Assembly: GCA_964035545.1 (NCBI GenBank)
Contig: OZ037773.1
Coordinates: forward strand, 835,751 to 899,750
DNA length: 64,000 nucleotides
Source of the DNA: Bugula neritina
Lineage: Eukaryota; Animalia; Bryozoa
Direction of reading: 5' to 3'
Program-made: the position numbers and the translations under genes
Notes under the pieces: model-generated
Databases searched by the model: none
Told to the model about the DNA's origin: nothing
What the model saw: the letters and a program-made list of their open reading frames with translations, nothing else
In this document: positions 1-64,000 of the stretch, in pieces
Position numbering within the stretch: position 1 is the first letter of the stretch
Layout of the letters: every line of letters starts with the position of its first letter

Positions 1-881
1 AGTTTCATTGTCAAGCTCATGAAAGTGTTGTTGGTTAGCTGAGAAAGTTACCCAGCTTTTTTGTACCAAATTCGGAAGGTATGTGATAGTGTCCTTTTTG
101 TGGAATACTAAAAGTTAATAACTGTTTGTTGATTTACAGGTCAATGAAGGAATAAAAAAATGAAACAAACCGGTGTTTCATATTAGAAATGTAGACAACT
201 CTTGTACAAGATTTCAAAAATATATTACATACTTTTATATGCTCTTAAATATGCTGTGTAAATAAACGTTTCTTAATGTTGAAAAGTTGAGAATTAGAAC
301 AGTTAGTAGTGCATTATTTATAACAGTTTTCGATTGAGGGCTAAAATGCTGTACTAATTAGGGCTGTGTTACATAGAGAGAATTGTCTATGCAACTTTTG
401 CCCCAACCAGGATTTGAACCCGAGACCTCTGGCGTGCAAGCTGACATGCCAACTAATACACAACAAAGATTATTATTCAGTTACAAAACTAAATCCACCT
501 AGCTTTTTGTTGCTTTTGAATTTTCTGTCTTTACATTAATCTCTAGAGTTGTTTCTGAAGCAATAAACATATTTAGAAATTTTTAAGCTATATGATAATA
601 TTAATTAGTTTTGTTGAGTTTAAATTCATTCTTGTTTCAGTTGAAAATCGTTTTTTTGTTCTATTAAAGGAAGCACAACTGCAAACAAACATTGATGTTA
701 TTTATAATCAATATGCAATCATTTAAAGTGTTTATAGTGTTTTTTCGAAAGGTGTATTCTCTGCATGTACAAACAAGTCAACCTAACTTCCCTTGTTATT
801 AACTAAGATGCAATTCCTATGCTTTCTTTTGTTTTCACTTATTGCTTTTGTATAATTAAAATAAAATGCTTTTGTACCAAG

Positions 882-1289
882 TGTGATGGATTTTAGTGGT
901 GCAATCATTATTGTATTAATCGAAAAGGTTCACTCTATATTGTTTATTATATTGTGAGTTCGACCATGTCGGCATGTAGCTATGGACAGCAGTGGCACCA
1001 CTAGTAACCACCAATCAGGACAGGACACTAATTGATAGCAGGTGGAGCTAGCTACTCGTAGTTGCAGTGCGCTGAGTAGCTAGCCGGCAGAGCAGCTTGG
1101 GACTTCATTTAGAGTAGTTGTGTATTAAAGCTCACTAATTATGTAATCGTTTCCTATTCATGTTAGCAGTAAATAACCTTCTTGTATTCGTGTAAATAAT
1201 AAAGTTATCTTAGCGTAAACAACCTGGTGCAGTGGCTTTGTTTAAGTTGACCCACACATAATAATAGTGAACTGGCAAAATTCACTACA
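882..1289 (+). mobile_element. Solo LTR (Gypsy-type)
   Basis: TGT...ACA ends with imperfect terminal inverted repeat (TGTGATGGATTTT / AAAATTCACTACA); 4-bp target duplication CAAG at 878-881 and 1290-1293; AATAAA near 1198. Confidence 0.75.
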
Positions 1290-1706
1290 CAAGTCCTGAG
1301 AGTAATTACTAACTTTAGTCACTTCACAGAATAAATTAAAACTATAACTTCATGTAGATGTCAACAATAATTTAATAAATATGAGAAAGTTTCAATTTCA
1401 CTGACTCCCAACGCAGCTTGTAGTTATAACAGTAATTGTACTTTTAGCTAAAAGTATTGTAAGCTTTATATTATTACACAAACACTTTGTCTTGTAGTTC
1501 TAATATTTTATAATTTTAACTGTAACACATCTAATAATATCATAGCTTATATCCAGGAGAGCACTGCTTGTATTAAACATTGGTATAAAATTTATATGTA
1601 TGTTGATAAATGATGCAACTACTATAAATATGCATAAGCATAATGATTGATTCACGAGCATAAAGTTGTAATCAATGTTGATCCAAGAGCTGACATTACA
1701 TGAGTA

Positions 1707-3049
1707 AGAGTAACAGGGGGGGGGGAGGGGGGGGGCACAACGGGCCGAATTTTGCATTTGTTGCTCTCATTCATCTGTTTTTCAAGTTACTAGTTCAATA
1801 ATCTCTAGTCTGAATGCTGCATCTGTTGTCTATTACAGGTATCAGTTTCTTGTTTTTATCTCTCTCACAGCTTTCAGAATAATGAAATTTCCCTGACGAA
1901 AAAATTTGGCCCATTGTGCCCCTGTACCGGGGTACAATGGGCCATTGGGTGGGACACAACAAATATATTGAAATTTTGCGTATTTTGCTACACCTGATCT
2001 TTATTTATTTAATATTACAAATAAATAAAAATACTTTTCCAGATCTACAGCAAAATTCATGTTTTAGTTGTTCAGTTTGTGCCACTACGGATAGCAGAAG
2101 AAAGGCAAAATCAAATGCACGTCACTCGATTTTGCAGTGCCATTATCATTACTGTTTAGAACTAAAAATGCTCTGTTATTTTCACTTCAGAGCAACATTT
2201 AATAAGAAAAAATTTTCTTAACATGTACAACAAAATTCCGAGTGGACTTTTCTCTATAAACTGTAGCTAAGGTGCATGCATGGCTGAGGTTTGTGACTGA
2301 AGTACAGAAGGGAGAGGGGGGAGCAAATGAACAAATCACAATTTATTTTAGTCAAATACTTGTACATTTCCTCAATGGTGTGATATATAATGATTATCAT
2401 GACTATCTACTAGTAGCAACAGCAGAGTATTTTGTATTATGTATAAAATGGCAAAGCTTTAACCTCACCAGATGTATATATTAGGGGAGCTTCACCTTGT
2501 TGTTTTGTAGTCTTACCATGTTGTTTTTGATATTTTACAAAAAGGTCAGAAATGGCTATATCTATAAATTTTAGTAACAGTTCAACCAACTTTTTGGGCA
2601 AACAAACTAATAACAGTGATCTGGGTGCATAAATCGGGTGGCCCATTGTGCCCCGGTCAGCGTGGCCCATTGTACCCCGTGTGGCCCAATTGAAAATAAA
2701 TGTGCCTCAAGGAAAATGTATTTCAGTGTTTGCTGTTATACTAGTTGAGCATTGTAGAGACAAGCAATGGCAACAATATTAGTAAAATCTAGGCTTCTTG
2801 CCTTTGAGTGTAAAAAGTTATAAAGTTTTAACGACATCCTTAAAAGTTTACAAAAAGTAGGTAAAAACAGTTTTTTGCTCATCTTTTCAACACGTATGCT
2901 CCGCAAGTGTTGAAACTACAAAGGCTGAATAATTATGTCAATATCTTTTTATGAAAAAAAAATCACAACTCCAAGTCACTAAGTTTTCTCACAATTTAGC
3001 TGGCTTTTTGTACCCCTATGACCGTTGTGCCCCCCCCCCCCGTTACCCC
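1707..3049. mobile_element. Non-autonomous TIR DNA transposon (TA-flanked, pogo/Tc1-mariner-like)
   Basis: Inverted ends AGAGTAACAG(n)CACAACGG / CCGTTGTGC(n)GTTACCCC flanked by TA on both sides; internal GGCCCATTGT(G/A)CCCC motifs in both orientations at about 1908-1945 and 2640-2690; no transposase ORF. Confidence 0.7.
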
Positions 3050-3155
3050 TAATTATATACATGTTTACATGTTAGCCAACACATGACATATATGAGTAGA
3101 CAATATTGCTGTAGAGAGCTAATTGCAGATTGCAAATAACCTTTCTGCTTTTTGA

Positions 3156-3391
3156 CTGTGCTGTGCTTGCGCGCTGTGCTTGCGCGCTGTGCTTGCGCGC
3201 TGTGCTTGCGCGCTGTGCTTGCGCGCTGTGCTTGCGCGCTGTGCTTGCGCGCTGTGCTTGCGCGCTGTGCTTGCGCGCTGTGCTTGCGCGCTGTGCTTGC
3301 GCGCTGTGCTTGCGCGCTGTGCTTGCGCGCTGTGCTTGCGCGCTGTGCTTGCGCGCTGTGCTTGCGCGCTGTGCTTGCGCGCTGTGCTTGT
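3156..3391. repeat. 13-bp GC-rich tandem repeat (GCTGTGCTTGCGC)n
   Basis: About 17 near-perfect units; explains the periodic ORFs at 3119-3462. Confidence 0.95.
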
Positions 3392-3702
3392 GTGAGTGCG
3401 TTTGTGAGTGCGTGAGTGTGATGACATTATATGTTTTATTGATGAAGGCATTTTCTATCTAATACAGGTAATGTCCACACAACTTAAACTATAGATGAAA
3501 ACTTTATGAGTACATCTAATTTTTCTATAATAGCACTCGTTTTCAGGTTTGCTATTATAGTTGGAGCTTTGACTTAAAAGCAGATGTAAGTTTGGGTAAT
3601 TCCGTCATTCTGATCAGCAGCAGGTGGGTGAACTCAACATTTCAATGATCTCAGGTTTAGCTCTTTCTCTGTAAATAAGCTACAGCTTTTATTAAAAACA
3701 AA

Positions 3703-3975
3703 ATTTGTGTCTCTCACTATGTTGGTGATATAGTTTGTACCTCTTACTATGTTGGTGAAGTAGTTTGTACCTCTCACTATGTTGGTGAAGTAGTTTGTAC
3801 CTCTCACTATGCTGGTGATATAGTTTGTACCTCTCACTATGTTGGTGATATGGTTTGTACCTCTCACTATGCTGGTGATATAGTTTGTGTCTCTCACTAT
3901 GTTGGTGATATAGTTTGTACTTCTCACTATGCTGGTGATATAGTTTGTGTCTCTCACTATGCTGGTGATATAGGT
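3703..3975. repeat. 30-bp minisatellite (CTCTCACTATG(C/T)TGGTGATATAGTTTGTAC)n
   Basis: About 9 contiguous units with no spacers. Confidence 0.95.
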
Positions 3976-4439
3976 TGAGAGCTTCACCGTGACACAGACA
4001 CATTTATATAGCATGATACATTGTTGACATTATCAATGGGAGAACTCAAACTCATGACTTGCAAAATACCAAGGGCCAGCTTTATAACTTGTAGACTAGT
4101 TACTCCTAAACTGGAGAAAGTCTTCACTTATAACAACTTGGAGGTTTTAGGAAAATGGGGCAGGATGATCTTTTTCAACTATTCTCTTGTTTTGCATATA
4201 TGCTGAATTTACGTAGTATTAAAAACAAAGCGATTGCAAAAATTGTTTAGTTTCTATTTTTCTCAATGCAACTTAATGAGTAAACTTATACTGCTAATAT
4301 TTCTCAATTATTAGTATCTGCTATAAGGTCTGTAAAACAAGTTCCTAGAGGTAGACTTTATGTTCACAGATTTGATGTTTCTTCAGCCCTCACTCATACA
4401 ACACCCTCTAATGACCAATATATGTATTTAGACAAATAG

Positions 4440-5420
4440 ATTTACATGGTTGGTGTGTGTACAGATGGAGCTTCGGCTATTTTGAGATTAGGATCAGGTT
4501 CCATACAACTGACAAAAAAAAATTCTAATACAGAAAGTACTCATCACTTTATTCAGCCTGAGGTGCTTGTTTCCAGAATACTACCACATGCATGCAATGT
4601 GATCTAACTTTACAGTAAAAATCAATATTTTGCAACACATCAAAATACCCCACCAAACATTTGACTATATGCAACACTATGTCATAATAGTGATGTTGTA
4701 TTCACTTCATTGCTGCTTTATACTAATATACATGTAAAGTGGTTTTCCAAAAGCCTGACGATTTGAACTACAAGAGGAGATTAAAAAGTTTTTTAAAAAC
4801 ACAAACCAACAAGAACTTTTGACAACCATGCAAGCTAGCTGATCTCTATGAACAATATACTGCATACCCAGTAGACACATTTGCTTCTTCATAAATAAAT
4901 GAGTTTAAAAATCCATGAGTACAGTTGCTAGCTCATTTCTTTTCATAGCAGCATCAATGCCTTTAAAGTGAAACTGAATTTGTGCCAGCCACAGGGCTAT
5001 CTAAAAATATGGCGCCTTTTTACACTAAATAAATAAAAACAACCTGTTACAGATTATTTTTAAAAACACTTGAATTTTATTTTATGTTTCAACATAGTTT
5101 GAAAAGATTTTCAGCATGCAAAGTGACTCATATCAACGCTCTGGTGAAAAGGTTTCAGGTGGGTTGCAGGGGAATTTTATTGAAATGGTTATTTACAGTT
5201 CTTCAATAAAGAATGACTTTAAATCCTTGTCAGCAGATGAATTCTGGACTTTAACAAACAAAACATACCTATGCAAAGCTGACAAAAAACTATAAAATTT
5301 GGTGCCATGCAGCATTAGCTATCTATGTTGAGTAAGATTCCAATCAATGTTAAACAGAAAAACTGATGGGAAACCTGACTTGACCTTTCAAAGTAGTTTG
5401 TCAAAACACAACCAAATCTC
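4440..5420 (+). pseudogene. Decayed hAT (Buster/Charlie-like) transposase remnant
   Basis: Fragments VGVCTDGASAIL (CTDGA motif), THHFIQPEVLVSRIL (decayed C-x2-H-R-E-A-L motif) and VPCSISYLC*VRFQSM (dimerisation domain); many stops and frameshifts; ends not defined. Confidence 0.7.
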
Positions 5421-5812
5421 AGTCTAGTGCCATGGTTGGCTGAGCTGCCTATAACTATTTCAATAGCATAAATTAATTAAAAAAGTGCATGTATACAGGG
5501 CAACACATGGCCATTAAATGCAAAGTTATAATACTTGAATTCAATTCTGTATCTTAAAAGATTTCCGTGAAACATTTATTCAGTTTTGATGTCAGTAGTG
5601 CCTGTGTTATTCAATACATGGTTATTGTGGTAAAATAATTAAATGCATCGAGTCAAAGAATTTTTAACAATAACATAATACTTAAGTTTCAGTGTTGAAA
5701 CTTTCCTTCAGATATAAATGTATTAAAATTTTCTTCATGCTAATAATTATTATGATAATAACATAAGAGTAATTGAGATTCGGTAACTAATCTCATTTCA
5801 GGTGTGAGAAGA

Positions 5813-8800
5813 ATGATATTCCAAAATTCAAAATTTACAACTGCTTATATTGCTGTGCTAATTTTACTTATGAGGTAAGAATACTATCTGTAATCAGATA
5901 ATTTTAATTGTTTATAATTTGTTTACTTTTATTACATCAAGTTGAGCAAATAATAAATCTCTAAATCAAATTAAAGAGTAGAAGCTGAAACTTTGCTCTA
6001 CATTTGATGAGCGACTTTTGCCTACCATATATGTATCCATTTTGAAAGAAGCTTTTATATTAATGTATGTAATGTAAAGTTTGTATGGTTTCGTAATTTA
6101 TCAGAAATGGAAAACTGGGAGCAATCAATGCTGTTACAACTCACTCACACTCTCTCCAGCACCCAGTTTGTAAGGGGGCGATGCAGGTATGGTGTGCATT
6201 TCTACAGTAATTATAAGGACAATACATGCAGTGATATAACCAATATAAAGATAATAATTGGTTATAAAAATTGATACTTTATGGTTAAATTCATTCGATC
6301 TTTTGTCAAGCAGTTTTCAGCTCTTAAGCCGTGACATCTATAATAATGTTGTTAGTATGAGTCTAGTTCAACTCATTTAACATCTAAAATAATTGTCTAT
6401 ATCTTGCTAAGTTAACAGGCCGCAGCAATTACATAGCACATATACAGCTGGATCAATTTCAACCAAAGTATACTACTAAACAGAAACTTTAAAATGTCTT
6501 GAAGTGATTCCTTAAACCTACAAGTATTGAGTAATTGTTCGACTGAATTCAAGTGAAGATATTGTTTGTTAGAAATACTTTTGATTGTTCTTTGGTTTTC
6601 AGGTTGACGCTAACGACCAAGATTTCTTGCTGATAGGTATATGTCAAAGTGCTGGAGAAATAGCAAGAGTGCCAATAGCCAACTTGAGTCTTCCGCCAAC
6701 TGGTAAGAGTTTTGGTACACAGTTTAACTCATAATGTATAAAAGCTTCATCTGAAAAATGAAAGAAAGCAACTTTTGAAACTAAAATTCAAGTTGATTTG
6801 TTGCCTCGAGGTGCTACTCTTTTAGTGATTGCTGGTAACTCTTCGATGTCAAGTCCTACTCCTGGGACAAACTGGAATGGAGTTGGCACTTTAGCTGTTC
6901 TATCAAGTCCTCAACATTTTCATCAAACATCCTCTCAGCTTAGATTCATTGATGGGAATTCATGTGCTCGAATTCTAAATCGTCTTAACAACTCTGTGAT
7001 GACAGTAATAAAACATGGTGAGAGTAGTTATTAGGATGCTTTGCCATGTATTTGTAATAAATATGAAAAAAGAAGCTGTCAAGGCAAAGTAAAATAGTTT
7101 ATTAGTTAGCAGTTTCCATAATTTAGTATACCAGTAATGCTTTGTGTTTATTATTTGGATAGCTTTATTTAAATTGATGTGCATTAGATGTAAATTTTTA
7201 TATGCATATGTGTATATGTGAATGTTTATATGTATTACATAGATATTTAAAATACGGAGATAGTTATATGTAAAAGTGTATTTATAGGTATGTATATAAT
7301 GTAAATGGATGTGTATATATGTATGTGTGTATATATGGATATGTATATGCAGATCTGTGAAGTTGCATATAGATGTATTTGATTAAATTCTGATTAAAAG
7401 ATACGACCGGCTTTCGAACTGCTAGCCTTGCTTTTAACAAACGCCAATGTGCCATGCATCAGTTATTGATTACACAGATAGCTGTGATAAACCCAGACAA
7501 TCCGTATGTAGAAACTGAACTAAATCACTTTTCGAAACATCACACATCACATTTAATAGTGAAATATAATCATGTAGGAACCTGTGGAACTGAATCTCTT
7601 GGCATTCCAGGAACTATACCTGCTGTCACAGGTATGACTTACGACCTGGTGAACAGCACCTGGTACTTTGCAGTAAATATGATAAATGTAAGTTCCTTAC
7701 TTTTAGTTATGCATTTACCTACTCCACAACCCCTCTCTACTTTGTCCTTCTTTTTCACTTTAGCACAAAGAAAGTCTTGTGTGACCTTGACTCTTAAATA
7801 AATGAACACTTCACTGCCTCCTTTCTTATAGAACAAGGGTAGGCAACTTCTTTTGCTAGCAGGCTAAGTTCAGAAGTCAGCCAAAATGAATGGCCACATG
7901 GTTGTACACATATACCAAACCTATACTGTGCTAATCAGAATGAATATAACAGTTTTCATTTGTTTTAAGTATTTAAGGGGTCGCTGAAAAATAGGCAAAG
8001 GGCCACAGGTGGCCCTGGAGCTCCAGTTGCCCACCTCTATTATAGAGCGTTTCATAAGCTTTGGTTCAATAAATAGTAGGCTTTATGTTTAACGACCCAG
8101 TCTACAGTATTTGGGTCTACATTGCTGAGACACAGGAAACCTAGTAACAAAAAGTAATCAACAATTACCAGCTATTTTGGTGTAAACCTAACAACTGTCA
8201 AATATATCCCTAATGAGTTTGATTCCCCACCTCCTCATGCGAATTTTATATACTAACACTACTATATACTAACACTACTATATACTAACACTACTATATA
8301 TTTACAGTACTATATACTAACACTACTATATACTCTACACTACTATATACTAACACTAGTATATACTAACACTACTATATACTAACATTACTATATACTA
8401 ACACTAGTATATACTAACACTACTATATACTAACACTACTATATACTAACACTACTATATACTAACACTACTATATACTAACACTACTATATACTAACAC
8501 TACTATATACTAACACTACTATATACTAACACTACTATATACTAACACTACTATATACTAACTAATCAATGATGCTTCATTTTAGAGAGGATTGTACAAG
8601 TACCAAGATAATGTAGACATTGAACCTGTACTCATACTCTCCCTGAATACTAGTCAAAACATGTTCAGTCTGCTAGTTGACCCTCTCAGTTCAAATCATT
8701 CACTCATGTGGCAAAAGATTTCATATGGTTAGTCAAGTCTCTCAGTATAATCATGTTAATATTAGCTCTTATTAAATACTTGAACTAATATCAATATGCC

Positions 8801-10516
8801 ATGAATAGAGGCTGGTTCATTATATAACTGTTTTGTCACAGGTATTAGGAGATACAATCTTGATAATCTTGCATCGAGAAACCTTACAGCTGATGATTTT
8901 GTGACTTTCCTCAGGTACTGATTCTGATACTTTCTAGTGTGTCCGGTGAGGTGTAAACTTACCATCAGCTAAATACGCACAACATACACAAAACACACAA
9001 CACAAACATTACACGCAATAAACATATCAGCTGGTTTAATTGATTTAATACTTTTGTTGTCATACTCAGTGCACCTGGTACAGTTGGACCTCCTGATCCA
9101 GCAGCCTTGCGAGTAGAGAGCACTTCACTGGCTCTCAGCAATGACTCAGCTGGAATATCGTTGTCTCCGAGTAATTTACATCTTCTCATAGCTGATTACT
9201 CTACTAGTCAGCTGTTTCTCCTGGATGTTCTAACTCACAACCTGACTACTCAAGACATCGGTAAACATGTATTCTAATGTACCTTCCTCTACTGTTGGAG
9301 ATCAGGTATACATACTGTTAGTTGTTTGAGTAAAGAAGACATTTATTTTATTTGCTATCTAATAGTCACAAAGTATAGGCTTACAGATTCAGAGCAACTG
9401 AGTATATACGCTTATATAAACATTCAAATTTTTGACTACACACTTGAAGGCTCTTGGTGTTCATGTATAAACTTGTAGACACAAAGCATTTTGGTTTCGG
9501 CCTATAGACTCACAGCTTTTGAGTTCAGACATATAAACTCAGGGCGTTTGAGTGTAGGCGTTTAATTACTTGGGAACTTGAGTATAGGCTTACATCTAGA
9601 GTATAGGCTTACATCTAGAGTATAGGCTTACATCTAGAGTATAGGCTTACATCTAGAGTATAGGCTTACATCTAGAGTATAGGCTTACATCTAGAGTATA
9701 GGCTTACATCTAGAGTATAGGCTTACATCTAGAGTATAGGCTTACATCTAGAGTATAGGCTTACACCTAGAGTATAGGCTTACATCTTGAGTATAGGCTT
9801 ACATCTAGAGTATAGGCTTACACCTAGAGTATAGGCTTACATCTTGAGTATAGGCTTACATCTAGAGTATAGGCTTACACCTAGAGTATAGGCTTACATC
9901 TAGAGTATAGGCTCACATCTAGAGTTTAGGCTTACATCTAGAGTTTGGGCTTACATCTAGAGTATAGGTTTGACTGCTGATTGCAGACGAGCTGGAAGTG
10001 CTCTGCTCTTCTAGTTCCAGTGTTTGCAACACGTCTACTTTGACTGCTGCCAGTTGGATCAATGAGTCAAGCATTGCTTTTGCAACTCAAAATGAAATAT
10101 CATTAGGTGAGAAATACATTTGCTTTATATTATACTGCATCATACTCATATTATGTTTTATTATATTGCATTATGTACAAATTGTTCTGTAATCATACTA
10201 TATTGCAATATATTGTATTGTTTCTATGTTACATGTTGATATGTTTATTTTGTGTCTTATAATCGGTCATTATATTTAAATTGTCTTTTAGTTATATCAT
10301 ATTGTATTATATTACAATATATTCATATTATGTTTTATTACATTTATGTTACAGCTTATTAAAATATATCTAGATTATAATGCATTGTATTGTATCTAAG
10401 TATTATTGCATTCCGCTTATGCTTTCTTGTATTGTATAATTTAAATACTGCACTACAGTTTTATTTTTTCTGCTATATTGTATTTTATCTAAATTGCATC
10501 ATAAAAACTAACAAAA

Positions 10517-10596
<80 letters not shown>

Positions 10597-12277
10597 AAAT
10601 GAGTGTTTATAAAACGTTACTAGAGTGCTCTATAGAAATAAATCTAGAGCGTAAACATTAGAAGAAATAAAATGAGATTTGATTAATATAATGGCATTTA
10701 TTACTAGTAGTTTTGTACACAAGAACGATGTGCACTCGTCAGATAAATTAGCCACTATGATTGCTTACAACTATAAATGAAATTATACACAGATTAAAGC
10801 TAGAAGATCAAAATATAACAAAGAGGTAGCATTGTAATTAATTGGCTATGTTACAGCATTCTTGAGTAGAAATTTACTACTATGTCTGCATATGGATAAA
10901 AAGTCATAGCGCTTATTGAGGGAAGACAACTGTGGCTTATAAAGAATGAAAAATTTTTCCCATGAGCATAGCTGACAGATTTTAGTGTTGTTGTTGTATG
11001 GTTGAGCTTTTCTGAGAATTTTCCAGGATATGGTAAAATCCAGACCTTTGTCTTTTAAGGTCCAGATGTGTTTGCTCAACTCAGTTTGCATGCGCTTGGT
11101 TGGGTGTCTGAAAGAAGCAAGGTGGTTGTAGTATCTTGCCTTGAATGCAGTGGAGGAAATTCCTATATATGTTTCGGCAGTATCTTTTGATGGGACGGAT
11201 ACTTTGGCCTGGTACACAATGTTTGGGGTGGTGCATTCTCCTGGGAGCGGGCATGTCTTTACATTTCTACAGTTACAGCCTGCCTGTGATATAGGGGTGG
11301 TGTTGCATTTAGTAACACTTTTGTTGTGAGCAGTGATGGTCTGCTCTAAATTTGGGCAGCAACTGTAGCTGAGTTTGAGTGTGTTTTTATTAAATATTTT
11401 GTGCAGTGGGTGTTTGGTGTTGAATATATCTTTTATCAGCTTGAGGTATATGGAGCCGATTTTCGTCTTTACATTGCGGCTATAAGGTGGATTGTACCAG
11501 ATGACTTGTCTTTGTCTGATGGGTTTGATGCTTGTATTGGTGTTGTCAGTATAGTCTTTGTATTTGAGTTGGTAGTCATATCCGCTTTTAGCCAAAGCAT
11601 CTTGATATAGTGGGATGGCATTGTTGAAGATAGTTTCATTGGTAGATATGTCACAAAGTCTGCGGTTTATAGATTCTGGTATGTTATTCAGTATGCTGGG
11701 AGGATGGTTAGAGTCTTTGTGTACATACAGAGGGATGTTGTTGGGCTTGGAGTACGGTGTATGATGTTTCTTGACCAGATCTAGGGTGACGTCTAAATAG
11801 TCAGTTGTCTTGATATTAACATCTATGGTGATCTTTAGACCGTGTGACTGGAATAATATGCAAAGATCTTTTTTCAGTCTTTCAGCTAGTTGTGGTTTAA
11901 GATCTGTTACACCTAGCCCATCGTCTCTATATAGTCCAATGTTAGCTTTGAACTTTTTTGAGATTTTACTTAACAAAAATAATCCTACTAATTCACATGT
12001 TTCAGCACCATCATGTGAGCCCATAGTGACGTCAAACAAATTATCTGATTGTCTTTTACCCCAAAATGAGTTGTCATGCACCAATATGGATTTTTTTGTG
12101 TGCAATATGATATTCCGTTCGTGGTTGCTGACTGTAGTATGCAAGTTGGCAAAGTCGAGAGCATCAGATAGTAGCTTTGGCAATATAGATGGATAAAATT
12201 CCACAATATCGAACACGATAAAAGAGTGCCTGTTTGTGGTGGTCAAATTGTCAAACCAATGTAAAACTGCAGATGTG

Positions 12278-12346
<69 letters not shown>

Positions 12347-15300
12347 TACACTGTATTGGGTGAGAGAAAAAAGCTTGACATTTTAATATGTTCATTTTAC
12401 AGCTATGTAAATATTTAACAAATGATATATAACTAAACTGTAAGTTTGCTAGTTTATATAACTTTCATCATATTTAGTTTTTATGCAATTGCCGTAATCA
12501 ATAAAATCTAAAGCCATCTTTCCGACTAAAGCATGCTATATTGTAACTAGGAATAATTTCAAAGTCAGAGTTTATGATAATATAGTTTTTCAAGCATTAA
12601 TATAATATAACATTATGTCAGTGTGATTAATTTATAATATTCCTAATTTACAGTGTCTTTATCTCAAACTACCACGGCTACCACCACTACAGGTATAATA
12701 TATTGTATAGTTTTGTAATGTTATGTGTTCTAACTAGAAACTTAAGTTTATTAAATGATTCTAAGATGCTGAGCAGGTACTTAGAAAAGAGCTAAAAAAA
12801 AACTTACAAATTGCTTACATAACTTAAATTTCAATTAAAGATACTAAGGAGAAGAGGTTAATATTCAGCGAGTATATTTGTTATGCCATGGTATCAGTTT
12901 TACATAAGCCTCTAGACTGGCTGAAAAAACTGTCACCAACTTCCTTTTTTGTTGACAAGTCAAAAAAATGTATTGACCAGCTTTTGAAAATAAATTGCAT
13001 GCTAGACTTGAATCTTGTTTGATAACTATAGAAAATCAAACTGACCTGATTCTTTTATGTATACTTTTAGGACTGGGAACAGTCACTATCAGCGGCCCCC
13101 AGGAAGTTTATCTACACGGCACATCCCAACTAACCTGTCGCGCGTCTGGATTCACTAATCTCGCTCAGCTTAGTCTTCTGGCTGGTCCCAGCATGCAAGT
13201 AGTCGTTGGCTGTCAGATGTCAGCAGGGAATATGATTGGACCAGTTGCCCCAGTTAATGGTGCAGGAGTTGTTGTTGAGGGCATCACATCAAACCAGTGC
13301 AACACACTTTTCTCTTCTAGTGGCTTTTCTCTTCCGATAGATTTCACCATTGTAGACGCAAACATGATGGGACCCTTTATCTGCAGTGCATCTGTGTCTT
13401 CTAACTCTAGCCTGAATTCTAGTCCGTTGACTATCACTAGCTTCAAAAGTGAGTAGCTCATTTTTTCCCGCTCTTTCCCTGAAACTCATACTATATAATG
13501 ATAAAAATTCCAGCAGAGTTGAACGACATGTATGAAACATAACAATTGACAATGTAATGAAAGGGTGTTTGCTAACATTACATAAACACATCGCGTATAA
13601 TAAGTAAAATGAAAATTTAACATTCAAGCATACTCGAAAATCTTTTTCTAAAAAGTCTGGTGAAAGTAATTATATGAATGCCAATATAGTTTTTTTGAGC
13701 TGAAATTACATGGTGTAATCATTGCAAAGAATTGTAGAATAAGCTCTAAGCCAGGTAGTCCAATAATTTTAATATCAATGATGAGAGGTTGCTAGCATAC
13801 CTCTATTATATGGAATATAATTAAATATTTTTTTATATAATAATTATTGAAAATTAGAAAGCCAAGATTTTTATAAATATTTGCTCTACACATAAGCCAT
13901 ATCAGCATTTGAAGTTTTTACATGATATTATATAGTAACAATGTGATATAGTAAAAGTAGGCTAATAAGTAAAATAAATAAAAAGCAGTAACAATATAAT
14001 GTAGTAATGATGCAATATAGTAATATGATGTGGTATTGATGTATAACATGGTATAATAATACTATAATTTAGCAACAATATAAAACAGCCATGGTACATA
14101 CATATGTAATTGTAATGCATATAATATTATTGTAAGAATTTAGTATACAGTAATAATATTACAATATATAAGTAATAATATAAAATACCTATGATATATA
14201 GTAATACTATAGCATTAATATAGTAATAATATAAAAAACTCACACAAGTTTATAGTCGCTATCCCTGTGAGAAACCCCTGATGAAAAGGGTTTTTGCTAG
14301 AACGAGCTAAGGACTTGTTTAAATGAGGCACAGGAGCAATTATGACTGGATGCTCTTCCTAGCATCACCAATGGCCTTTGTCGGGGTTCGAACCCACAAC
14401 TTCGTGTTCACAAAGCAAACGCTTTAACCCCTAGACCACGAATATAGTAATAATATGACTTATTTAAAATAATTTAGATAATAGAGTAACATGACATAGT
14501 ATTATAGTATAAAATAGCCAGCTTTAGTTTAATCTGATCAACTCAAATAATATTTATGGTACGAGTTTTAATTTTAGATTACTTTCATTATTATAGATGA
14601 TCATTTTTTAGAAAGCAAATAGAATTTTGCTTACTATGATTTTTAGAGATTCTGATTGGTAATTCACTTGAATTCATAACTAAAGCTACCAAATAGAATT
14701 TCTAACAACTAGTTAATCTTCATCACTACTGCTGAAACGCAGAGCTTTATTTTTCAACTACGAAATTTTTTGATAAAATTGGAATTATTTATTCAAAACT
14801 TGTTTCAAAGGTGCTGACGTACACAGATGACTAACATGTTTGCTTTTCTCTTCAATATTCTTGTATTGATATGTGATGAAAATATCACATACATGTCCCC
14901 TGAAATGGGCTGCAAACTTAAAATTATTAACAACTAATCCTTTTACTTTGATTAGCACAATAGAACGTTTGGTTACTTTTCTAGATCCTGGGACCGTAGA
15001 TTTACTGACAGCTCTTTCAGGAAGTTTACCTGTGTATATTGGAGAAGTAGCAGGCTTTTCATGCTCTTCTTTGAGTTTCACTTCTCTGTCTCAACTATAC
15101 CTAAAGTTTGAGAGCTCAAGTGGAGATGTTGTTCTAAGTGGCTGTAATGGAACCAGTTCTAATCACCAGGGAAGTCCTAGTAGCTACGGAATTCCTGTTT
15201 TATCAGACAGTGAATGCGCAGGTGCCTTTAATCAACGGGGTTTCAGTATCCAGCTGGATGTTATAATAATGGAAAACCTGAGAAACGGTTCATTCTCCTG

Positions 15301-18300
15301 CGTTGGAATAGAAACTGATTTAGGGCACTTAGAGGTCAATTCTGGGACATCATATAGCCCGACAGATGTCAGAGGTAAGTAACAACTTTACCTGTACCAA
15401 GTATGATACACAGTAAACTTATTAATCTTATCAGGTGTAACATAGAGCAGATTTATCTAAACCAAAAGTAGTAAATGCTATCTATACTCAATAAATATGT
15501 GTAATATTCTATAGAAAGAAAATCAATCCAAGTATCAATTATCCAGTGTTTGCCATTAATTGCTGGTCTCCTTTTCATTTGCAGGCCCTGTAGCTGTAGA
15601 CATCACTATCCCAAATGAGTTCTATCTTTATGGGACATCTACTTTCACATGTAATGCAACTGGATTCACTAATATCACTCAACTTCAACTGATAGAGGGT
15701 CACACCAATAGTGTTATGGCAGGATGTCGGCTAGGTCTTGGAGGAGCTGTCGGCCAATCACCCTCTCATATTCCTGGACTCAATGCTCAAGCAATCTCCG
15801 ATCATCAGTGTGCCAATATCTTCTCTGCTACTGGTTTTGCACTGTCCATAAGTGTAACTATCACTAATGACATGGTGGTGGGACCATTTTATTGCTATGC
15901 TCAAGTTCTCCCACCTAGATTCTTTTCCTCTTCCCTTATCTCAATTGCCCAGTTTAAAAGTGAGTTTACTTTTCTTTTATTATTCCTATGTATCACACAG
16001 ATTTTCATTAAATACTAAAAGCACTTTTTGAGTCAAAACAGATGGTTGAAAAGAAGTAATCAGGTCTGCAAATAGTAAAATGACAGAGAATGTAAAAATA
16101 TATCTGTAGCTCCACCTGACAAAGGCTATTTGTGCAACACGTATTATTTAAAAATATACTGATTGCGTCATAGCAGGGTCAGCATATGTTTTACATTATA
16201 ATTAACAAAAGATGGTGAATAAGAGATAAAAAAACTAATACTCTTATGTGTCGGGGCCAGGAAATATACTTTGATGAATACTGCTGCTAGATTTAAAACA
16301 AATATTAAGAATTTATAGACTTTAATGGCTTTTGTCACTTAGCCTTCTTTTGATTGGTCGCTAATAGCAGAATATGAGACTCTATCTTTTTCATTCACAT
16401 TATCCAATCACGTTTTATAACATGAAGAAACATAAAGTAAAAACTGAAAACTATTATCAAATTTCTATGACAAACTTGTACTTCAGTAAACTGTTATTGA
16501 ACTCTACTTTTATTGAACTATATACTCTTACTGTATCATACTTTTACTATGTAACTATTCTCTTACTATACCACGCTTTCACTGTAAAAGCTTAACTTTA
16601 CTAATTGACATGGACATAAAGTATACACAAACCATACATACTCACAAATCATGCACAGATTATATGGGGCATATATACAAAACATATATACTGTATATAT
16701 AATATCATGCGCATAATTACTTTCATGTCTAAAATGTGTTGGAAAATTCAGCAGAAAAAATCATGTTTTAGGTTAAGGTATACTTCTAATAACAATTCGA
16801 GTTGAAATCAATGCCAACACAGCGTCTTTCAATATAATGATTTTAAGAACCAAAAATCTATAATGTTGATATGTTGATATAGATATAAAACATCTGTTTT
16901 TTTCAGTGCCTGGGACCATAGATTTGATTACACCGTTCACATTGACTTATCCTTGGTATATTGGGAAAGCAGAATTTTTGAACTGCAATGCTATAAATTT
17001 TATTTCTCTGTCTCAACTATACCTAAAGTTTGAGAGCTCAAGTGGAGATGTTGTTTTAAGTGGCTGTAATGGAACCAGTTCTAATCACCAGGGAAATCCT
17101 AGTGGCTACGGAATTCCTGTTTTATCAGACAGTGAATGTGCAGGTGCTTTTAACCAACAGGGTTTCATTATCCAGTTCAATGTTATTGGAATGGCAAATA
17201 TGAGAAATGGTACCTTTACTTGCATTGGAGTAGAAACGGAACTCGGGTATCTCCAGGTCAACTCTTCAAATACTACAACAGAACTTAAAGGTTTGTTATC
17301 ACTCTGTGTACAGATTGAGCTACTTCCAAGGGCACCATTCCTGATATTATATTGCACCAGTTTTTTCTTGAAATGGTTTTTATTTCTAAAATCATATGAT
17401 GGTAGTTTTCATTTTGTTGAAGTGCTTTCATCATAACAAAGCTATGTTTTACTTGTCTGCATAGTTACTACATAATATTCAAATAAACTCTTTTCTGTAC
17501 TGCATTTTGAATTAGTAATTTTCATGCAGCTAATTATAATATTATTGTGTTGCAGTTGCTCCACAGTCAATTAATTTAACCATTTCTCCACCGGATGTCT
17601 ACGTTGGTCAGATATTCTCTTTCAACTGCTTTTCAACACCACCAGAAGCTAATTCTGTGTTCAATTACTGTAAGTTGCTCTACTATTTTACTTCAATCAT
17701 ATATATTTATGCGCATATTCAAGCAGATATTCTGAGTTTGCCTAGTGATTAAAGTAGGTAAATTTTAAAAGTAAATAATTACAAATATTGCAAGCTTATG
17801 TCACTCAAGCCATTGCAACTTAAAGACCACATAGAATACTCCCGCAAGTTCATAGTCACTATGTCTGTGAGATTCCTGATGGAAAACATTTTTGCTAAAT
17901 CAGGCCCAGAACTTATCCAAATGGTACACAGAAGCAATTATGACTGAATACTTTTTCTAACAACATCATTTTCCTTTGCTGGGTTTGAACTTATGACTTT
18001 GGGCTTTAGCCCCGTTAAACCACAGTTGCTTCTTAACTTAGACTACATAGTTTGTGGATCTGAGAACCTTTTGCTTATAATGAAATATTATTATTTTTAA
18101 TACCTTTACATTATCTGCTCTCTCTTTGCACTAGATGTGACTAGTTCTACTGGGACTCTGTTATCGGCATCCTCTTCTTACACTCCGACAGCACAAGACG
18201 TACCTTATATAGACATCACTTGTGAAGACACAGCTCACCCTTATGCTGTCAATGCTGCCGTAAATCGAACAGAACGTAAGTTAGTACTCTTCTTAATCTA

Positions 18301-21300
18301 GCTATAAGACCTGCCAATAGCTCTAGCTTTGTAGATTACCTGTAACTTGATTTAAAACTGTTTTATTCATGTCAGAATCTAGTACTAAGGCAGAAACAAA
18401 CCAAAACAGTAAACTACTCCAGATTTATTTACTTATTCAAAATATTAGACTAATTCATCAACAAATTTAATAAGAGGTGGAGGACATGGTGCGTCGCCCA
18501 AGAGGAAGTAACAGTGAGGCCCAACTTTTTGCTAAATTCTGGCGGCTGAGATTTTCATAAAAGCTGTTTAAATTTTAATATTATATTTTCTAATGTTTTT
18601 AGTCTAGCCAAAGAAGTTGTATATAACCTTAGATAGAATGAAAACAGGTCAAATATAAAAGCAATGATTGCTTACTACATGCTTTTAAACACAACAATGG
18701 TAATTACCAACATAATGAAAAATATTTTTATAGGACAGTAAATACCAAATTTATCATAGGTAGGATTTTTATGATTTAATATCTTAGAAAAATAGAAAGG
18801 GGCCGATCAGTGAGCAAACATGACGGTAACGAAACCAAAGATCTATAAAGTTTATATAATATGTTAGGTAGTTGTTATTAGCACATATTGCTTTTACATG
18901 ACTCTACAATTAATACATTAGGTATTTTGTTTAATTTAAGAAAGTCAATAAATGCTACATACATATTCCAAGATCACTAATTGTATAACTAAACTACATA
19001 ATAGAAATTTGCCTACTTTAGCAACATTTTGTAAAAATCTATTTTTACTTCGGTATAGACAAAGTGCATGCCACAAATTGGCAATAATCTTAAAACAGCA
19101 TGACTAGAGGTGAGAGATCAAACTCATACTGACGCTACATATTTTAGGCTTGATTATAATGACTACTACTACCACTAGTAGTACTACAACAACACTAGCA
19201 CCAGTCACTACAGCACCACCAGTCACTGCAGCACCACCAGTCACTACAGCACCACCAGTCACTGCAGCACCACCAGTCACTGCAGCACCACCAGCCACTA
19301 CAGCACCACAGGTCACTACAGCACCACCAGCCACTACAGCACCACCAGTCACTGCAGCACCACCAGTCACTACAGCACCACCAGTCACTGCAGCACCACC
19401 AGTCACTACAGCACCACCAGTCACTACAGCACCACCAGTCACTACAGCACCACCAATCACTGCAGCACCACCAGTCACTACAGCACCACCAATCACTGCA
19501 GCACCACCAATCACTGCAGCACCACCAGTCACTGCAGCACCACCAGTCACTACAGCACCACCAGTCACTACAGCACCACCAGTCACTGCAGCACCACCAG
19601 TCACTGCAGCACCACCAGTCACTACAGCACCACCAGTTACTATAGCACCACCAGTCACTACAGCACCACCAGTCACTGCAGCACCACCAGTCACTACAGC
19701 ACCACCAGTCACTACAGCACCAGCTCCGATCACTGCACCACCATCTTCAAACACTTCTACAATGAATAGTCAGTTTATTTAATATACATACAAGTTGCTT
19801 TTTATCATCGGTGAATGCTGTAAAATAACCAAAGTTTTATTTTTCCATCAGGGTTGTGAGCAAATAGGTCAATCAATAACCAGTTACAAACACTCTCCCC
19901 TGACTTATATAACACTCATTATATCAAGCTATGCTGTTCACAGGTAATTCTTCCTAGTTATCTAAACACATTTATCAGCTGTTGGTGTTATATTCTAGAT
20001 CCTGCAGTAACTCTTCACTCAAACACAGACACCTTCCCAGATTTCTATGTTGGACAATCAGTAACTTTCACTTGTCACGCTACTGGATTTGTCTCCCTTG
20101 AGCGAATGCACTTTGTATACAAAAATACATCTAATCCCTCATTTGTTGGTTGCAAAGATGGTAGCATTGATAACGCTAATGGTGTGACCACAATTGAAGG
20201 GCCAGACTCTCAGCACTGTCTGTCAACAGCCAATAATATTTCTGAATTTCAGTTCACAGCTACACTGAATATAACCGCAGATCTGGCTAATGATGAGTTT
20301 GATTGTGGAACATACGACAGAAACCTGAATATGGTGTTCAGATCCACTCCCATTTATGTTACTACTGTTAGAGGTTTGTGATGTGTCTGACCAGTTTCAT
20401 TATGTATACAGCAAACCTATATATTCTATAAATACGTGATTGTTGAAGTTCCTACTGATTATAACTAGCACAGTTTGGTCTTAGAGTTTCATTTAACCAG
20501 AAAACAAAAGTTTAAAATAAATACTCGTACCATTCCTTTAATTCCACTACTGTGCCTACAGCTTTACCAAAATATTGTCATCACAGTTTTTTGCATTTAC
20601 TGTTTTATACATTTCTAGTTCCTCCCATGTCCGAAGATGTTGATGTAGACATTCAACCGTGGCCTATAGTAGAGAATGCCCCATTTACCATCACGTGTTC
20701 AACTCCATCCAATAGCGTAGTGTATAATTACAGTACGTATAAAAACTAAGATATAAAAAAAAAGAATTTAGCTCAAGTTATTAGCATTTTTGAAAACACA
20801 AGCATATATCTGTATGCGTTTTTGTGAATTAAAGTAACTATAATATGAATGTTAAAATAGGTTTAAAATTGATATATGATTATTGAATAACTTTTTTAAT
20901 AACCTGTCATCAGTATAAAAAGTTAAATTAAAATGTAAATATTATAATATAATAATTAGGATAAAAATATCAGCTTTGTGTTTTGCTTGTTTAGGGATTG
21001 AGAGCAGAGATGGTCAGTTATTGAGTAACACCAGCACTTACACTCCTACAAGTAGTGACGTCTCAGGGATTAGAGTAAGCTGTACTGATCAGAATCATCC
21101 TAACTGGAGACCTCAAGCAAGAGCCCTTGTTATTGCAACTGTCTGTAAGTTTACAGGCTATCAAACTAAATTTTATGCTATCCAAAGCCAGTATAGTCTA
21201 ATTAAATAATATGATTCATAAATCAAACGCATGCATCCATATCGTCTTAAAAGATTTCATGCAAGTTGATAGTCGCTACCCCTGTGAGAAAGGTTTTTTT

Positions 21301-24300
21301 TGTTAAAGCAGGCCTTATTTAAATGAGGCACAGAAGCAACTTTGACTGGATGTTCTTCCAGACATCACCAATGGTCTTTGTCCAGGTTTAAACAAATGAC
21401 ATTGTGTTTACTAGGCTAACGCTCTAACTTCTAGACCACGACTGCTTCCTACATTCATATCATCTTATGATTAATCAAATTAATTTTTTAGCATATGGAA
21501 TACTTTCGCTCTCCCGGCTTTCTAACAACGAGTCTGTGTTCTACGTTCAAGTGCCAACTATTTTGACTTGCAATGCTGCCAACTTCACAAACCTTGGTCG
21601 CTTAGATTTGGTGTTCTACAACACATCATCCCAGGAGGTAGAGTTTAAAGGAGGGTGTACTATGGATGAATATGGTGTCTGGTCACCTAATAGAACCAGC
21701 TCTCTCTCTAATGATCTATACATTAGATCGAATACAGGAAACGGTTGTCTAATGGCTCATTCTGATTCGGCAGTCAACTTTACCATAACCCTGAGAAATC
21801 AGATATTGAAGGGCTATTTCTATTGTGAGGCTACAGACTTTGCCACTGGTGACACAGTGTATTCAAATAGCATTCATCCAACAATTATTATAGGTGCGTC
21901 GAGTAATATCTCTATAGTCTAGACTAAGCATAAGCGCTTAACGAACAACAAATCTTTTGATACTTCAACAAGAATTCCACACACATAAATTTGGTTCTAA
22001 TGCTTTCAAAGATAGCGCAAAGACTTACCATATAAAATGGACTTTTGTCTGTAAAACTAGAATAATTATGTGAAGTTTCTTTTTAAAATTTATTTAAAAA
22101 TGTCACACACAGTAGTAGTTGTCAGCAAAATTAAAACTTTACTGACAACTCTCATTTGTACAGTGTACAGTGGTATAAATTTGCTTTTAGTAAAATATAA
22201 TTTGCTAACAACAGCTTTGCAAAATTTATAGAATGAAAGACGTGCACTAATAAGAGTAAAAAGTTTAAATCAGTTATCAATTTTATTTATACACCAGCTA
22301 AAAAATAAGTGCAGAAGTAGTATGCTTTCAATGCTTCAAGGTCTTCAAGCATTCAAGGTTTAAAATTCTGACCGCATAAAACCTGCACCAAACAGCCCAG
22401 TTTTGTTGCAGTGAAAGGTTTTTGCTCTAACAGGCTTGCAATAGCTCAGGTCTTTTGACTTGAGACTTTTTGATAAAAAACACAGCAAGTATTTCAATAA
22501 TTTATTCAAGTATGTTTTTGCAGTGAATACATTATTAGGTACTTCTAAACAGTTTTTCACTGTTTTTCGGTTCCCTTTGTTGTTTTACATTGTAAAATGT
22601 ACTTTCCCATTTTGACAGACATTCAACGTTGTCAAAAATTTTTTTAGCTGATCTATGCTGGTAATGCAGAATTCTATATTTTTATTATCTTGATATTCAA
22701 TTATTGCAGAACCGACTATTTCTATCAATACAAGTTTGAATCTAAAAACTAACAGATATGTTGGAGAAGAAGTAGAATTTAGTTGCCATGCATCGGAGCT
22801 TCTTTCTCTCAATTCCGTGATCTTGGAATATAGAGAGCACAATTTCAACACATTTGTTGGATGTAAAAATGGTTACATTTATACTATCAACACCTCTAGC
22901 ATTACCCTACATGGGCCGGACAATCAAGATTGCCTGCCAACAAGCGACAATATCACAGAGTTCAATTTCACAGCAAAACTGAATGTTACTGCAGATTTGG
23001 TGAATGGGCGGTTTCAGTGTATTGGATATGACAGGGTTCACAGTCACCCTTTCTTCTCAAAAACAGTAGACTTCCACAGAATTGTTGGTTGGTCATAATA
23101 GATATATATGTATGCATGTAAACTTCTTTAAAGTTTTTTTTGTATTTTGCATTCCATGGGCTTTTTTAGGTAGCAGAATTTTTAGGTGTGGTAAAGGTAT
23201 TAGTTCAGGTTTATTCACAAAATTATGAACATCGACTTAGCTTTACTTGAGATATTGAAACTTATTTTGTTTATTCAGAACCTGAAGTGACTCAGATTTT
23301 GAGTAACCCTGAATTCTACCTAGATGAAGAGATCAATGTGACTTGTCAGGCTTCAGGGTTTCACACTTTACATGGTCTGATGTTAGTCTACAGAAATGCA
23401 ACCACCACTTTAGAAACTGGTTGTGTGGAAGGGGTTCAAGTACATGGAAATAAGACTGGTATACCAGACGCGGATTGTACAGATACATCAGCTGATCAAA
23501 GTCACTCAAGCTTTGTTGTAAGGTTCAAAGTTCACATGAACATGCTTAGTGCAACCCTGACCTGCCAAGCATTTGACAGCCATCTTGATCGACATGAGAG
23601 CAGCTTGATTACTATTATTGATCATATCAAAGGTTTGCAATAATTTAATTTACCAATGAAATGTGCAGCCTTTATCAAGGCTGTTTTAAAAATTAGCTGG
23701 CGAGTCTAGAACAAAAACCTAATATTAATGTTTTGATTACATTGATGAACTTATTTACAAAAAATCTTTAAATTTTTGAAAAATTAAACAGCAGTGATAT
23801 TGCAAAAGTTTCAGCCAAGAAGTAATAATGGCTTTATATTATGTACATGAGATATACTGTTGGTATAAATTGTGATAAAATTTATGACTCCAGGATGCTG
23901 TAAACCAAAACACACACAACAAGGTAGTAAGTAAAGTACCTACTTTACATTGCCCCATTGAACATTTCTCAATATTGTATTTTATAAACAGTAGCACTAT
24001 AACCCTGTTACCTGCAAAAATTAAAATGGTTATAGTGAGAAATTATAGTCTGTTTCTCTGTCTTATATAAAAAAAACATATTTTTGCTCAACTTGGTTAT
24101 TATTTAGAGTGACATTTTGAAGTGAGTTCAATATTGTGCAACCAGAAGATCTATGAAAATTACAAATCCTATAAATTCCAAAATCATTAGTAGCTTTAGT
24201 AACTGATCTTCTTAGATTTAGTCACCTAACCTAAAACCTATTTACCCAAAGTGGCGATAGTTGGTCATATCAGTAATTGGATGTAAATATGTTGTAGATC

Positions 24301-27300
24301 CTCCTGGGCCAATCAGTATGACTATTAATCCTTTTCCTATTGAAGAAGGTCAACCCTTTACGTTTGAGTGTGAATCAGATTCCAGTCCAAACTCTACTTT
24401 CTCCTATTGTAAGTGGCTCAATTTACTTAATCTAGTACACATCAGCAATTTATGACCAAAAATTCAAGGTTGTTCAAAATTAATGAAAATTTGCTATATG
24501 GGGTAACTTTATGTGCTGATTCTGAATATGCAAAGTAAAAAAGGCTAGAAGGGGGTTATGCAGCAGTAAAGCGCAACGTCGTCGTCATATGAGCGAAATT
24601 GCAGTTTATCTCAAATCACCATGCCTAACAATAAAGTTTGTTGAAATAACATTTTATTAGTTATTTCAGCATTAAAACTTAAGTCATGTTTGTTGATTAG
24701 CTAGAAGGGGGTCAACAGTCGTAATGACGCAACGTCATTACCTCTTAAAATAATTTAGCTGTCGTTATTATATTGCACATATTTTATCCTAAAGTTAAAC
24801 TTTTTATCTTGGGAAACTACTTCTACTGTTGGTGGGTGTGACTTTTTCAAAAAAATCTATGTGGAAACAGTTTTCTGTTATAACTGATGCTCAGTAATTG
24901 ATGCATCATCTGATAGAGTAGCTTGCCTGAACCTCACACTGCTTATATATTACTAGCGTATTAAAATTTAAGTGCCCAATTATGTAAGTTCATAAGTCAA
25001 CTGCAAATAAATAAATCAGAATGGTTTCTAACACTCATTTATTTTTGAAATAATAAAATACAAGCAACTTGTTTGCATAATTTCTTAGATTTTCAGTTTT
25101 TCAACTCTAGTATTGTGCCATTTCCCCACCACTCAATGAAGTAGACACTTGGTTCACCAGGAGTCCTATTATAACCACTAAACGAAACAATAAAACATAG
25201 TTATATACATACTATATACAAGTTATTATATACAATAAGTACACACATATATATATATACAAACTCCATCAGCCCTGCCCATGTAATTTAGAGACATTCC
25301 TGTAAAATAAATAGAAGCAGTTTAAATAAATGATTACATGCATTATGAACCAAACTGATTGATTTACAATGTTAATTTGCTCTAACTATAAAGATTAAAA
25401 GTGTAAGAGTAACTAACCCAAGCCTGGTCAAATTCAGCCCAGTACTCATCTGACTCCATGAAATCATCATGATCTGACTCTGTTTCAAAAACTTCAGGAT
25501 TTTTCCAAATAGTCTAAAATAAAAGAAAGCCAATTTTTTTGTATGTAAATTCAAGAATCTGAAAACTGCTTAGAATGGATATCTATGCCTATTATCTCAC
25601 GCCTCCATATTATCTCTATCTTGAACTTCAACCTGAGTCTTCTGAGTGTCATCTAGCTCACTTTCAGAGTCACTGAAGTCAACAGCTACCTAGAAAAATT
25701 AAATTTTTTCCATAGTTAAATGCAACCCTTAGATTAGGTGCAGTATTCATAGGCAATTTGTAAGTTCATTAACAGGAGAATAAATCAAATAAATTATTTT
25801 TCAGTCAAACAACAATTGTAAAGGAAGCAAGATCTTATAGTTACGAGACAAGTTTTTCAAACCGACAGGCATAGCTTCACACCTTGAACTCGATTCTTAG
25901 TCTGAGAGACAGCTGTTTAGATCTATTTTTAGTTTATCTGTTTAACTCAATTACTTATGTTTTAGCTGTACTCAGAGGAGATGTGACTATTACAGCCACT
26001 AACACTTACACTCCTGTGGTACTTGATAGACATAACTTACACATTATGTGTATTGATACATACCACATGCACTGGCAGGGAGGAAATACCTCTCTCACAA
26101 GACACATTTCAGCATATTGTAAGCCAACCCAACACTTATAATAGATGACATTTTGCAGTGTATAGTACACTACAAAGATGTTGATATATTGTATGTATTT
26201 AAAGACAGAAAAGTTTTATCAGCCAAGAAACAACTAAATATTTTGACATCAAACAAAAATCAGACTATAAATCATAAAAGCAAGTTTATAAATATAAAAA
26301 TGCTATCCTTTAGACTCTATAATAAACCTGTACACTTGAAAACAAATGTATTTGGAATAAATTACCAAACTCTTTCTTATATAGCTACATATGAATCTAC
26401 AGACGTGTCATTCGAGTTTAATTTATCGTGTTTTTTTAAAGCTCACATGATTGATATTCTAAACTGATCATATATTTGATTATATTTTTCTAGCTGATGC
26501 TGAAGTCAACATATCTTATGTATCCAATGGAGATCCAGCTTTCTACCTTAATGACACAACTACTCTAACTTGTTCAGCTTCAAGCTTTACTTATCTCCAT
26601 TCTATTCAGCTGCACTTTTCCGGCATGTCTAATAACTTTACGAGTAGATGTTCATACCATCATGGTGCCTGGCACGCTGAAAGTACCGTGACACAAATGG
26701 GAGAGTTTGATTTCTCTCCAGTTTTCACTGATAACCAATGTGAACACATAACCAACCACTCAAGTATGGTGAACATGGTTATCAGTGTAAAAAACAGTCT
26801 CAGTATAGAAAATGGTTCATTTGTTTGTTCAGCTCATGAGGGTCTTACAGGGGAACATCATGTAACTTCTTTGGCAATTCACTCATTACTTGGTAAGGAA
26901 TCAGTTATTAACCAAAAACACATTATTTTACTTTTGTGTAAAGTTGCTGTGTACGCATTGCATATGCAAATAGTGTCGTAATTTCAATGCTTCCATTTCT
27001 TGTTTCTAGTTCCTCCCATGTCTGAAGATGTGGATTTAATCATTGAGCCATGGCCTATAGTAGAGAATGCTCCATTCACAGTTACATGTTCAACTCCATC
27101 CAAGAGCGTAGCATTTGATTACAGTACGTGCTATCCCATTACTTATCTCTTGCCACTCTTGAAGCAGAGTTGCCACACAGACCTCGTAGCGCAGTTTTGA
27201 TTACCAGTAGTCTAAAAATTAGTTGTGTGCAGATTTCAAGCAAATTTCATACATGCAAAATGCTGAAGGACGAGTGCAGAAGGCTGGTGTAGAAATGCTC

Positions 27301-30077
27301 CAATTAGCTTCTCACCAATTAATAAGCAAATGCTTTGAGTTTCAATTTATGTTTATCATTTCTAGTGATTGGCTTATTCTCTCCTTATCTGCGTTTATAT
27401 CTATATCTGCATTAAAATAATCTTCAAAGCAAATGATGGTAGCAGTAAAGCTAAACACAAATATCATTAGCTAAAAAACTTGCGCACTACAGACAATGCA
27501 CTGTGTGTAATAGGTCATTCTCATAACAGATTTTCATACCCGTCTAATTTGCGACTTTATACGCTAAGCGGTGAAGTTGCGTTAAATTTAGTGTGCATAG
27601 ATATAAACATGCAATAACACACTTTAAGTATACTTAGCAGTTAGCTCTATGATTGTAATCAGACTACCTCAAATATAATTGCAGAATACTAATTGCTGTG
27701 TTCTGATGGGTTGATTCACGGCTATAGTTGGTGATGATTATTATCATTATCATTTTATTTGGATAAAATAATTCTGGGTAAAAAGTGTTTCATCCAAATA
27801 AAAAGCTGATTCTACAAATAATTATATCTTGTACCAGATTTTGAGTAACCCTGAGTTCTACCTAGATGAAGAGATTATTGTGATTTGTCAGGCTACAGGG
27901 TTTCACACTTTACATGGTCTGATGTTAGTCTACAGAAATGCAACCACCACTTTAGAAACTGGTTGTGTGGAAGATGTTTAAGTACATGGAAATATGACTG
28001 GTATATAATACTGTATTTAGAGTTGTAGTATTTGTAATTTTTTAGTGATAACAAATCAGAATGGCCAGAGTTTGAGCAGTAACAACACTTACACTCCTAC
28101 AAGTAGTGATGTCTCAGGAATTAGAGTAAGCTGTACTGATCAGAATCATCCTAACTGGAAACCTCATGCTAGAGTTCGAGTTGTTTCAACTACTTGTAAG
28201 TGTACAAATGATGACACGACATTTTAAAGATGACAGTAGGAAAACACTTATTAGGAAAACAGACAATTTACCAATAGAAAGCGCACAAATAGGCAATTAA
28301 AAAATGGCCATTTAAAAATATCATTTGAAAAATAAAAAAATATTCAACATGGACTAGTCTAAAGGGAGCATTCAGAATGTGGTTGAGTCCGAAATAGCTT
28401 TCAACAATAAATATGAAGCGTGAATTAGTTAGGCTTCTCGTGAAAGTAGAATTAGTTAACAAATATTTTCAATTTTAAATTGCACATGTTTACAAAAAGC
28501 TATTTTAGACCTGAACAGATGCTGAATGTTCCCTCTTGACTACTCCATGTTGAATTTTCTTCATTTTCCAACTGTTCTTTTCAAACGTCCATTTTCTGAT
28601 TGTCCATTTGCTAAGTGTCTATTTTCAAGTTGTCTATTAGTGAACCACCCGTTTTCCGAATAAGTGTTTTTGAATATTCATGAATTTGTACAAATAACTA
28701 GTCAGTTTATTAACTATCATCACCCAATTAGATTAAGTTAAACTTATTTGGGTGGGAAATTAAATTTCTATCAACTATTAATATACTTTTTCATTAGAAT
28801 TTTAGTAATTTTTTAATGAGTTATGTTATTGGCTCAGTAATTCTCAGGACATGCTGCTCTTTCATTTCTATTTGTATTTGAAACAATGATGTCACTAACT
28901 TATCTGAAAAGTATTTTTCTAATTTGTTTTGAATTTAGACAGGACATGTTGAAACATGGAACTATCAACTATATTCTAGTAAAGCAAAATGACATCTATA
29001 ACAACAGAAAATATATAATAACGCTAACAGATAAACCTTTCCTCATCACACACTGTTTCAATTCTTGTTCTGTCTTGTAATTTTAGCCAACGGAGTAATC
29101 CACATTTCTCACCACTCAGAATCACATCCTTACTTTTATGTCGGAATGGAGAACACAATTACCTGTTCAGCCAGTAACTTTACTAGTCTCAGTCAGTTGA
29201 ATCTAGTCTATGTTGATCAGTTAACCAGCTCTATTGTGTTCAACGCTGGCTGTGACATGGACGAACTTGGTGTCTGGTCCTCCAATAACACTGGACTTAT
29301 TGCGCTTAAACTGAATGTGCATTCAACTTCAGATAATGAATGTCAGTCAGGTGGTGAGCAGTTGATGGTTGATTTCACAGTAGAAGTCAAAACCCCTTAT
29401 CACGTTAACGGATATTTTTACTGCAAAGGCATTGAGAGTGCAACAAGTTCTGATATAGTCTCGGGGAATATTGAATTGAAAGATGTAAGAGGTGAGTATA
29501 TATTTAGTCAGTTTTATGTCTTATCGCTTCTCTTCAAATCTATAAGACCTATTAAAGTTTATTCTACAGAATCATTGCAAGATTAAATGGCATTTAAAAG
29601 TTATGTCTTGAGTACGAATATAAATTTTCAAAATGCTACTGTCCATTTTCTGTTTGCTTCAAAGCTGAAAAACTAAGTAAAGTAACTTGCTGATTATTTC
29701 AATTTTTTTGTCATATCTGTTTATAATTAGGATATTGTAGATAATTATGTTGTTTTGTACTTGCAGTGGCCCCAACAAGCCTGGTGATGTTTGTCGCTCC
29801 AGAACCTATTCAATATGTTAACCTGTCTGTTTCTTTCTCCTGTGAGACTCAGCCGCCAGAAGCTAAATCTGTCTTTATCTACGGTATACAAACATTATAT
29901 GACACCACACAAACATTTTATAACACCATACAAACATTATATGGCATAACACAAACATTATAGGACATCACACAAGCATTATATGATATAACACAAACAT
30001 TATATGGCACCACACAAACATTATATGACATAACACAAACATTATATGTATATGACATCACACAAGCTTGACATATA

Positions 30078-30159
<82 letters not shown>

Positions 30160-31241
30160 AAATAGTTGTAATTGCAGGTGTCTATGGTGGTGCAGGGACA
30201 AAGCTATCTTCTATCAATGCATACACACCAAGAAATACTGAATCCATAACTCTATATTGTATGGACACTACTCATCAGTTTTTGACTAACAACATGTACT
30301 TCAACGCTACCAGGATAATCTTTCCTTTAGGTGATTATGCTTTTTTTAATACAAAATATTCAGTATTGTCTAGATAAAGTTCTAAAGATGGTTTCAGACT
30401 GGTGTTTGCAAAAACACAATAAGTTACTTTTAATTTGCTAGTACTCTTGAAATACACATGCCACAAATTTTCAGACTAAAGACTACCAACATTTGATGTT
30501 TGCTGGTTTGTTTTTTCACATTACTTTAACATGCTAAGTTTGCAATCTTACAGCTTTTGTTTTTCTTTAGAGGCCCCATCAACAATTGCTCCACTAACCA
30601 CGGAGCTAATCACATTGCCACCACTTTCCAGAATCACACCTCCAGATAATAATAATTCAAGCTCTATGCTTACAAGTGGCACAACCACAACAGACATAAT
30701 CAAAGCCACTACCACAAAGACACTTAGTACCAGAACAGAAGAAGAGACAACAACACCAGATCTGGACTTCCCTGTTGAAGCAGACACACCGCAAGCAGAC
30801 GACAAGACTACCAATAAGTATACAGTTAAGTTTGTCACTTTCAAGGACGTTGACGATACACAAAAAGTCGTCAAAGTTGAACCTCCTCAAGGTGAGTAGA
30901 TTTTATTAAACTGGCCATTTTTCTCAATAACCATTGTCCTTGAAAATATTTTTTCAAAGCGATAATAATGTACCAGAAAAAGTAAAAACCCATTAAAGCT
31001 GAATGGCTTTTATTAAATTATGTATTTTTAACTTCCGATAGATTTTGTTGAGTCTTATATTTCCATCTATTTTATAGGTTATACTGCTGCCGCAAAAGCT
31101 GGTGTTGTGTTTGCTCTGATTGCCACTGGTCTGCTGCTCATTGTATCTCTCCTTCTGCTGACGAAGGTGGTGAAGGATCAACCGGTACCAAAGATTGACC
31201 CCAATATAGATTTTATTTACAACAAGCAGAGTGGTGCTTAG
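5813..31241 (+). CDS. Large multi-Ig-like type I membrane glycoprotein (signal peptide, probable beta-propeller, 10 long + 5 short Ig-like domains, mucin block, TM, short tail); 33 coding exons, about 2,457 aa
   Basis: Manually spliced exons, all GT-AG and phase-consistent: 5813-5874, 6105-6186, 6603-6702, 6826-7017, 7578-7687, 8586-8727, 8842-8914, 9070-9260, 9987-10106, 12654-12692, 13071-13448, 14985-15374, 15585-15959, 16907-17290, 17556-17669, 18135-18275, 19148-19768, 19999-20373, 20619-20732, 20995-21144, 21492-21893, 22710-23087, 23279-23632, 24298-24408, 25966-26118, 26494-26892, 27010-27123, 28046-28195, 29087-29491, 29767-29883, 30178-30330, 30571-30891, 31078-31241. The sum is 7374 nt, in frame. 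It starts MIFQNSKFTTAYIAVLILLMR and ends with TM AGVVFALIATGLLLIVSLLLL plus tail TKVVKDQPVPKIDPNIDFIYNKQSGA*. No transcript evidence is available. Confidence 0.85.
6105..10106 (+). CDS. N-terminal exons of the large gene: probable NHL-like beta-propeller region
   Basis: Spliced peptide has blade-like segments VIAGNSS, LRFIDGNSCARIL, GMTYDLVNSTWYFA, GISLSPSNLHLLIADYSTSQLFLLD. The fold assignment is inference from motif resemblance. Confidence 0.55.
7834..8039. mobile_element. hAT-type MITE
   Basis: Ends CAAGGGTAGGCAAC / GTTGCCCACCTCTA; flanking 8-mers TTATAGAA and TTATAGAG (7/8 match). Confidence 0.75.
8247..8562. repeat. 16-bp intronic minisatellite (TATACTAACACTACTA)n containing TACTAAC
   Basis: About 20 units, ending 23 nt before exon 8586. 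Confidence 0.95.
9578..9968. repeat. 19-bp intronic minisatellite (CTAGAGTATAGGCTTACAT)n
   Basis: About 20 units, with degenerate units upstream from about 9370; ends just before the acceptor of exon 9987. Confidence 0.95.
10594..12281 (-). mobile_element. 5'-truncated Penelope-like retroelement (RT + GIY-YIG endonuclease) inside a (TA)n tract in an intron of the large gene
   Basis: ORF 12246-10846 is uninterrupted: FDIVEFYPSI, MGSHDGAETCELVG, LYRDDGL (RT motifs), CNC..CPL, IVYQAK...TYIG...FKARYYNH (GIY-YIG); (TA)n on both sides (about 10518-10593 and 12282-12342). Confidence 0.95.
10688..10758 (-). ncRNA. Type I hammerhead ribozyme in the Penelope terminal repeat, core mutated (GAAA to AAAA)
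   Basis: Minus strand reads ATTTAT CTGACGA GTGCAC-N9-GTGTAC AAAA CTACTAG TA ATAAAT; differs from the intact copy at 48742-48812 at position 10714. Confidence 0.75.
13071..18275 (+). CDS. First Ig-like exon array of the large gene (long domains A-B-A'-B' plus one short domain split over two exons)
   Basis: ORF-track peptides 12995, 14873, 15560 and 16906 share Y-x-G-x(4-6)-C-x-[AS]-x2-F-x2-[LI]-x-QL, GC, C and G-x-F-x-C; every exon is symmetric phase 1. Confidence 0.85.
14252..14440 (-). mobile_element. tRNA-derived SINE
   Basis: Minus strand starts CGTGGTCTAGGGGTTAAAGCG (A box) ... GGTTCGAACCC (B box); related copies at 17852 and 21269. Confidence 0.8.
17852..18030 (-). mobile_element. tRNA-derived SINE, diverged copy
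   Basis: Colinear similarity to 14252-14440 (atagtc.ct...ctgtgaga, gcaattatgactg, gggtttgaac). Confidence 0.7.
19148..19768 (+). CDS. Mucin-like exon with (APPVTT/APPVTA)n, an 18-bp coding tandem repeat
   Basis: Open frame of about 30 GCACCACCAGTCACT(A/G)CA units; acceptor ttttag before 19148; probable donor GTCAGT at 19769; length 621 nt keeps phase 1. Confidence 0.85.
19999..30330 (+). CDS. Second Ig-like exon array of the large gene (6 long domains, 4 short two-exon domains)
   Basis: Long four-Cys exons at 19999, 21492, 22710, 23279, 26494 and 29087; short domains split as 20619/20995, 24298/25966, 27010/28046 and 29767/30178 (pattern P..F..C in the first half, YTP...C.D..H in the second). 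Confidence 0.85.
21269..21449 (-). mobile_element. tRNA-derived SINE, diverged copy
   Basis: Colinear similarity to 14252-14440 (atagtcgct, tttaaatgaggcacag, catcaccaatgg, ctagaccacg). Confidence 0.75.
27835..28005 (+). pseudogene. Intronic pseudo-exon: partial copy of Ig exon 23279-23632
   Basis: Closely matches 23293-23463, but CAA has become TAA at 27979-27981 and the 3' half of the domain is missing. Confidence 0.85.
28240..28670. mobile_element. Degenerate foldback/MITE with long inverted arms
   Basis: AAAACACTTATTAGGAAAAC ... ATTCAACATGGA ... AAATAGCTTT is mirrored by AAAGCTATTT ... TCCATGTTGAAT ... GTTTTCCGAATAAGTGTTTT. Confidence 0.65.
29886..30066. repeat. 21-bp minisatellite starting at a splice donor, followed by (TA)n at about 30081-30156
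   Basis: About 8 units of ACACAAACATTATATG(A/G)CA(C/T)N directly after the GT at 29884. Confidence 0.9.
30571..31241 (+). CDS. Ser/Thr-rich stalk exon (30571-30891) and TM plus cytoplasmic tail exon (31078-31241) of the large gene
   Basis: T-rich peptide in ORF 30531; last exon translates GYTAAAKAGVVFALIATGLLLIVSLLLLTKVVKDQPVPKIDPNIDFIYNKQSGA* with TAG at 31239-31241. Confidence 0.85.
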
Positions 31242-33001
31242 ATTTGGTTTCAAATGATGCATGTTATGAATAGATCCTTCATTGTATTAACAGATGTGTC
31301 TGCTTCGTAAAGAATTTCGAATTGAGTAATCACTAAGTTAGTTGTTGAACATGTAAATGTGCTTATATTATTTATTTTTACAAAGTTAGTAATTATGATT
31401 GACCTAATGTATTATAGACAACACAATTATAGTGAAGACTAGTTTTTAAGACAGCAGATAGACTGTTAACAATAAAATTTTCTGTAATAAAAACTGTTAA
31501 TTCATTTATCAAGATATTTTCTGTATGATCATGGTCAGAAGTTATTGATCTGTTTCTTTGTGTGAAATGGACGTCCATTTACGTCAACACGCAAGTGTCC
31601 TGCCTAAAGTGCACATGTCAGCATCTTCCTTAGAGTCCAGTTTAGCTCTGGTTATTGGGCAAGCTAGATAGAGTTTTTTGTTTAAACAGCTGATGTAGAA
31701 CAAATAAAAACTAGTAAGTTCATTAGTATTATATATAATTTGCCAAACTTCTGCATGGGCTTTACAAGAAATAAAACAGTAGAAAAGTTGAGAAATGAAA
31801 AACTTGATTACGTACTACTATTGTTCTACCAACTAAAATGTTGCAAATAAGCTAAAACTCACTCATTACCCCTTAATGATTCACATATTTACATGTGAAT
31901 AAACAGAATTTTCTATTATTTCCTATATTACTTTTAATTACTAAAGCATTACCAGTCAGTATGAAAGTTAGTACTTTTGCAGGTCATGTCTAGAAATTAG
32001 AGTTTTGTTATAGGTGACTTATATTTTGGGTTTACTCAGATTATAGGAAACTATACAGGAAATGAGCCTTAGCAAACTGCATTACACAAACTCAACAGAC
32101 AACTTGGGATTGACAACTTGGAACACAGCATCCCAGAAATCCTGATACTTAACTTGAAAATTTAACAGAGAACTTGACCGATAACTTGACTCACCGTTTG
32201 ACACATTACTGATCAACTGCTTACAGAACTTACTATAATCTTCAAATACGTGATCAAGTAAAGCCATATTCAAACTCGTGCTAATATTGTGGTGGCTCGA
32301 TAGACTGCTATCGTAATAGAAAAGGGGAAAGCAATAATTATTTTCTAACTGTAAGATGGGGTCATTGCGTGTGTAGAAAGATGACCCGAGACAACAAACC
32401 CTCCAATAGGAATCGTCAATTATTATTAGGACTGTGGCTTCCCCGTAGTAAAACAGTTGTTAGTAGACAGGCAAACTAGAAACACTGTACTGTATTGTTG
32501 TAGAATATCTGAGTAGATGTAGAGTTTTATTTGCGTACGTATTTGTGTAAATATACTTCTTTATTATTTGAAACTACAGTTGTGAGATTGATTGGATTAC
32601 AAGCAATGCACTAATTTGATTATACACTGAAACCCACAAGAGTAAAATTATAACAATATGACCTGTGAGATAAGTTATGAAATAAAGACAGTCGCAGAGT
32701 CATGTCCAAACCAAGTGGCAGATAGCTGCCTCCACAGGAACACTTAACTTGATAAAGACTACAGCTTCAGCATTATGATAAAACTAATTTTGTATTATAG
32801 AATTACTATTTACTATACGTGTAGTTTAATTTCACTGTAGGGTATTCTCTTTAATCAAGTAAAACAAAACAAAATATATTTTATAGATATTTATGTTTTA
32901 TTTAAGTTTTAATGATGGCAACAATAGAATATTCAATAATTTAAAAATTTGACAAAGCGTTTAACTTAGAGCTCCGAACAGCTTCAGAACCAACAAACTT
33001 T

Positions 33002-34805
33002 TCAAGCCACATTCTTGTTGTAAATAAAATCGATATTAGGATCAATTTTGGGTCGTTCTTGGCTAATCCACAACTTGGTGAAGAGAGCCACGGACAAGAT
33101 TAGCATTATTCCTATGACTACCAGCAAGTAAATACTGGCAACCTTCAGAGAGTTCACTTTATCTGCAAAACAGCAGAGAAATGAACTTTATAATAATTGT
33201 TAGAAACAGTGCCGTCCATAAAAACTGGAGGTTTGCTTGTAATATTTTAAAACTATACTGATTTTATTTCAAATTGATTAACATAGCTTTCAAAAGAAAA
33301 AATGATCCGTTTTGTCAGAGTTGTAGGCAATAGGTGTCATAATACCATGAAATTTACACTAAGTAGAGTGTATTGCATCAAGTTATTTGAAGTCAGTTTA
33401 CTACCTTAATGCAGTCAGGTACGTGACTTACAAATACTAACCAACATTACAATGTCTGTATACTTTGTCAATGTCTTTCTACACAAAGAGAAGCTAGGAA
33501 ATATATGAAGGGAACTCATATAAAATCATTTTTTATACTAAGCTTAGTTTTATTTCCCGTGTTATCAAGTGAAGATTATTGATGCTGTAAGACTTTATAC
33601 AAACACCAAAGCACCAACGTGAAAAGTACTGCTGTCTTGATATTTACTTTTGCTACAACTTGTTTCGACAGCTGCTCGTTTATCAAAAATTTGAGAATGT
33701 GAACAGTGTCCATAATACCTGGAAAGTTGCCACTTGTTATTGCTGTGTCCTGTTTAGGCGTTGGTTGCCCTGTGTATGCAGCATTAGTTGGTCTTCGAGT
33801 AAGGAGGATAGTCACTAGAGGAGTTGTGGTGGATACAGTGCGTGCTTGAGTAGGTGCTTGAGTAGGTGCTTGAGTTGGTGCTTGAGTTGGTGCTTGAGTA
33901 GGTGCTTGAGTAGGTGCTTGAGTAGGTGCTTGAGTTGGTGCTTGAGTTGGTGCTTGGGTTGGTGCTTGAGTAGGTGCTTGAGTAGGTGCTTGAGTTGGTG
34001 CTTGAGTTGGTGCTTGAGTAGGTGCTTGAGTAGGTGCTTGAGTAGGTGCTTGAGTTGGTGCTTGAGTTGGTGCTTGGGTTGGTGCTTGAGTAGGTGCTTG
34101 AGTAGGTGCTTGAGTTGGTGCTTGAGTTGGTGCTTGAGTAGGTGCTTGAGTAGGTGCTTGAGTAGGTGCTTGAGTTGGTGGTTGAGTTGGTGCTTGAGTA
34201 GGTGCTTGAGTAGGTGCTTGAGTAGGTGCTTGAGTTGGTGCTTGAGTTGGTGCTTGAGTTGGTGCTTGAGTTGGTGCTTGAGTTGGTGCTTGAGTGACTG
34301 GCATCGTAGTGGTTGGCATCGTAGTGGCTGACATCGTAGTGGTTGACATCGTAGTTGCTGACATCGTAGTGGCTGACATCGTAGTAGTTGGCATCGTAGT
34401 GGCTGACATCGTAGTGGTTGGCATTGTAGTGTTTGGCATCGTAGTGGCTGACATCGTAGTGGTTGGCATTGTAGTGGTTGGCATCGTAGTGGCTGACATT
34501 GTAGTGGCTGACATCGTAGTGGTTGGCGTTGTAGTGGTTGGCATCGTGGTGGTTGGCATCGTAGTGGTTGGCATCGTGGTATTTGGCATCGTAGTGGTTG
34601 GCATCGTAGTGGTTGGCATCGTAGTGGTTGGCGTTACAGTAGTTGAAGTTGAAAGTGTGGTTTGTGCAAACCTAACAAATTGATACAAAAAATGGTTTCA
34701 TACCAAAACTTGACTAGCCACAGAAACAGGAATTTTATGGTGGGTATTACATCAAAGAACTTACACAAAATTGGTCAGGAATAAGAGGGTAGCACTACGC
34801 CACAT
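33002..34805 (-). CDS. Small type I membrane mucin (signal peptide, TTTMP/ATTMS and PTQA repeats, TM, tail); 3 exons, about 384 aa
   Basis: Exons 34805-34765 (MWRSATLLFLTNFV, donor GTAAGT, phase 2), 34671-33719 (repeats, phase 1) and 33162-33002 (DKVNSLKVASIYLLVVIGIMLILSVALFTKLWISQERPKIDPNIDFIYNKNVA*); 1155 nt in frame. Confidence 0.88.
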
Positions 34806-35998
34806 CCAACAACTTCTTCCCTTTGTCATTTTGTCAAACTCGACTAGTTTACTTGAGTGACTGCAGTTTGAGAAATTAAAACAGTTTCACAGAGTGTTGT
34901 GCCTTCAATGTAAATATTCTACATATCATTGAACATATTTTTTCTCTCACATTCAAATTAATAACTTTTAGCAGACATCAAAAATAAAACTGGAGCTTTC
35001 AGTGATTAGGCTGCGTGTTGCAGTGGATAATAATGGTCAACAATAATTTCTGTTAGTTTTATGATACGGCAGACTTCATAGCTGCGACTGAAAACATCAA
35101 GTGATCAGAAATCCCAAATTAAATCAACACTTGTTTCTACAAAATTATTTGTAAAAAATAATAAGTTTGAGTGTACAACCCTCAGTCTGTAGATGATAGC
35201 TAAGATATGTGAACATTTAATTACTGCGTAAATGACAAGAGTCAGGAATCTTTCAAACCAAGAAAATATATAAAAATCTGGTGAAACAGAAAATTGGTGC
35301 AAGAAAACAAACTGATTTCTAAACAACTTACACAATGCTGAAGAGCAACTGTAAGCACAGGTTTCTCCTATATTATCATTCAATAGAGTAAGTGTGAAGT
35401 TCCATAAGACATCACATTAGCTAGCAAATTTCTTAGCATTTCTAACAAATGATTGCAACAATGGCCACCTTGAACTATGTTTCATTGTTTGAAATATTTA
35501 TAATTTCATAATATAAAATAATATGGTTTTACACAAAAATTAATTCAATTGTACATTCTATGAGAATAAAATAATAGAAAATGCTACATTTTATAGTTTA
35601 TAGTTGATATGAAAAAGTGAATTTTATCATTTTATATATTCATATAAAACTTAAGACAATTGTTCATAAAATTATAACAAATTTATTATGAAAAATTGCA
35701 TAGTAATAGCAAGATTGAAATGTGGAAATGGTATAATTTGATAGAAAAAGTCTATTATCAAAAGTGTGCATTCCAAAATCCTTAATTCACTTGTAACCTG
35801 TTATGAAAAGCACACATTTATTAAATGAGATGAAATACACAGCACAGCATACACAGTGTATAGTAGCGCATGATTAATAGAGGTAATATATAGTGTGTAC
35901 ATATAGTAGTACAACTGGAAACAACTTTATATAAAACATTTACATATTTATCTTGAACTGAGCCTGTAGGAAACTTCAAGTCATGTGAACACATAATC

Positions 35999-36614
35999 CT
36001 AGAGTATACATGGGAACATAACTACTAGTATATACATGGGAACATAACTACCAATATATACATGGGAACATAACTACTAGTATATACATGGGAACATAAC
36101 TACTAATATATACATGGGAACATAACTACTAGAGTATACATGGGAACATAACTACTAATATATACATGGGAACATAACTACTAGTATATACATGGGAACA
36201 TAACTACTAATATATACATGGGAACATAACTACTAGTGTATACATGGGAACATAACTACCAATATATACATGGGAACATAACTACTAATATATACATGGG
36301 AACATAACTACTAGAGTATACATGGGAACATAATTACTAGTATTATATACATGGGAACATAACTACTAATATATACATGGGAACATAACTACTAATATAT
36401 ACATGGGAACATAACTACTAATATATACATGGGAACATAACTACTAGTATATACATGGGAACATAACTACCAATATATACATGGGAACATAACTACTAAT
36501 ATATACATGGGAACATAACTACTAGAGTATACATGGGAACATAACTACTAGTATATACATGGGAACATAACTACTAGTATATACATGGGAACATAACTAC
36601 TAGTGTACACATGG
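35999..36614. repeat. 26-bp minisatellite (TATACATGGGAACATAACTACTAGTA)n just downstream of the PGAM5 stop codon
   Basis: About 24 contiguous units, starting about 50 nt 3' of the stop on the minus strand. Confidence 0.95.
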
Positions 36615-36664
36615 CTGAACAAAGAACATGAACTTAGTGCTGATAAGGATGACTTCAGCGTCAA

Positions 36665-39600
36665 CTATAACTGATGTCCTTCACAATGCCTCCCATACAG
36701 AGTAATTAAATGGTAGGGCAGAAAGCCTGTATCCCCAAAACTCTCTAAGGTAACGATGCCGTCATGATGAATCTTAATCCAGGTGATGCTGGCATTATAT
36801 GCCTCGATATTCAGGTGGGCGTCAATAGGCAGCTGCAGTGACCTACAGCAAACAATATTCAAGCCTTAAAATAGAACAACTCTAAACATGATTGTGATTC
36901 ACTTGGGAAACCTTTCAAGGTCAGCGTAATGTCACATTAGATAAGAGTTGCCCGATTCTGACAAATAACAACTGTGACTTTCTTCTGACCAGCAAACATT
37001 TTCTATTTTACAGATTATGGGAGAGACAGTTAATTGAATGAAGACTCCCACAATAATGAGCGTCATCTTTGATATCACATGCACTTATTCCCTCACTTTG
37101 CCAACCGGTAGGCCGTAACGTAAAATGTTAGCCATTTTTAATGTGTCCAAGCTAAAGTTCTCAATTGTGCTATTGGGTACGATCTATGACACCTCATTGG
37201 ACATTTATATCAAATGAATTTACGTGAATGTCTTCCTATCCAATAGGAGCCCACCGCAACTTTTTTTTAATCAAGCATTGCTTGATCCTAACGCACTGCA
37301 ACGCAGTAAGGGAAGCTTGGTCATTTCTAAAAATGGCTGACATTTGCTGTTAGAGCCTACAGTGCGGCAAAGTGTGTTTAGGCCCTAGGGAGATAGACTG
37401 CAGCCTCACCTCAACACAAAATAGCGTATGATGTTTCCGTGGCAACAAAGGATGTCCCAAGAATCTTCCGTCTGAGACGGCTCAGCTCGGTGAAAGTACT
37501 TCCTGAATGCAGCCTCCAATCGGGCACCGTCAATGAATCTGCTCTAAAAATGTTACACTGCTGAGCTGTGATGATGAAACAGGTAAATAAATACTACTAC
37601 TGAGAGGGTGGATGGTACACTACCATCTATGGGAGTGGATGGTAGACTAGTATCTAGGGGCTCATGATACACCACTACATAGGGGGGGTCACGATATACT
37701 ACATCTAAGCCATAGGAGATGATGCACAGCAGCTGCTGTAAAAAAAGAAACCATACTGGGGCAACAACTGCATATCCTTACCACAAGGAACAGGCAACAG
37801 CGTGCAATGCTACTTTGTAACAAAATTAAATGTCTTATTTTTTGAAAAAAAGAGGACAACTCCTAAGTGGTTGCTGAAAGGTTAAATCACAGACTAATTG
37901 CTACTAGGGGTGGATTATACACCCCTGATTAATCCCATAGAATAGCATTATGCAATCATCACTAACCGAAAGCGAGGGCTCCCATTCTTCCTCTGTTTTT
38001 GGTTCGGGTGGCGTCTCTGGGTGCCCTTCCTCAAGCAACATGCAACCTCTTGTTGACACATCTGTACGGAGATACATAAACTGAGTTAAAGTAAAACTGT
38101 ATATATGCATGCAGTCATCAACTGTGCAGAATAAGTCTGTCTACAATATAATGTAAGTATAACAAATGGTTTTGTGTAGACGTGTTTTCAACAACTTATG
38201 AGTTTTATAGACTGTCTATACTGATGATGTATTCCAACTCTGGACTGTGGCATTTGAAACTAATACTAACTGTCAATTTGTATAATTATTAATTAATACA
38301 GGTTAATAACAAAGTTTGAAACACAGGCTATATGTTTGACAAAATAGATGAAGTAGTTCTGTGAAAGATATTATTAGTCATGAGATATTGAACATGGAGA
38401 CATTTTAATGGCCTATCTTTAATGCACAATAATAATTTAGCAGCTTCACATTATTTTAATTGGAAAACGGGCTAACTCTAACGAGTAGTGATATTCTTAT
38501 TTATTAGAATAATATTTTATATTTTATCTTCACAGACTGATATTATCAACTAATATGAGTATTACAACAATCAGCCTAGAGGTAATATGTTGTGATGTGA
38601 CCAGAGTTTAAATCTAATCATATTGATAAATAAAATACAAAACCAAAAACAAATTACTTTATTGTCAATTTGCATTCATTTTAAATTAAATCTCAAATCT
38701 CATAAATCTTTGATTCGGTTATTATTTATTATCAATTAGCCAAAAACTTAAAAAGAGCTAAAGTACAAATTGTTAAAATTCAGCAATAAAAAATATAACA
38801 ATTATTAAATTAAATAATTTACAATATACCAACAATAACATTTACTATTCTAATCCCCCTGCTATAACCACTGAGTAAAGCTGTTGTATAAGAATACCAG
38901 AATGGTATCTAAGTGACCTAAACAAAGACAAAAAACATGCCACATTTTCTGAAAGTTACAGCTAACATCATTTACCAATGGTAATACTTACTATCATCTC
39001 AACAAAATATCAACAGCACAACCAAACTCACCACTCTCATGAAGTACAAAGCCAATTGACAAATCCAATATTGGAATTATTTTAGTCAAAATGTTTGCAA
39101 AAATTGCTCAGTTTTGCTTTTCATTCATAGTTAGTGACAAACATAAATTACACATGTATTAGCATTGGGAAAACTGCTGTATATAATCTAAATATGCTGT
39201 GTTAATTATTTGATTCCCAAAATTAAAAACATAAAAAGTCTATTAAAATAACTTTATTAGAAATTACATTTCGGTAACAACTGGTAAACTGTAAATGGCG
39301 AAGGTGCTCGTACCATAGTACTATGTTAGAGAGTGGTTTTCCACTATGCACTAAGTTTAAACCAAACCTGCAGGAAGGCAAGCACTGGACTATATTATTA
39401 AATTATACTGATTTCAGTAAACTGATGCAAAGCCTCTTTAGAATATTTTGAATTCATAGTGCATGGAAATCTCACCAACTATTTGCCCAGTGAATATTTT
39501 CAAACAGGATTGTGTTTCAACTACACTGCTGTTTCCAAAAGGAAAGATAACTCCTGCTAACCATTGAAATCAGATGACAAGAAACTTGTCAATTGGGCTA

Positions 39601-41459
39601 AATTCTATTCTTAAATAATGACACTATTATAAAACACTTACTTTTAAAATATTTGCTAATGATTTGACCAGTTTGAGTAGCCCTGGGTTTGGTGGACCAG
39701 ACTATTGAGGTGATGGGGAGATTCAGACTGCTCAGGTGTTTCCCAGCCAACTCCGCTTGAGCCACACCTACAACCAGCCACCACATTCTACCAGACGGTA
39801 CGCTTGGCGAAACACACCTCACTCTGGTACAAACAGTTTTGCATAGAATACAGCAAATTATGTTTTAGTTTTCAACACATAAAAATTGCAAGAACAATGT
39901 CTTCTAAGCATTTCAACACATACAATACAACACAATGGACTAGCAGTATGAGACATGTTGAATTTATCCTACAACTAATGGTACTGATGTTACAAAGAGT
40001 ATTTCATAGTTTAATCACAGACACAACTATCTGTATATAAAAATACTATCTCTGTGTGATCAATCTTGCTTTATACCGGGAAATAAAAAGACACATAATG
40101 AAGTAATATAAACTACTACCATGACTCACTACTACCATGACTCACTACTATCATGACTCAATACTACAATGACTCACTACTACCACGACTCACTACTACC
40201 ACCACTCACTACTACCATGACTCACTACTACCATGACCCACTACTACCATGACTCACTACTACCATGACTGGCTACTACCATGACTCACTACTACCATGA
40301 CTCACTACTACCATGACTCACTACTACTACTACGACTCACTACTACCATGACTCATCACTACCATGACTTACTACTACTATGACTCATTACTACCACGAC
40401 TCACTACTACCATGACTCACCACTGCCATGACTCACTACTACTACGACTCACTACTACCATGACTCATCACTACCATGACTCACTACTACCATGACTCAC
40501 TACTACCATGACTCACTACTACCATGACTCACTACTACCATGACTCATTACTACCATGACTCGCTACTACCATGACTCACCACTACCATGACTCACCACT
40601 ACTGTGACTCACTACTACCATGACTCACTACTACTGTGACTCACCACTACCACGACTCACCATTGTTGTCAAGGAGTTTTGTTGTATTCTGCAGATAAGA
40701 ACCGTGTCTGATGAGGAGAATATTCCTAACTGCACGAGGCTGATACTCAATCACGTCTCTCTCATATCGCTCTCTTTCTCTTAAACTGTTAGATCTTATA
40801 GGTTTCACTGAGCTCTCTACAGATCTCCTGCAGCAGAAACATCTTGCCAAAACATTATATTGACCTTGAATTGGGTATATTTATGGCTTTCTTGCAGCAC
40901 TTTTAAAATTAAAAAAAAACTGCCAAAAGTCTAAAATTTAATAATTTGTGTACAATGCATGTTATCAGGAAACTTTGTATTTGTTGAATTATAATGGTTC
41001 AGAATGCAAATAATTGTACACCGAAAAGGCAGCAGAAATATATTTCTGAATTATAGGACCAGGTTATTCTATACGAAATGTTTTACATAGAATAACCTGG
41101 TCCTATGACAGAAGAGATGGAAGGTAATCGGCATACAAGAAAATCAAACTGAATGCCAAAGTATACTAAACACAAGGCTACATCAGCTACTGAACCCAAG
41201 CCTACATATTCTACGGAACCCAAAACTACACCTGCTGTGTTCCTTACTGTAGCATGCCAGTTGAAAAGAGTTCTAGAGCACAGGGTTATTTTTGTAGAAA
41301 GGAGATATCTTACCTGTCCCAATTATAGTCCCAAGGGGAACGCAAAGGGAAATGGGACTCATTCGACTGCAAATCTTTCTTCATTAGTGAATTATAACCT
41401 AAACATATGCCTGCAGTTGCTGCAACACTAACAGTCACTCGTGCAAACCTTGAGGCCAT
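36665..41459 (-). CDS. PGAM5: Serine/threonine-protein phosphatase PGAM5, mitochondrial (histidine phosphatase superfamily); 6 coding exons, about 281 aa
   Basis: Exons 41459-41314 (N-terminal hydrophobic segment, WDYNWD = PGAM5 WDxNWD motif), 40827-40661 (ILLIRHGSY, catalytic RHG), 39767-39642 (QAELAG...[10 protein letters not shown]), 38061-37967 (LLEEG.P..PEP), 37543-37410 ([16 protein letters not shown]...[10 protein letters not shown]), 36842-36665 (SLQLP...NASIT...GDTGFLP); 846 nt in frame. Confidence 0.95.
37094..37373. mobile_element. MITE-like element in the last PGAM5 intron
   Basis: Imperfect inverted ends CACTTTGCC..GTAGGC..AAATGTTAGCCATTTTTA / TAAAAATGGCTGACATTT..GCCTAC..GGCAAAGTG. 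Confidence 0.65.
40112..40660. repeat. 16-bp minisatellite (CATGACTCACTACTAC)n at the 5' end of the PGAM5 intron following exon 40827-40661
   Basis: About 34 units; on the coding strand each carries GTGAGT and the first unit is the donor itself. Confidence 0.95.
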
Positions 41460-43400
41460 ACTCTGTTATCTGAAATTAACATTTTACTTGTAATTCAAAA
41501 TCAGCAAGATCAAACACTAGGCTATATAAAATAGGCTCAGGCTACAATTATACAGATCTAGATCTAACCATTTAACAAGTATTAGCTGGTTATTTGCGAT
41601 GAAAAGCTTAAAATCAAATTAAATAAATTCTGAAAATTAATGGCTGCAAATTTTCAATGTATGAACACAACTTTCAAGTTCAAACACCTCACTAACTTGA
41701 AATACCTATAACTAGGAGGGATGTAAAATAATTGCTCTCCACTGAAAATCAAACCACAGACTTTCAGCTTGCAAGCAGGCGCCACACGGGGGTCACTGGG
41801 TAAACTCAACACTACAAGAGAGGTTAGGATAAGTTTAGATTTTAGAAGATGAAAGCTCAGAAATTTGTAGTGAAGGGTTTGAAGTCTAAGGAGTTAAAGA
41901 AGACAGGTTAAACAAAACAGACTTTTTTCATGCGTCCCTATTAGTTCACTTCCAATTGAGACCTCGAACGCCACAAAGTACATTCTTTAAAATAATTATT
42001 AAGCCAAACCCTGTGGAACTTTACAGTTTGGTCATTATGCAAAACACAAACTAGGAACAAAATTGTTCGTTATGAGATATTGATGCATAACTAATAAATT
42101 AAAACTCGAAGAAATGTAACACGTTAAATTTGAAACCAAACTCGATAACATTTATCTGATTGTTAGTTTATTAGGTATTTTGTTGCAGAAACTAAAATAT
42201 AAATATTATCAATAGTTTGGTGGGTCTAGTATGCTAATATTGGTAATCTGAGTCACAATAGACAAGAGTCGGTAGTTCTTTATCGTGCAAGTTGGTGTCC
42301 TGAACTGATAGCAGTTAATATTTGGCGGCTTAGCGCACACTTATGTTACATTGGAAAATTCTAACAAAATGATAACTATTACATTGAATAATTTGTTACA
42401 AATCAGCTAACATGTGTTTGATTAAAACAATGCTATATTATTGCAAATTACCAATAGTTGTGGGTCATAAAAATCAAACTATGTATGTAAGTGGTTTACA
42501 ATACACATGTCTATTATTCAACTATGCTGTAACTGCAATTATTTTTTTCATTTATATATTTTGAGTTGAAAATGTTGGTGAGCATTGCAACTAGTGCTTG
42601 ACCTACTTCCCTGCCCATCGGGTGATTGAAATTCTTGCCCTAGCTTTGCTCAGTAAATGATAAAAAAACAGCTTTTTTAGCTCAATATTTAAGGTCATCT
42701 AAAAGCTATTTTAATATTTTGATGTTTACTATTTTAATAAAAAATCATGTTGACTCTTGATATCTGTATAGCAAGATAGCTGTATCTATAAGCTTACAGA
42801 GAGTAGCTAGTATTTATCTACACCCTTTCAATGATTAACATGTACTCTACAGCTGCTTAGAATACAATGTAGTACAACTTGTTAATACTCGAATACTTTT
42901 GAGACAGCAATAAATTTTAGCATACGTCATCAAGCAATGCAGCTTTCATCACAGACATTTACATATTTTATGTGAAAGAATGATTACTGTTAAGCTTCAT
43001 ATTTTTAAATACATGTGTTTTCAATTTTAATTAGCATATTTATATGGTGATGCAGTCAGGTTGTAGGCTCTATGTCGTGAGATGCAGACGCTTCTTTCTC
43101 TGGTAATATAATTAAAAATTCAGCAAGCTATCCAACTCCACATAACTCACTGCAGTTTTAATTATATTACTGGAAGAAGAGTCTACAATTTTCGGTAAAA
43201 ATGGCACCGTAAAAATGGAACAGGTAATAATGGCATAGGTAATAACAGCATAAATGGAAAATAGGTAAAATGGAACACTGATGTTAAATTTTTCCAAACC
43301 CCCAACTTTTAAACCCCATCCCCAAACCTGAATCTTCATTCCAAACCCCCAACCACCACTACATACCCTAATATTGAAAAGATTCCATTTTTACGGTTTT

Positions 43401-43738
43401 ATCACAGATAGACAGTTTCCAGTTAGACGCTTTCCAGTTAGACAATATTTTTTATTTGAGTACAATCTATATAGTAACATACCTATATATACCTATAAAA
43501 CTGTTTATTGATTGCTAAACATGAAATCATAGCTCATATGAATTATCTGGAATATTATTCTAATTTTCACAAACTTGTGTGGGACAAAAAAAAACAGGAA
43601 TATATTAATAATAGGCATTATCTTTAAATAATTATCTCTAAAATAAATAAATAGCATCTAACTGGGAAGCGTCCAAGTGGGAAGCGCCTAAGTGGAAAGT
43701 TTAGCCTAGCGTCTAACTGGAAATCGTCTATATGGGAT
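43401..43738. mobile_element. MITE with repeated subterminal motifs
   Basis: ATCACAGATAGACAGTTTCCAGTTAGACGCT is inverted by AGCGTCTAACTGGAAATCGTCTATATGGGAT; it lies among GGTAA(A/T)AATGG motif repeats (about 43190-43290 and 43845-43880) that suggest an older host element. Confidence 0.65.
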
Positions 43739-44169
43739 GACACTGATTATAATATGACTGCCTTTTATTGAAGTTTATTAGTAACTGAACAATGAAATTG
43801 CATTTAAAATGATGCAATGACAAGTGACACATTGGTTGAAGTGCCCGGTAAAAATAGAGCAGGTAATGATGACACAATTGGAAAATCAGGTGAAAATGTT
43901 AATTTCTCATTGGTTTCTGATGGAGCCGAATCCCCCTATAGTAATTTTGTAACAGCTAGCACACAGCATAAAATTATAACACTACATTATATTAATTCAA
44001 TTTTATAGTTGAAAGTAGCCAAATATACATTACGGTATTTAATTATGATCTATGCATATATTTGATGGCAATATTGGGGGCCCGTCTAACCGGGGTCATC
44101 TTTCTGGAAACACCAATTTTACGAGTTTGTGAAAATCTCAAACAACTTGTTGAATTGACGCAGAATGAC

Positions 44170-45180
44170 CTATGACTAATATTCATATTGATATTCTTAT
44201 TTATATGGCAGTGCTACTCATACTGATACTCATACACTGATACAGTATGAGTATGACTATGGGTATGACTTATTGACTATCACTCTATGACTATGACTTG
44301 TATTTATAGTATTACTAATATATTAATAGCATCAGTTAATGTTATCATCGTGACCATTCGCATCACTATCAATATAATACTGACTATGAGCATCAGGCCG
44401 GTAGTGATATCATCACTATTACTTTCACTGGTACACATACTTATAGTTATACTGATACTATCGCATAGTCATACTATTTCTATCACTGTATTAGTATAAC
44501 TCTATTAGTATTACTATTAGTATTAGTATACCTAAGGGCTAAGTATTACTTATGCTAACTCTAAGGTCTAAGAGTAAGAGCATGACTATTACTATTAGTA
44601 TTACTATTAGTATTAGTATTACTATTACTATGAGTATGACTATGACATTGACTATCACTATCACTATGAGTATGATACTCAGCCTCACTATGACTGTGAG
44701 CCGTGAGGATCAGTATCATTCATTCTCATTCTGATAGTTAAACTTAACAGTTAATGTTATTTACTGAATAACACTCATATTCATATTGATTCTGATACTG
44801 ATGGAGTGATGGTGAAACACTAAAAGTTTGAGTCTCCCCAACGGGTACTGTAAGTGTATAACAGTATAACTCTAACAGCATAACCATAACTATAAGTATA
44901 AGCATTATTGTAACTTTGCTGTTACTTTTAGTTTTACTTTCAGGTTGAACAATATTAATTATAAAATTAAAACATTTCAACTAACTTTTATTTCATAATA
45001 AGAATATTTTAATAACAAGAACGCACTAAAACTAGAGGTAGAAGTAGAAGCTGTAACATTAACTACAAGCTATGGCTAATAAGTTATAAGTATAAGCTAT
45101 AAATATTGCTATAAGTATTAGTATAACTATAAGCATAATATTAATACTAATACTAATGATAATACTATGATAATTAGTAA
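44170..45180. repeat. Degenerate hexamer low-complexity tract (ACTATG/ACTATT/AGTATT)
   Basis: 6-bp periodicity; produces spurious I/T/M/S-rich ORFs. Confidence 0.8.
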
Positions 45181-45241
45181 TTATATTCAATTTCAAAGAA
45201 TCACTTTATGTGCAGCTTCAAATTAGGGGTGACTCAGTGCA

Positions 45242-45361
45242 ATAGTTTAAGATTCTCGAGTGTAGAGTTGGAGGGTCCGAGCGCCAGTTTAAAGCCCCAA
45301 CTCTAAACTCGAGAATGTCAATCTGCTGCAGTCAACTCTACACTCGAGAATCTTAAACTAT
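45242..45361. mobile_element. Short palindromic MITE
   Basis: ATAGTTTAAGATTCTCGAGTGTAGAGTTG and its exact inverse CAACTCTACACTCGAGAATCTTAAACTAT; a third partial arm is inside. Confidence 0.75.
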
Positions 45362-45394
45362 ATAATATTGTTGCAGTTTTGTGCACTACCTAAG

Positions 45395-45833
45395 TGCAGT
45401 GTGGTATATTAAGAGTGTTGCCATTAGCAAATCTTACGGAATCATATGGGCGCCATTATGCCGAGATTGGTACCGCGAGTTTATATAAGTTATAAAGGAA
45501 AAATTTTGCCACTTTTGTTATTTTATTTTTTTTCTATTTTATGTGTACTATTTTTTTAATTTTGTTTATTGGTAAAGTTTTTAAACACATTTTTAATGCA
45601 CATAAAATTAAAAGAAAAATTAAAACTCAATCATGCACATAAATACAAAGCTATAAAGTTAAAGCTTCGCTGTGATTACAATGTGAATATGAATTGAATA
45701 ATGCTTGCAATAACCATTATACACAAAATACGCTACAGTTGCTATAAATGTAAGACTAGTTAATTGGATGCAAATAGGCACGGTAATACTACTTAATTTA
45801 TGTTATTTTTGAATTTTGTAGTAAATATTTGGC

Positions 45834-45836
<3 letters not shown>
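45395..45836. repeat. Left arm of a roughly 440-bp inverted repeat pair
   Basis: Reverse-complement similar to 48929-49356 (e.g. GGTACCGCGAGTTTATATAAGTTATAAAGGAAAAATTTTGCCACTTTTG); inner end abuts (TA)n. Confidence 0.9.
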
Positions 45837-45913
<77 letters not shown>

Positions 45914-46341
45914 ATATATATTATTATATATATATATATTATTATATATATATATATATATATGAATATATAATATTATTATATATATATATATATATAT
46001 AATATATAATATTATTATATGTATATATATATATATTATATATAATATCATTATATATATATAATGTACATAATTTAATATATAATATAATAATATATTA
46101 TATATGATATTATTATATATATATAATATATAATATAATAATATATTTTATATATTATATATGATATTATTATATATATAATATATAATATAATAATATA
46201 TTTTATATATTATATATGATATTATTATATATATATGATATAATATATAATATAATATTATAATATAATAATATATTATATATGATATTATATATATAAT
46301 ATATATAATATAATATATAATATAATAATATATAATATATT

Positions 46342-46385
<44 letters not shown>

Positions 46386-46705
46386 ATATTATTATACTTG
46401 TATAATATATTATATATATAATATAATATAATATATATTAATATATAATATATTATTATAATATATATATATATTATAAATAATATAATATAATAATATA
46501 TATTATATGATATTATATATATATAATATATATATAATATAATATATATATAATATAATATATAATATAATAATATATTATATTATTATATTATATAATA
46601 TATTATTATAATATATATATTATATATAATATTAATATACTTATATAATATATATATATATAATATAACAATATATAATATAAAAATGTATAATATATTA
46701 TTATA

Positions 46706-46748
<43 letters not shown>
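45837..46748. repeat. Complex (TA)n / AT-only tract
   Basis: About 900 bp of nearly pure A/T. Confidence 0.95.
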
Positions 46749-46752
46749 CATG

Positions 46753-48515
46753 CAGGGATGTAGTGGCAAAAATATTCTAGGCCATACTCTCAGGCGGGGG
46801 GGGGGGGGGGGGGGGGGGGTCCAGGGGGCCGCCCAGGCCCCCGGCGCCGAAGCCCTCAGGGCTTTTCTGATGCAAATTTATGCAATTTAAAGCCATTGTG
46901 AATTCTAATTCTTCTGAAAAAATATGTGTTGAAATGTGCGCCTCACTATTATTTTCATACCATACCAGCTACATGATGACTGGGCATTGCTGCAAACTAT
47001 ATATAAATATTCAGTCTTGTCCCATACCTGTTGACTGTAATTTTAAATGTAGTCTTACTCAACTGCAGTTAGGTTTGTTCTGACATGCACCAAGTCCAAA
47101 CTGTACAGAAAAATTGCTGAAGATCTCAAAAAGATGGAACGATAGAGGCAGGTAACAAGTGCTCTCCAAATGCAACCTGATTATTTTATTAATAACTATA
47201 ATAGACTGCCGTGCACAGAAAAAGAATAATAAATCAGAACAGAGGAAAATTGCTAATCAGAAAATGTGTGTTGGTTATTTTTAAAGAGCAATTTGAATAG
47301 ATAACTCATTGGCAAGCAGAAATTGGTTGAAAACCTATTTGGAGTTTATTAGAGTACTAGTCTAATCCGTAAGGTGATACCGCCACACCTCCTTACACAC
47401 AAAGCACACCCAAGAACAGTATGTTAACTTGGTTTTAAAATAAAACCCCTGAGCTTCCACTAGATACATCAAGGAAATATACCCCGAAAGAACAAATTTG
47501 ACAGGTTTAATATGTGTTAACCTAGAAGATGATTAAATGTAAAGCCAAACGTTAGTACAATCAAACATAAAAGGTTACTTATGGTGATGTACAGTTTGCA
47601 AAACATTATTGCATTAATAAAATAACATGCAATAACGCTGGGTTTTTTCATTAGCCTTTCCTACACACCTGGTACTGTTTCTTGAAAACATTTTGATTTT
47701 ATTTCTGGATTTCATGTTGGTTTTTTTCCAAATTCCATTGCTTATTGACAAAATGCAAGTTTACACAAGATAGATAAGGGCAACCTTCTAGCTGTCACAG
47801 CCTTGCTGAGGCCACATTATTGGTATATTATAAGAATTCAGTCCCGCAAAATAAAACCTCACTTAATTGTGCTAGAATTAAAATTTAAAAACCATGTTTT
47901 AGAACTTCCTGTTCCTCAGAGCACCTGATTTTTTGAGTTTTCAATATTTTTTTGCAAAGTTAGACAAAAATCTACCCATTTTTGGCCAATTTTACCTGAA
48001 AAATTTATTTTTCAATCCCTGCCAAATATCTCAGCAGGAAAGCATGGTATTCGAATAAAACAAACACTGTCGGAAACCTGAGTAATTTATGCATGGCAAC
48101 CTTTTTGATCTTTTCAATAGCCTTCATAGATTTTCTACAAGTTAGTGATTTATACACTGAAAATGGAAATATTGTTTCCTTAGTAATCAGCAATGCACAG
48201 CACTTCACGCTTCAGTGAATACATATAGATGAGAAGATGGAATGTTGATAATTGCTTATTATTCATAGTGTAATCTCAGGCTAAGCAATCACAAGTAGGC
48301 AACACGCATGCCACCCACATAGCATTAACATAACAAGAACTTAAATTAGATTGTGAGCGAAATTTCTGATATTCTCAGTGAGGATGCCCAAACTATCCTG
48401 TGTACTAATCATCTTTCAAAAATAATTATGCCCATACGGGCGTATGGCCTAGAACAGTCTATTTTCTTCTAGGCCATACGGCGTATGGGACCGTATGAGT
48501 ACCACTACATCCCTG
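46753..48515. mobile_element. Non-autonomous hAT DNA transposon
   Basis: Perfect 14-bp TIR CAGGGATGTAGTGG / CCACTACATCCCTG; exact 8-bp TSD TATACATG at 46745-46752 and 48516-48523; subterminal GCCATAC motifs; no transposase ORF. Confidence 0.92.
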
Positions 48516-48527
48516 TATACATGTATA

Positions 48528-48579
<52 letters not shown>

Positions 48580-48670
48580 AAATGAGTGTTTATAAAACGT
48601 TACTAGAGTGCTCTATAGAAATAAATCTAGAGCGTAAACATTAAAAGAAATAAAATGAGATTTGATTAAT

Positions 48671-48741
48671 ATAATGGCATTTATTACTAGTAGTTAGTAG
48701 TTTCGTACACAAGAACGATGTGCACTCGTCAGATAAATTAG
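48671..48741 (-). ncRNA. Type I hammerhead ribozyme, intact core, with a 7-nt duplication in loop III
   Basis: Minus strand reads ATTTAT CTGACGA GTGCAC-N9-GTGTAC GAAA CTA CTAACTAC TAG TA ATAAAT. Confidence 0.8.
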
Positions 48742-48812
48742 ATAGTGGCTAATTTATCTGACGAGTGCACATCGTTCTTGTGTACGAAACTACTAGTAAT
48801 AAATGCCATTAT
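48742..48812 (+). ncRNA. Type I hammerhead ribozyme, intact core
   Basis: Stem I ATAGTGGC-TA-ATTTAT / ATAAAT-GCCATTAT; core CTGACGA (48758-48764); stem II GTGCAC/GTGTAC; GAAA (48786-48789); minimal stem III; GTA cleavage triplet at 48796-48798. Confidence 0.85.
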
Positions 48813-48838
48813 ATTAATCAAATCTCATTTTATTTCAT

Positions 48839-48928
<90 letters not shown>

Positions 48929-48931
<3 letters not shown>

Positions 48932-49356
48932 CATGCCGGATATTTACTACAAATTTCAAAAATAGCATAAATTAAATAGTATTACCGTGCCTATTTGCAT
49001 CCAATTTACTAGTCTTACATTTATAGCAACTGTAACGTATTTTGTGTAAAATGGTTATTGCAAGCATTATTCAATTCATATTCACATTGTAATCACAGCG
49101 AAGCTTAAACTTTATAGCTTTGTATTTACGTGCATGATTAAGTTTTAATTATTTTTAAAATTTTATATGTATTGAAAATATGTTTAAAAACTTTACCAAT
49201 AAACAAAACTAAAAAAAATGGACACATAATATAAAAAAAAATAAAATCACAAAAGTGGCAAAATTTTTCCTTTATAACTTATATAAACTCGCGGTACCAT
49301 TAGCGACATAATGATTTTTCATGGTTTAAAGTCAACACTCTTAATATACCACACTG
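48929..49356. repeat. Right arm of the roughly 440-bp inverted repeat pair
   Basis: Inverse of 45395-45836; inner end abuts (TA)n at about 48842-48928. Confidence 0.9.
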
Positions 49357-49825
49357 CCTAAGTGGGGTATTGTACACGCGAATTACTGCTGCATGGTTTA
49401 CGATGAGGTTGCGAGAGAAACCGAAGTAGTTAACGTTTATAAAAGATTTGTATATTTTAAAGGCTAATTAGATGCAAACAAAGTCATCAATATTTGCAAA
49501 AAAATATACACATGTATAGAACAGCTACACAAAATTATCCTAGTGTATCTGACAGTTATCCTCAAACTGAGACTGGGCGCTGTTCATATTTGACGGGTTG
49601 GCTCTGATTAGCCGGTGGGAGTTCCAGCCACTGAACTGAAACTATAATAGGGGTTATAGTTCAATGGTTTCAGCGGTGCTGCATGGAATTGCGGCGTCGC
49701 TAACGGAGTTGTAGTCTCTTAGAACTTTATAATGCTTCATAATAATAATATTGCAATGCAATGTCACAACTCTGCTGCAAGCACTTATACAGGGGATGTT
49801 GAGGGTATACTTCCCACAGCCGCTA

Positions 49826-49915
<90 letters not shown>

Positions 49916-49961
49916 GTAAAGTCCGGTCACCCGTACAGGACTACGACCGTATAGGTGTGAA

Positions 49962-50560
49962 ATATATAATAGTAAAGTGAGAGTATATACAGCGTTACAA
50001 GAGTTCTCTATAAAAATAAATCTAGAGCGTAAACATTAGAAGAAATGAACTGAGATTTGATTAACATAATGACATTTATTACTAATAGTTTCGTACACAA
50101 GATGTTGTGCACTTGCCAGATAAAATTGTCATTATGATGGCTCACATGCAACTATATAATGCTGTTATAAGTAAATATACATAGAATAAAGCAAAAGGAT
50201 TGAAATATAACAAAGAGGTAGCATTAATGGATGTAATTAGCTATATCACAGCATTCTTGAGTAGAAATTTGCTGCTATGCCTGCATACAGATAAAAAGTC
50301 ATTGCGCTTGTTGAGAGAAGACAATTGTGGCTTGTATAGAATAAAATATTTCTCCCATAAGCACAGCTGGCAGCTTTTAGTGATGTTGTTATATGGCTGA
50401 GCTTTTCTGAGAATTTTCCAAGATATTGTGAAATTTAGGCCTCTGTCTTTCAAGGACCAGATGTGTTTACTTAACTCAGTTTGTAAGCGCTTGGTGGAAT
50501 GCCTGAAGGAAGCAAGATGGTTGTAGTACCTTGTCTTGAAAGCAGTAGAAGAAATACTTA
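49962..50560 (-). mobile_element. 3' fragment of a second Penelope subfamily (GIY-YIG C-terminus plus terminal repeat with degenerate hammerhead)
   Basis: ORF 50564-50241 matches the last roughly 105 aa of the 10846 ORF; hammerhead remnant near 50068-50133 has CTGGCAA in place of CTGACGA; adjacent to (TA)n at about 49828-49912. Confidence 0.9.
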
Positions 50561-51217
50561 GCATGAAATGTATAGAGTATTTTTAATAATTGAGCTTATA
50601 ACATTTATAGCTAATAAGAATATAACTAAGAAATCTCGCAGATAATCGACATTGTAGAGATTATAATTGTTATAGCACGTTTCCATAAATTATTCTATAT
50701 CAGTATAATATGACCTAAATTAAGTTTTCACTATCATTAAAAAGGGTAATTTGTACCTTTGAATAATGCTGTGGTGCTAATTAATGCATTAATTATAAAA
50801 CTTTTATAACATGGTGTTTGTATGGCTATACTCTATGTCCTGAATTACCGGTTGAACATTTACTCTGTATTCTTCCATAAACTTTCCCCCCCTACACACA
50901 CTCTCTATCCACTCCTCTCCTGCTCTCTCTATCCACTCTTTCTATATCTTATATACACTCCTTCCATACACACTCTTTACACACACACACTCTCTCCCTC
51001 CCTTCCCTTCCCTTTCCCTCTCCCTATAGAAGTAACCGAGCTTGTTGAGTATTCAATGAATAACTGTATTATAATTATTTACGTACGTTGAAAAAAAATC
51101 ACAATTACAATCAGAAAAGCAACATAAGTATCAAACGTAGAGCGCTACATGTAATTAACTAGTAATCTACTGCTACTGTCCAAGACTGCTATGGGCAGAG
51201 GAGGGCATTGCTTATAT

Positions 51218-51553
51218 TGTAGTAATTCGTGCAATTACTGTGTGTGAGTTTTCTACTTGCGTATTTAGTTGGCTATTCTTCTAGCAATTACTAGGGTAGC
51301 TGTCGAGTAATTACGTTTATTATCCACAATACAATATAAAACAAACATTACATCAAATTACACTATAACATCAGTCACTACGAACACATGTTTCTACTTC
51401 AAGAACGTGATCATTGCTAATTGCCCGGGAACTGTCACATGAGTCGGAAGCATATCTTCCGGTTCTGCTGATTGGTTACTACATAGGGGCCTTAGTATTC
51501 CCAGAACGGAGAGAAGACGATTCTTATATTAGTACACTGCGTGACTCACTACA
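51218..51553 (-). repeat. 3' LTR of the Gypsy element
   Basis: Direct repeat of 55789-56141, 17 bp shorter and with several substitutions. Confidence 0.95.
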
Positions 51554-51846
51554 CCGCCCCCCCCCAACAGAAAGCCCTACTTTCTGATAACACAAAAAAA
51601 CATACAAAGAAAACAATACAACAATCCAAAAAAAATAATACATAATTAAACCCACAAAAAGGAAGAAGAGAAATAGTTGGGTACACAAGCATATATATAT
51701 AGAAGTAGACAAGGTGGTCGAACACACACAGCTAGTCAGCTATAGAGAGAGAGGGTGCTACACAGCACGCGGGCCAATGGTCGGGGAGCTCGTCACTTCA
51801 CAGACGAGGATACATTCCACCGAGAAGGTGCCTATCCCAGGCATGC

Positions 51847-52675
51847 TCATTGGGTGAGCTCTGACTCTTGTAGTGAGCGTGATCTGTGTCGAGCCTGTCG
51901 GGCACGTAGCCTCCGCTTCAGTCGCCCTACTGAGTCCTTCAGCTGGTATAGGCCTGTCGTCGTATCCAGCAGGTCAAGGGCAAGTTGTGTAAACTCGGCT
52001 TGTAGTTTTAAAAGCCACTCTTCTACAGTAGCCAATCGGCTGGGTCCTGGTGAGGTTGTAGCAGTCGTTTCCTCTGATTCGGGGGTATTACTAGGGTTGA
52101 AAGAGGTAGTGGACGGGGCCTCAACCATAGGAGACTTATGGCGGGCAGATAACAGTAGTACTTGGAACCCTGACGCTAGTGCGGCCAGGGTGATAGCCTT
52201 CTTGATGAATGGCTTGATGGTGTCTAGGTACTGGGGGAAACTGTCCTCATCTATGATATGGCCCTCTCCGGCAAAACAGCTCAGTTTATGGACGATCACA
52301 GGGTACGGGTATACATCGTGAAATCCGCATATGCAAAAATGTAGTAGAAATTGTGCGTCTACATGCAGACGCAGGGAGCGGTGTGACGGGCACTCCTCGA
52401 AACAGACCTGACAGGTCCGGTGGGGGTCCACTTGGTCCCCAGGCTTCCTCAATCCTCCTTTCTGTCGTGGGTGACACCCAGCAATGTCGTCGACGAAGCA
52501 CCACGGGTAGGCCATTTTCCATCACTGGTTCTTCCTCCATGGGTAGAGGGGTTGGTTGGTCCCTTGACCGGGAGGTGGTCACTCGAGTGTTATCTGAAAG
52601 AGTAGCAGTGTTAAAGATTATACACTGAGGTACCGTCGGCGTGTACAGCCTGACAGGTACTCTGTTCAGTTCCAC
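51847..52675 (-). CDS. Accessory ORF of the Gypsy element: tandem zinc fingers plus coiled coil (frameshifted)
   Basis: CQVC-x12-H and FCICG-x11-H-x3-C, then heptad segment LATVEEWLLKLQAEFTQLALDLLDTTTGLYQLKDSVGRLK; homologous to 62925-64000. Confidence 0.7.
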
Positions 52676-52926
52676 TCGTGAGATTCAGGCTAATGAATAG
52701 TTGATCGAGAACACACTCGCTATGGCAGATTATTTAAAATCTAAGTCGACGTGTGTTCCCACCACTGTGTTTCATTATCGAATCTCCAGCTCGCTAACTG
52801 GCGTAGCTAGAGCTGACTGATGTAGTCTAGTTCCCGTACCAACAACATAACTAACTCACCCTTCGATCCAGAATAGTAAGACATTTTGGAATGAGAGCGG
52901 TAAATGATTAATGTTTAGTGGCACGT

Positions 52927-54543
52927 CTACACTTCCAAGGACGGAAATGGCCTTTCCTGCCTCGCCAAGTCTTTCTGAGGAGTCATGGGGGTGTTTCCGG
53001 CCAGGACGACAGTCTCCGCTTGCCAAGACCTTCTCGCGTAATGCGTCTGCCGCCCCGCTTCACCAGGGAAACGGCTATGCTTCTTGGTTTGGCAGATTTC
53101 GCACTGTCTCACTCTGCGCCGGATGTCCCGCTCCATGTTGGGCCAGTACCACCGGAGTTGTAGCTTGGTGACCACCCCCTGGACTCTTGCGTGAGTCTGC
53201 TGGTGGGTGTCCCGTATCAACTCCCGGCGGATGGGCAGACGATCCTCTCCCTCGCTGGTTGTCTGCTGTTGGCGGCCAAAGTCATGGTCAGCAGACCATC
53301 TGGCCCGATCCACAGGGAGTTCCAACGTTGACAGTACAGCCGTAACTCGGCGCATCCCTGTCTCAGTTGTCTACCACTGGGTCGTCGCCCTTCCTGTTTC
53401 GCTCGGTACACGTCGGCTACCACCCCAGGAAGGCTTTCCTGGAGTTTCGGCAGCTCCCTAACGTTACCAGCTCATACAGGTTTGGCGCGGAGGCTCTGGA
53501 CGGCCTCCGGGGGCATGTCAGCCCTCTGTTGGAGTTGGCCCGGATTCCGTGTTGGCAACGGGGATCGCGGGGGAACTCTGCTCTTCTTCTTCGGGTCCAA
53601 CCTCCTCGTGGGCTGCCGGGTAGGGGCGGTCTAAGCCGCCCGTGGTACCTCACACCGGGCCGCTCTATTCAGGCGGGCGTCATGGTCTGTGTGGCGGGGC
53701 GCCTCACTGTACCTGTGTAGCAACTTGGCCATGACATGGCGCTTTCCGTTGCCCGTATAGCCACGCGTCCCTGGAGGATGGGAGGCGTGGGTTGGGACGG
53801 TCCTCCGCCCTTGAGACGGGCTCTGCTGAGGACCTTCCGTCGTAGCTCCCAACGACGGCCCAATGGCTTCCTCCTGGACAGGATGGAAGCGGCCCAGCAT
53901 GGACCTGGGTGGTAGGTCTACCGTCTCTGAGGAGGAGTTGACGCACTGCACTGAGATCTCTCCTTGTCCCGTAAGCTGGCTTAAAGCTGTGGGCAAGTTG
54001 GATTCTCGAGTGCGTACTTTTGACAAATCCCAACCTAGAGGTCTGGCCACCGTCTACTTTGCAGCGGACGGTAGCCCAGGAGTGGCTTGGTATCGTACAG
54101 CTCCGTACTACCTGCACTCCTCCCGCTAGAGGACGACCAAACTTATCGACACAGGCGAGCTCCCTGTTTCCCATGATCATCGCAGATTTACTGAAATCGA
54201 TGCGACATCCGTGTCGTTATAAGAATGGCATCCCGAGGATAGTATCCTCGTTGAGCTGTCCGACGATACACGTCTCCTGGATGGTCTGGTTACGGACGCA
54301 ACCAGTCAGCTCAATAATGCCATAAAAGGGAATGCACGACCCGTCTGCCAGGGTGCCATGATCCCCCTCATACGGTGCCAGCCCGTCCCTGACCTTAGCG
54401 CTGCGGGTGTCAAAGAACTGACGGCTAAGGAGGTTGGCGGTGCAGCCCGGGTCCAGAAGGAAGTTGGCAGGCTTGCCAGCTAGCTTTTCTGGCAGGAAGT
54501 AGCTACTCCCGTGTGGCTGCATCTGTGTGTGCCGTGGTTGCAC
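52927..54543 (-). pseudogene. pol: Deleted pol remnant: aspartic protease (FLLDPGC), linker and integrase zinc-binding domain
   Basis: Colinear with 58640-59520 and 60850-61400 of the second element; several stops and frameshifts. Confidence 0.85.
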
Positions 54544-54805
54544 CTCCCTCGCTGTGGGTCGAGGGGTCCACGGTTGGCGATGACTGTTGACCAGCTGCCA
54601 AGGTTGAAGCAGTACGCCTTGCGGCGCCTGTACCGTTTCCCTCGCAGGCTCTAGGTCGACCGTCCGTCGGATCCGTGTCGGAGTGGCATAGAGGACCCAG
54701 GTGGCGAGTGGCTCGAACAGCCTACTTGCCGTGGGGGTCGCAACTTCGCAGCATCTTCGCGTGGCGCCCAGCGGGGCGGCCGACGCGTTGTCCTCCCTGG
54801 GTGAT

Positions 54806-55753
54806 TTACCGGCGGCCCGCAGGAGGTGGGAACATCTGCGGGCCGTGGTAGTTTAACCCTTGTTGGAGCTGAGGACAGTTCTTCTGGAAATGTCCCGACC
54901 TTCCGCATCCCCAGCAGAAGTTGTGCCCCGTGCCTGGTGATTGTGCCTGCGGCCCGCAAGGCTCACGGGCAGTATATAACTGGCTTGGAGGAGCTAATGT
55001 GGCGACCAGTTTGGCTAGCATGTCAGTCATCTGCGCGACTTTCGATGCTACCGTCATCTGGGTCACATTAGCTACCGCGGAGGGTTCTGCATTTGGTTCA
55101 GTATGAGCAATAGTGTGCTCCGTGGCCACCTGGCGGGAGGCCACGCGGTTGCGGTGCATGTGAGTTGCCAAGAGGTAGGCTTCTCCCACCGCGAGTGCAT
55201 CCTCGACCGTGGCGACTCCCCTCACTTGGAACTGATGGTGGAGCCCCAAGTCGTTGATGGACTGCACGAAGGCATCATAAGTATACCTCTCACGGTTCGC
55301 TTGAGGCAGATCGCGGAACGGGATCTGCGCCAGTGTCATCACCATGGTAGCGTGCTCCTGCAGTGGCGTGTGAGGATCACGCCGCAGCCTTTGTAGGCGG
55401 GCCTGCGCATCTATGGCGGAGATACCAAAACGGGCCCGCAGAGAAGTGAAGATCTCGTCTATGTCAGGTCCCACTCCGTATGGCTTAGCCTTGTTCATCA
55501 GCGCCATCCTAAGTTTGAGCAACGCCACCCTTGGTGGCCACCGTGCAACTTCCATCACATCTTGGAATTCCTGGATAAATTGCTCTACGGCTTCCTCGCC
55601 TGTGAAGGTGGGCGCCTTCAGCCGGTATCTGTCCTCACCGGGCTCTCTAGGAAATCTCACTTCTTCTCACACTACTGGTTCCACAGGTGTATCAACATTA
55701 TCTTCCTCACCTTCATTCAGTGGAATGGGTACCTCCGTACCGTCTTCTGCCAT
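54806..55753 (-). pseudogene. gag: Gypsy gag with CCHC zinc knuckle; early TGA stop near 55667-55669
   Basis: LKAPTFTG..VEQFI capsid-like start and CWGCGRSGHFQKNC; the frame from ATG 55753 is broken by one TGA. Confidence 0.85.
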
Positions 55754-55788
55754 GACTGTTATACGCTAGATCCCACCGCTGCCACCAC

Positions 55789-56141
55789 TGTAGTAATTCA
55801 TGCAATTACTGTGTGTGAGTTTTCTACTTGCGCATTTAGTTGGCTATTCTACTAGCAATTACTAGGGTAGCTGTTGAGTAATTACGTTTATTATCCACAA
55901 TACAATACAAAACAAACATTAAATCAAATTACACTATAACATCAGTCACTACGAACACATGTTTCTACTTCAAGCCCTCGCTTACAACAATTACGTGATC
56001 ATTGCTAATTGCCCAGGAACTGTCACATGAGTCGGAAGCATATCTTCCGGTTCTGCTGATTGGTTACTACATAGGGGCCTTAGTATTCCCAGAACAGAGA
56101 GAGGACGATTCTCATATTAGTACATTGCTTGACTCACTACA
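55789..56141 (-). repeat. 5' LTR of the Gypsy element
   Basis: Followed on the minus strand by the PBS and the gag ATG (55753). Confidence 0.95.
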
Positions 56142-58639
56142 ATATACACATAGTAGATTCCGATTGGATGACATAGATTCCAGCGGTGTCATCCATAGTT
56201 ACTAATAGGGCATCACATAGACATGCAGCAAGGGTTTGCGGAGTTGTCGTCCTTGATGTTAGTTTCAACATAATCTATAGTTATGTTTAGCAGGGGTTAC
56301 TGGGAAGCATACTTCTTCTAACCATTGCAATATCTGTCTCTGGCAAAAACAATTGTTAATTTAGCAGGGTTATGGATTTCATTGAATAAATTTGTTGAGG
56401 TTTTTTTTAATTTTACCTTTTTCGAATAATAGTGTTCAAAGTTTTATTTTGAGTAAAGGCAATGAGCATTGAGTTTTTTATTAGTACAATAAGTAGCCGT
56501 CTGTAAAGGTATTGTGGTGGTTCTTAGTAACATTGTTGTGGTAGTAGAAAGAAAACCTTTGAGGTTCAAGAAATGGAAAGAAGCAGAAGTCCAGCCTGCT
56601 ATGCATGAAGAAGTGCAGAGGCTGATAACTGCAGGTGAATTTATTCAAGAATAGTTTACAAACAGTTGCCTCACCTAAAATATCATTGAAATGAAAAGAG
56701 ATAATCATCAACTTCATACTTTTAGTAAGACGAATGCATAAAATTATTGCCATTTCAAAGAGATTTGCGCTTGAATCATTCTGTGCATGTGTGTATATTT
56801 ATGTGGTGTACTGGTTAGCACTTGCTTGGGAAATGGGGGTCTTGGGTTCCAACCCTAGCGAGGGTGGAGAGTGGGTTTCAAAAATTTTGTAACTTTTCTA
56901 CATCTTGTTAATAAACTGGTTTATCTGCATACAATTTATAACTTATAGTTTGATTTTTCTTCTTCTTCAATTATCCAACTTGTATTTGTTTTGTTTACTG
57001 TTACTTTTTGTTGGGTTATGATGAACTTTTTTATTCTTCCTCAGATGTATTGTTCTGTATAAATAACTTAGTTTTGTTTTGATAAAAAAGCTCAACAACA
57101 GTTTTATGAACTATATATGTATTAGTACCAAACACACTTACTGCATTAACTTCTAACAACTATTAATCTGTTTATGTAATTGTACAAATTAATTATTATT
57201 ATTATTTTATTGACAGCAATTTTACTTGCTGTGATTTTTGCTAATTTTCAGTATGCTATATTGTTCAGAAGAACCCTCAAATATTCAACGCACTCCTTAG
57301 ATATTGTTGGAAACCATGTTTAATATGGATTTCAGTGATCAATTGTATGATTTCAACTTTAAGTTTGGGAGGTACGTTTCATGAGTTTCAAATAAAAGTA
57401 TCTGCATCAAGGTATGCATAACTGTTACCAATTTATTGATCATTTTTTTGGTACAGAGTGTAAAATGATATTGTAGTCATTTTGAACAAAACATGAAATG
57501 AAACAGGAAAAAAACATGAAGCAAAACACAATTTTAAAAAACAAATAGTTTCAATAGCGAAATAATCTACAGAGTAAAAGATTTGAATTCCAAATGCATT
57601 TCATAGTATACAGAAATTTGGCAGTCAAGAGAGAGAACGTCAACACCCAATATCTATTTTGTTTCTTCAGTGAAAATGAGGGAGGTTTTATCAACAGCTA
57701 ATGTATCTGCAAACACACAGTGAAACTCTCATCTCATTCTTTTGGGGTCTCCTGTATTCTCATTATTTAGGAGTTTGTTTTCTGCAAATGACAATAATGT
57801 TATTTTAAACTAACGTAACACACAGACCAATCAGAAACAATTGCTTAATGATACATTTTGTGCACAGGCTCCATAAAAAATTGGCCAAGAGAAATAGTTG
57901 CATTGAATAAAACTCCAACTATAAGTTAATGCAAACCACAAATAATCCGGAAGGGCATTCATTCACTTAATGAGCAGTCATGGAAACGCAGTGTAGAGTT
58001 GAGCTGGTTGAAAAGTTTGAAGCCTAATGTTACATGGTTACATTTGAATGGAGCCAACTGTACCAGTGAGAACAATACTGTTAAAAAGTTGATAAACGCA
58101 AATTTAATTAACTAAAGATCATGATAATTTTAGTAAATAATTTGACTGTTTAATCAATTGGTTTAATATCAAATCAATTACAAACATTGCACATAAAAAT
58201 AGAAGTGACTGAATTGAAAAGTTGCTGTCAAAAGTGGAGGAATACTTATAAAGAAGTTCAGTAGATATTAATAATCAGGATACTGAAATGGGATCAAAGA
58301 GGCAATAAAATCTTGACAATCCGAAACTGAATGGGACAATATAGGTTGGATTAAGGCCAGGCGTCCGTACGGACCCAGCGGTACGCCCCCCACCAGTAGC
58401 AAACACCTCGTCGGACCAGCCAGCCAGGCTGACCGCGAGAACCTTTTTCACTGCCTCTCACTAACCGCTTCGGTCCGCTACCAGAAATGGAGCTGACCAG
58501 CGAGGCCCCTACGGGCATCGAAGGGGATCAACCCCCCCTCCGCAGGAAACTTTCACCGGCCCCGCAAACCACGGAACTAACGGGCACAGCCCCGTTCGGC
58601 CGAGACCGAGCACGCTGGGGGAATACGGGTACAACCTCA

Positions 58640-61600
58640 CGGAGATAGCTACTTCTTACCAGGGAAGGTGGCTGGCAAAGCTGTCACCTTTCTGCTAGAC
58701 TCCGGGTGTAACACTAATCTCCTCAGCCGTCGGGTCTTTGACACCCTCCCCTCTAGGGAAAGGGGAGCCTTATTTCCTTATACCGGGGAACCAGGCACCC
58801 TAGCTGACGGGTCGCGGATTCCATCCTAAGGTATTATAGAGCTGACTGGGCGCGTCCGCGACCAGGCTATCCAGGAAACCTTCGTCATCAGCCAACTCGA
58901 GGAGGATGCTACACTAGGGATGCCGTTCTTGAAGAGACACGGTTGCCGCATTGACTTAAGCAAGTCAGACATGCTGATGGCCGGCAAGGAACTCACTTGT
59001 GTCGACAAGTTCGGTCGTCCCCTAGTGGGAGGCGTGCAGGTAGTACGAAACTGTACAATACCGGGCCGCTCCCGGGCTACCATCCACTGTAGAGCGAACA
59101 ATAGCCAACTCTCGAGGTTACGGGTTGTCGAAGGTGCGCACACGAATATCCAACTCGCCAGCAGTCTCAACCGACTGACTGATCGAGAAGAAATCTTGGT
59201 GCAGTGTGTCAACCCCTTCTCCGAAGTGGTACAATTACCGTCAGGATCCATGCTGGGCCGGTTCTACTTCATCCAGGAGAAGGATATAGGGCCGTCGCTG
59301 GGAGCAGCGACGGAAGGTCCCCAACAGAGCCCGTCAGTTAGGCGGGGACCGTCCCACAACACGTCCAAGAGCTATATCAGACAGCGTGTGACGGCTGCGC
59401 GAGCAACGGAGAGCGCCAAGCTATGGCCCAGTTGCTACGTGAATATAGCGACGTGTTCAGCAGTGGGGACCATGACGTAGGCCTAACGACGGCCGTCCGT
59501 CATGAGATACCGCTGGCTGCCGGGACTGCCCCTATCCGACAGCCCACTCGGAGATTGGGACCTGAGAAGGAAAAGGAGGTCAGCCAACAAGTCCGGGATC
59601 TTTTGGACCGCGACCTCATAGAGCCAGCACATAGTGCGTGGAGCTCGCCGGTCGTCCTGGTCAGAAAGAAAGACGGCAGTTGGCGGTTCTGTGTGGATTA
59701 TCGCAAACTAAATAGCGTGACCATACAGGACGTCTACCCCTTACCCAGGATCGACGAATCTCTGAACGCCTTAGCCGGCAGCAAGTACTTCAGTACGCTA
59801 GACTTGCTGAGCGGTTACCGGCAGGTCCCCCTCAGTCCCGACGCCCAGGAGAAGGCGGCGTTCATCACACGGGACGGCTTCTGAAAGTGGAAAGTCCTCT
59901 CCTTTATACTGACTTCCGCCCCCGCCACGTTCCAGAGCCTCATGGAACAGGTCCTCAGTGGACTCCACTGGAAAACACTGCTGGTATACCTCGATGACGT
60001 CATCGTGATCTTCCCAGACTTCCAGACACACATCAGTCGTCTGCGGGAGGTCTTCGAATGACTCAGAGGTGCCAACCTGAAGCTCAAACCCTCTAAGTGC
60101 GCTCGACGGATCCGAAAAGGTACGAGCTATAGAAGATTGGGTCACCCCCCAGGATTTGACCGGACTTCGGGCACTCCTCGGGTTGGTGGGGTATTACCGG
60201 CAATACATACCAGATTTTGCTGGGGGTAGCGCAGCCATTAAATCGGCTCACCGCAAAGGGGGTGACCTGGCAGTGGACTTCCGTCGAACAGAGGACGTTC
60301 GACTGCCTCAAGGGCCGCCTACTAGAGGCCCCATCTTAGCCTACCCAGACCCTGCCCTGGAGTACATCCTGGATACTGACGCCAGTGACCAAAACGTCGG
60401 CGCTGTGCTGTCCCAGGTGCAGGAGGGCCGCGAAGTAGTCGTGGCCTACTACAGCAAGTCTCTCTCACCCACCGAACGAAATCACTGCACTACACGAAAA
60501 GAACTGCTGGCAGTAATCAAGTCGGTGAAGCACTTCAGACCTTATCTGTACGGCAGAAAGTTCCGGCTGCGGACCAACCATGCCTCCTTGATTTGGTTGT
60601 GCAAGAGAGCAGAACCGTCCAGCCAGGTCGCCAGGTGGCTCGAGGTCCTGGCCGTGTTCTCTTACCGGATCGAACATCGGCCCGGTAAGAAACACGGCAA
60701 TGCCGACTGACTGAGCCGGCGACCGGACGAAGGGTGTAAACAGTGCCTCAACATTGAGAAGAGGGACGGGGGTCCCCCAAAATCTGAGTTGAGAGCACTG
60801 AACCACCCTGGAATGGAGTATGACTGGGACCAGGGTCAACTACAACAGAAGGCCGATACGCCTCCGGAGACTATCCAGAGTCTCCGCGCCAATCCTGTCT
60901 TGACTGGCAACGTCAGAGAGCTACAAAAAGTCCAGGAAGACCTCCCAGGGGTAGTAACCAATGTGTATCGGGCCAAGAAGGAGGGGCGACGACCCAGCGA
61001 AGAACAACTGCGGCAGGGATGCGCCGAGTAACGGCTGTACTGCCAACGTTGGGACTCCCTGCGGATCGGGCCGGATGGTCTGCAGACCATGACAGTAGCC
61101 GCCTACAACAGCCAATAAGGGAGAGAGAGGATGGTCTGCCTAGCCGCCATTCGCCTGGAGTTAGTATGGGACACCCACAAACAGGCTCAAGCAGGGGTCA
61201 AAAGGGTGCTCGCCAGAATACAGCTCCGGTGGTACTGGCCCGGCATGTGGCGTGACGTACGGCTCAGAGTCAAGCAGTGCGAAATCTGCAAGGCCAGCAA
61301 GCATGGCCGTCTCCCTGGCGAAGCGGGACGGCGTAGGCTATATGCTGGAAGGCCATGGCAAGTGGTAGCTGTTGACCTGGTTGGACCCATACCCCTCACC
61401 CCCAGAGGAAACAGTTGAATCCTAGTATTAACCGACCACTTTACCAGGTGGGCCAACGCTCTGGCTATTCCAGATGCGTCCGCCCGGACGGTGGCCAGGG
61501 TGCTAGACCAAAATGTATTCTGCTACCTCGGACTACTAGAGCAGATACATTCGGACCAGGGGGCTCAATTCCAGTCTCAACTGTTGAGTGACCTCTGCCG

Positions 61601-62859
61601 CCTTTGGGGAGTAAACCAAAGCAGAACCACTCCATACCATCCTCAGGGCAATGGGGTGGTAGAACGCAACAACCGCATGTTGGGCGACACACTCCGCAGT
61701 CTGCTCCTCGGCCGGGGTCAGGAGGAATGGGATACGGTACTACCGCAAAATATGCAGGCCTACCGTAGTACATCACATACCAGTACGGGGGAGACCCCTA
61801 ACCCCCGGATGCTTGGTCGAGAGACGCGAGTGCCCGACCACCTCGCATACCACACCCCCGAACAAGACTATACCATCCACGAGTATGCCAGCAAATTGAT
61901 AGAGGACCTGAGGGCCGCACACAAAATACTGCGAGCAAAGCAGTGGCAGGTACGGCAAGAGGACTTTCAGGAACCACCCCTCTATCAAATTGGGGACTAG
62001 ATGTGGATGGTCAACTACCGTAGGCGTCGAGGACATGCGGCTAAGCTCCAGCCTAAGTTCGTGGGATACTACGTGGTAGTTGAGGCGATACCCAATCATA
62101 CATACAAGTTGGAGCGTTCTGGACGGGTCTCTGTCCAGAATGAAGCCCGCTTGAAATCGTATTGGTCTAGCCCAGGAGCAGCAGGAGAAGCCCCCCCCAT
62201 TGTTGGAGCCCAGGAGGCAGACAGCAACGCGCGGGCGGCAACGGCATGGACCAGAATACGAAGTGGTTGTGCCGCGGGAAGAGGACTTGGTAAGGCAGGA
62301 AAGGCCACTTTCATCAACGGAAGTGCGCCCACCGCCCCCAATACCAAGTCTACCCCCACCACTTCCGAATCCGCATCCGGAAGTGCAAAACCCCCCCGTG
62401 GAAGGGGCTCCATCCGGAGACAATGTCGAGGAAGAAAATACCATCACCAACGACGGGCCAGAAACACCACAGGTGGAGCAAAATAGCCCACTAGTGAGTA
62501 CACCGCCCCGGCCAACAACCACACCATCCTCCCCAGCTAGTACGTCACCTCCCCTGGAATGGGGACAGCGTACTAGACAACCCTCAGCATACTTGAAAGC
62601 CTTCGTTTGTGACCGCGTTACAAACGGCAGTTACGAAAGTCTAGCTGGGCACTGTACGGAAAGACTGGCAGCAAAACGTGGGAGTTGTGAAGACCACGGG
62701 AATACTAACTTTTGCGAAGGCGGAGTAGTAGACAAAACTACTACGCTCGAGGCAAATAGTTCCAGCCGTGCGCAGCAAACACGCTGCCCAGCCTTTTCCT
62801 ACGCTGACATCGCCAAGGGCAGACGTATCCAAATCCAATCCACTAACATTCAAGCTTGA
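58640..62859 (+). pseudogene. pol: Gypsy pol (PR-RT-RNase H-IN), disrupted
   Basis: Consecutive ORF fragments 58920, 59423, 60156, 60789, 61131, 61491, 62001 and 62200. Confidence 0.92.
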
Positions 62860-62924
62860 ACGCTGAGTATGATTTCAAATGCCGGGTTCCTAGGTGAGCT
62901 TGCTCTGACCTAACATTCTCACTC

Positions 62925-64000
62925 ATGGAATCAGGTCTAACATCAGTTAGTTCTAATTTAATCGTCCTGATTGAATCACAACTACTGGAGACTGAGTCTT
63001 ACGTGAAAGACGACGAGAACATAACAATGGCCGACGATCTACTAGATCTCGAGCTTGACACTATGTCTCTCAATCAGTCTACACGCCACGACACAGTCCT
63101 TCGAGTGCCGTCTAAAAAGATGTATGACTCTCAGACTAGGAACAGTTGGTTGTCATCAGAATTATGCTGTAAAGATCACACTCGATCTAACAATAATTCT
63201 GCTCTTTTAGATACCACTCGCTCTTCTCTCTCTCAGGACATGCCGCCATCAGAGATGGCTTGGGATGAGGAATCTACCCCCGTCCTGCTGCCGGAAGTAC
63301 TCCTAACTCAATCATGCTGGATTACCAAGGATACCGAGGCACTCATTCAGGAGAATAAAGGCAATGACCAATGCACCACCTGCCGTCTGTGTCAGCTTCA
63401 TTTCACCACACCTCGCAGACTCCGAGTCCACATCCCCCAACATTATGTCACCACCTTTTGTCCCTGTGGTGAATACAGTTACCACAGGGACTACATCCTC
63501 TGTCATCAGCGGACCATGGGATGCCATGTTGAACATCTCTACGAAGTCGACAAACCCTCTTTTCCTCATTTCCTCGATCTCATCCGGCCAATTATCTCAG
63601 ACCCGACTCGCTATGAACGGCTGCGCCAAGAGTTCCCCGCACCCCGTATCATTACACAAGGACCTTGCCCCAAGCCCCCGGAGTTCAAGACATCCCGAAC
63701 GCCCCGTCCATCACCCCCGCTCACACAGTTCCCTGTCCCAACTCCATACCCAGAGTCGTGCTACAACGCATAAAAGTGCTCCAACGATGGCGTCACTCCC
63801 CTCCCGTTTCCCCACGACCCTCATGTAAACGACGCTGGCCATCTTCATCCCCCAGTCGCCACTCTGCCCCCGCCCGGAACCTGAAGGAAACAGAAGACCG
63901 AATACATGAATTGGAGAGAGAAGTCCAAAGGTTGGCGCCTAGGATATCTGCCACCGCCTCCGAACTCCGGGCTCTCAGCGACTCTGTGGCCCGACTGAAG
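62925..64000 (+). CDS. Accessory ORF downstream of pol: tandem zinc fingers plus coiled coil (frameshift near 63750; partial)
   Basis: CRLC-x12-H-x3-H and FCPCG-x11-H-x5-C; another frame at 63878-64000 reads NLKETEDRIHELEREVQRLAPRISATASELRALSDSVARLK. Confidence 0.75.

Follow-up and report, generated by a model that had tools for sequence, protein, structure and literature searches.

Bugula neritina is a colonial bryozoan known for its bryostatin-producing symbiont. In a 64,000-nucleotide stretch of its genome (the window; all positions are counted from its first letter unless a contig is named), an earlier note made from the letters alone had described a receptor of unrecognised architecture, in which a propeller is followed by 15 atypical immunoglobulin (Ig)-like domains, an internal mucin segment and a transmembrane (TM) segment. 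This raised the question of whether the locus is a single gene, whether its repeated domains are Ig folds and what role such a protein could play. The literature that we searched contained no description of the family or of an architecture combining a propeller-like head, ten V-set-like (V) domains, five C2-like domains and an internal mucin, nor did it contain a paper on bryozoan recognition or immune-receptor molecules.

An open-frame listing combined with splice-site scans gave an open frame of 7,257 nt (2,418 codons) over the joined exons, running from the ATG at 5813 to the stop codon at 31239-31241. Both ends match those first proposed (5813 and 31241) exactly. The chain comprises 31 exons of consistent phase, with AG acceptors at all exons but the first and GT donors at all but the last (Table 1). 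The earlier note had counted 33 phase-consistent exons; the GT-AG, phase-consistent chain stood, but the count did not, and the discrepancy traces to the N-terminal head, whose exon boundaries are uncertain. The order of domains read from the chain (signal / head / A-B-A'-B'-s / mucin / C-s-D-C'-E-s-D''-s-D'-s / stalk / TM) reproduced the proposed one, and exon phase and the open frame point to a single gene rather than to several separate ones. From domain A onward, the exons are phase 1-1 without exception, so that skipping any one of these exons would preserve the frame, and the uniform phase-1 introns provide a concrete case of exon shuffling. A 19-residue hydrophobicity scan of the spliced protein detected a single strongly hydrophobic stretch above threshold, near the C terminus, and the predicted protein carries 55 N-glycosylation sequons. 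An Rfam search of the whole window returned no match, and Pfam gave no usable match for the ten long domains, the head, the stalk or the tail. We consider it likely that the locus is one gene of ~25.4 kb with at least 31 exons, which encodes a type I membrane glycoprotein of ~2,400 aa belonging to a bryozoan family of the Ig superfamily (IgSF) and acting by the mechanism proposed below. The gene lies at 841,563-866,991 of a 10.9-Mb contig (C9) that we take to be a B. neritina chromosome and that has a G+C content of about 33%.

Table 1. Exons of the predicted receptor gene, with positions in the window
Feature	Position	Strand	Remarks
Exon 1, start codon and signal-peptide-like N terminus	5813-5874	+	20 codons + 2 bases; donor GAG|gtaaga at 5874; hydrophobic core
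Head exon 2	6105-6186	+	Sole link from phase 2 into phase 0; codon usage scores as coding-like
Head exon 3	6603-6702	+	Acceptor and donor strong; phase 0 to 1
Head exon 4	6826-7017	+	Phase 1-1; coding-like; 6811 possible as start
Head exon 5	7560-7687	+	Start 7482 equally possible; single copy in genome
Head exon 6	8586-8727	+	Open frame; phase 0 to 1
Head exon 7, best propeller-blade candidate	9084-9260	+	Single copy in genome
Head exon 8	9987-10106	+	Donor TAG|gtgaga, phase 1, fits domain A acceptor
V-set-like Ig domain A	13071-13448	+	Phase 1-1 exon; four invariant Cys
V-set-like Ig domain B	14985-15374	+	Four-Cys exon; 65% identity to B'
V-set-like Ig domain A'	15585-15959	+	Modelled domain; V-domain top matches in Foldseek and VIA-align
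V-set-like Ig domain B'	16907-17290	+	Four-Cys exon
Short C2-like Ig domain s1	17556-17669 + 18135-18275	+	Homologous to domain 2 of Watersipora P0045
Mucin-like spacer exon	19148-19768	+	18-bp / 6-aa Pro-Thr-Ala-Val repeat
V-set-like Ig domain C	20008-20373	+	96% aa identity to the paralogue's C
Short domain s2	20619-20732 + 20995-21144	+	Two exons
V-set-like Ig domain D	21492-21893	+	Four-Cys exon
V-set-like Ig domain C'	22710-23087	+	Four-Cys exon
V-set-like Ig domain E	23279-23632	+	Four-Cys exon
Short domain s3	24298-24408 + 25966-26118	+	Two exons
V-set-like Ig domain D''	26494-26892	+	Four-Cys exon
Short domain s4	27010-27123 + 28046-28195	+	Two exons
V-set-like Ig domain D'	29087-29491	+	Four-Cys exon
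Short domain s5	29767-29883 + 30178-30330	+	Two exons
Membrane-proximal stalk exon, Thr/Pro-rich	30571-30891	+	Low complexity; no Pfam match
Last exon, with the TM segment, a cytoplasmic tail of 26 aa that includes the conserved motif PKIDPNIDFIYNK, and the stop codon	31078-31241	+	

The ten long domains (118 to 135 aa) share four invariant Cys residues and an invariant Tyr before the B strand, together with a near-invariant Gly before Cys2 and a near-invariant Phe two residues before Cys4; the four Cys residues are unchanged in all 33 aligned family members. None of the ten carries Trp in the C strand, where the columns are occupied by Leu, Met, Val or Ile and by Leu or Phe, and the Tyr-corner position (two before the F-strand Cys) is Phe in nearly all members. 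The features that had been listed for these domains, namely B- and F-strand Cys residues, Leu, Met or Val in place of the C-strand Trp and a second Cys pair, were confirmed. Pairwise identities supported the labels of the A/A' (40%), B/B' (65%) and C/C' (40%) pairs, while that of the D group (26 to 33%) is weakly supported. The Ig-family Pfam profiles (V-set, ig and I-set) did not match any of the ten domains even at E-values up to 1, and the Bugula orthologue of the paralogue described below reached, at best, the ig profile at E=0.039.

The fold was assessed on an AlphaFold model of domain A' (pLDDT, 95.6; pTM, 0.88), in which residues 3-7, 17-25, 30-37, 42-50, 53-57, 65-67, 83-92, 101-107 and 111-114 form the strands (A to G, including C' and C''). 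The top matches in Foldseek were antibody V domains and nanobodies (TM score, 0.6 to 0.68). In an unbiased VIA-align search of 48,161 representative PDB chains, IgSF-type domains filled all of the best 50 rows (Z, 9.2 to 10.5), with a T-cell receptor V domain as the best match (Z, 10.5; rmsd, 2.8 Å; 106 of 124 residues); the best structural matches were V domains, those of T-cell receptors, antibodies and nectin (Z about 10) among them, with rmsd values of 2.6 to 3.0 Å over 103 to 110 residues. In the model, the long domain adopts the two-sheet Greek-key Ig beta-sandwich in its V-set form, C' and C'' strands included, which is what the check on the fold had been meant to decide, and it keeps the canonical B-F Cys pair (the Cys23-Cys104 "pin"), Cys1 and Cys4 lying on the predicted strands B and F, respectively. 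The second Cys pair, with one residue in the C' strand and the other in the D-E helix, presumably forms a disulfide, given its invariance.

The five short domains had been proposed to be split over two exons each, and this was borne out: a phase-1 intron divides every one of them, leaving one Cys per exon. Profiles built from the short exons matched residues 170-231 of the Watersipora protein XP_067939839, whose model is all-beta with a pLDDT of 82 to 94 over the short-domain region. The V-C2 pair of this protein superposed on nectin-3 D1D2 (Z, 10.0; rmsd, 3.7 Å over 183 residues), on CEACAM1b (Z, 9.5; rmsd, 3.7 Å over 181 residues) and also on VCAM-1 D1D2. Judged by this Watersipora model, the short domain probably has a C2-type Ig fold and packs onto the V domain in the manner of nectin and CEACAM. 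The intron of s4 contains a truncated relic of an E-type exon (27802-27978).

For the head, which had been described as propeller-like, the signals stayed below threshold and came at the level of single exons, from two of them. Exon 7 matched Pfam NHL at E=0.17, below threshold, and was the only head exon to give NHL; among its listed named look-alikes by language model, those with a Pfam family were all NHL/YncE/lactonase propellers (0.91 to 0.92). Exon 5 showed weak language-model likeness (0.87 to 0.89) to the NHL, DUF6923 and DUF4394 propeller families. These weak signals suggest that the head, of ~330 to 360 aa, is probably a six-bladed beta-propeller of NHL/YncE type. Sema, PSI, IPT and integrin signatures were not detected by Pfam. 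Genome searches with head exons 5 and 7, the two that were used as queries, returned self-matches only, and on the basis of these single-copy exons the gene appears to be the only family member found with a head. Word-index protein searches of other data sets with head exon 7 and with domain A yielded no close relative. Upstream of domain A, neither homology to the signal exon of the paralogue nor a scan for ATG, hydrophobicity and donor site revealed another credible signal exon.

The mucin exon consists of 29.1 copies of the 18-bp unit (93% matches, no indels), and its tandem Pro/Thr/Ala/Val hexapeptide has the composition of a mucin-type spacer. The stalk exon displays no Cys pattern. When the 26-aa tail was inspected by eye for [SIVL]xYxx[IVL] and for paired YxxL/I, ITIM and ITAM patterns were absent, and the sole Tyr lies in F-I-Y-N-K-Q. 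The genome contains only three copies of the last exon, which belong to this gene, to its paralogue and to a small mucin gene at 33005-33187 on the minus strand. A PGAM5-like gene at 36.6-41.5 kb is among the flanking genes.

The paralogue is located at C9:810-835 kb, inverted and head-to-head with this gene. It shares the domain order, the mucin exon and the tail exon, and it starts from a signal exon of its own, with no head. Relative to the paralogue, dN/dS was 0.2 to 0.4 in all six long domains compared and 0.2 to 0.47 in five of six short-domain exons; the sixth, the second exon of s3 (s3b), gave 1.0. This comparison indicates that the exons, s3b excepted, are under purifying selection, and no positive selection between the paralogues was seen at the domain or half-domain scale. 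Together with the family profile E-values for the window's own exons (down to 1e-41), the dN/dS values place the exon and domain pattern far beyond chance. Divergence from the paralogue changes abruptly within exons: in D'', pN was 0.019 in the first half and 0.166 in the second, and in D', pS jumps from 0.07 to 0.72, which by sequence is the edge of a conversion tract. We propose that the two genes arose together, the paralogue without a propeller, and that gene conversion may still be passing sequence between their membrane-proximal halves, in patchy tracts.

Next, the range of the family was determined. A profile search detected at least 91 V-like exons in the same genome, most of them within the first 4.2 Mb of the chromosome that carries this gene, and a profile search of 1.84 billion representative proteins gave 71 matches. 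Twenty named matches were looked up, and the specific relatives among them all came from B. neritina or Watersipora subatra; the V-like family thus appears, as found so far, to be restricted to cheilostome bryozoans, and a known conserved orthologue did not emerge from these matches. Of the named matches looked up, the only animal proteins from outside the bryozoans were fish CD22/sialoadhesin/hemicentin-like proteins (E, 1e-12 to 1e-5), which aligned over short stretches around the B and F strands. These are likewise long Ig chains on a membrane anchor; however, they have the canonical Cys-Trp-Cys and neither a propeller nor an internal mucin, and they were ruled out as orthologues because they match via canonical Ig repeats and generic strand motifs. 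The combination of a four-Cys V-like domain with a split short domain recurs in Watersipora XP_067939839 and XP_067939872 and in Bugula KAF6036352 and KAF6030178, as well as in clusters on the chromosome of this gene. The Watersipora members are small, comprising a V domain, a C2 domain, one canonical Ig domain, a TM segment and a Tyr-rich tail, and the gene described here is one of the largest in the family. The predicted fold, the one-gene reading and the bryozoan-only specific relatives support the proposal of the earlier note that the locus represents a lineage-specific, sequence-atypical IgSF branch.

A ligand-binding beta-propeller head on a beta-sandwich stalk with a single membrane span is known from Ig/IPT receptors (semaphorin/plexin/MET), integrin alpha and the NHL-propeller surface protein teneurin. 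The likeness is one of concept only; the head here measures ~330 aa, carries NHL/YncE-like hints and is single copy by the two exons searched. Nectin, CEACAM, VCAM and SYG-1, adhesion molecules of vertebrate and invertebrate IgSF, are likewise type I membrane proteins, and the V-C2 pairs of the first three superpose on the Watersipora homologue model; the isolated long domain matched the V domains of nectin-3 D1, TIGIT, CD8 and MPZ at Z 9 to 10. However, identity in these domain-level matches was 6 to 17% with no Pfam match, and in place of two to five domains the present protein has fifteen, with no C-strand Trp, an extra Cys pair, a mucin spacer and a non-Ig head. Comparison with the Hydractinia Alr proteins, which the earlier note had offered as a conceptual likeness and not as homology, stands as such. 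Alr proteins function in allorecognition, as has been demonstrated, and combine one to three Ig domains with an Fn3-like fold in which six Cys residues are invariant; their V-set domain 1 lacks both pin cysteines, the Tyr-corner Tyr can be replaced by Phe, and the core Trp can be replaced by a hydrophobic residue (Huene et al. 2022, PMC9546547). Both families are lineage restricted and clustered, with V-set-like domains that are missed by profiles and recognised via structure prediction, and both show the Tyr-corner Phe and a hydrophobic residue for the core Trp. In contrast to Alr, the pin cysteines are invariant here, and there is no membrane-proximal Fn3-like six-Cys fold. The bryozoan-restricted branch provides a fold-level record of an IgSF lineage that kept the disulfide, lost the "invariant" Trp and gained a second Cys pair, and it adds to the Alr case in indicating that, outside chordates, a large share of V-set domains goes uncounted by sequence profiles.

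From the architecture, we infer that the role of the protein is most likely adhesion or recognition. The rod, long and heavily glycosylated (by its sequons and two mucin segments), would lift the head, with its probable propeller, and the outermost V domains off the cell, and these, far above the surface, would bind ligands carried by other cells or by microbes. The tail, which is short, conserved and common to two neighbouring genes, could serve in sorting or in the binding of a shared adaptor rather than in direct signalling. The cluster, the inverted pair and the conversion mosaics are candidates for kin/self or host-microbe recognition in bryozoans.

It is possible, though we hold it doubtful, that the locus gives rise to at least two products, a short secreted or lipid-anchored propeller protein and exon-skipped Ig isoforms, among which the 2,418-aa form would be one isoform at most. 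Reading through the exon-8 donor would add 28 more codons, including a hydrophobic stretch that resembles a GPI signal or membrane tail, before a stop at 10190; however, this stretch consists of simple, AT-rich sequence in which every frame is open, and the donor itself fits the consensus well (5 of 6 positions) and has the correct phase. The phase 1-1 structure of all later exons would permit skipping, and KAF6030178, a paralogue model from the Virginia draft, joins the signal exon straight to the mucin exon and skips four V-like exons, although this model was predicted automatically from a draft contig. The single-copy head, absent from the paralogue, would be a separable module; on the other hand, the acceptor of domain A is an AG in phase 1, and the head is the only credible upstream source of a signal.

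An unlikely reading is that the adhesion or recognition role proposed above is that of an immune pattern-recognition or symbiont-management receptor, whose V-like domains or propeller bind microbial surfaces and whose family expanded and diversified for this task. The family is large, clustered and fast-diverging, propellers of the NHL/YncE type are often ligand binders, and the Watersipora members have tyrosine-rich cytoplasmic tails, one of which, as read from the sequence, shows ITAM-like YxxL-x9-YxxL spacing. Against this, the tail of the gene studied here has no ITAM or ITIM, and dN/dS relative to the paralogue indicates no pervasive positive selection.

That the protein is instead a polymorphic self- or kin-recognition determinant of histocompatibility type, bound in trans by its own allele as in Hydractinia Alr1/Alr2, seems improbable. 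The clustering of the IgSF family on one chromosome arm and the mosaic gene conversion between neighbours are consistent with it. Paralogue fragments from another B. neritina individual were 83 to 94% identical in protein, a figure uncorrected for genome-wide divergence between the two animals, and B. neritina is a complex of cryptic species (PMC10078279). The same paper reports kin-biased larval settlement in one B. neritina population (Keough 1984, via PMC10078279), and it also reports that kin recognition failed to reproduce in other populations. The V domains of Alr lack the Cys pair that is kept here, which leaves no argument from homology. As a long shot, the first 4 Mb of the chromosome could constitute a bryozoan histocompatibility-type complex, with this gene and its paralogue as polymorphic self/kin determinants. 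If so, V-domain-based allorecognition would have been invented independently in a third colonial animal phylum, and membrane-proximal exons would be shuffled by conversion while the outer domains stay old and different.

Finally, a locus that is not a working gene, whether duplicated Ig exons in decay, a pseudogene or an artefact of assembly, could account for the relic in the s4 intron and for a retroelement open reading frame (without a Pfam family, and perhaps Penelope-like) in the 3-kb intron before domain A, but this is hardly credible for a chain in which 31 of 31 exons are open, the splice sites are intact, the only stop is terminal, dN/dS stays at 0.2 to 0.47 outside s3b and the four Cys residues are invariant in 10 of 10 long domains.

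A chain of 31 exons was reconstructed on the + strand from stop-to-stop frames and splice-site scans, running from an ATG at 5813 to a stop at 31239-31241. AG...GT was found at every internal exon boundary, and the joined reading frame was open across 7,257 nt (2,418 codons). The domain order proposed in an earlier note (A-B-A'-B'-s, mucin, C-s-D-C'-E-s-D''-s-D'-s, stalk, TM; letters, ten long V-like domains; s, five short domains) was recovered in this chain. That note had claimed 33 exons; we counted 31, with uncertainty confined to the N-terminal head (exons 2-8), where two starts are possible for exon 4 (6811, 6826) and for exon 5 (7482, 7560). A second signal exon was looked for upstream of domain A and none was found, and exon 8 ends at 10106 in a strong donor that matches domain A in phase, so that one predicted gene at 5813-31241 is the simplest reading. 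It is possible, although unlikely, that the locus makes several products, by a read-through end past exon 8 or by exon skipping in frame; phase 1-1 was found for all exons from domain A to the end. As a single gene, the locus would encode a product with one strongly hydrophobic stretch, near the C terminus (19-residue hydropathy scan), and 55 N-glycosylation sequons (local computation). The s4 intron also holds a truncated E-type exon, left over from the segmental duplications by which the array arose.

The ten long-domain exons (118-135 aa) shared four invariant Cys and one invariant Tyr in their alignment; a Gly preceding Cys2 and a Phe two positions ahead of Cys4 were near-invariant, and the C-strand Trp was present in none of the ten. 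The four Cys remained invariant in a wider alignment that took in 23 further, paralogous exons of this genome. With this alignment as input, the AlphaFold model of domain A' (pLDDT 95.6, pTM 0.88) was a sandwich of nine strands, C' and C'' among them, and a single short helix lay between D and E. Foldseek against the PDB returned antibody V domains and nanobodies (TM 0.6-0.68, E ~1e-4). In an independent structural alignment against 48,161 representative chains, all 50 matches listed contained an IgSF-type domain, among them TCR, scFv, nectin, CD8, TIGIT, and MPZ V domains (Z 9.2-10.5, rmsd 2.6-3.0 Å over ~105 of 124 residues). The structure prediction suggested in the earlier note thus yielded an Ig beta-sandwich matched best by V domains, and the view of the long domains as atypical Ig-like held. 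Pfam recognized none of the ten; the predicted V-set fold and the B-F Cys pair were found, and the V-set Trp, Tyr corner, and profile match were not. As modeled, the long domain is a V-set-type Ig fold. Because the second Cys pair is invariant, it presumably forms a second disulfide from the C' strand to the D-E helix. Each short domain was confirmed to be spread over two exons by a phase-1 intron, with one Cys in each half. Their fold was read through a natural full-length relative, Watersipora subatra XP_067939839, whose residues 170-196 and 198-231 are matched by profiles of the short-domain halves. In its model, the V-like domain (pLDDT ~88) and the adjoining domain (82-94) superposed on nectin-3 D1D2 (Z 10.0, rmsd 3.7 Å, 183 residues), and the pair resembles the two-domain IgSF ectodomains of nectin-3 (D1D2), CEACAM1, and VCAM-1. 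By homology to this modeled protein, the short domains are predicted C2-type Ig domains.

The head (~330-360 aa) matched no Pfam family, the sole signal being an NHL repeat in exon 7 (E=0.17), and no second copies of its exons 5 and 7 were found in the genome. Language-model look-alikes of exon 7, among those listed with a Pfam family, were NHL/YncE/lactonase propellers (0.91-0.92), those of exon 5 belonged to NHL/DUF6923/DUF4394 families (0.87-0.89), and a blade-like motif (hydrophobic run-Asp/Asn) was seen by eye in each head exon. A six-bladed propeller is a rather probable lead for this region. An 18-bp unit repeated 29 times makes up the mucin exon, the stalk exon is rich in Thr and Pro, and the 26-aa cytoplasmic tail carries the motif PKIDPNIDFIYNK and neither an ITIM nor an ITAM. 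The tail exon occurs three times in the genome: in the giant gene, in its inverted paralogue, and in a small convergent mucin gene, whose tail repeats PKIDPNIDFIYNK; therefore, the exon appears to have been copied onto an unrelated ectodomain.

Features in and beside the window (window positions unless prefixed C9, contig OZ037773.1)
Feature	Position	Strand	Description
Inverted paralogue	C9:810194-834984	-	Head-to-head, directly upstream of window; eleven V-like exons
Shared tract	19206-21200		92% DNA identity to paralogue, introns included
Shared tract	24219-26896		87-93% DNA identity to paralogue
Two short tracts			97% DNA identity to paralogue
N-terminal halves			Giant gene and paralogue not alignable
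Truncated E-type exon	27802-27978	+	First half of V-like exon, stop-ended
Small convergent mucin gene	33005-34697	-	370-aa Pro/Thr mucin exon 33576-34688; membrane-span/tail exon 33005-33187
Histidine-phosphatase gene	36668-41465	-	Multi-exon; His_Phos_1 in one exon, E=0.0013
Retroelement-like ORF	10846-12246	-	466 aa; in 3-kb intron preceding domain A
Partial second copy of that ORF	50241-50564	-	C-terminal part
G+C-rich blocks	51.7-55.9 kb, 58.8-64.0 kb		53-57% G+C
Two minisatellite arrays	3119-4014		Several frames open

The paralogue shares its mucin and tail exons with the giant gene, has a separate signal exon, and lacks a head. Identity between the two is a mosaic (87-97% of DNA) limited to the membrane-proximal half. 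Between copies, dN/dS was 0.2-0.4 in the six long domains compared and 0.2-0.47 in five of six short-domain exons; therefore, apart from s3b (1.0), both copies are constrained. The analysis showed the giant gene to be constrained and intact; its predicted product is a glycosylated type I membrane protein of great length, built of V- and C2-type Ig domains. Divergence between copies leaps within single exons, from 0.07 to 0.72 at synonymous sites in D' and from 0.02 to 0.17 at nonsynonymous sites in D''; the jumps are the footprint of gene-conversion tracts with ends inside exons. KAF6030178 and KAF6036352 were rejected as orthologues of the giant gene; they are orthologous to the paralogue, to which they are 83-94% identical, an uncalibrated figure. 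B. neritina is a cryptic-species complex (PMC10078279).

At least 91 exons matched the ten-domain profile in the same genome, most at 0-4.2 Mb of C9 and a few on contigs C1, C2, and C4. Elsewhere on C9, V exons alternate with pairs of short-domain half-exons, in a pattern that repeats about every 2 kb. Eight V-like matches lie only ~500 bp apart at C9:3157900-3161741 (-), so that other family members also appear to have V-like exon runs. Among 1.84 billion representative proteins, a profile search gave just 71 matches at E<=1e-3, and identity was looked up for 20. The specific named relatives among these 20 were B. neritina KAF6030178 and KAF6036352 and three W. subatra proteins; 11 were unnamed short ORFs or contigs from metagenome and read-archive assemblies, and four were IgSF proteins of fish (three with CD22-, sialoadhesin-, or hemicentin-like names and one unnamed) that match via short motifs of the B and F strands. 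The searches of this genome and of the databases agree on a large, apparently bryozoan-restricted family. Pfam found only the third, canonical Ig domain in the Watersipora proteins. XP_067939872 and XP_067939839 are small proteins that combine V-like, C2-like, and canonical Ig domains with a cytoplasmic tail rich in Tyr; one of the two has an ITAM-reminiscent YxxL-x9-YxxL spacing. Our literature search found no paper describing the family; the Bugula draft-genome paper reported only weak similarities to Alr1 (PMC7576161). The suggestion of a lineage-specific IgSF branch gained support from the bryozoan named relatives and the predicted V-set fold. These data support an undescribed, lineage-restricted branch whose V domain is atypical and whose layout, a probable propeller plus 15 Ig domains plus mucin, is unusual.

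The protein may act as a rod whose mucin hinge and stalk would present the head and outer V domains for trans binding, and the short conserved tail could serve sorting or adaptor binding. A putative role in adhesion or recognition, in the broad sense, is somewhat favored; within it, immune or symbiont recognition is doubtful, and allorecognition improbable. The giant gene offers a way in to bryozoan recognition biology.

The window (C9:835,751-899,750; C9, 10.88 Mb) belongs to an assembly of 216,009,554 bases, and the published B. neritina assembly comprises 216.00 Mb in 9 chromosomal pseudomolecules (PMC11480708). The window is AT-rich (~33% G+C) except for two retrotransposon blocks (~55% G+C) past ~52 kb, in striking contrast to the 33% of the host genome; the blocks contain Gypsy-type gag (zinc knuckle), reverse transcriptase, and integrase ORFs. 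Pfam gave no family for the retroelement-like ORF before domain A, which looks Penelope-like; its partial second copy lies near 50.3 kb. The histidine-phosphatase gene looks PGAM5-like from its WDYNWD and RHG motifs and would be a useful single-copy neighbor against which to calibrate divergence. The minisatellite units can be read as ARKHSAQAQRAST and NYITSIVRGT, and the arrays are probably noncoding.

Follow-up and report, generated by a model that had tools for sequence, protein, structure and literature searches.

Our findings support a model in which one phase-1 exon, encoding a transmembrane (TM) helix and a short tail, would be common to type-I membrane proteins with unrelated ectodomains, the carriers being two chains of V-like immunoglobulin (Ig) domains and a mucin in Bugula neritina, and proteins with FN3-like-looking partner domains in other species. 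The core of the tail, D-x-N-I-D-F-[I/V/M]-Y-N-K, appears to be a genuine cytoplasmic linear motif that is restricted by lineage, maintained by selection and apparently undescribed, and to the whole reading, a shared TM+tail exon carrying a docking motif for one conserved cytosolic partner, we give a probability of about 0.6. The window, that is the whole 64,000-nucleotide stretch of B. neritina DNA that was analysed, holds two of the carriers as convergent genes, a giant Ig-like gene and a small mucin gene, whose 3' portions are arranged as follows (positions are those of the window).

31078 to 31241, plus strand: terminal exon of the giant Ig-like gene, acceptor AG at 31076-31077
31188 to 31226, plus strand: motif PKIDPNIDFIYNK, core D-P-N-I-D-F-I-Y-N-K, in the giant gene tail
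31242 to 33001, between the strands: 1.76-kb spacer separating the stops of the convergent genes, presumably both 3' UTRs
33002 to 33162, minus strand: terminal exon of the mucin gene, acceptor AG at 33163-33164
33014 to 33052, minus strand: motif PKIDPNIDFIYNK in the mucin gene tail

From a phase-1 start, the giant gene exon encodes a TM helix of 19-20 residues, a tail of 26 residues and the stop TAG (31239-31241), with AATAAA signals following at about 31474 and 31491; the mucin gene exon, also with a phase-1 start, encodes a TM helix (mean Kyte-Doolittle hydropathy 2.78), a 24-residue tail and the stop TGA (33002-33004). The predicted C-terminal ends are ...PKIDPNIDFIYNKQSGA and ...PKIDPNIDFIYNKNVA, respectively, the direct translation of 31080-31241 (plus strand) being YTAAAKAGVVFALIATGLLLIVSLLLLTKVVKDQPVPKIDPNIDFIYNKQSGA up to its stop and that of 33005-33166 (minus strand) ...KVASIYLLVVIGIMLILSVALFTKLWISQERPKIDPNIDFIYNKNVA. 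Over the 13 motif codons (39 nt) the two genes show five synonymous differences (giant/mucin: CCA/CCC, AAG/AAA, GAC/GAT, CCC/CCT, ATA/ATC) and no replacement, a recount that returned the same five sites as the sequence-only reading had listed for its identical 13-mer. The equal distance from the membrane claimed there also holds, with nine residues between the conserved post-helix TK and PK in both tails.

The family had been taken to comprise two members; three were found. The third, 25 kb upstream of the window, is a paralogue of the giant gene in inverted, head-to-head orientation, with the C-terminus ...VTIDSNIDFIYNKRSRKS; its version of the motif is VTIDSNIDFIYNK, and the motif is thus not strictly invariant, contrary to what had been stated. 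Across all members the ten-residue core is invariant at all but two positions, within a fuller consensus [P]-[KR]-[IV]-D-x-N-I-D-F-[IVM]-Y-N-K, and it begins 10-13 residues past the best 19-residue hydrophobic window in seven of seven tails (hydropathy), the tails of TM+tail exon carriers being 24-35 residues long. Recurrence of the motif is not due to chance, because the degenerate pattern D-x-N-I-D-F-[IV]-Y-N-K gives three sites genome-wide, all in this cluster, against none for the reversed-pattern control. The 216-Mb genome holds three copies of the tail exon in all, within about 60 kb; the family is small, with three genes here, and lineage-restricted. A genome-wide search found the tail exons to be homologous (E 1e-8), which upholds part of the proposed paralogous receptor family; kinship between mucin and giants is nonetheless limited to the TM+tail exon, and exon sharing rather than whole-gene paralogy is therefore the relationship. 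The acceptor is phase 1 in every tail exon, a uniformity that would fit a portable module.

Upstream of its terminal exon, the giant gene was modelled with the following features.

12656 to 30340, plus strand: ectodomain exons
12656-12693, plus strand: possible short Thr-rich exon
13073-13450, 14984-15376, 15581-15961, 16906-17292 and 19998-20375, plus strand: large Ig exons 1-5
19199 to 19722, plus strand: internal mucin-like repeat, 18-nt unit x29, TTAPPV-type sequence
21494-21895, 22709-23089, 23278-23634, 26496-26894 and 29089-29493, plus strand: large Ig exons 6-10
30571 to 30891, plus strand: penultimate 'stalk' exon, Thr-rich, with KYTVKFVTF; phase-1 end CAA G/gtgagt

Ten large exons each encode a V-like domain with four Cys, and five smaller Ig-like domains are each split over two exons, so that the two giants are predicted to be chains of about 15 Ig domains and roughly 2,100 aa each; the earlier figure of about 2,400 aa for the ectodomain is too high, the exon tally lying nearer 2,100 aa. 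The multi-Ig label stands by predicted fold but not by Pfam, which gave the large domains no hit and whose Ig families gave no match at E <= 1 for the ten domain exons. An AlphaFold2 model of a large domain is all-beta (mean pLDDT 87.7, pTM 0.82) and has 61 Foldseek matches in the PDB at E <= 1e-3, the best being Ig V domains and nanobodies (TM-score 0.6-0.73); the large domains share four invariant Cys, including those at the LTC and F-x-C positions, and led to Ig clusters in an Atlas feature search. By its modelled fold, a beta-sandwich with a B-F strand Cys pair, the ectodomain belongs to the immunoglobulin superfamily. The large Ig-like domain family is clustered in the B. neritina genome and has at least 91 exon matches there.

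The mucin gene is more compact.

34765 to 34829, minus strand: exon 1, ATG at 34829, phase-2 donor GT/gtaagt at 34765
33719 to 34671, minus strand: exon 2, 317 codons, phase-1 end CCA G/gtatt
34299-34632, minus strand: [M/T]PTTT repeat in exon 2, 15-nt unit x22
33842-34295, minus strand: TQAP repeat in exon 2, 12-nt unit x38

Exon 1 encodes the signal-peptide-like MTKGRSCWMWRSATLLFLTNF(V), with a hydrophobic core (hydropathy), and the predicted protein is 392 aa long; signal peptide, Ser/Thr/Pro-rich tandem repeats and C-terminal TM helix together make it a predicted mucin-type type-I membrane protein. Of the intron phases proposed earlier, those recovered were phase 2 after the mucin signal-peptide exon (donor at 34765) and phase 1 before a single TM+tail exon in both genes (donors at 30891 and 33719, with phase-1 acceptors); the phase-2 intron of the giant gene stays putative. 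It could be argued that such models are wrong, the TM+tail exon(s) coming from other transcripts or being relics and the tail-sharing mucin not being a real protein: the exon joins are predictions from genomic sequence, tandem repeats open in several frames partly account for the length of the mucin ORF, and a 5' end or signal-peptide exon of the giant gene was looked for and not located. Yet donor and acceptor phases agree in all three genes (predicted exon models), the mucin exon is open in the same frame at its ends, outside the repeats, a start codon and signal-like exon precede mucin exon 2, and a relic exon would not hold zero replacement changes against saturated synonymous sites. We consider wrong models highly improbable.

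Between giant and mucin, synonymous sites of the motif are saturated (5 of 6.7 differ, pS 0.75) and replacement sites unchanged (0 of 32, pN 0), whereas the stretch of that exon ahead of the motif, in the same paralogue comparison, has a pN of 0.50, in keeping with the divergence of the flanks noted before. Against a contig of a sister taxon (L020; dS about 0.2, the one contig for that taxon) the tail exon shows eight synonymous and no replacement changes, which together with the paralogue comparison bears out the purifying selection on the tyrosine motif that had been proposed. The stalk exon is much looser (13 synonymous and 15 replacement changes against L020, dN/dS about 0.34); with this one contig, relaxed constraint or diversification is suggested, no more.

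Identity of the motif might in principle be a neutral, functionless leftover of recent exon duplication or of conversion between neighbours, as the carrier genes adjoin and the two giant genes have elsewhere patchy stretches of 92-97% identity, introns included. The paralogous tail exons, on the other hand, are only 69-75% identical in DNA, and this difference shows that gene conversion is not what keeps the motif. Synonymous saturation, divergence over the remainder of the exon and retention of the core across species contradict the neutral account as well, and it keeps next to no probability.

The cross-species evidence consists of a TM helix and tail with the same core on contigs apparently from at least four other species. 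Carriers P0004, P0005, P0006 and L046 are short contigs with TM+tail ORFs, and these ORFs were searched for in the present genome and are absent from it; in the other species the core is retained while synonymous sites are saturated. Together with the sister taxon, these contigs extend conservation of the motif beyond this genome. In three of the other-species contigs the exon upstream of the tail looks FN3-like, with an Atlas score of 0.89, below that tool's evidence threshold and a lead only.

The motif probably faces the cytoplasm, because a signal peptide, ectodomains that are Cys- and N-glycosylation-rich or mucin-like, and basic residues past the helix all indicate that topology. Seven tails were compared with known cytoplasmic signals. 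No match was returned by the regular expressions for ITIM ([S/I/V/L]-x-Y-x-x-[I/L/V]; the tails have Phe at -2 and Q, N, R, P or F at +3), ITAM (two Yxx[L/I] units 6-12 residues apart; each of the three B. neritina tails has a single Tyr), ITSM, pYxN, NPxY (N-P-x-[Y/F]), acidic dileucine ([DE]xxxL[LI]) or FIGQY (F[IV]G[QA]Y), and YxxPhi is absent as a conserved signal (Y-N-K-[Q/N/R/P/N/F/P], with Phe at +3 in P0006 alone). The earlier placement of the tail outside ITIM, ITAM, NPxY and YxxPhi thus stands; the sole generic class present in all tails is the looser N..[YF] (NIDF). Searches of Pfam and the PDB matched the tail to no characterised family, a search for its peptide strings in the searchable literature gave no match, and a library of 1.84 billion proteins lacks the motif apart from unannotated ORF fragments found in this analysis. 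Of the three observations that the sequence-only reading had named as refuting it, two, absence of the motif from orthologues and a match to an already characterised tail, were thus looked for and not found.

One family deserved closer comparison. The tail could be a diverged relative of the TM+tail of ATP6AP2, the (pro)renin receptor (Renin_r, PF07850), and hence a V-ATPase-associated anchor: the mucin tail has a weak Renin_r match (E 0.12), and ATP6AP2 also has a C-terminal TM helix followed by a short DPxxD..IY tail, the genome's own copy reading ...MDPGNDSIIYRM..., a loose likeness (DPxxD.IY). However, the match reaches 12.9 bits against a Pfam gathering cut-off of 27.8 and occurs in one of six tails, hhalign gives a probability of 0.56% over seven columns, the PDB profile search returned no ATP6AP2 chain, the distance from membrane to motif is about 3 residues there and about 12 here, and a canonical ATP6AP2 gene is already present elsewhere in the genome. 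The resemblance is not significant at the sequence level (Pfam, hhalign, PDB), and we give the relationship almost no credence.

The motif would presumably serve in docking or sorting, including adaptor binding. By docking a single conserved partner in the cytosol, it would provide all carriers with the same intracellular connection, be it membrane anchoring, sorting or signal relay. Of the specific mechanisms the likeliest, if somewhat short of an even chance, is that the peptide, with its N-I-D-F (NxxF/Y), could be bound as an extended strand and turn by a membrane-lying PTB- or FERM-F3-type domain, and that the invariant Tyr, flanked by residues that Src favours (D at -3, I/V/M at -1), could act as a phospho-switch. 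The NPxY/NxxY-F motifs read by such domains in the LDLR family, beta-integrins and P-selectin are likewise short juxtamembrane Asn-x-x-aromatic peptides with a Tyr nearby, kept across carriers with different ectodomains and sensitive to position relative to the membrane. Nevertheless NxxF fits loosely; the present motif lacks the Pro after Asn and has Asp where a hydrophobic residue is usual, two before Asn, and its invariant block is longer (10 residues), running beyond the aromatic (I-Y-N-K). The FIGQY ankyrin-binding motif of the L1CAM family, whose members are Ig/FN3 adhesion molecules, likewise has N-x-D ahead of an F-I-...-Y core, and its Tyr is a phospho-switch for a cytoskeletal adaptor; yet alignment to the present motif needs three gaps, and between FIGQY and the membrane lie ~80 residues of a ~110-residue tail, versus a tail of ~25 residues here.

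Rather unlikely, in our judgement, is a phosphotyrosine module like ITIM/ITAM, in which a Src-type kinase and an SH2 effector acting on pY-N-K would serve an immune or allorecognition receptor cluster through a lineage-specific code. The invariant Tyr, with its -1 and -3 residues, speaks for it, as do ectodomains drawn from a large clustered V-like Ig family; ITIM/ITAM paired receptors (KIR, LILR, Siglecs) similarly combine a gene cluster, a shared Tyr tail motif and divergent or truncated ectodomains, although with consensus motifs that are all absent here. SH2 specificity is normally set by residues +1 to +5, but past the Tyr only N-K (+1 and +2) is conserved, +3 being free, and the invariant residues mostly lie N-terminal to it, seven such positions preceding the Tyr. 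An analogous case is offered by the Hydractinia Alr genes of the allorecognition complex, clustered atypical IgSF genes with ITAM and ITIM tails (Huene et al. 2022, PMC9546547). These too encode type-I membrane proteins, again in a marine invertebrate that forms colonies. Each domain has its own exon, the Ig domains are missed by Pfam and V-like by predicted structure only, and the proteins have a TM helix as well as a stalk or FN3-like spacer; the tails are short, contain Tyr and fall into groups common to paralogues (PMC9546547). They differ in having 1-3 Ig domains, versus about 15 here, and canonical ITAM/ITIM tails, where the present motif fits neither; the likeness is one of architecture, and sequence kinship is not claimed.

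In the shared-exon reading, the mucin might act as decoy, spacer or co-receptor. A broader proposal, distinctly unlikely as a whole, would see here a novel receptor-tail code of a lophotrochozoan (probably bryozoan) lineage, carried on a shuffle-able phase-1 exon, with clustered, fast-evolving V-like Ig receptors for self/non-self or immune recognition and the mucin as a tail-sharing partner or adaptor competitor; if true, its role would be comparable to that of ITIM or NPxY.

ITIM, ITAM, NPxY and FIGQY are short cytoplasmic motifs that plug unrelated surface receptors into a common intracellular machine, and to our knowledge almost all such cases are from vertebrates or from one of a few model invertebrates. 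The motif described here is common to multi-Ig, mucin and probably FN3 proteins in several species, and in B. neritina it marks three genes within a large cluster of atypical V-like Ig receptors, with adhesion, immunity and colony recognition as candidate roles. In an animal group that has received little study, its 13-residue peptide would, as a bait, offer a concrete handle on an adaptor pathway.

Two convergent genes in this AT-rich animal DNA (about 33% GC, GT-AG introns), one with a giant ectodomain and one with a mucin stalk, each end in an exon that encodes a transmembrane (TM) helix and a short tail.

Features of the giant and mucin genes in the window
19199-19722, TTAPPV mucin array internal to the giant gene
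31078 to stop codon 31239-31241, + strand, giant gene terminal exon (TM and tail), acceptor AG at 31076-31077, hydrophobic helix and tail TKVVKDQPVPKIDPNIDFIYNKQSGA
34829-34765, - strand, mucin gene exon 1, with ATG, signal-like MTKGRSCWMWRSATLLFLTNF and a phase-2 donor
34671-33719, - strand, mucin gene exon 2, with 38 TQAP units and 22 [M/T]PTTT units
33162-33002, - strand, mucin gene terminal exon (TM and tail), helix and tail TKLWISQERPKIDPNIDFIYNKNVA

The sequence-only reading had described a 13-residue tail motif shared by the two genes and differing only synonymously, and the 39-nt stretches indeed carry exactly five differences, all at third codon positions and none of them replacing a residue; the gap from T-K to P-K is nine residues in both tails. 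Likewise borne out were the phase-2 intron by the mucin signal peptide, at the donor of exon 1, and the phase-1 intron ahead of each TM and tail exon: both exons start in phase 1, fitting the donors of the giant stalk exon (CAA G/gtgagt at 30891) and of the mucin repeat exon (CCA G/gtatt at 33719). The mucin gene is thereby readable as a predicted three-exon gene of 392 aa; for the giant gene a signal-peptide exon was looked for and not found, and an Rfam scan of the window gave no match. That these predicted gene models are wrong is, with such agreement of phases, quite improbable.

The family had been taken to have two members, and a degenerate KIDPNIDFIY pattern (up to two mismatches) returned the giant and mucin sites only from the 216-Mb genome. 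Genome-wide protein searches with either tail exon, on the other hand, found a third copy at C9:810194-810343(-) (C9 being the same contig in genome-wide coordinates), 25.4 kb ahead of the window start, where the gene terminates in TKMVKERPVVTIDSNIDFIYNKRSRKS and a stop; its tail exon acceptor is likewise phase 1, and its stalk exon donor is CGA G/gtaag. The looser pattern D-x-N-I-D-F-[IV]-Y-N-K matches exactly these three sites in the whole genome, against none for a reversed-pattern control, so that the count rises to three; the identity of the tail motif is evidently not due to chance. The third gene is a paralogue of the giant gene, inverted and head-to-head with it, and has the domain exons in mirror order across about 24 kb. 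The two giants are mosaics: one 2-kb stretch is 92% identical, introns included, others reach 93-97%, and window segments 19206-21200, 25758-26896 and 29057-29292 are 87-97% identical to their matches in C9:810-835 kb (L011-L013), again introns included, whereas the N-terminal domain exons, stalk and tail exon are just 30-70% identical. This patchwork points to gene conversion in patches or recent segmental exchange. No shared first exons of the two giants were detected by blastn or tblastx of the 14-kb spacer between them. Several open frames in that spacer (6760-10190, +), with repeat-like motifs such as ...LRFIDGNS... and ...LLIADYSTSQLFLLDV..., may be part of another gene, and a 466-aa ORF between the giants (10846-12246, -), without a Pfam match and with its C-terminal part again at 50241-50564 (-), seems to belong to a repeat element of no known class. 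Upstream of the giant gene, the spacer also contains two tandem satellite arrays (3119-3451 and 3634-4014), and (TA)n-type microsatellites are common across the whole window. In a block at 52000-64000, with 53-57% GC in an otherwise about 33% GC window, ORFs match RT_RNaseH (E 5e-32; 60156-60707, +) and, at 54806-55657 (-), a Gag-type zinc knuckle; the block appears to hold GC-rich copies of LTR-type retroelements.

In the giant gene, ten large exons can be aligned as a single domain of about 128 residues with four invariant Cys. Pfam gave no significant match to these exons, but an AlphaFold2 model from the ten-row alignment (pLDDT 87.7, all-beta) matched Ig V domains and nanobodies in Foldseek (61 matches at E <= 1e-3, top TM-scores 0.6-0.73); thus, the "multi-Ig" description of this gene is right at the fold level and fails at the level of sequence profiles. 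Five more, smaller Ig-like domains take two exons apiece, and a rough exon tally gives about 2,100 aa rather than the 2,400 or so first proposed for the ectodomain. At least 91 exon matches to the 4-Cys V-like domain occur across the genome, mostly clustered along the first 4.2 Mb of C9 (e.g. 3.07-3.25 Mb and 4.13-4.20 Mb) and also on C1, C2 and C4, and represent a large receptor expansion specific to this lineage; within it, the NIDFIYNK tail is confined to the two giants. At 27802-27978 (+), inside a giant-gene intron, lies a truncated first-half copy of domain exon 23278-23634 (89% aa identity over 57 residues) with a stop at its end, probably a pseudo-exon. The nearest analogue of the cluster in overall design, by analogy only and with no polymorphism or allorecognition role in the likeness, is Hydractinia Alr, a clustered set of type-I proteins from a colonial invertebrate, with one domain per exon, V-like Ig domains missed by Pfam and recognised by structure prediction, and Tyr-motif tails (PMC9546547). 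Alr tails, however, carry canonical ITAM/ITIM (PMC9546547), and the tail described here fits neither. Overall, the TM and tail exon behaves as a portable unit, carried by proteins with apparently unrelated ectodomains, and the tail is most likely cytoplasmic, given the signal-like exon of the mucin gene, the mucin and Cys- and N-glycosylation-rich ectodomains and the basic residues past the helix.

A profile built from the three tails was searched against 1.84 billion proteins, followed by a word-indexed search and a metagenome pattern scan. Matches from other species were solely short ORFs on anonymous eukaryote-like contigs, each with a TM helix and then the core; neither protein library searched held an annotated full-length protein bearing the tail.

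Tail ends from other species
P0004, ...EDKPKIDPNIDFVYNKPRKSTVP and stop, from SRR31252243
P0005, ...HPKPKVDKNIDFIYNKNFTT... and stop, from five ENA assemblies and four more metagenome contigs
P0006, ...SGKPRIDPNIDFIYNKFAKE and stop, from SRR25569782
L046, ...NEPRIDPNIDFMYNKPRSS... and stop, from ERZ1740066

P0004 and P0005 are absent from this genome, as is any fourth copy of the core, and the tail-bearing contigs have 36-50% GC against 33% here, so these contigs come from other organisms. Homology of the tail exons and their conservation beyond this species are both upheld. Across members the core keeps D, N, I, D, F, Y, N and K invariant, starting 10-13 residues past the best 19-residue hydrophobic window in 7/7 tails, and a phase-1 acceptor stands directly ahead of the helix in every member. 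In L014, L015 and L046 the upstream exon resembles the end of an FN3 domain; Pfam gave no support for FN3 in these exons and an Atlas feature search scored it 0.89, under that search's own evidence line, and an FN3-like domain there is a lead. Rejected as members were P0002 and P0003, low-complexity or repeat matches of the profile search, and P0007, L037-L040 and L044, where the 10-mer lies in ORFs with no TM helix preceding (three in contigs of 23-24% or 40% GC) and is taken as chance. Two of these, L040 (Ga0210057_1070496) and P0007/L047, are metagenome ORFs of 263 and 48 aa that carry DPNIDFIYN(K). The ENA label BRYA16-1, to judge from the label alone, probably refers to the metagenomes from plastic debris studied by Bryant et al. 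2016, where bryozoans account for 30-90% of eukaryotic SSU rRNA reads (PMC5069773); the lineage carrying the tail may be bryozoan.

The purifying selection proposed for the motif is well sustained. Between giant and mucin genes, its 13 codons show synonymous differences at 5 of 6.7 sites and replacement differences at 0 of 32.3, against a pN of 0.50 in the 36 codons preceding it within the same exon. Compared with a sister-taxon contig (L020; runs SRR4020080 and SRR4020084; overall divergence about 9%, dS about 0.2), the 53-codon tail exon has eight synonymous and no replacement changes, and the neighbouring stalk exon 13 and 15, respectively (dN/dS about 0.34). Synonymous change without replacement therefore places the constraint on the peptide and not on the DNA: a tail block of 10-13 residues is held at peptide level, at a fixed spacing from the bilayer, and this constraint does not stem from the gene conversion apparent in other parts of the giants. 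Neutral duplication, by which the copies would resemble one another through descent alone, is accordingly very improbable.

The claim that the motif matches no characterised tail also stands. Regular expressions excluded ITIM, ITSM, ITAM, NPxY, conserved YxxPhi, acidic dileucine, FIGQY, pYxN, C-terminal PDZ and KKxx signals, and the peptide strings retrieved one unrelated hit and nothing relevant from the searchable full-text literature. Among known kinds of motif, NPxY/NxxY-F and FIGQY come closest, but this motif fails their defining patterns; N-x-x-[Y/F] (NIDF) is the sole generic class found in every tail. Pfam gave no significant match to the tails, the weak one being Renin_r to a single tail (E 0.12), which would suggest kinship with ATP6AP2, whose own orthologue in this genome has the tail ...MDPGNDSIIYRM... 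We reject that kinship, a faint prospect at best, because hhalign gives it a probability of 0.56% and a PDB profile search returned no ATP6AP2 chain, only a generic TM-helix match (PDGFR-beta TM peptide, E 0.17).

It is plausible to hypothesize that the tail block is a docking peptide for a single conserved cytosolic protein, whose membrane-apposed PTB or FERM-F3-like domain would bind NIDF as a strand plus turn, while the Tyr, with Asp at -3 and I/V/M at -1, would serve as a phospho-switch. We favour this NxxF-type recognition, at roughly 35-40%, since the invariant residues lie mainly ahead of the Tyr and the membrane spacing is fixed. Its main rival, a tail that serves purely as a pTyr-SH2 signalling code, is rather unlikely; wrong gene models, neutral duplication and ATP6AP2 kinship are less likely than either. 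The initial reading is supported in part, and the motif is best regarded as a putative receptor-tail linear motif, small in scope, yet a clean case that is directly testable with the peptide as bait.
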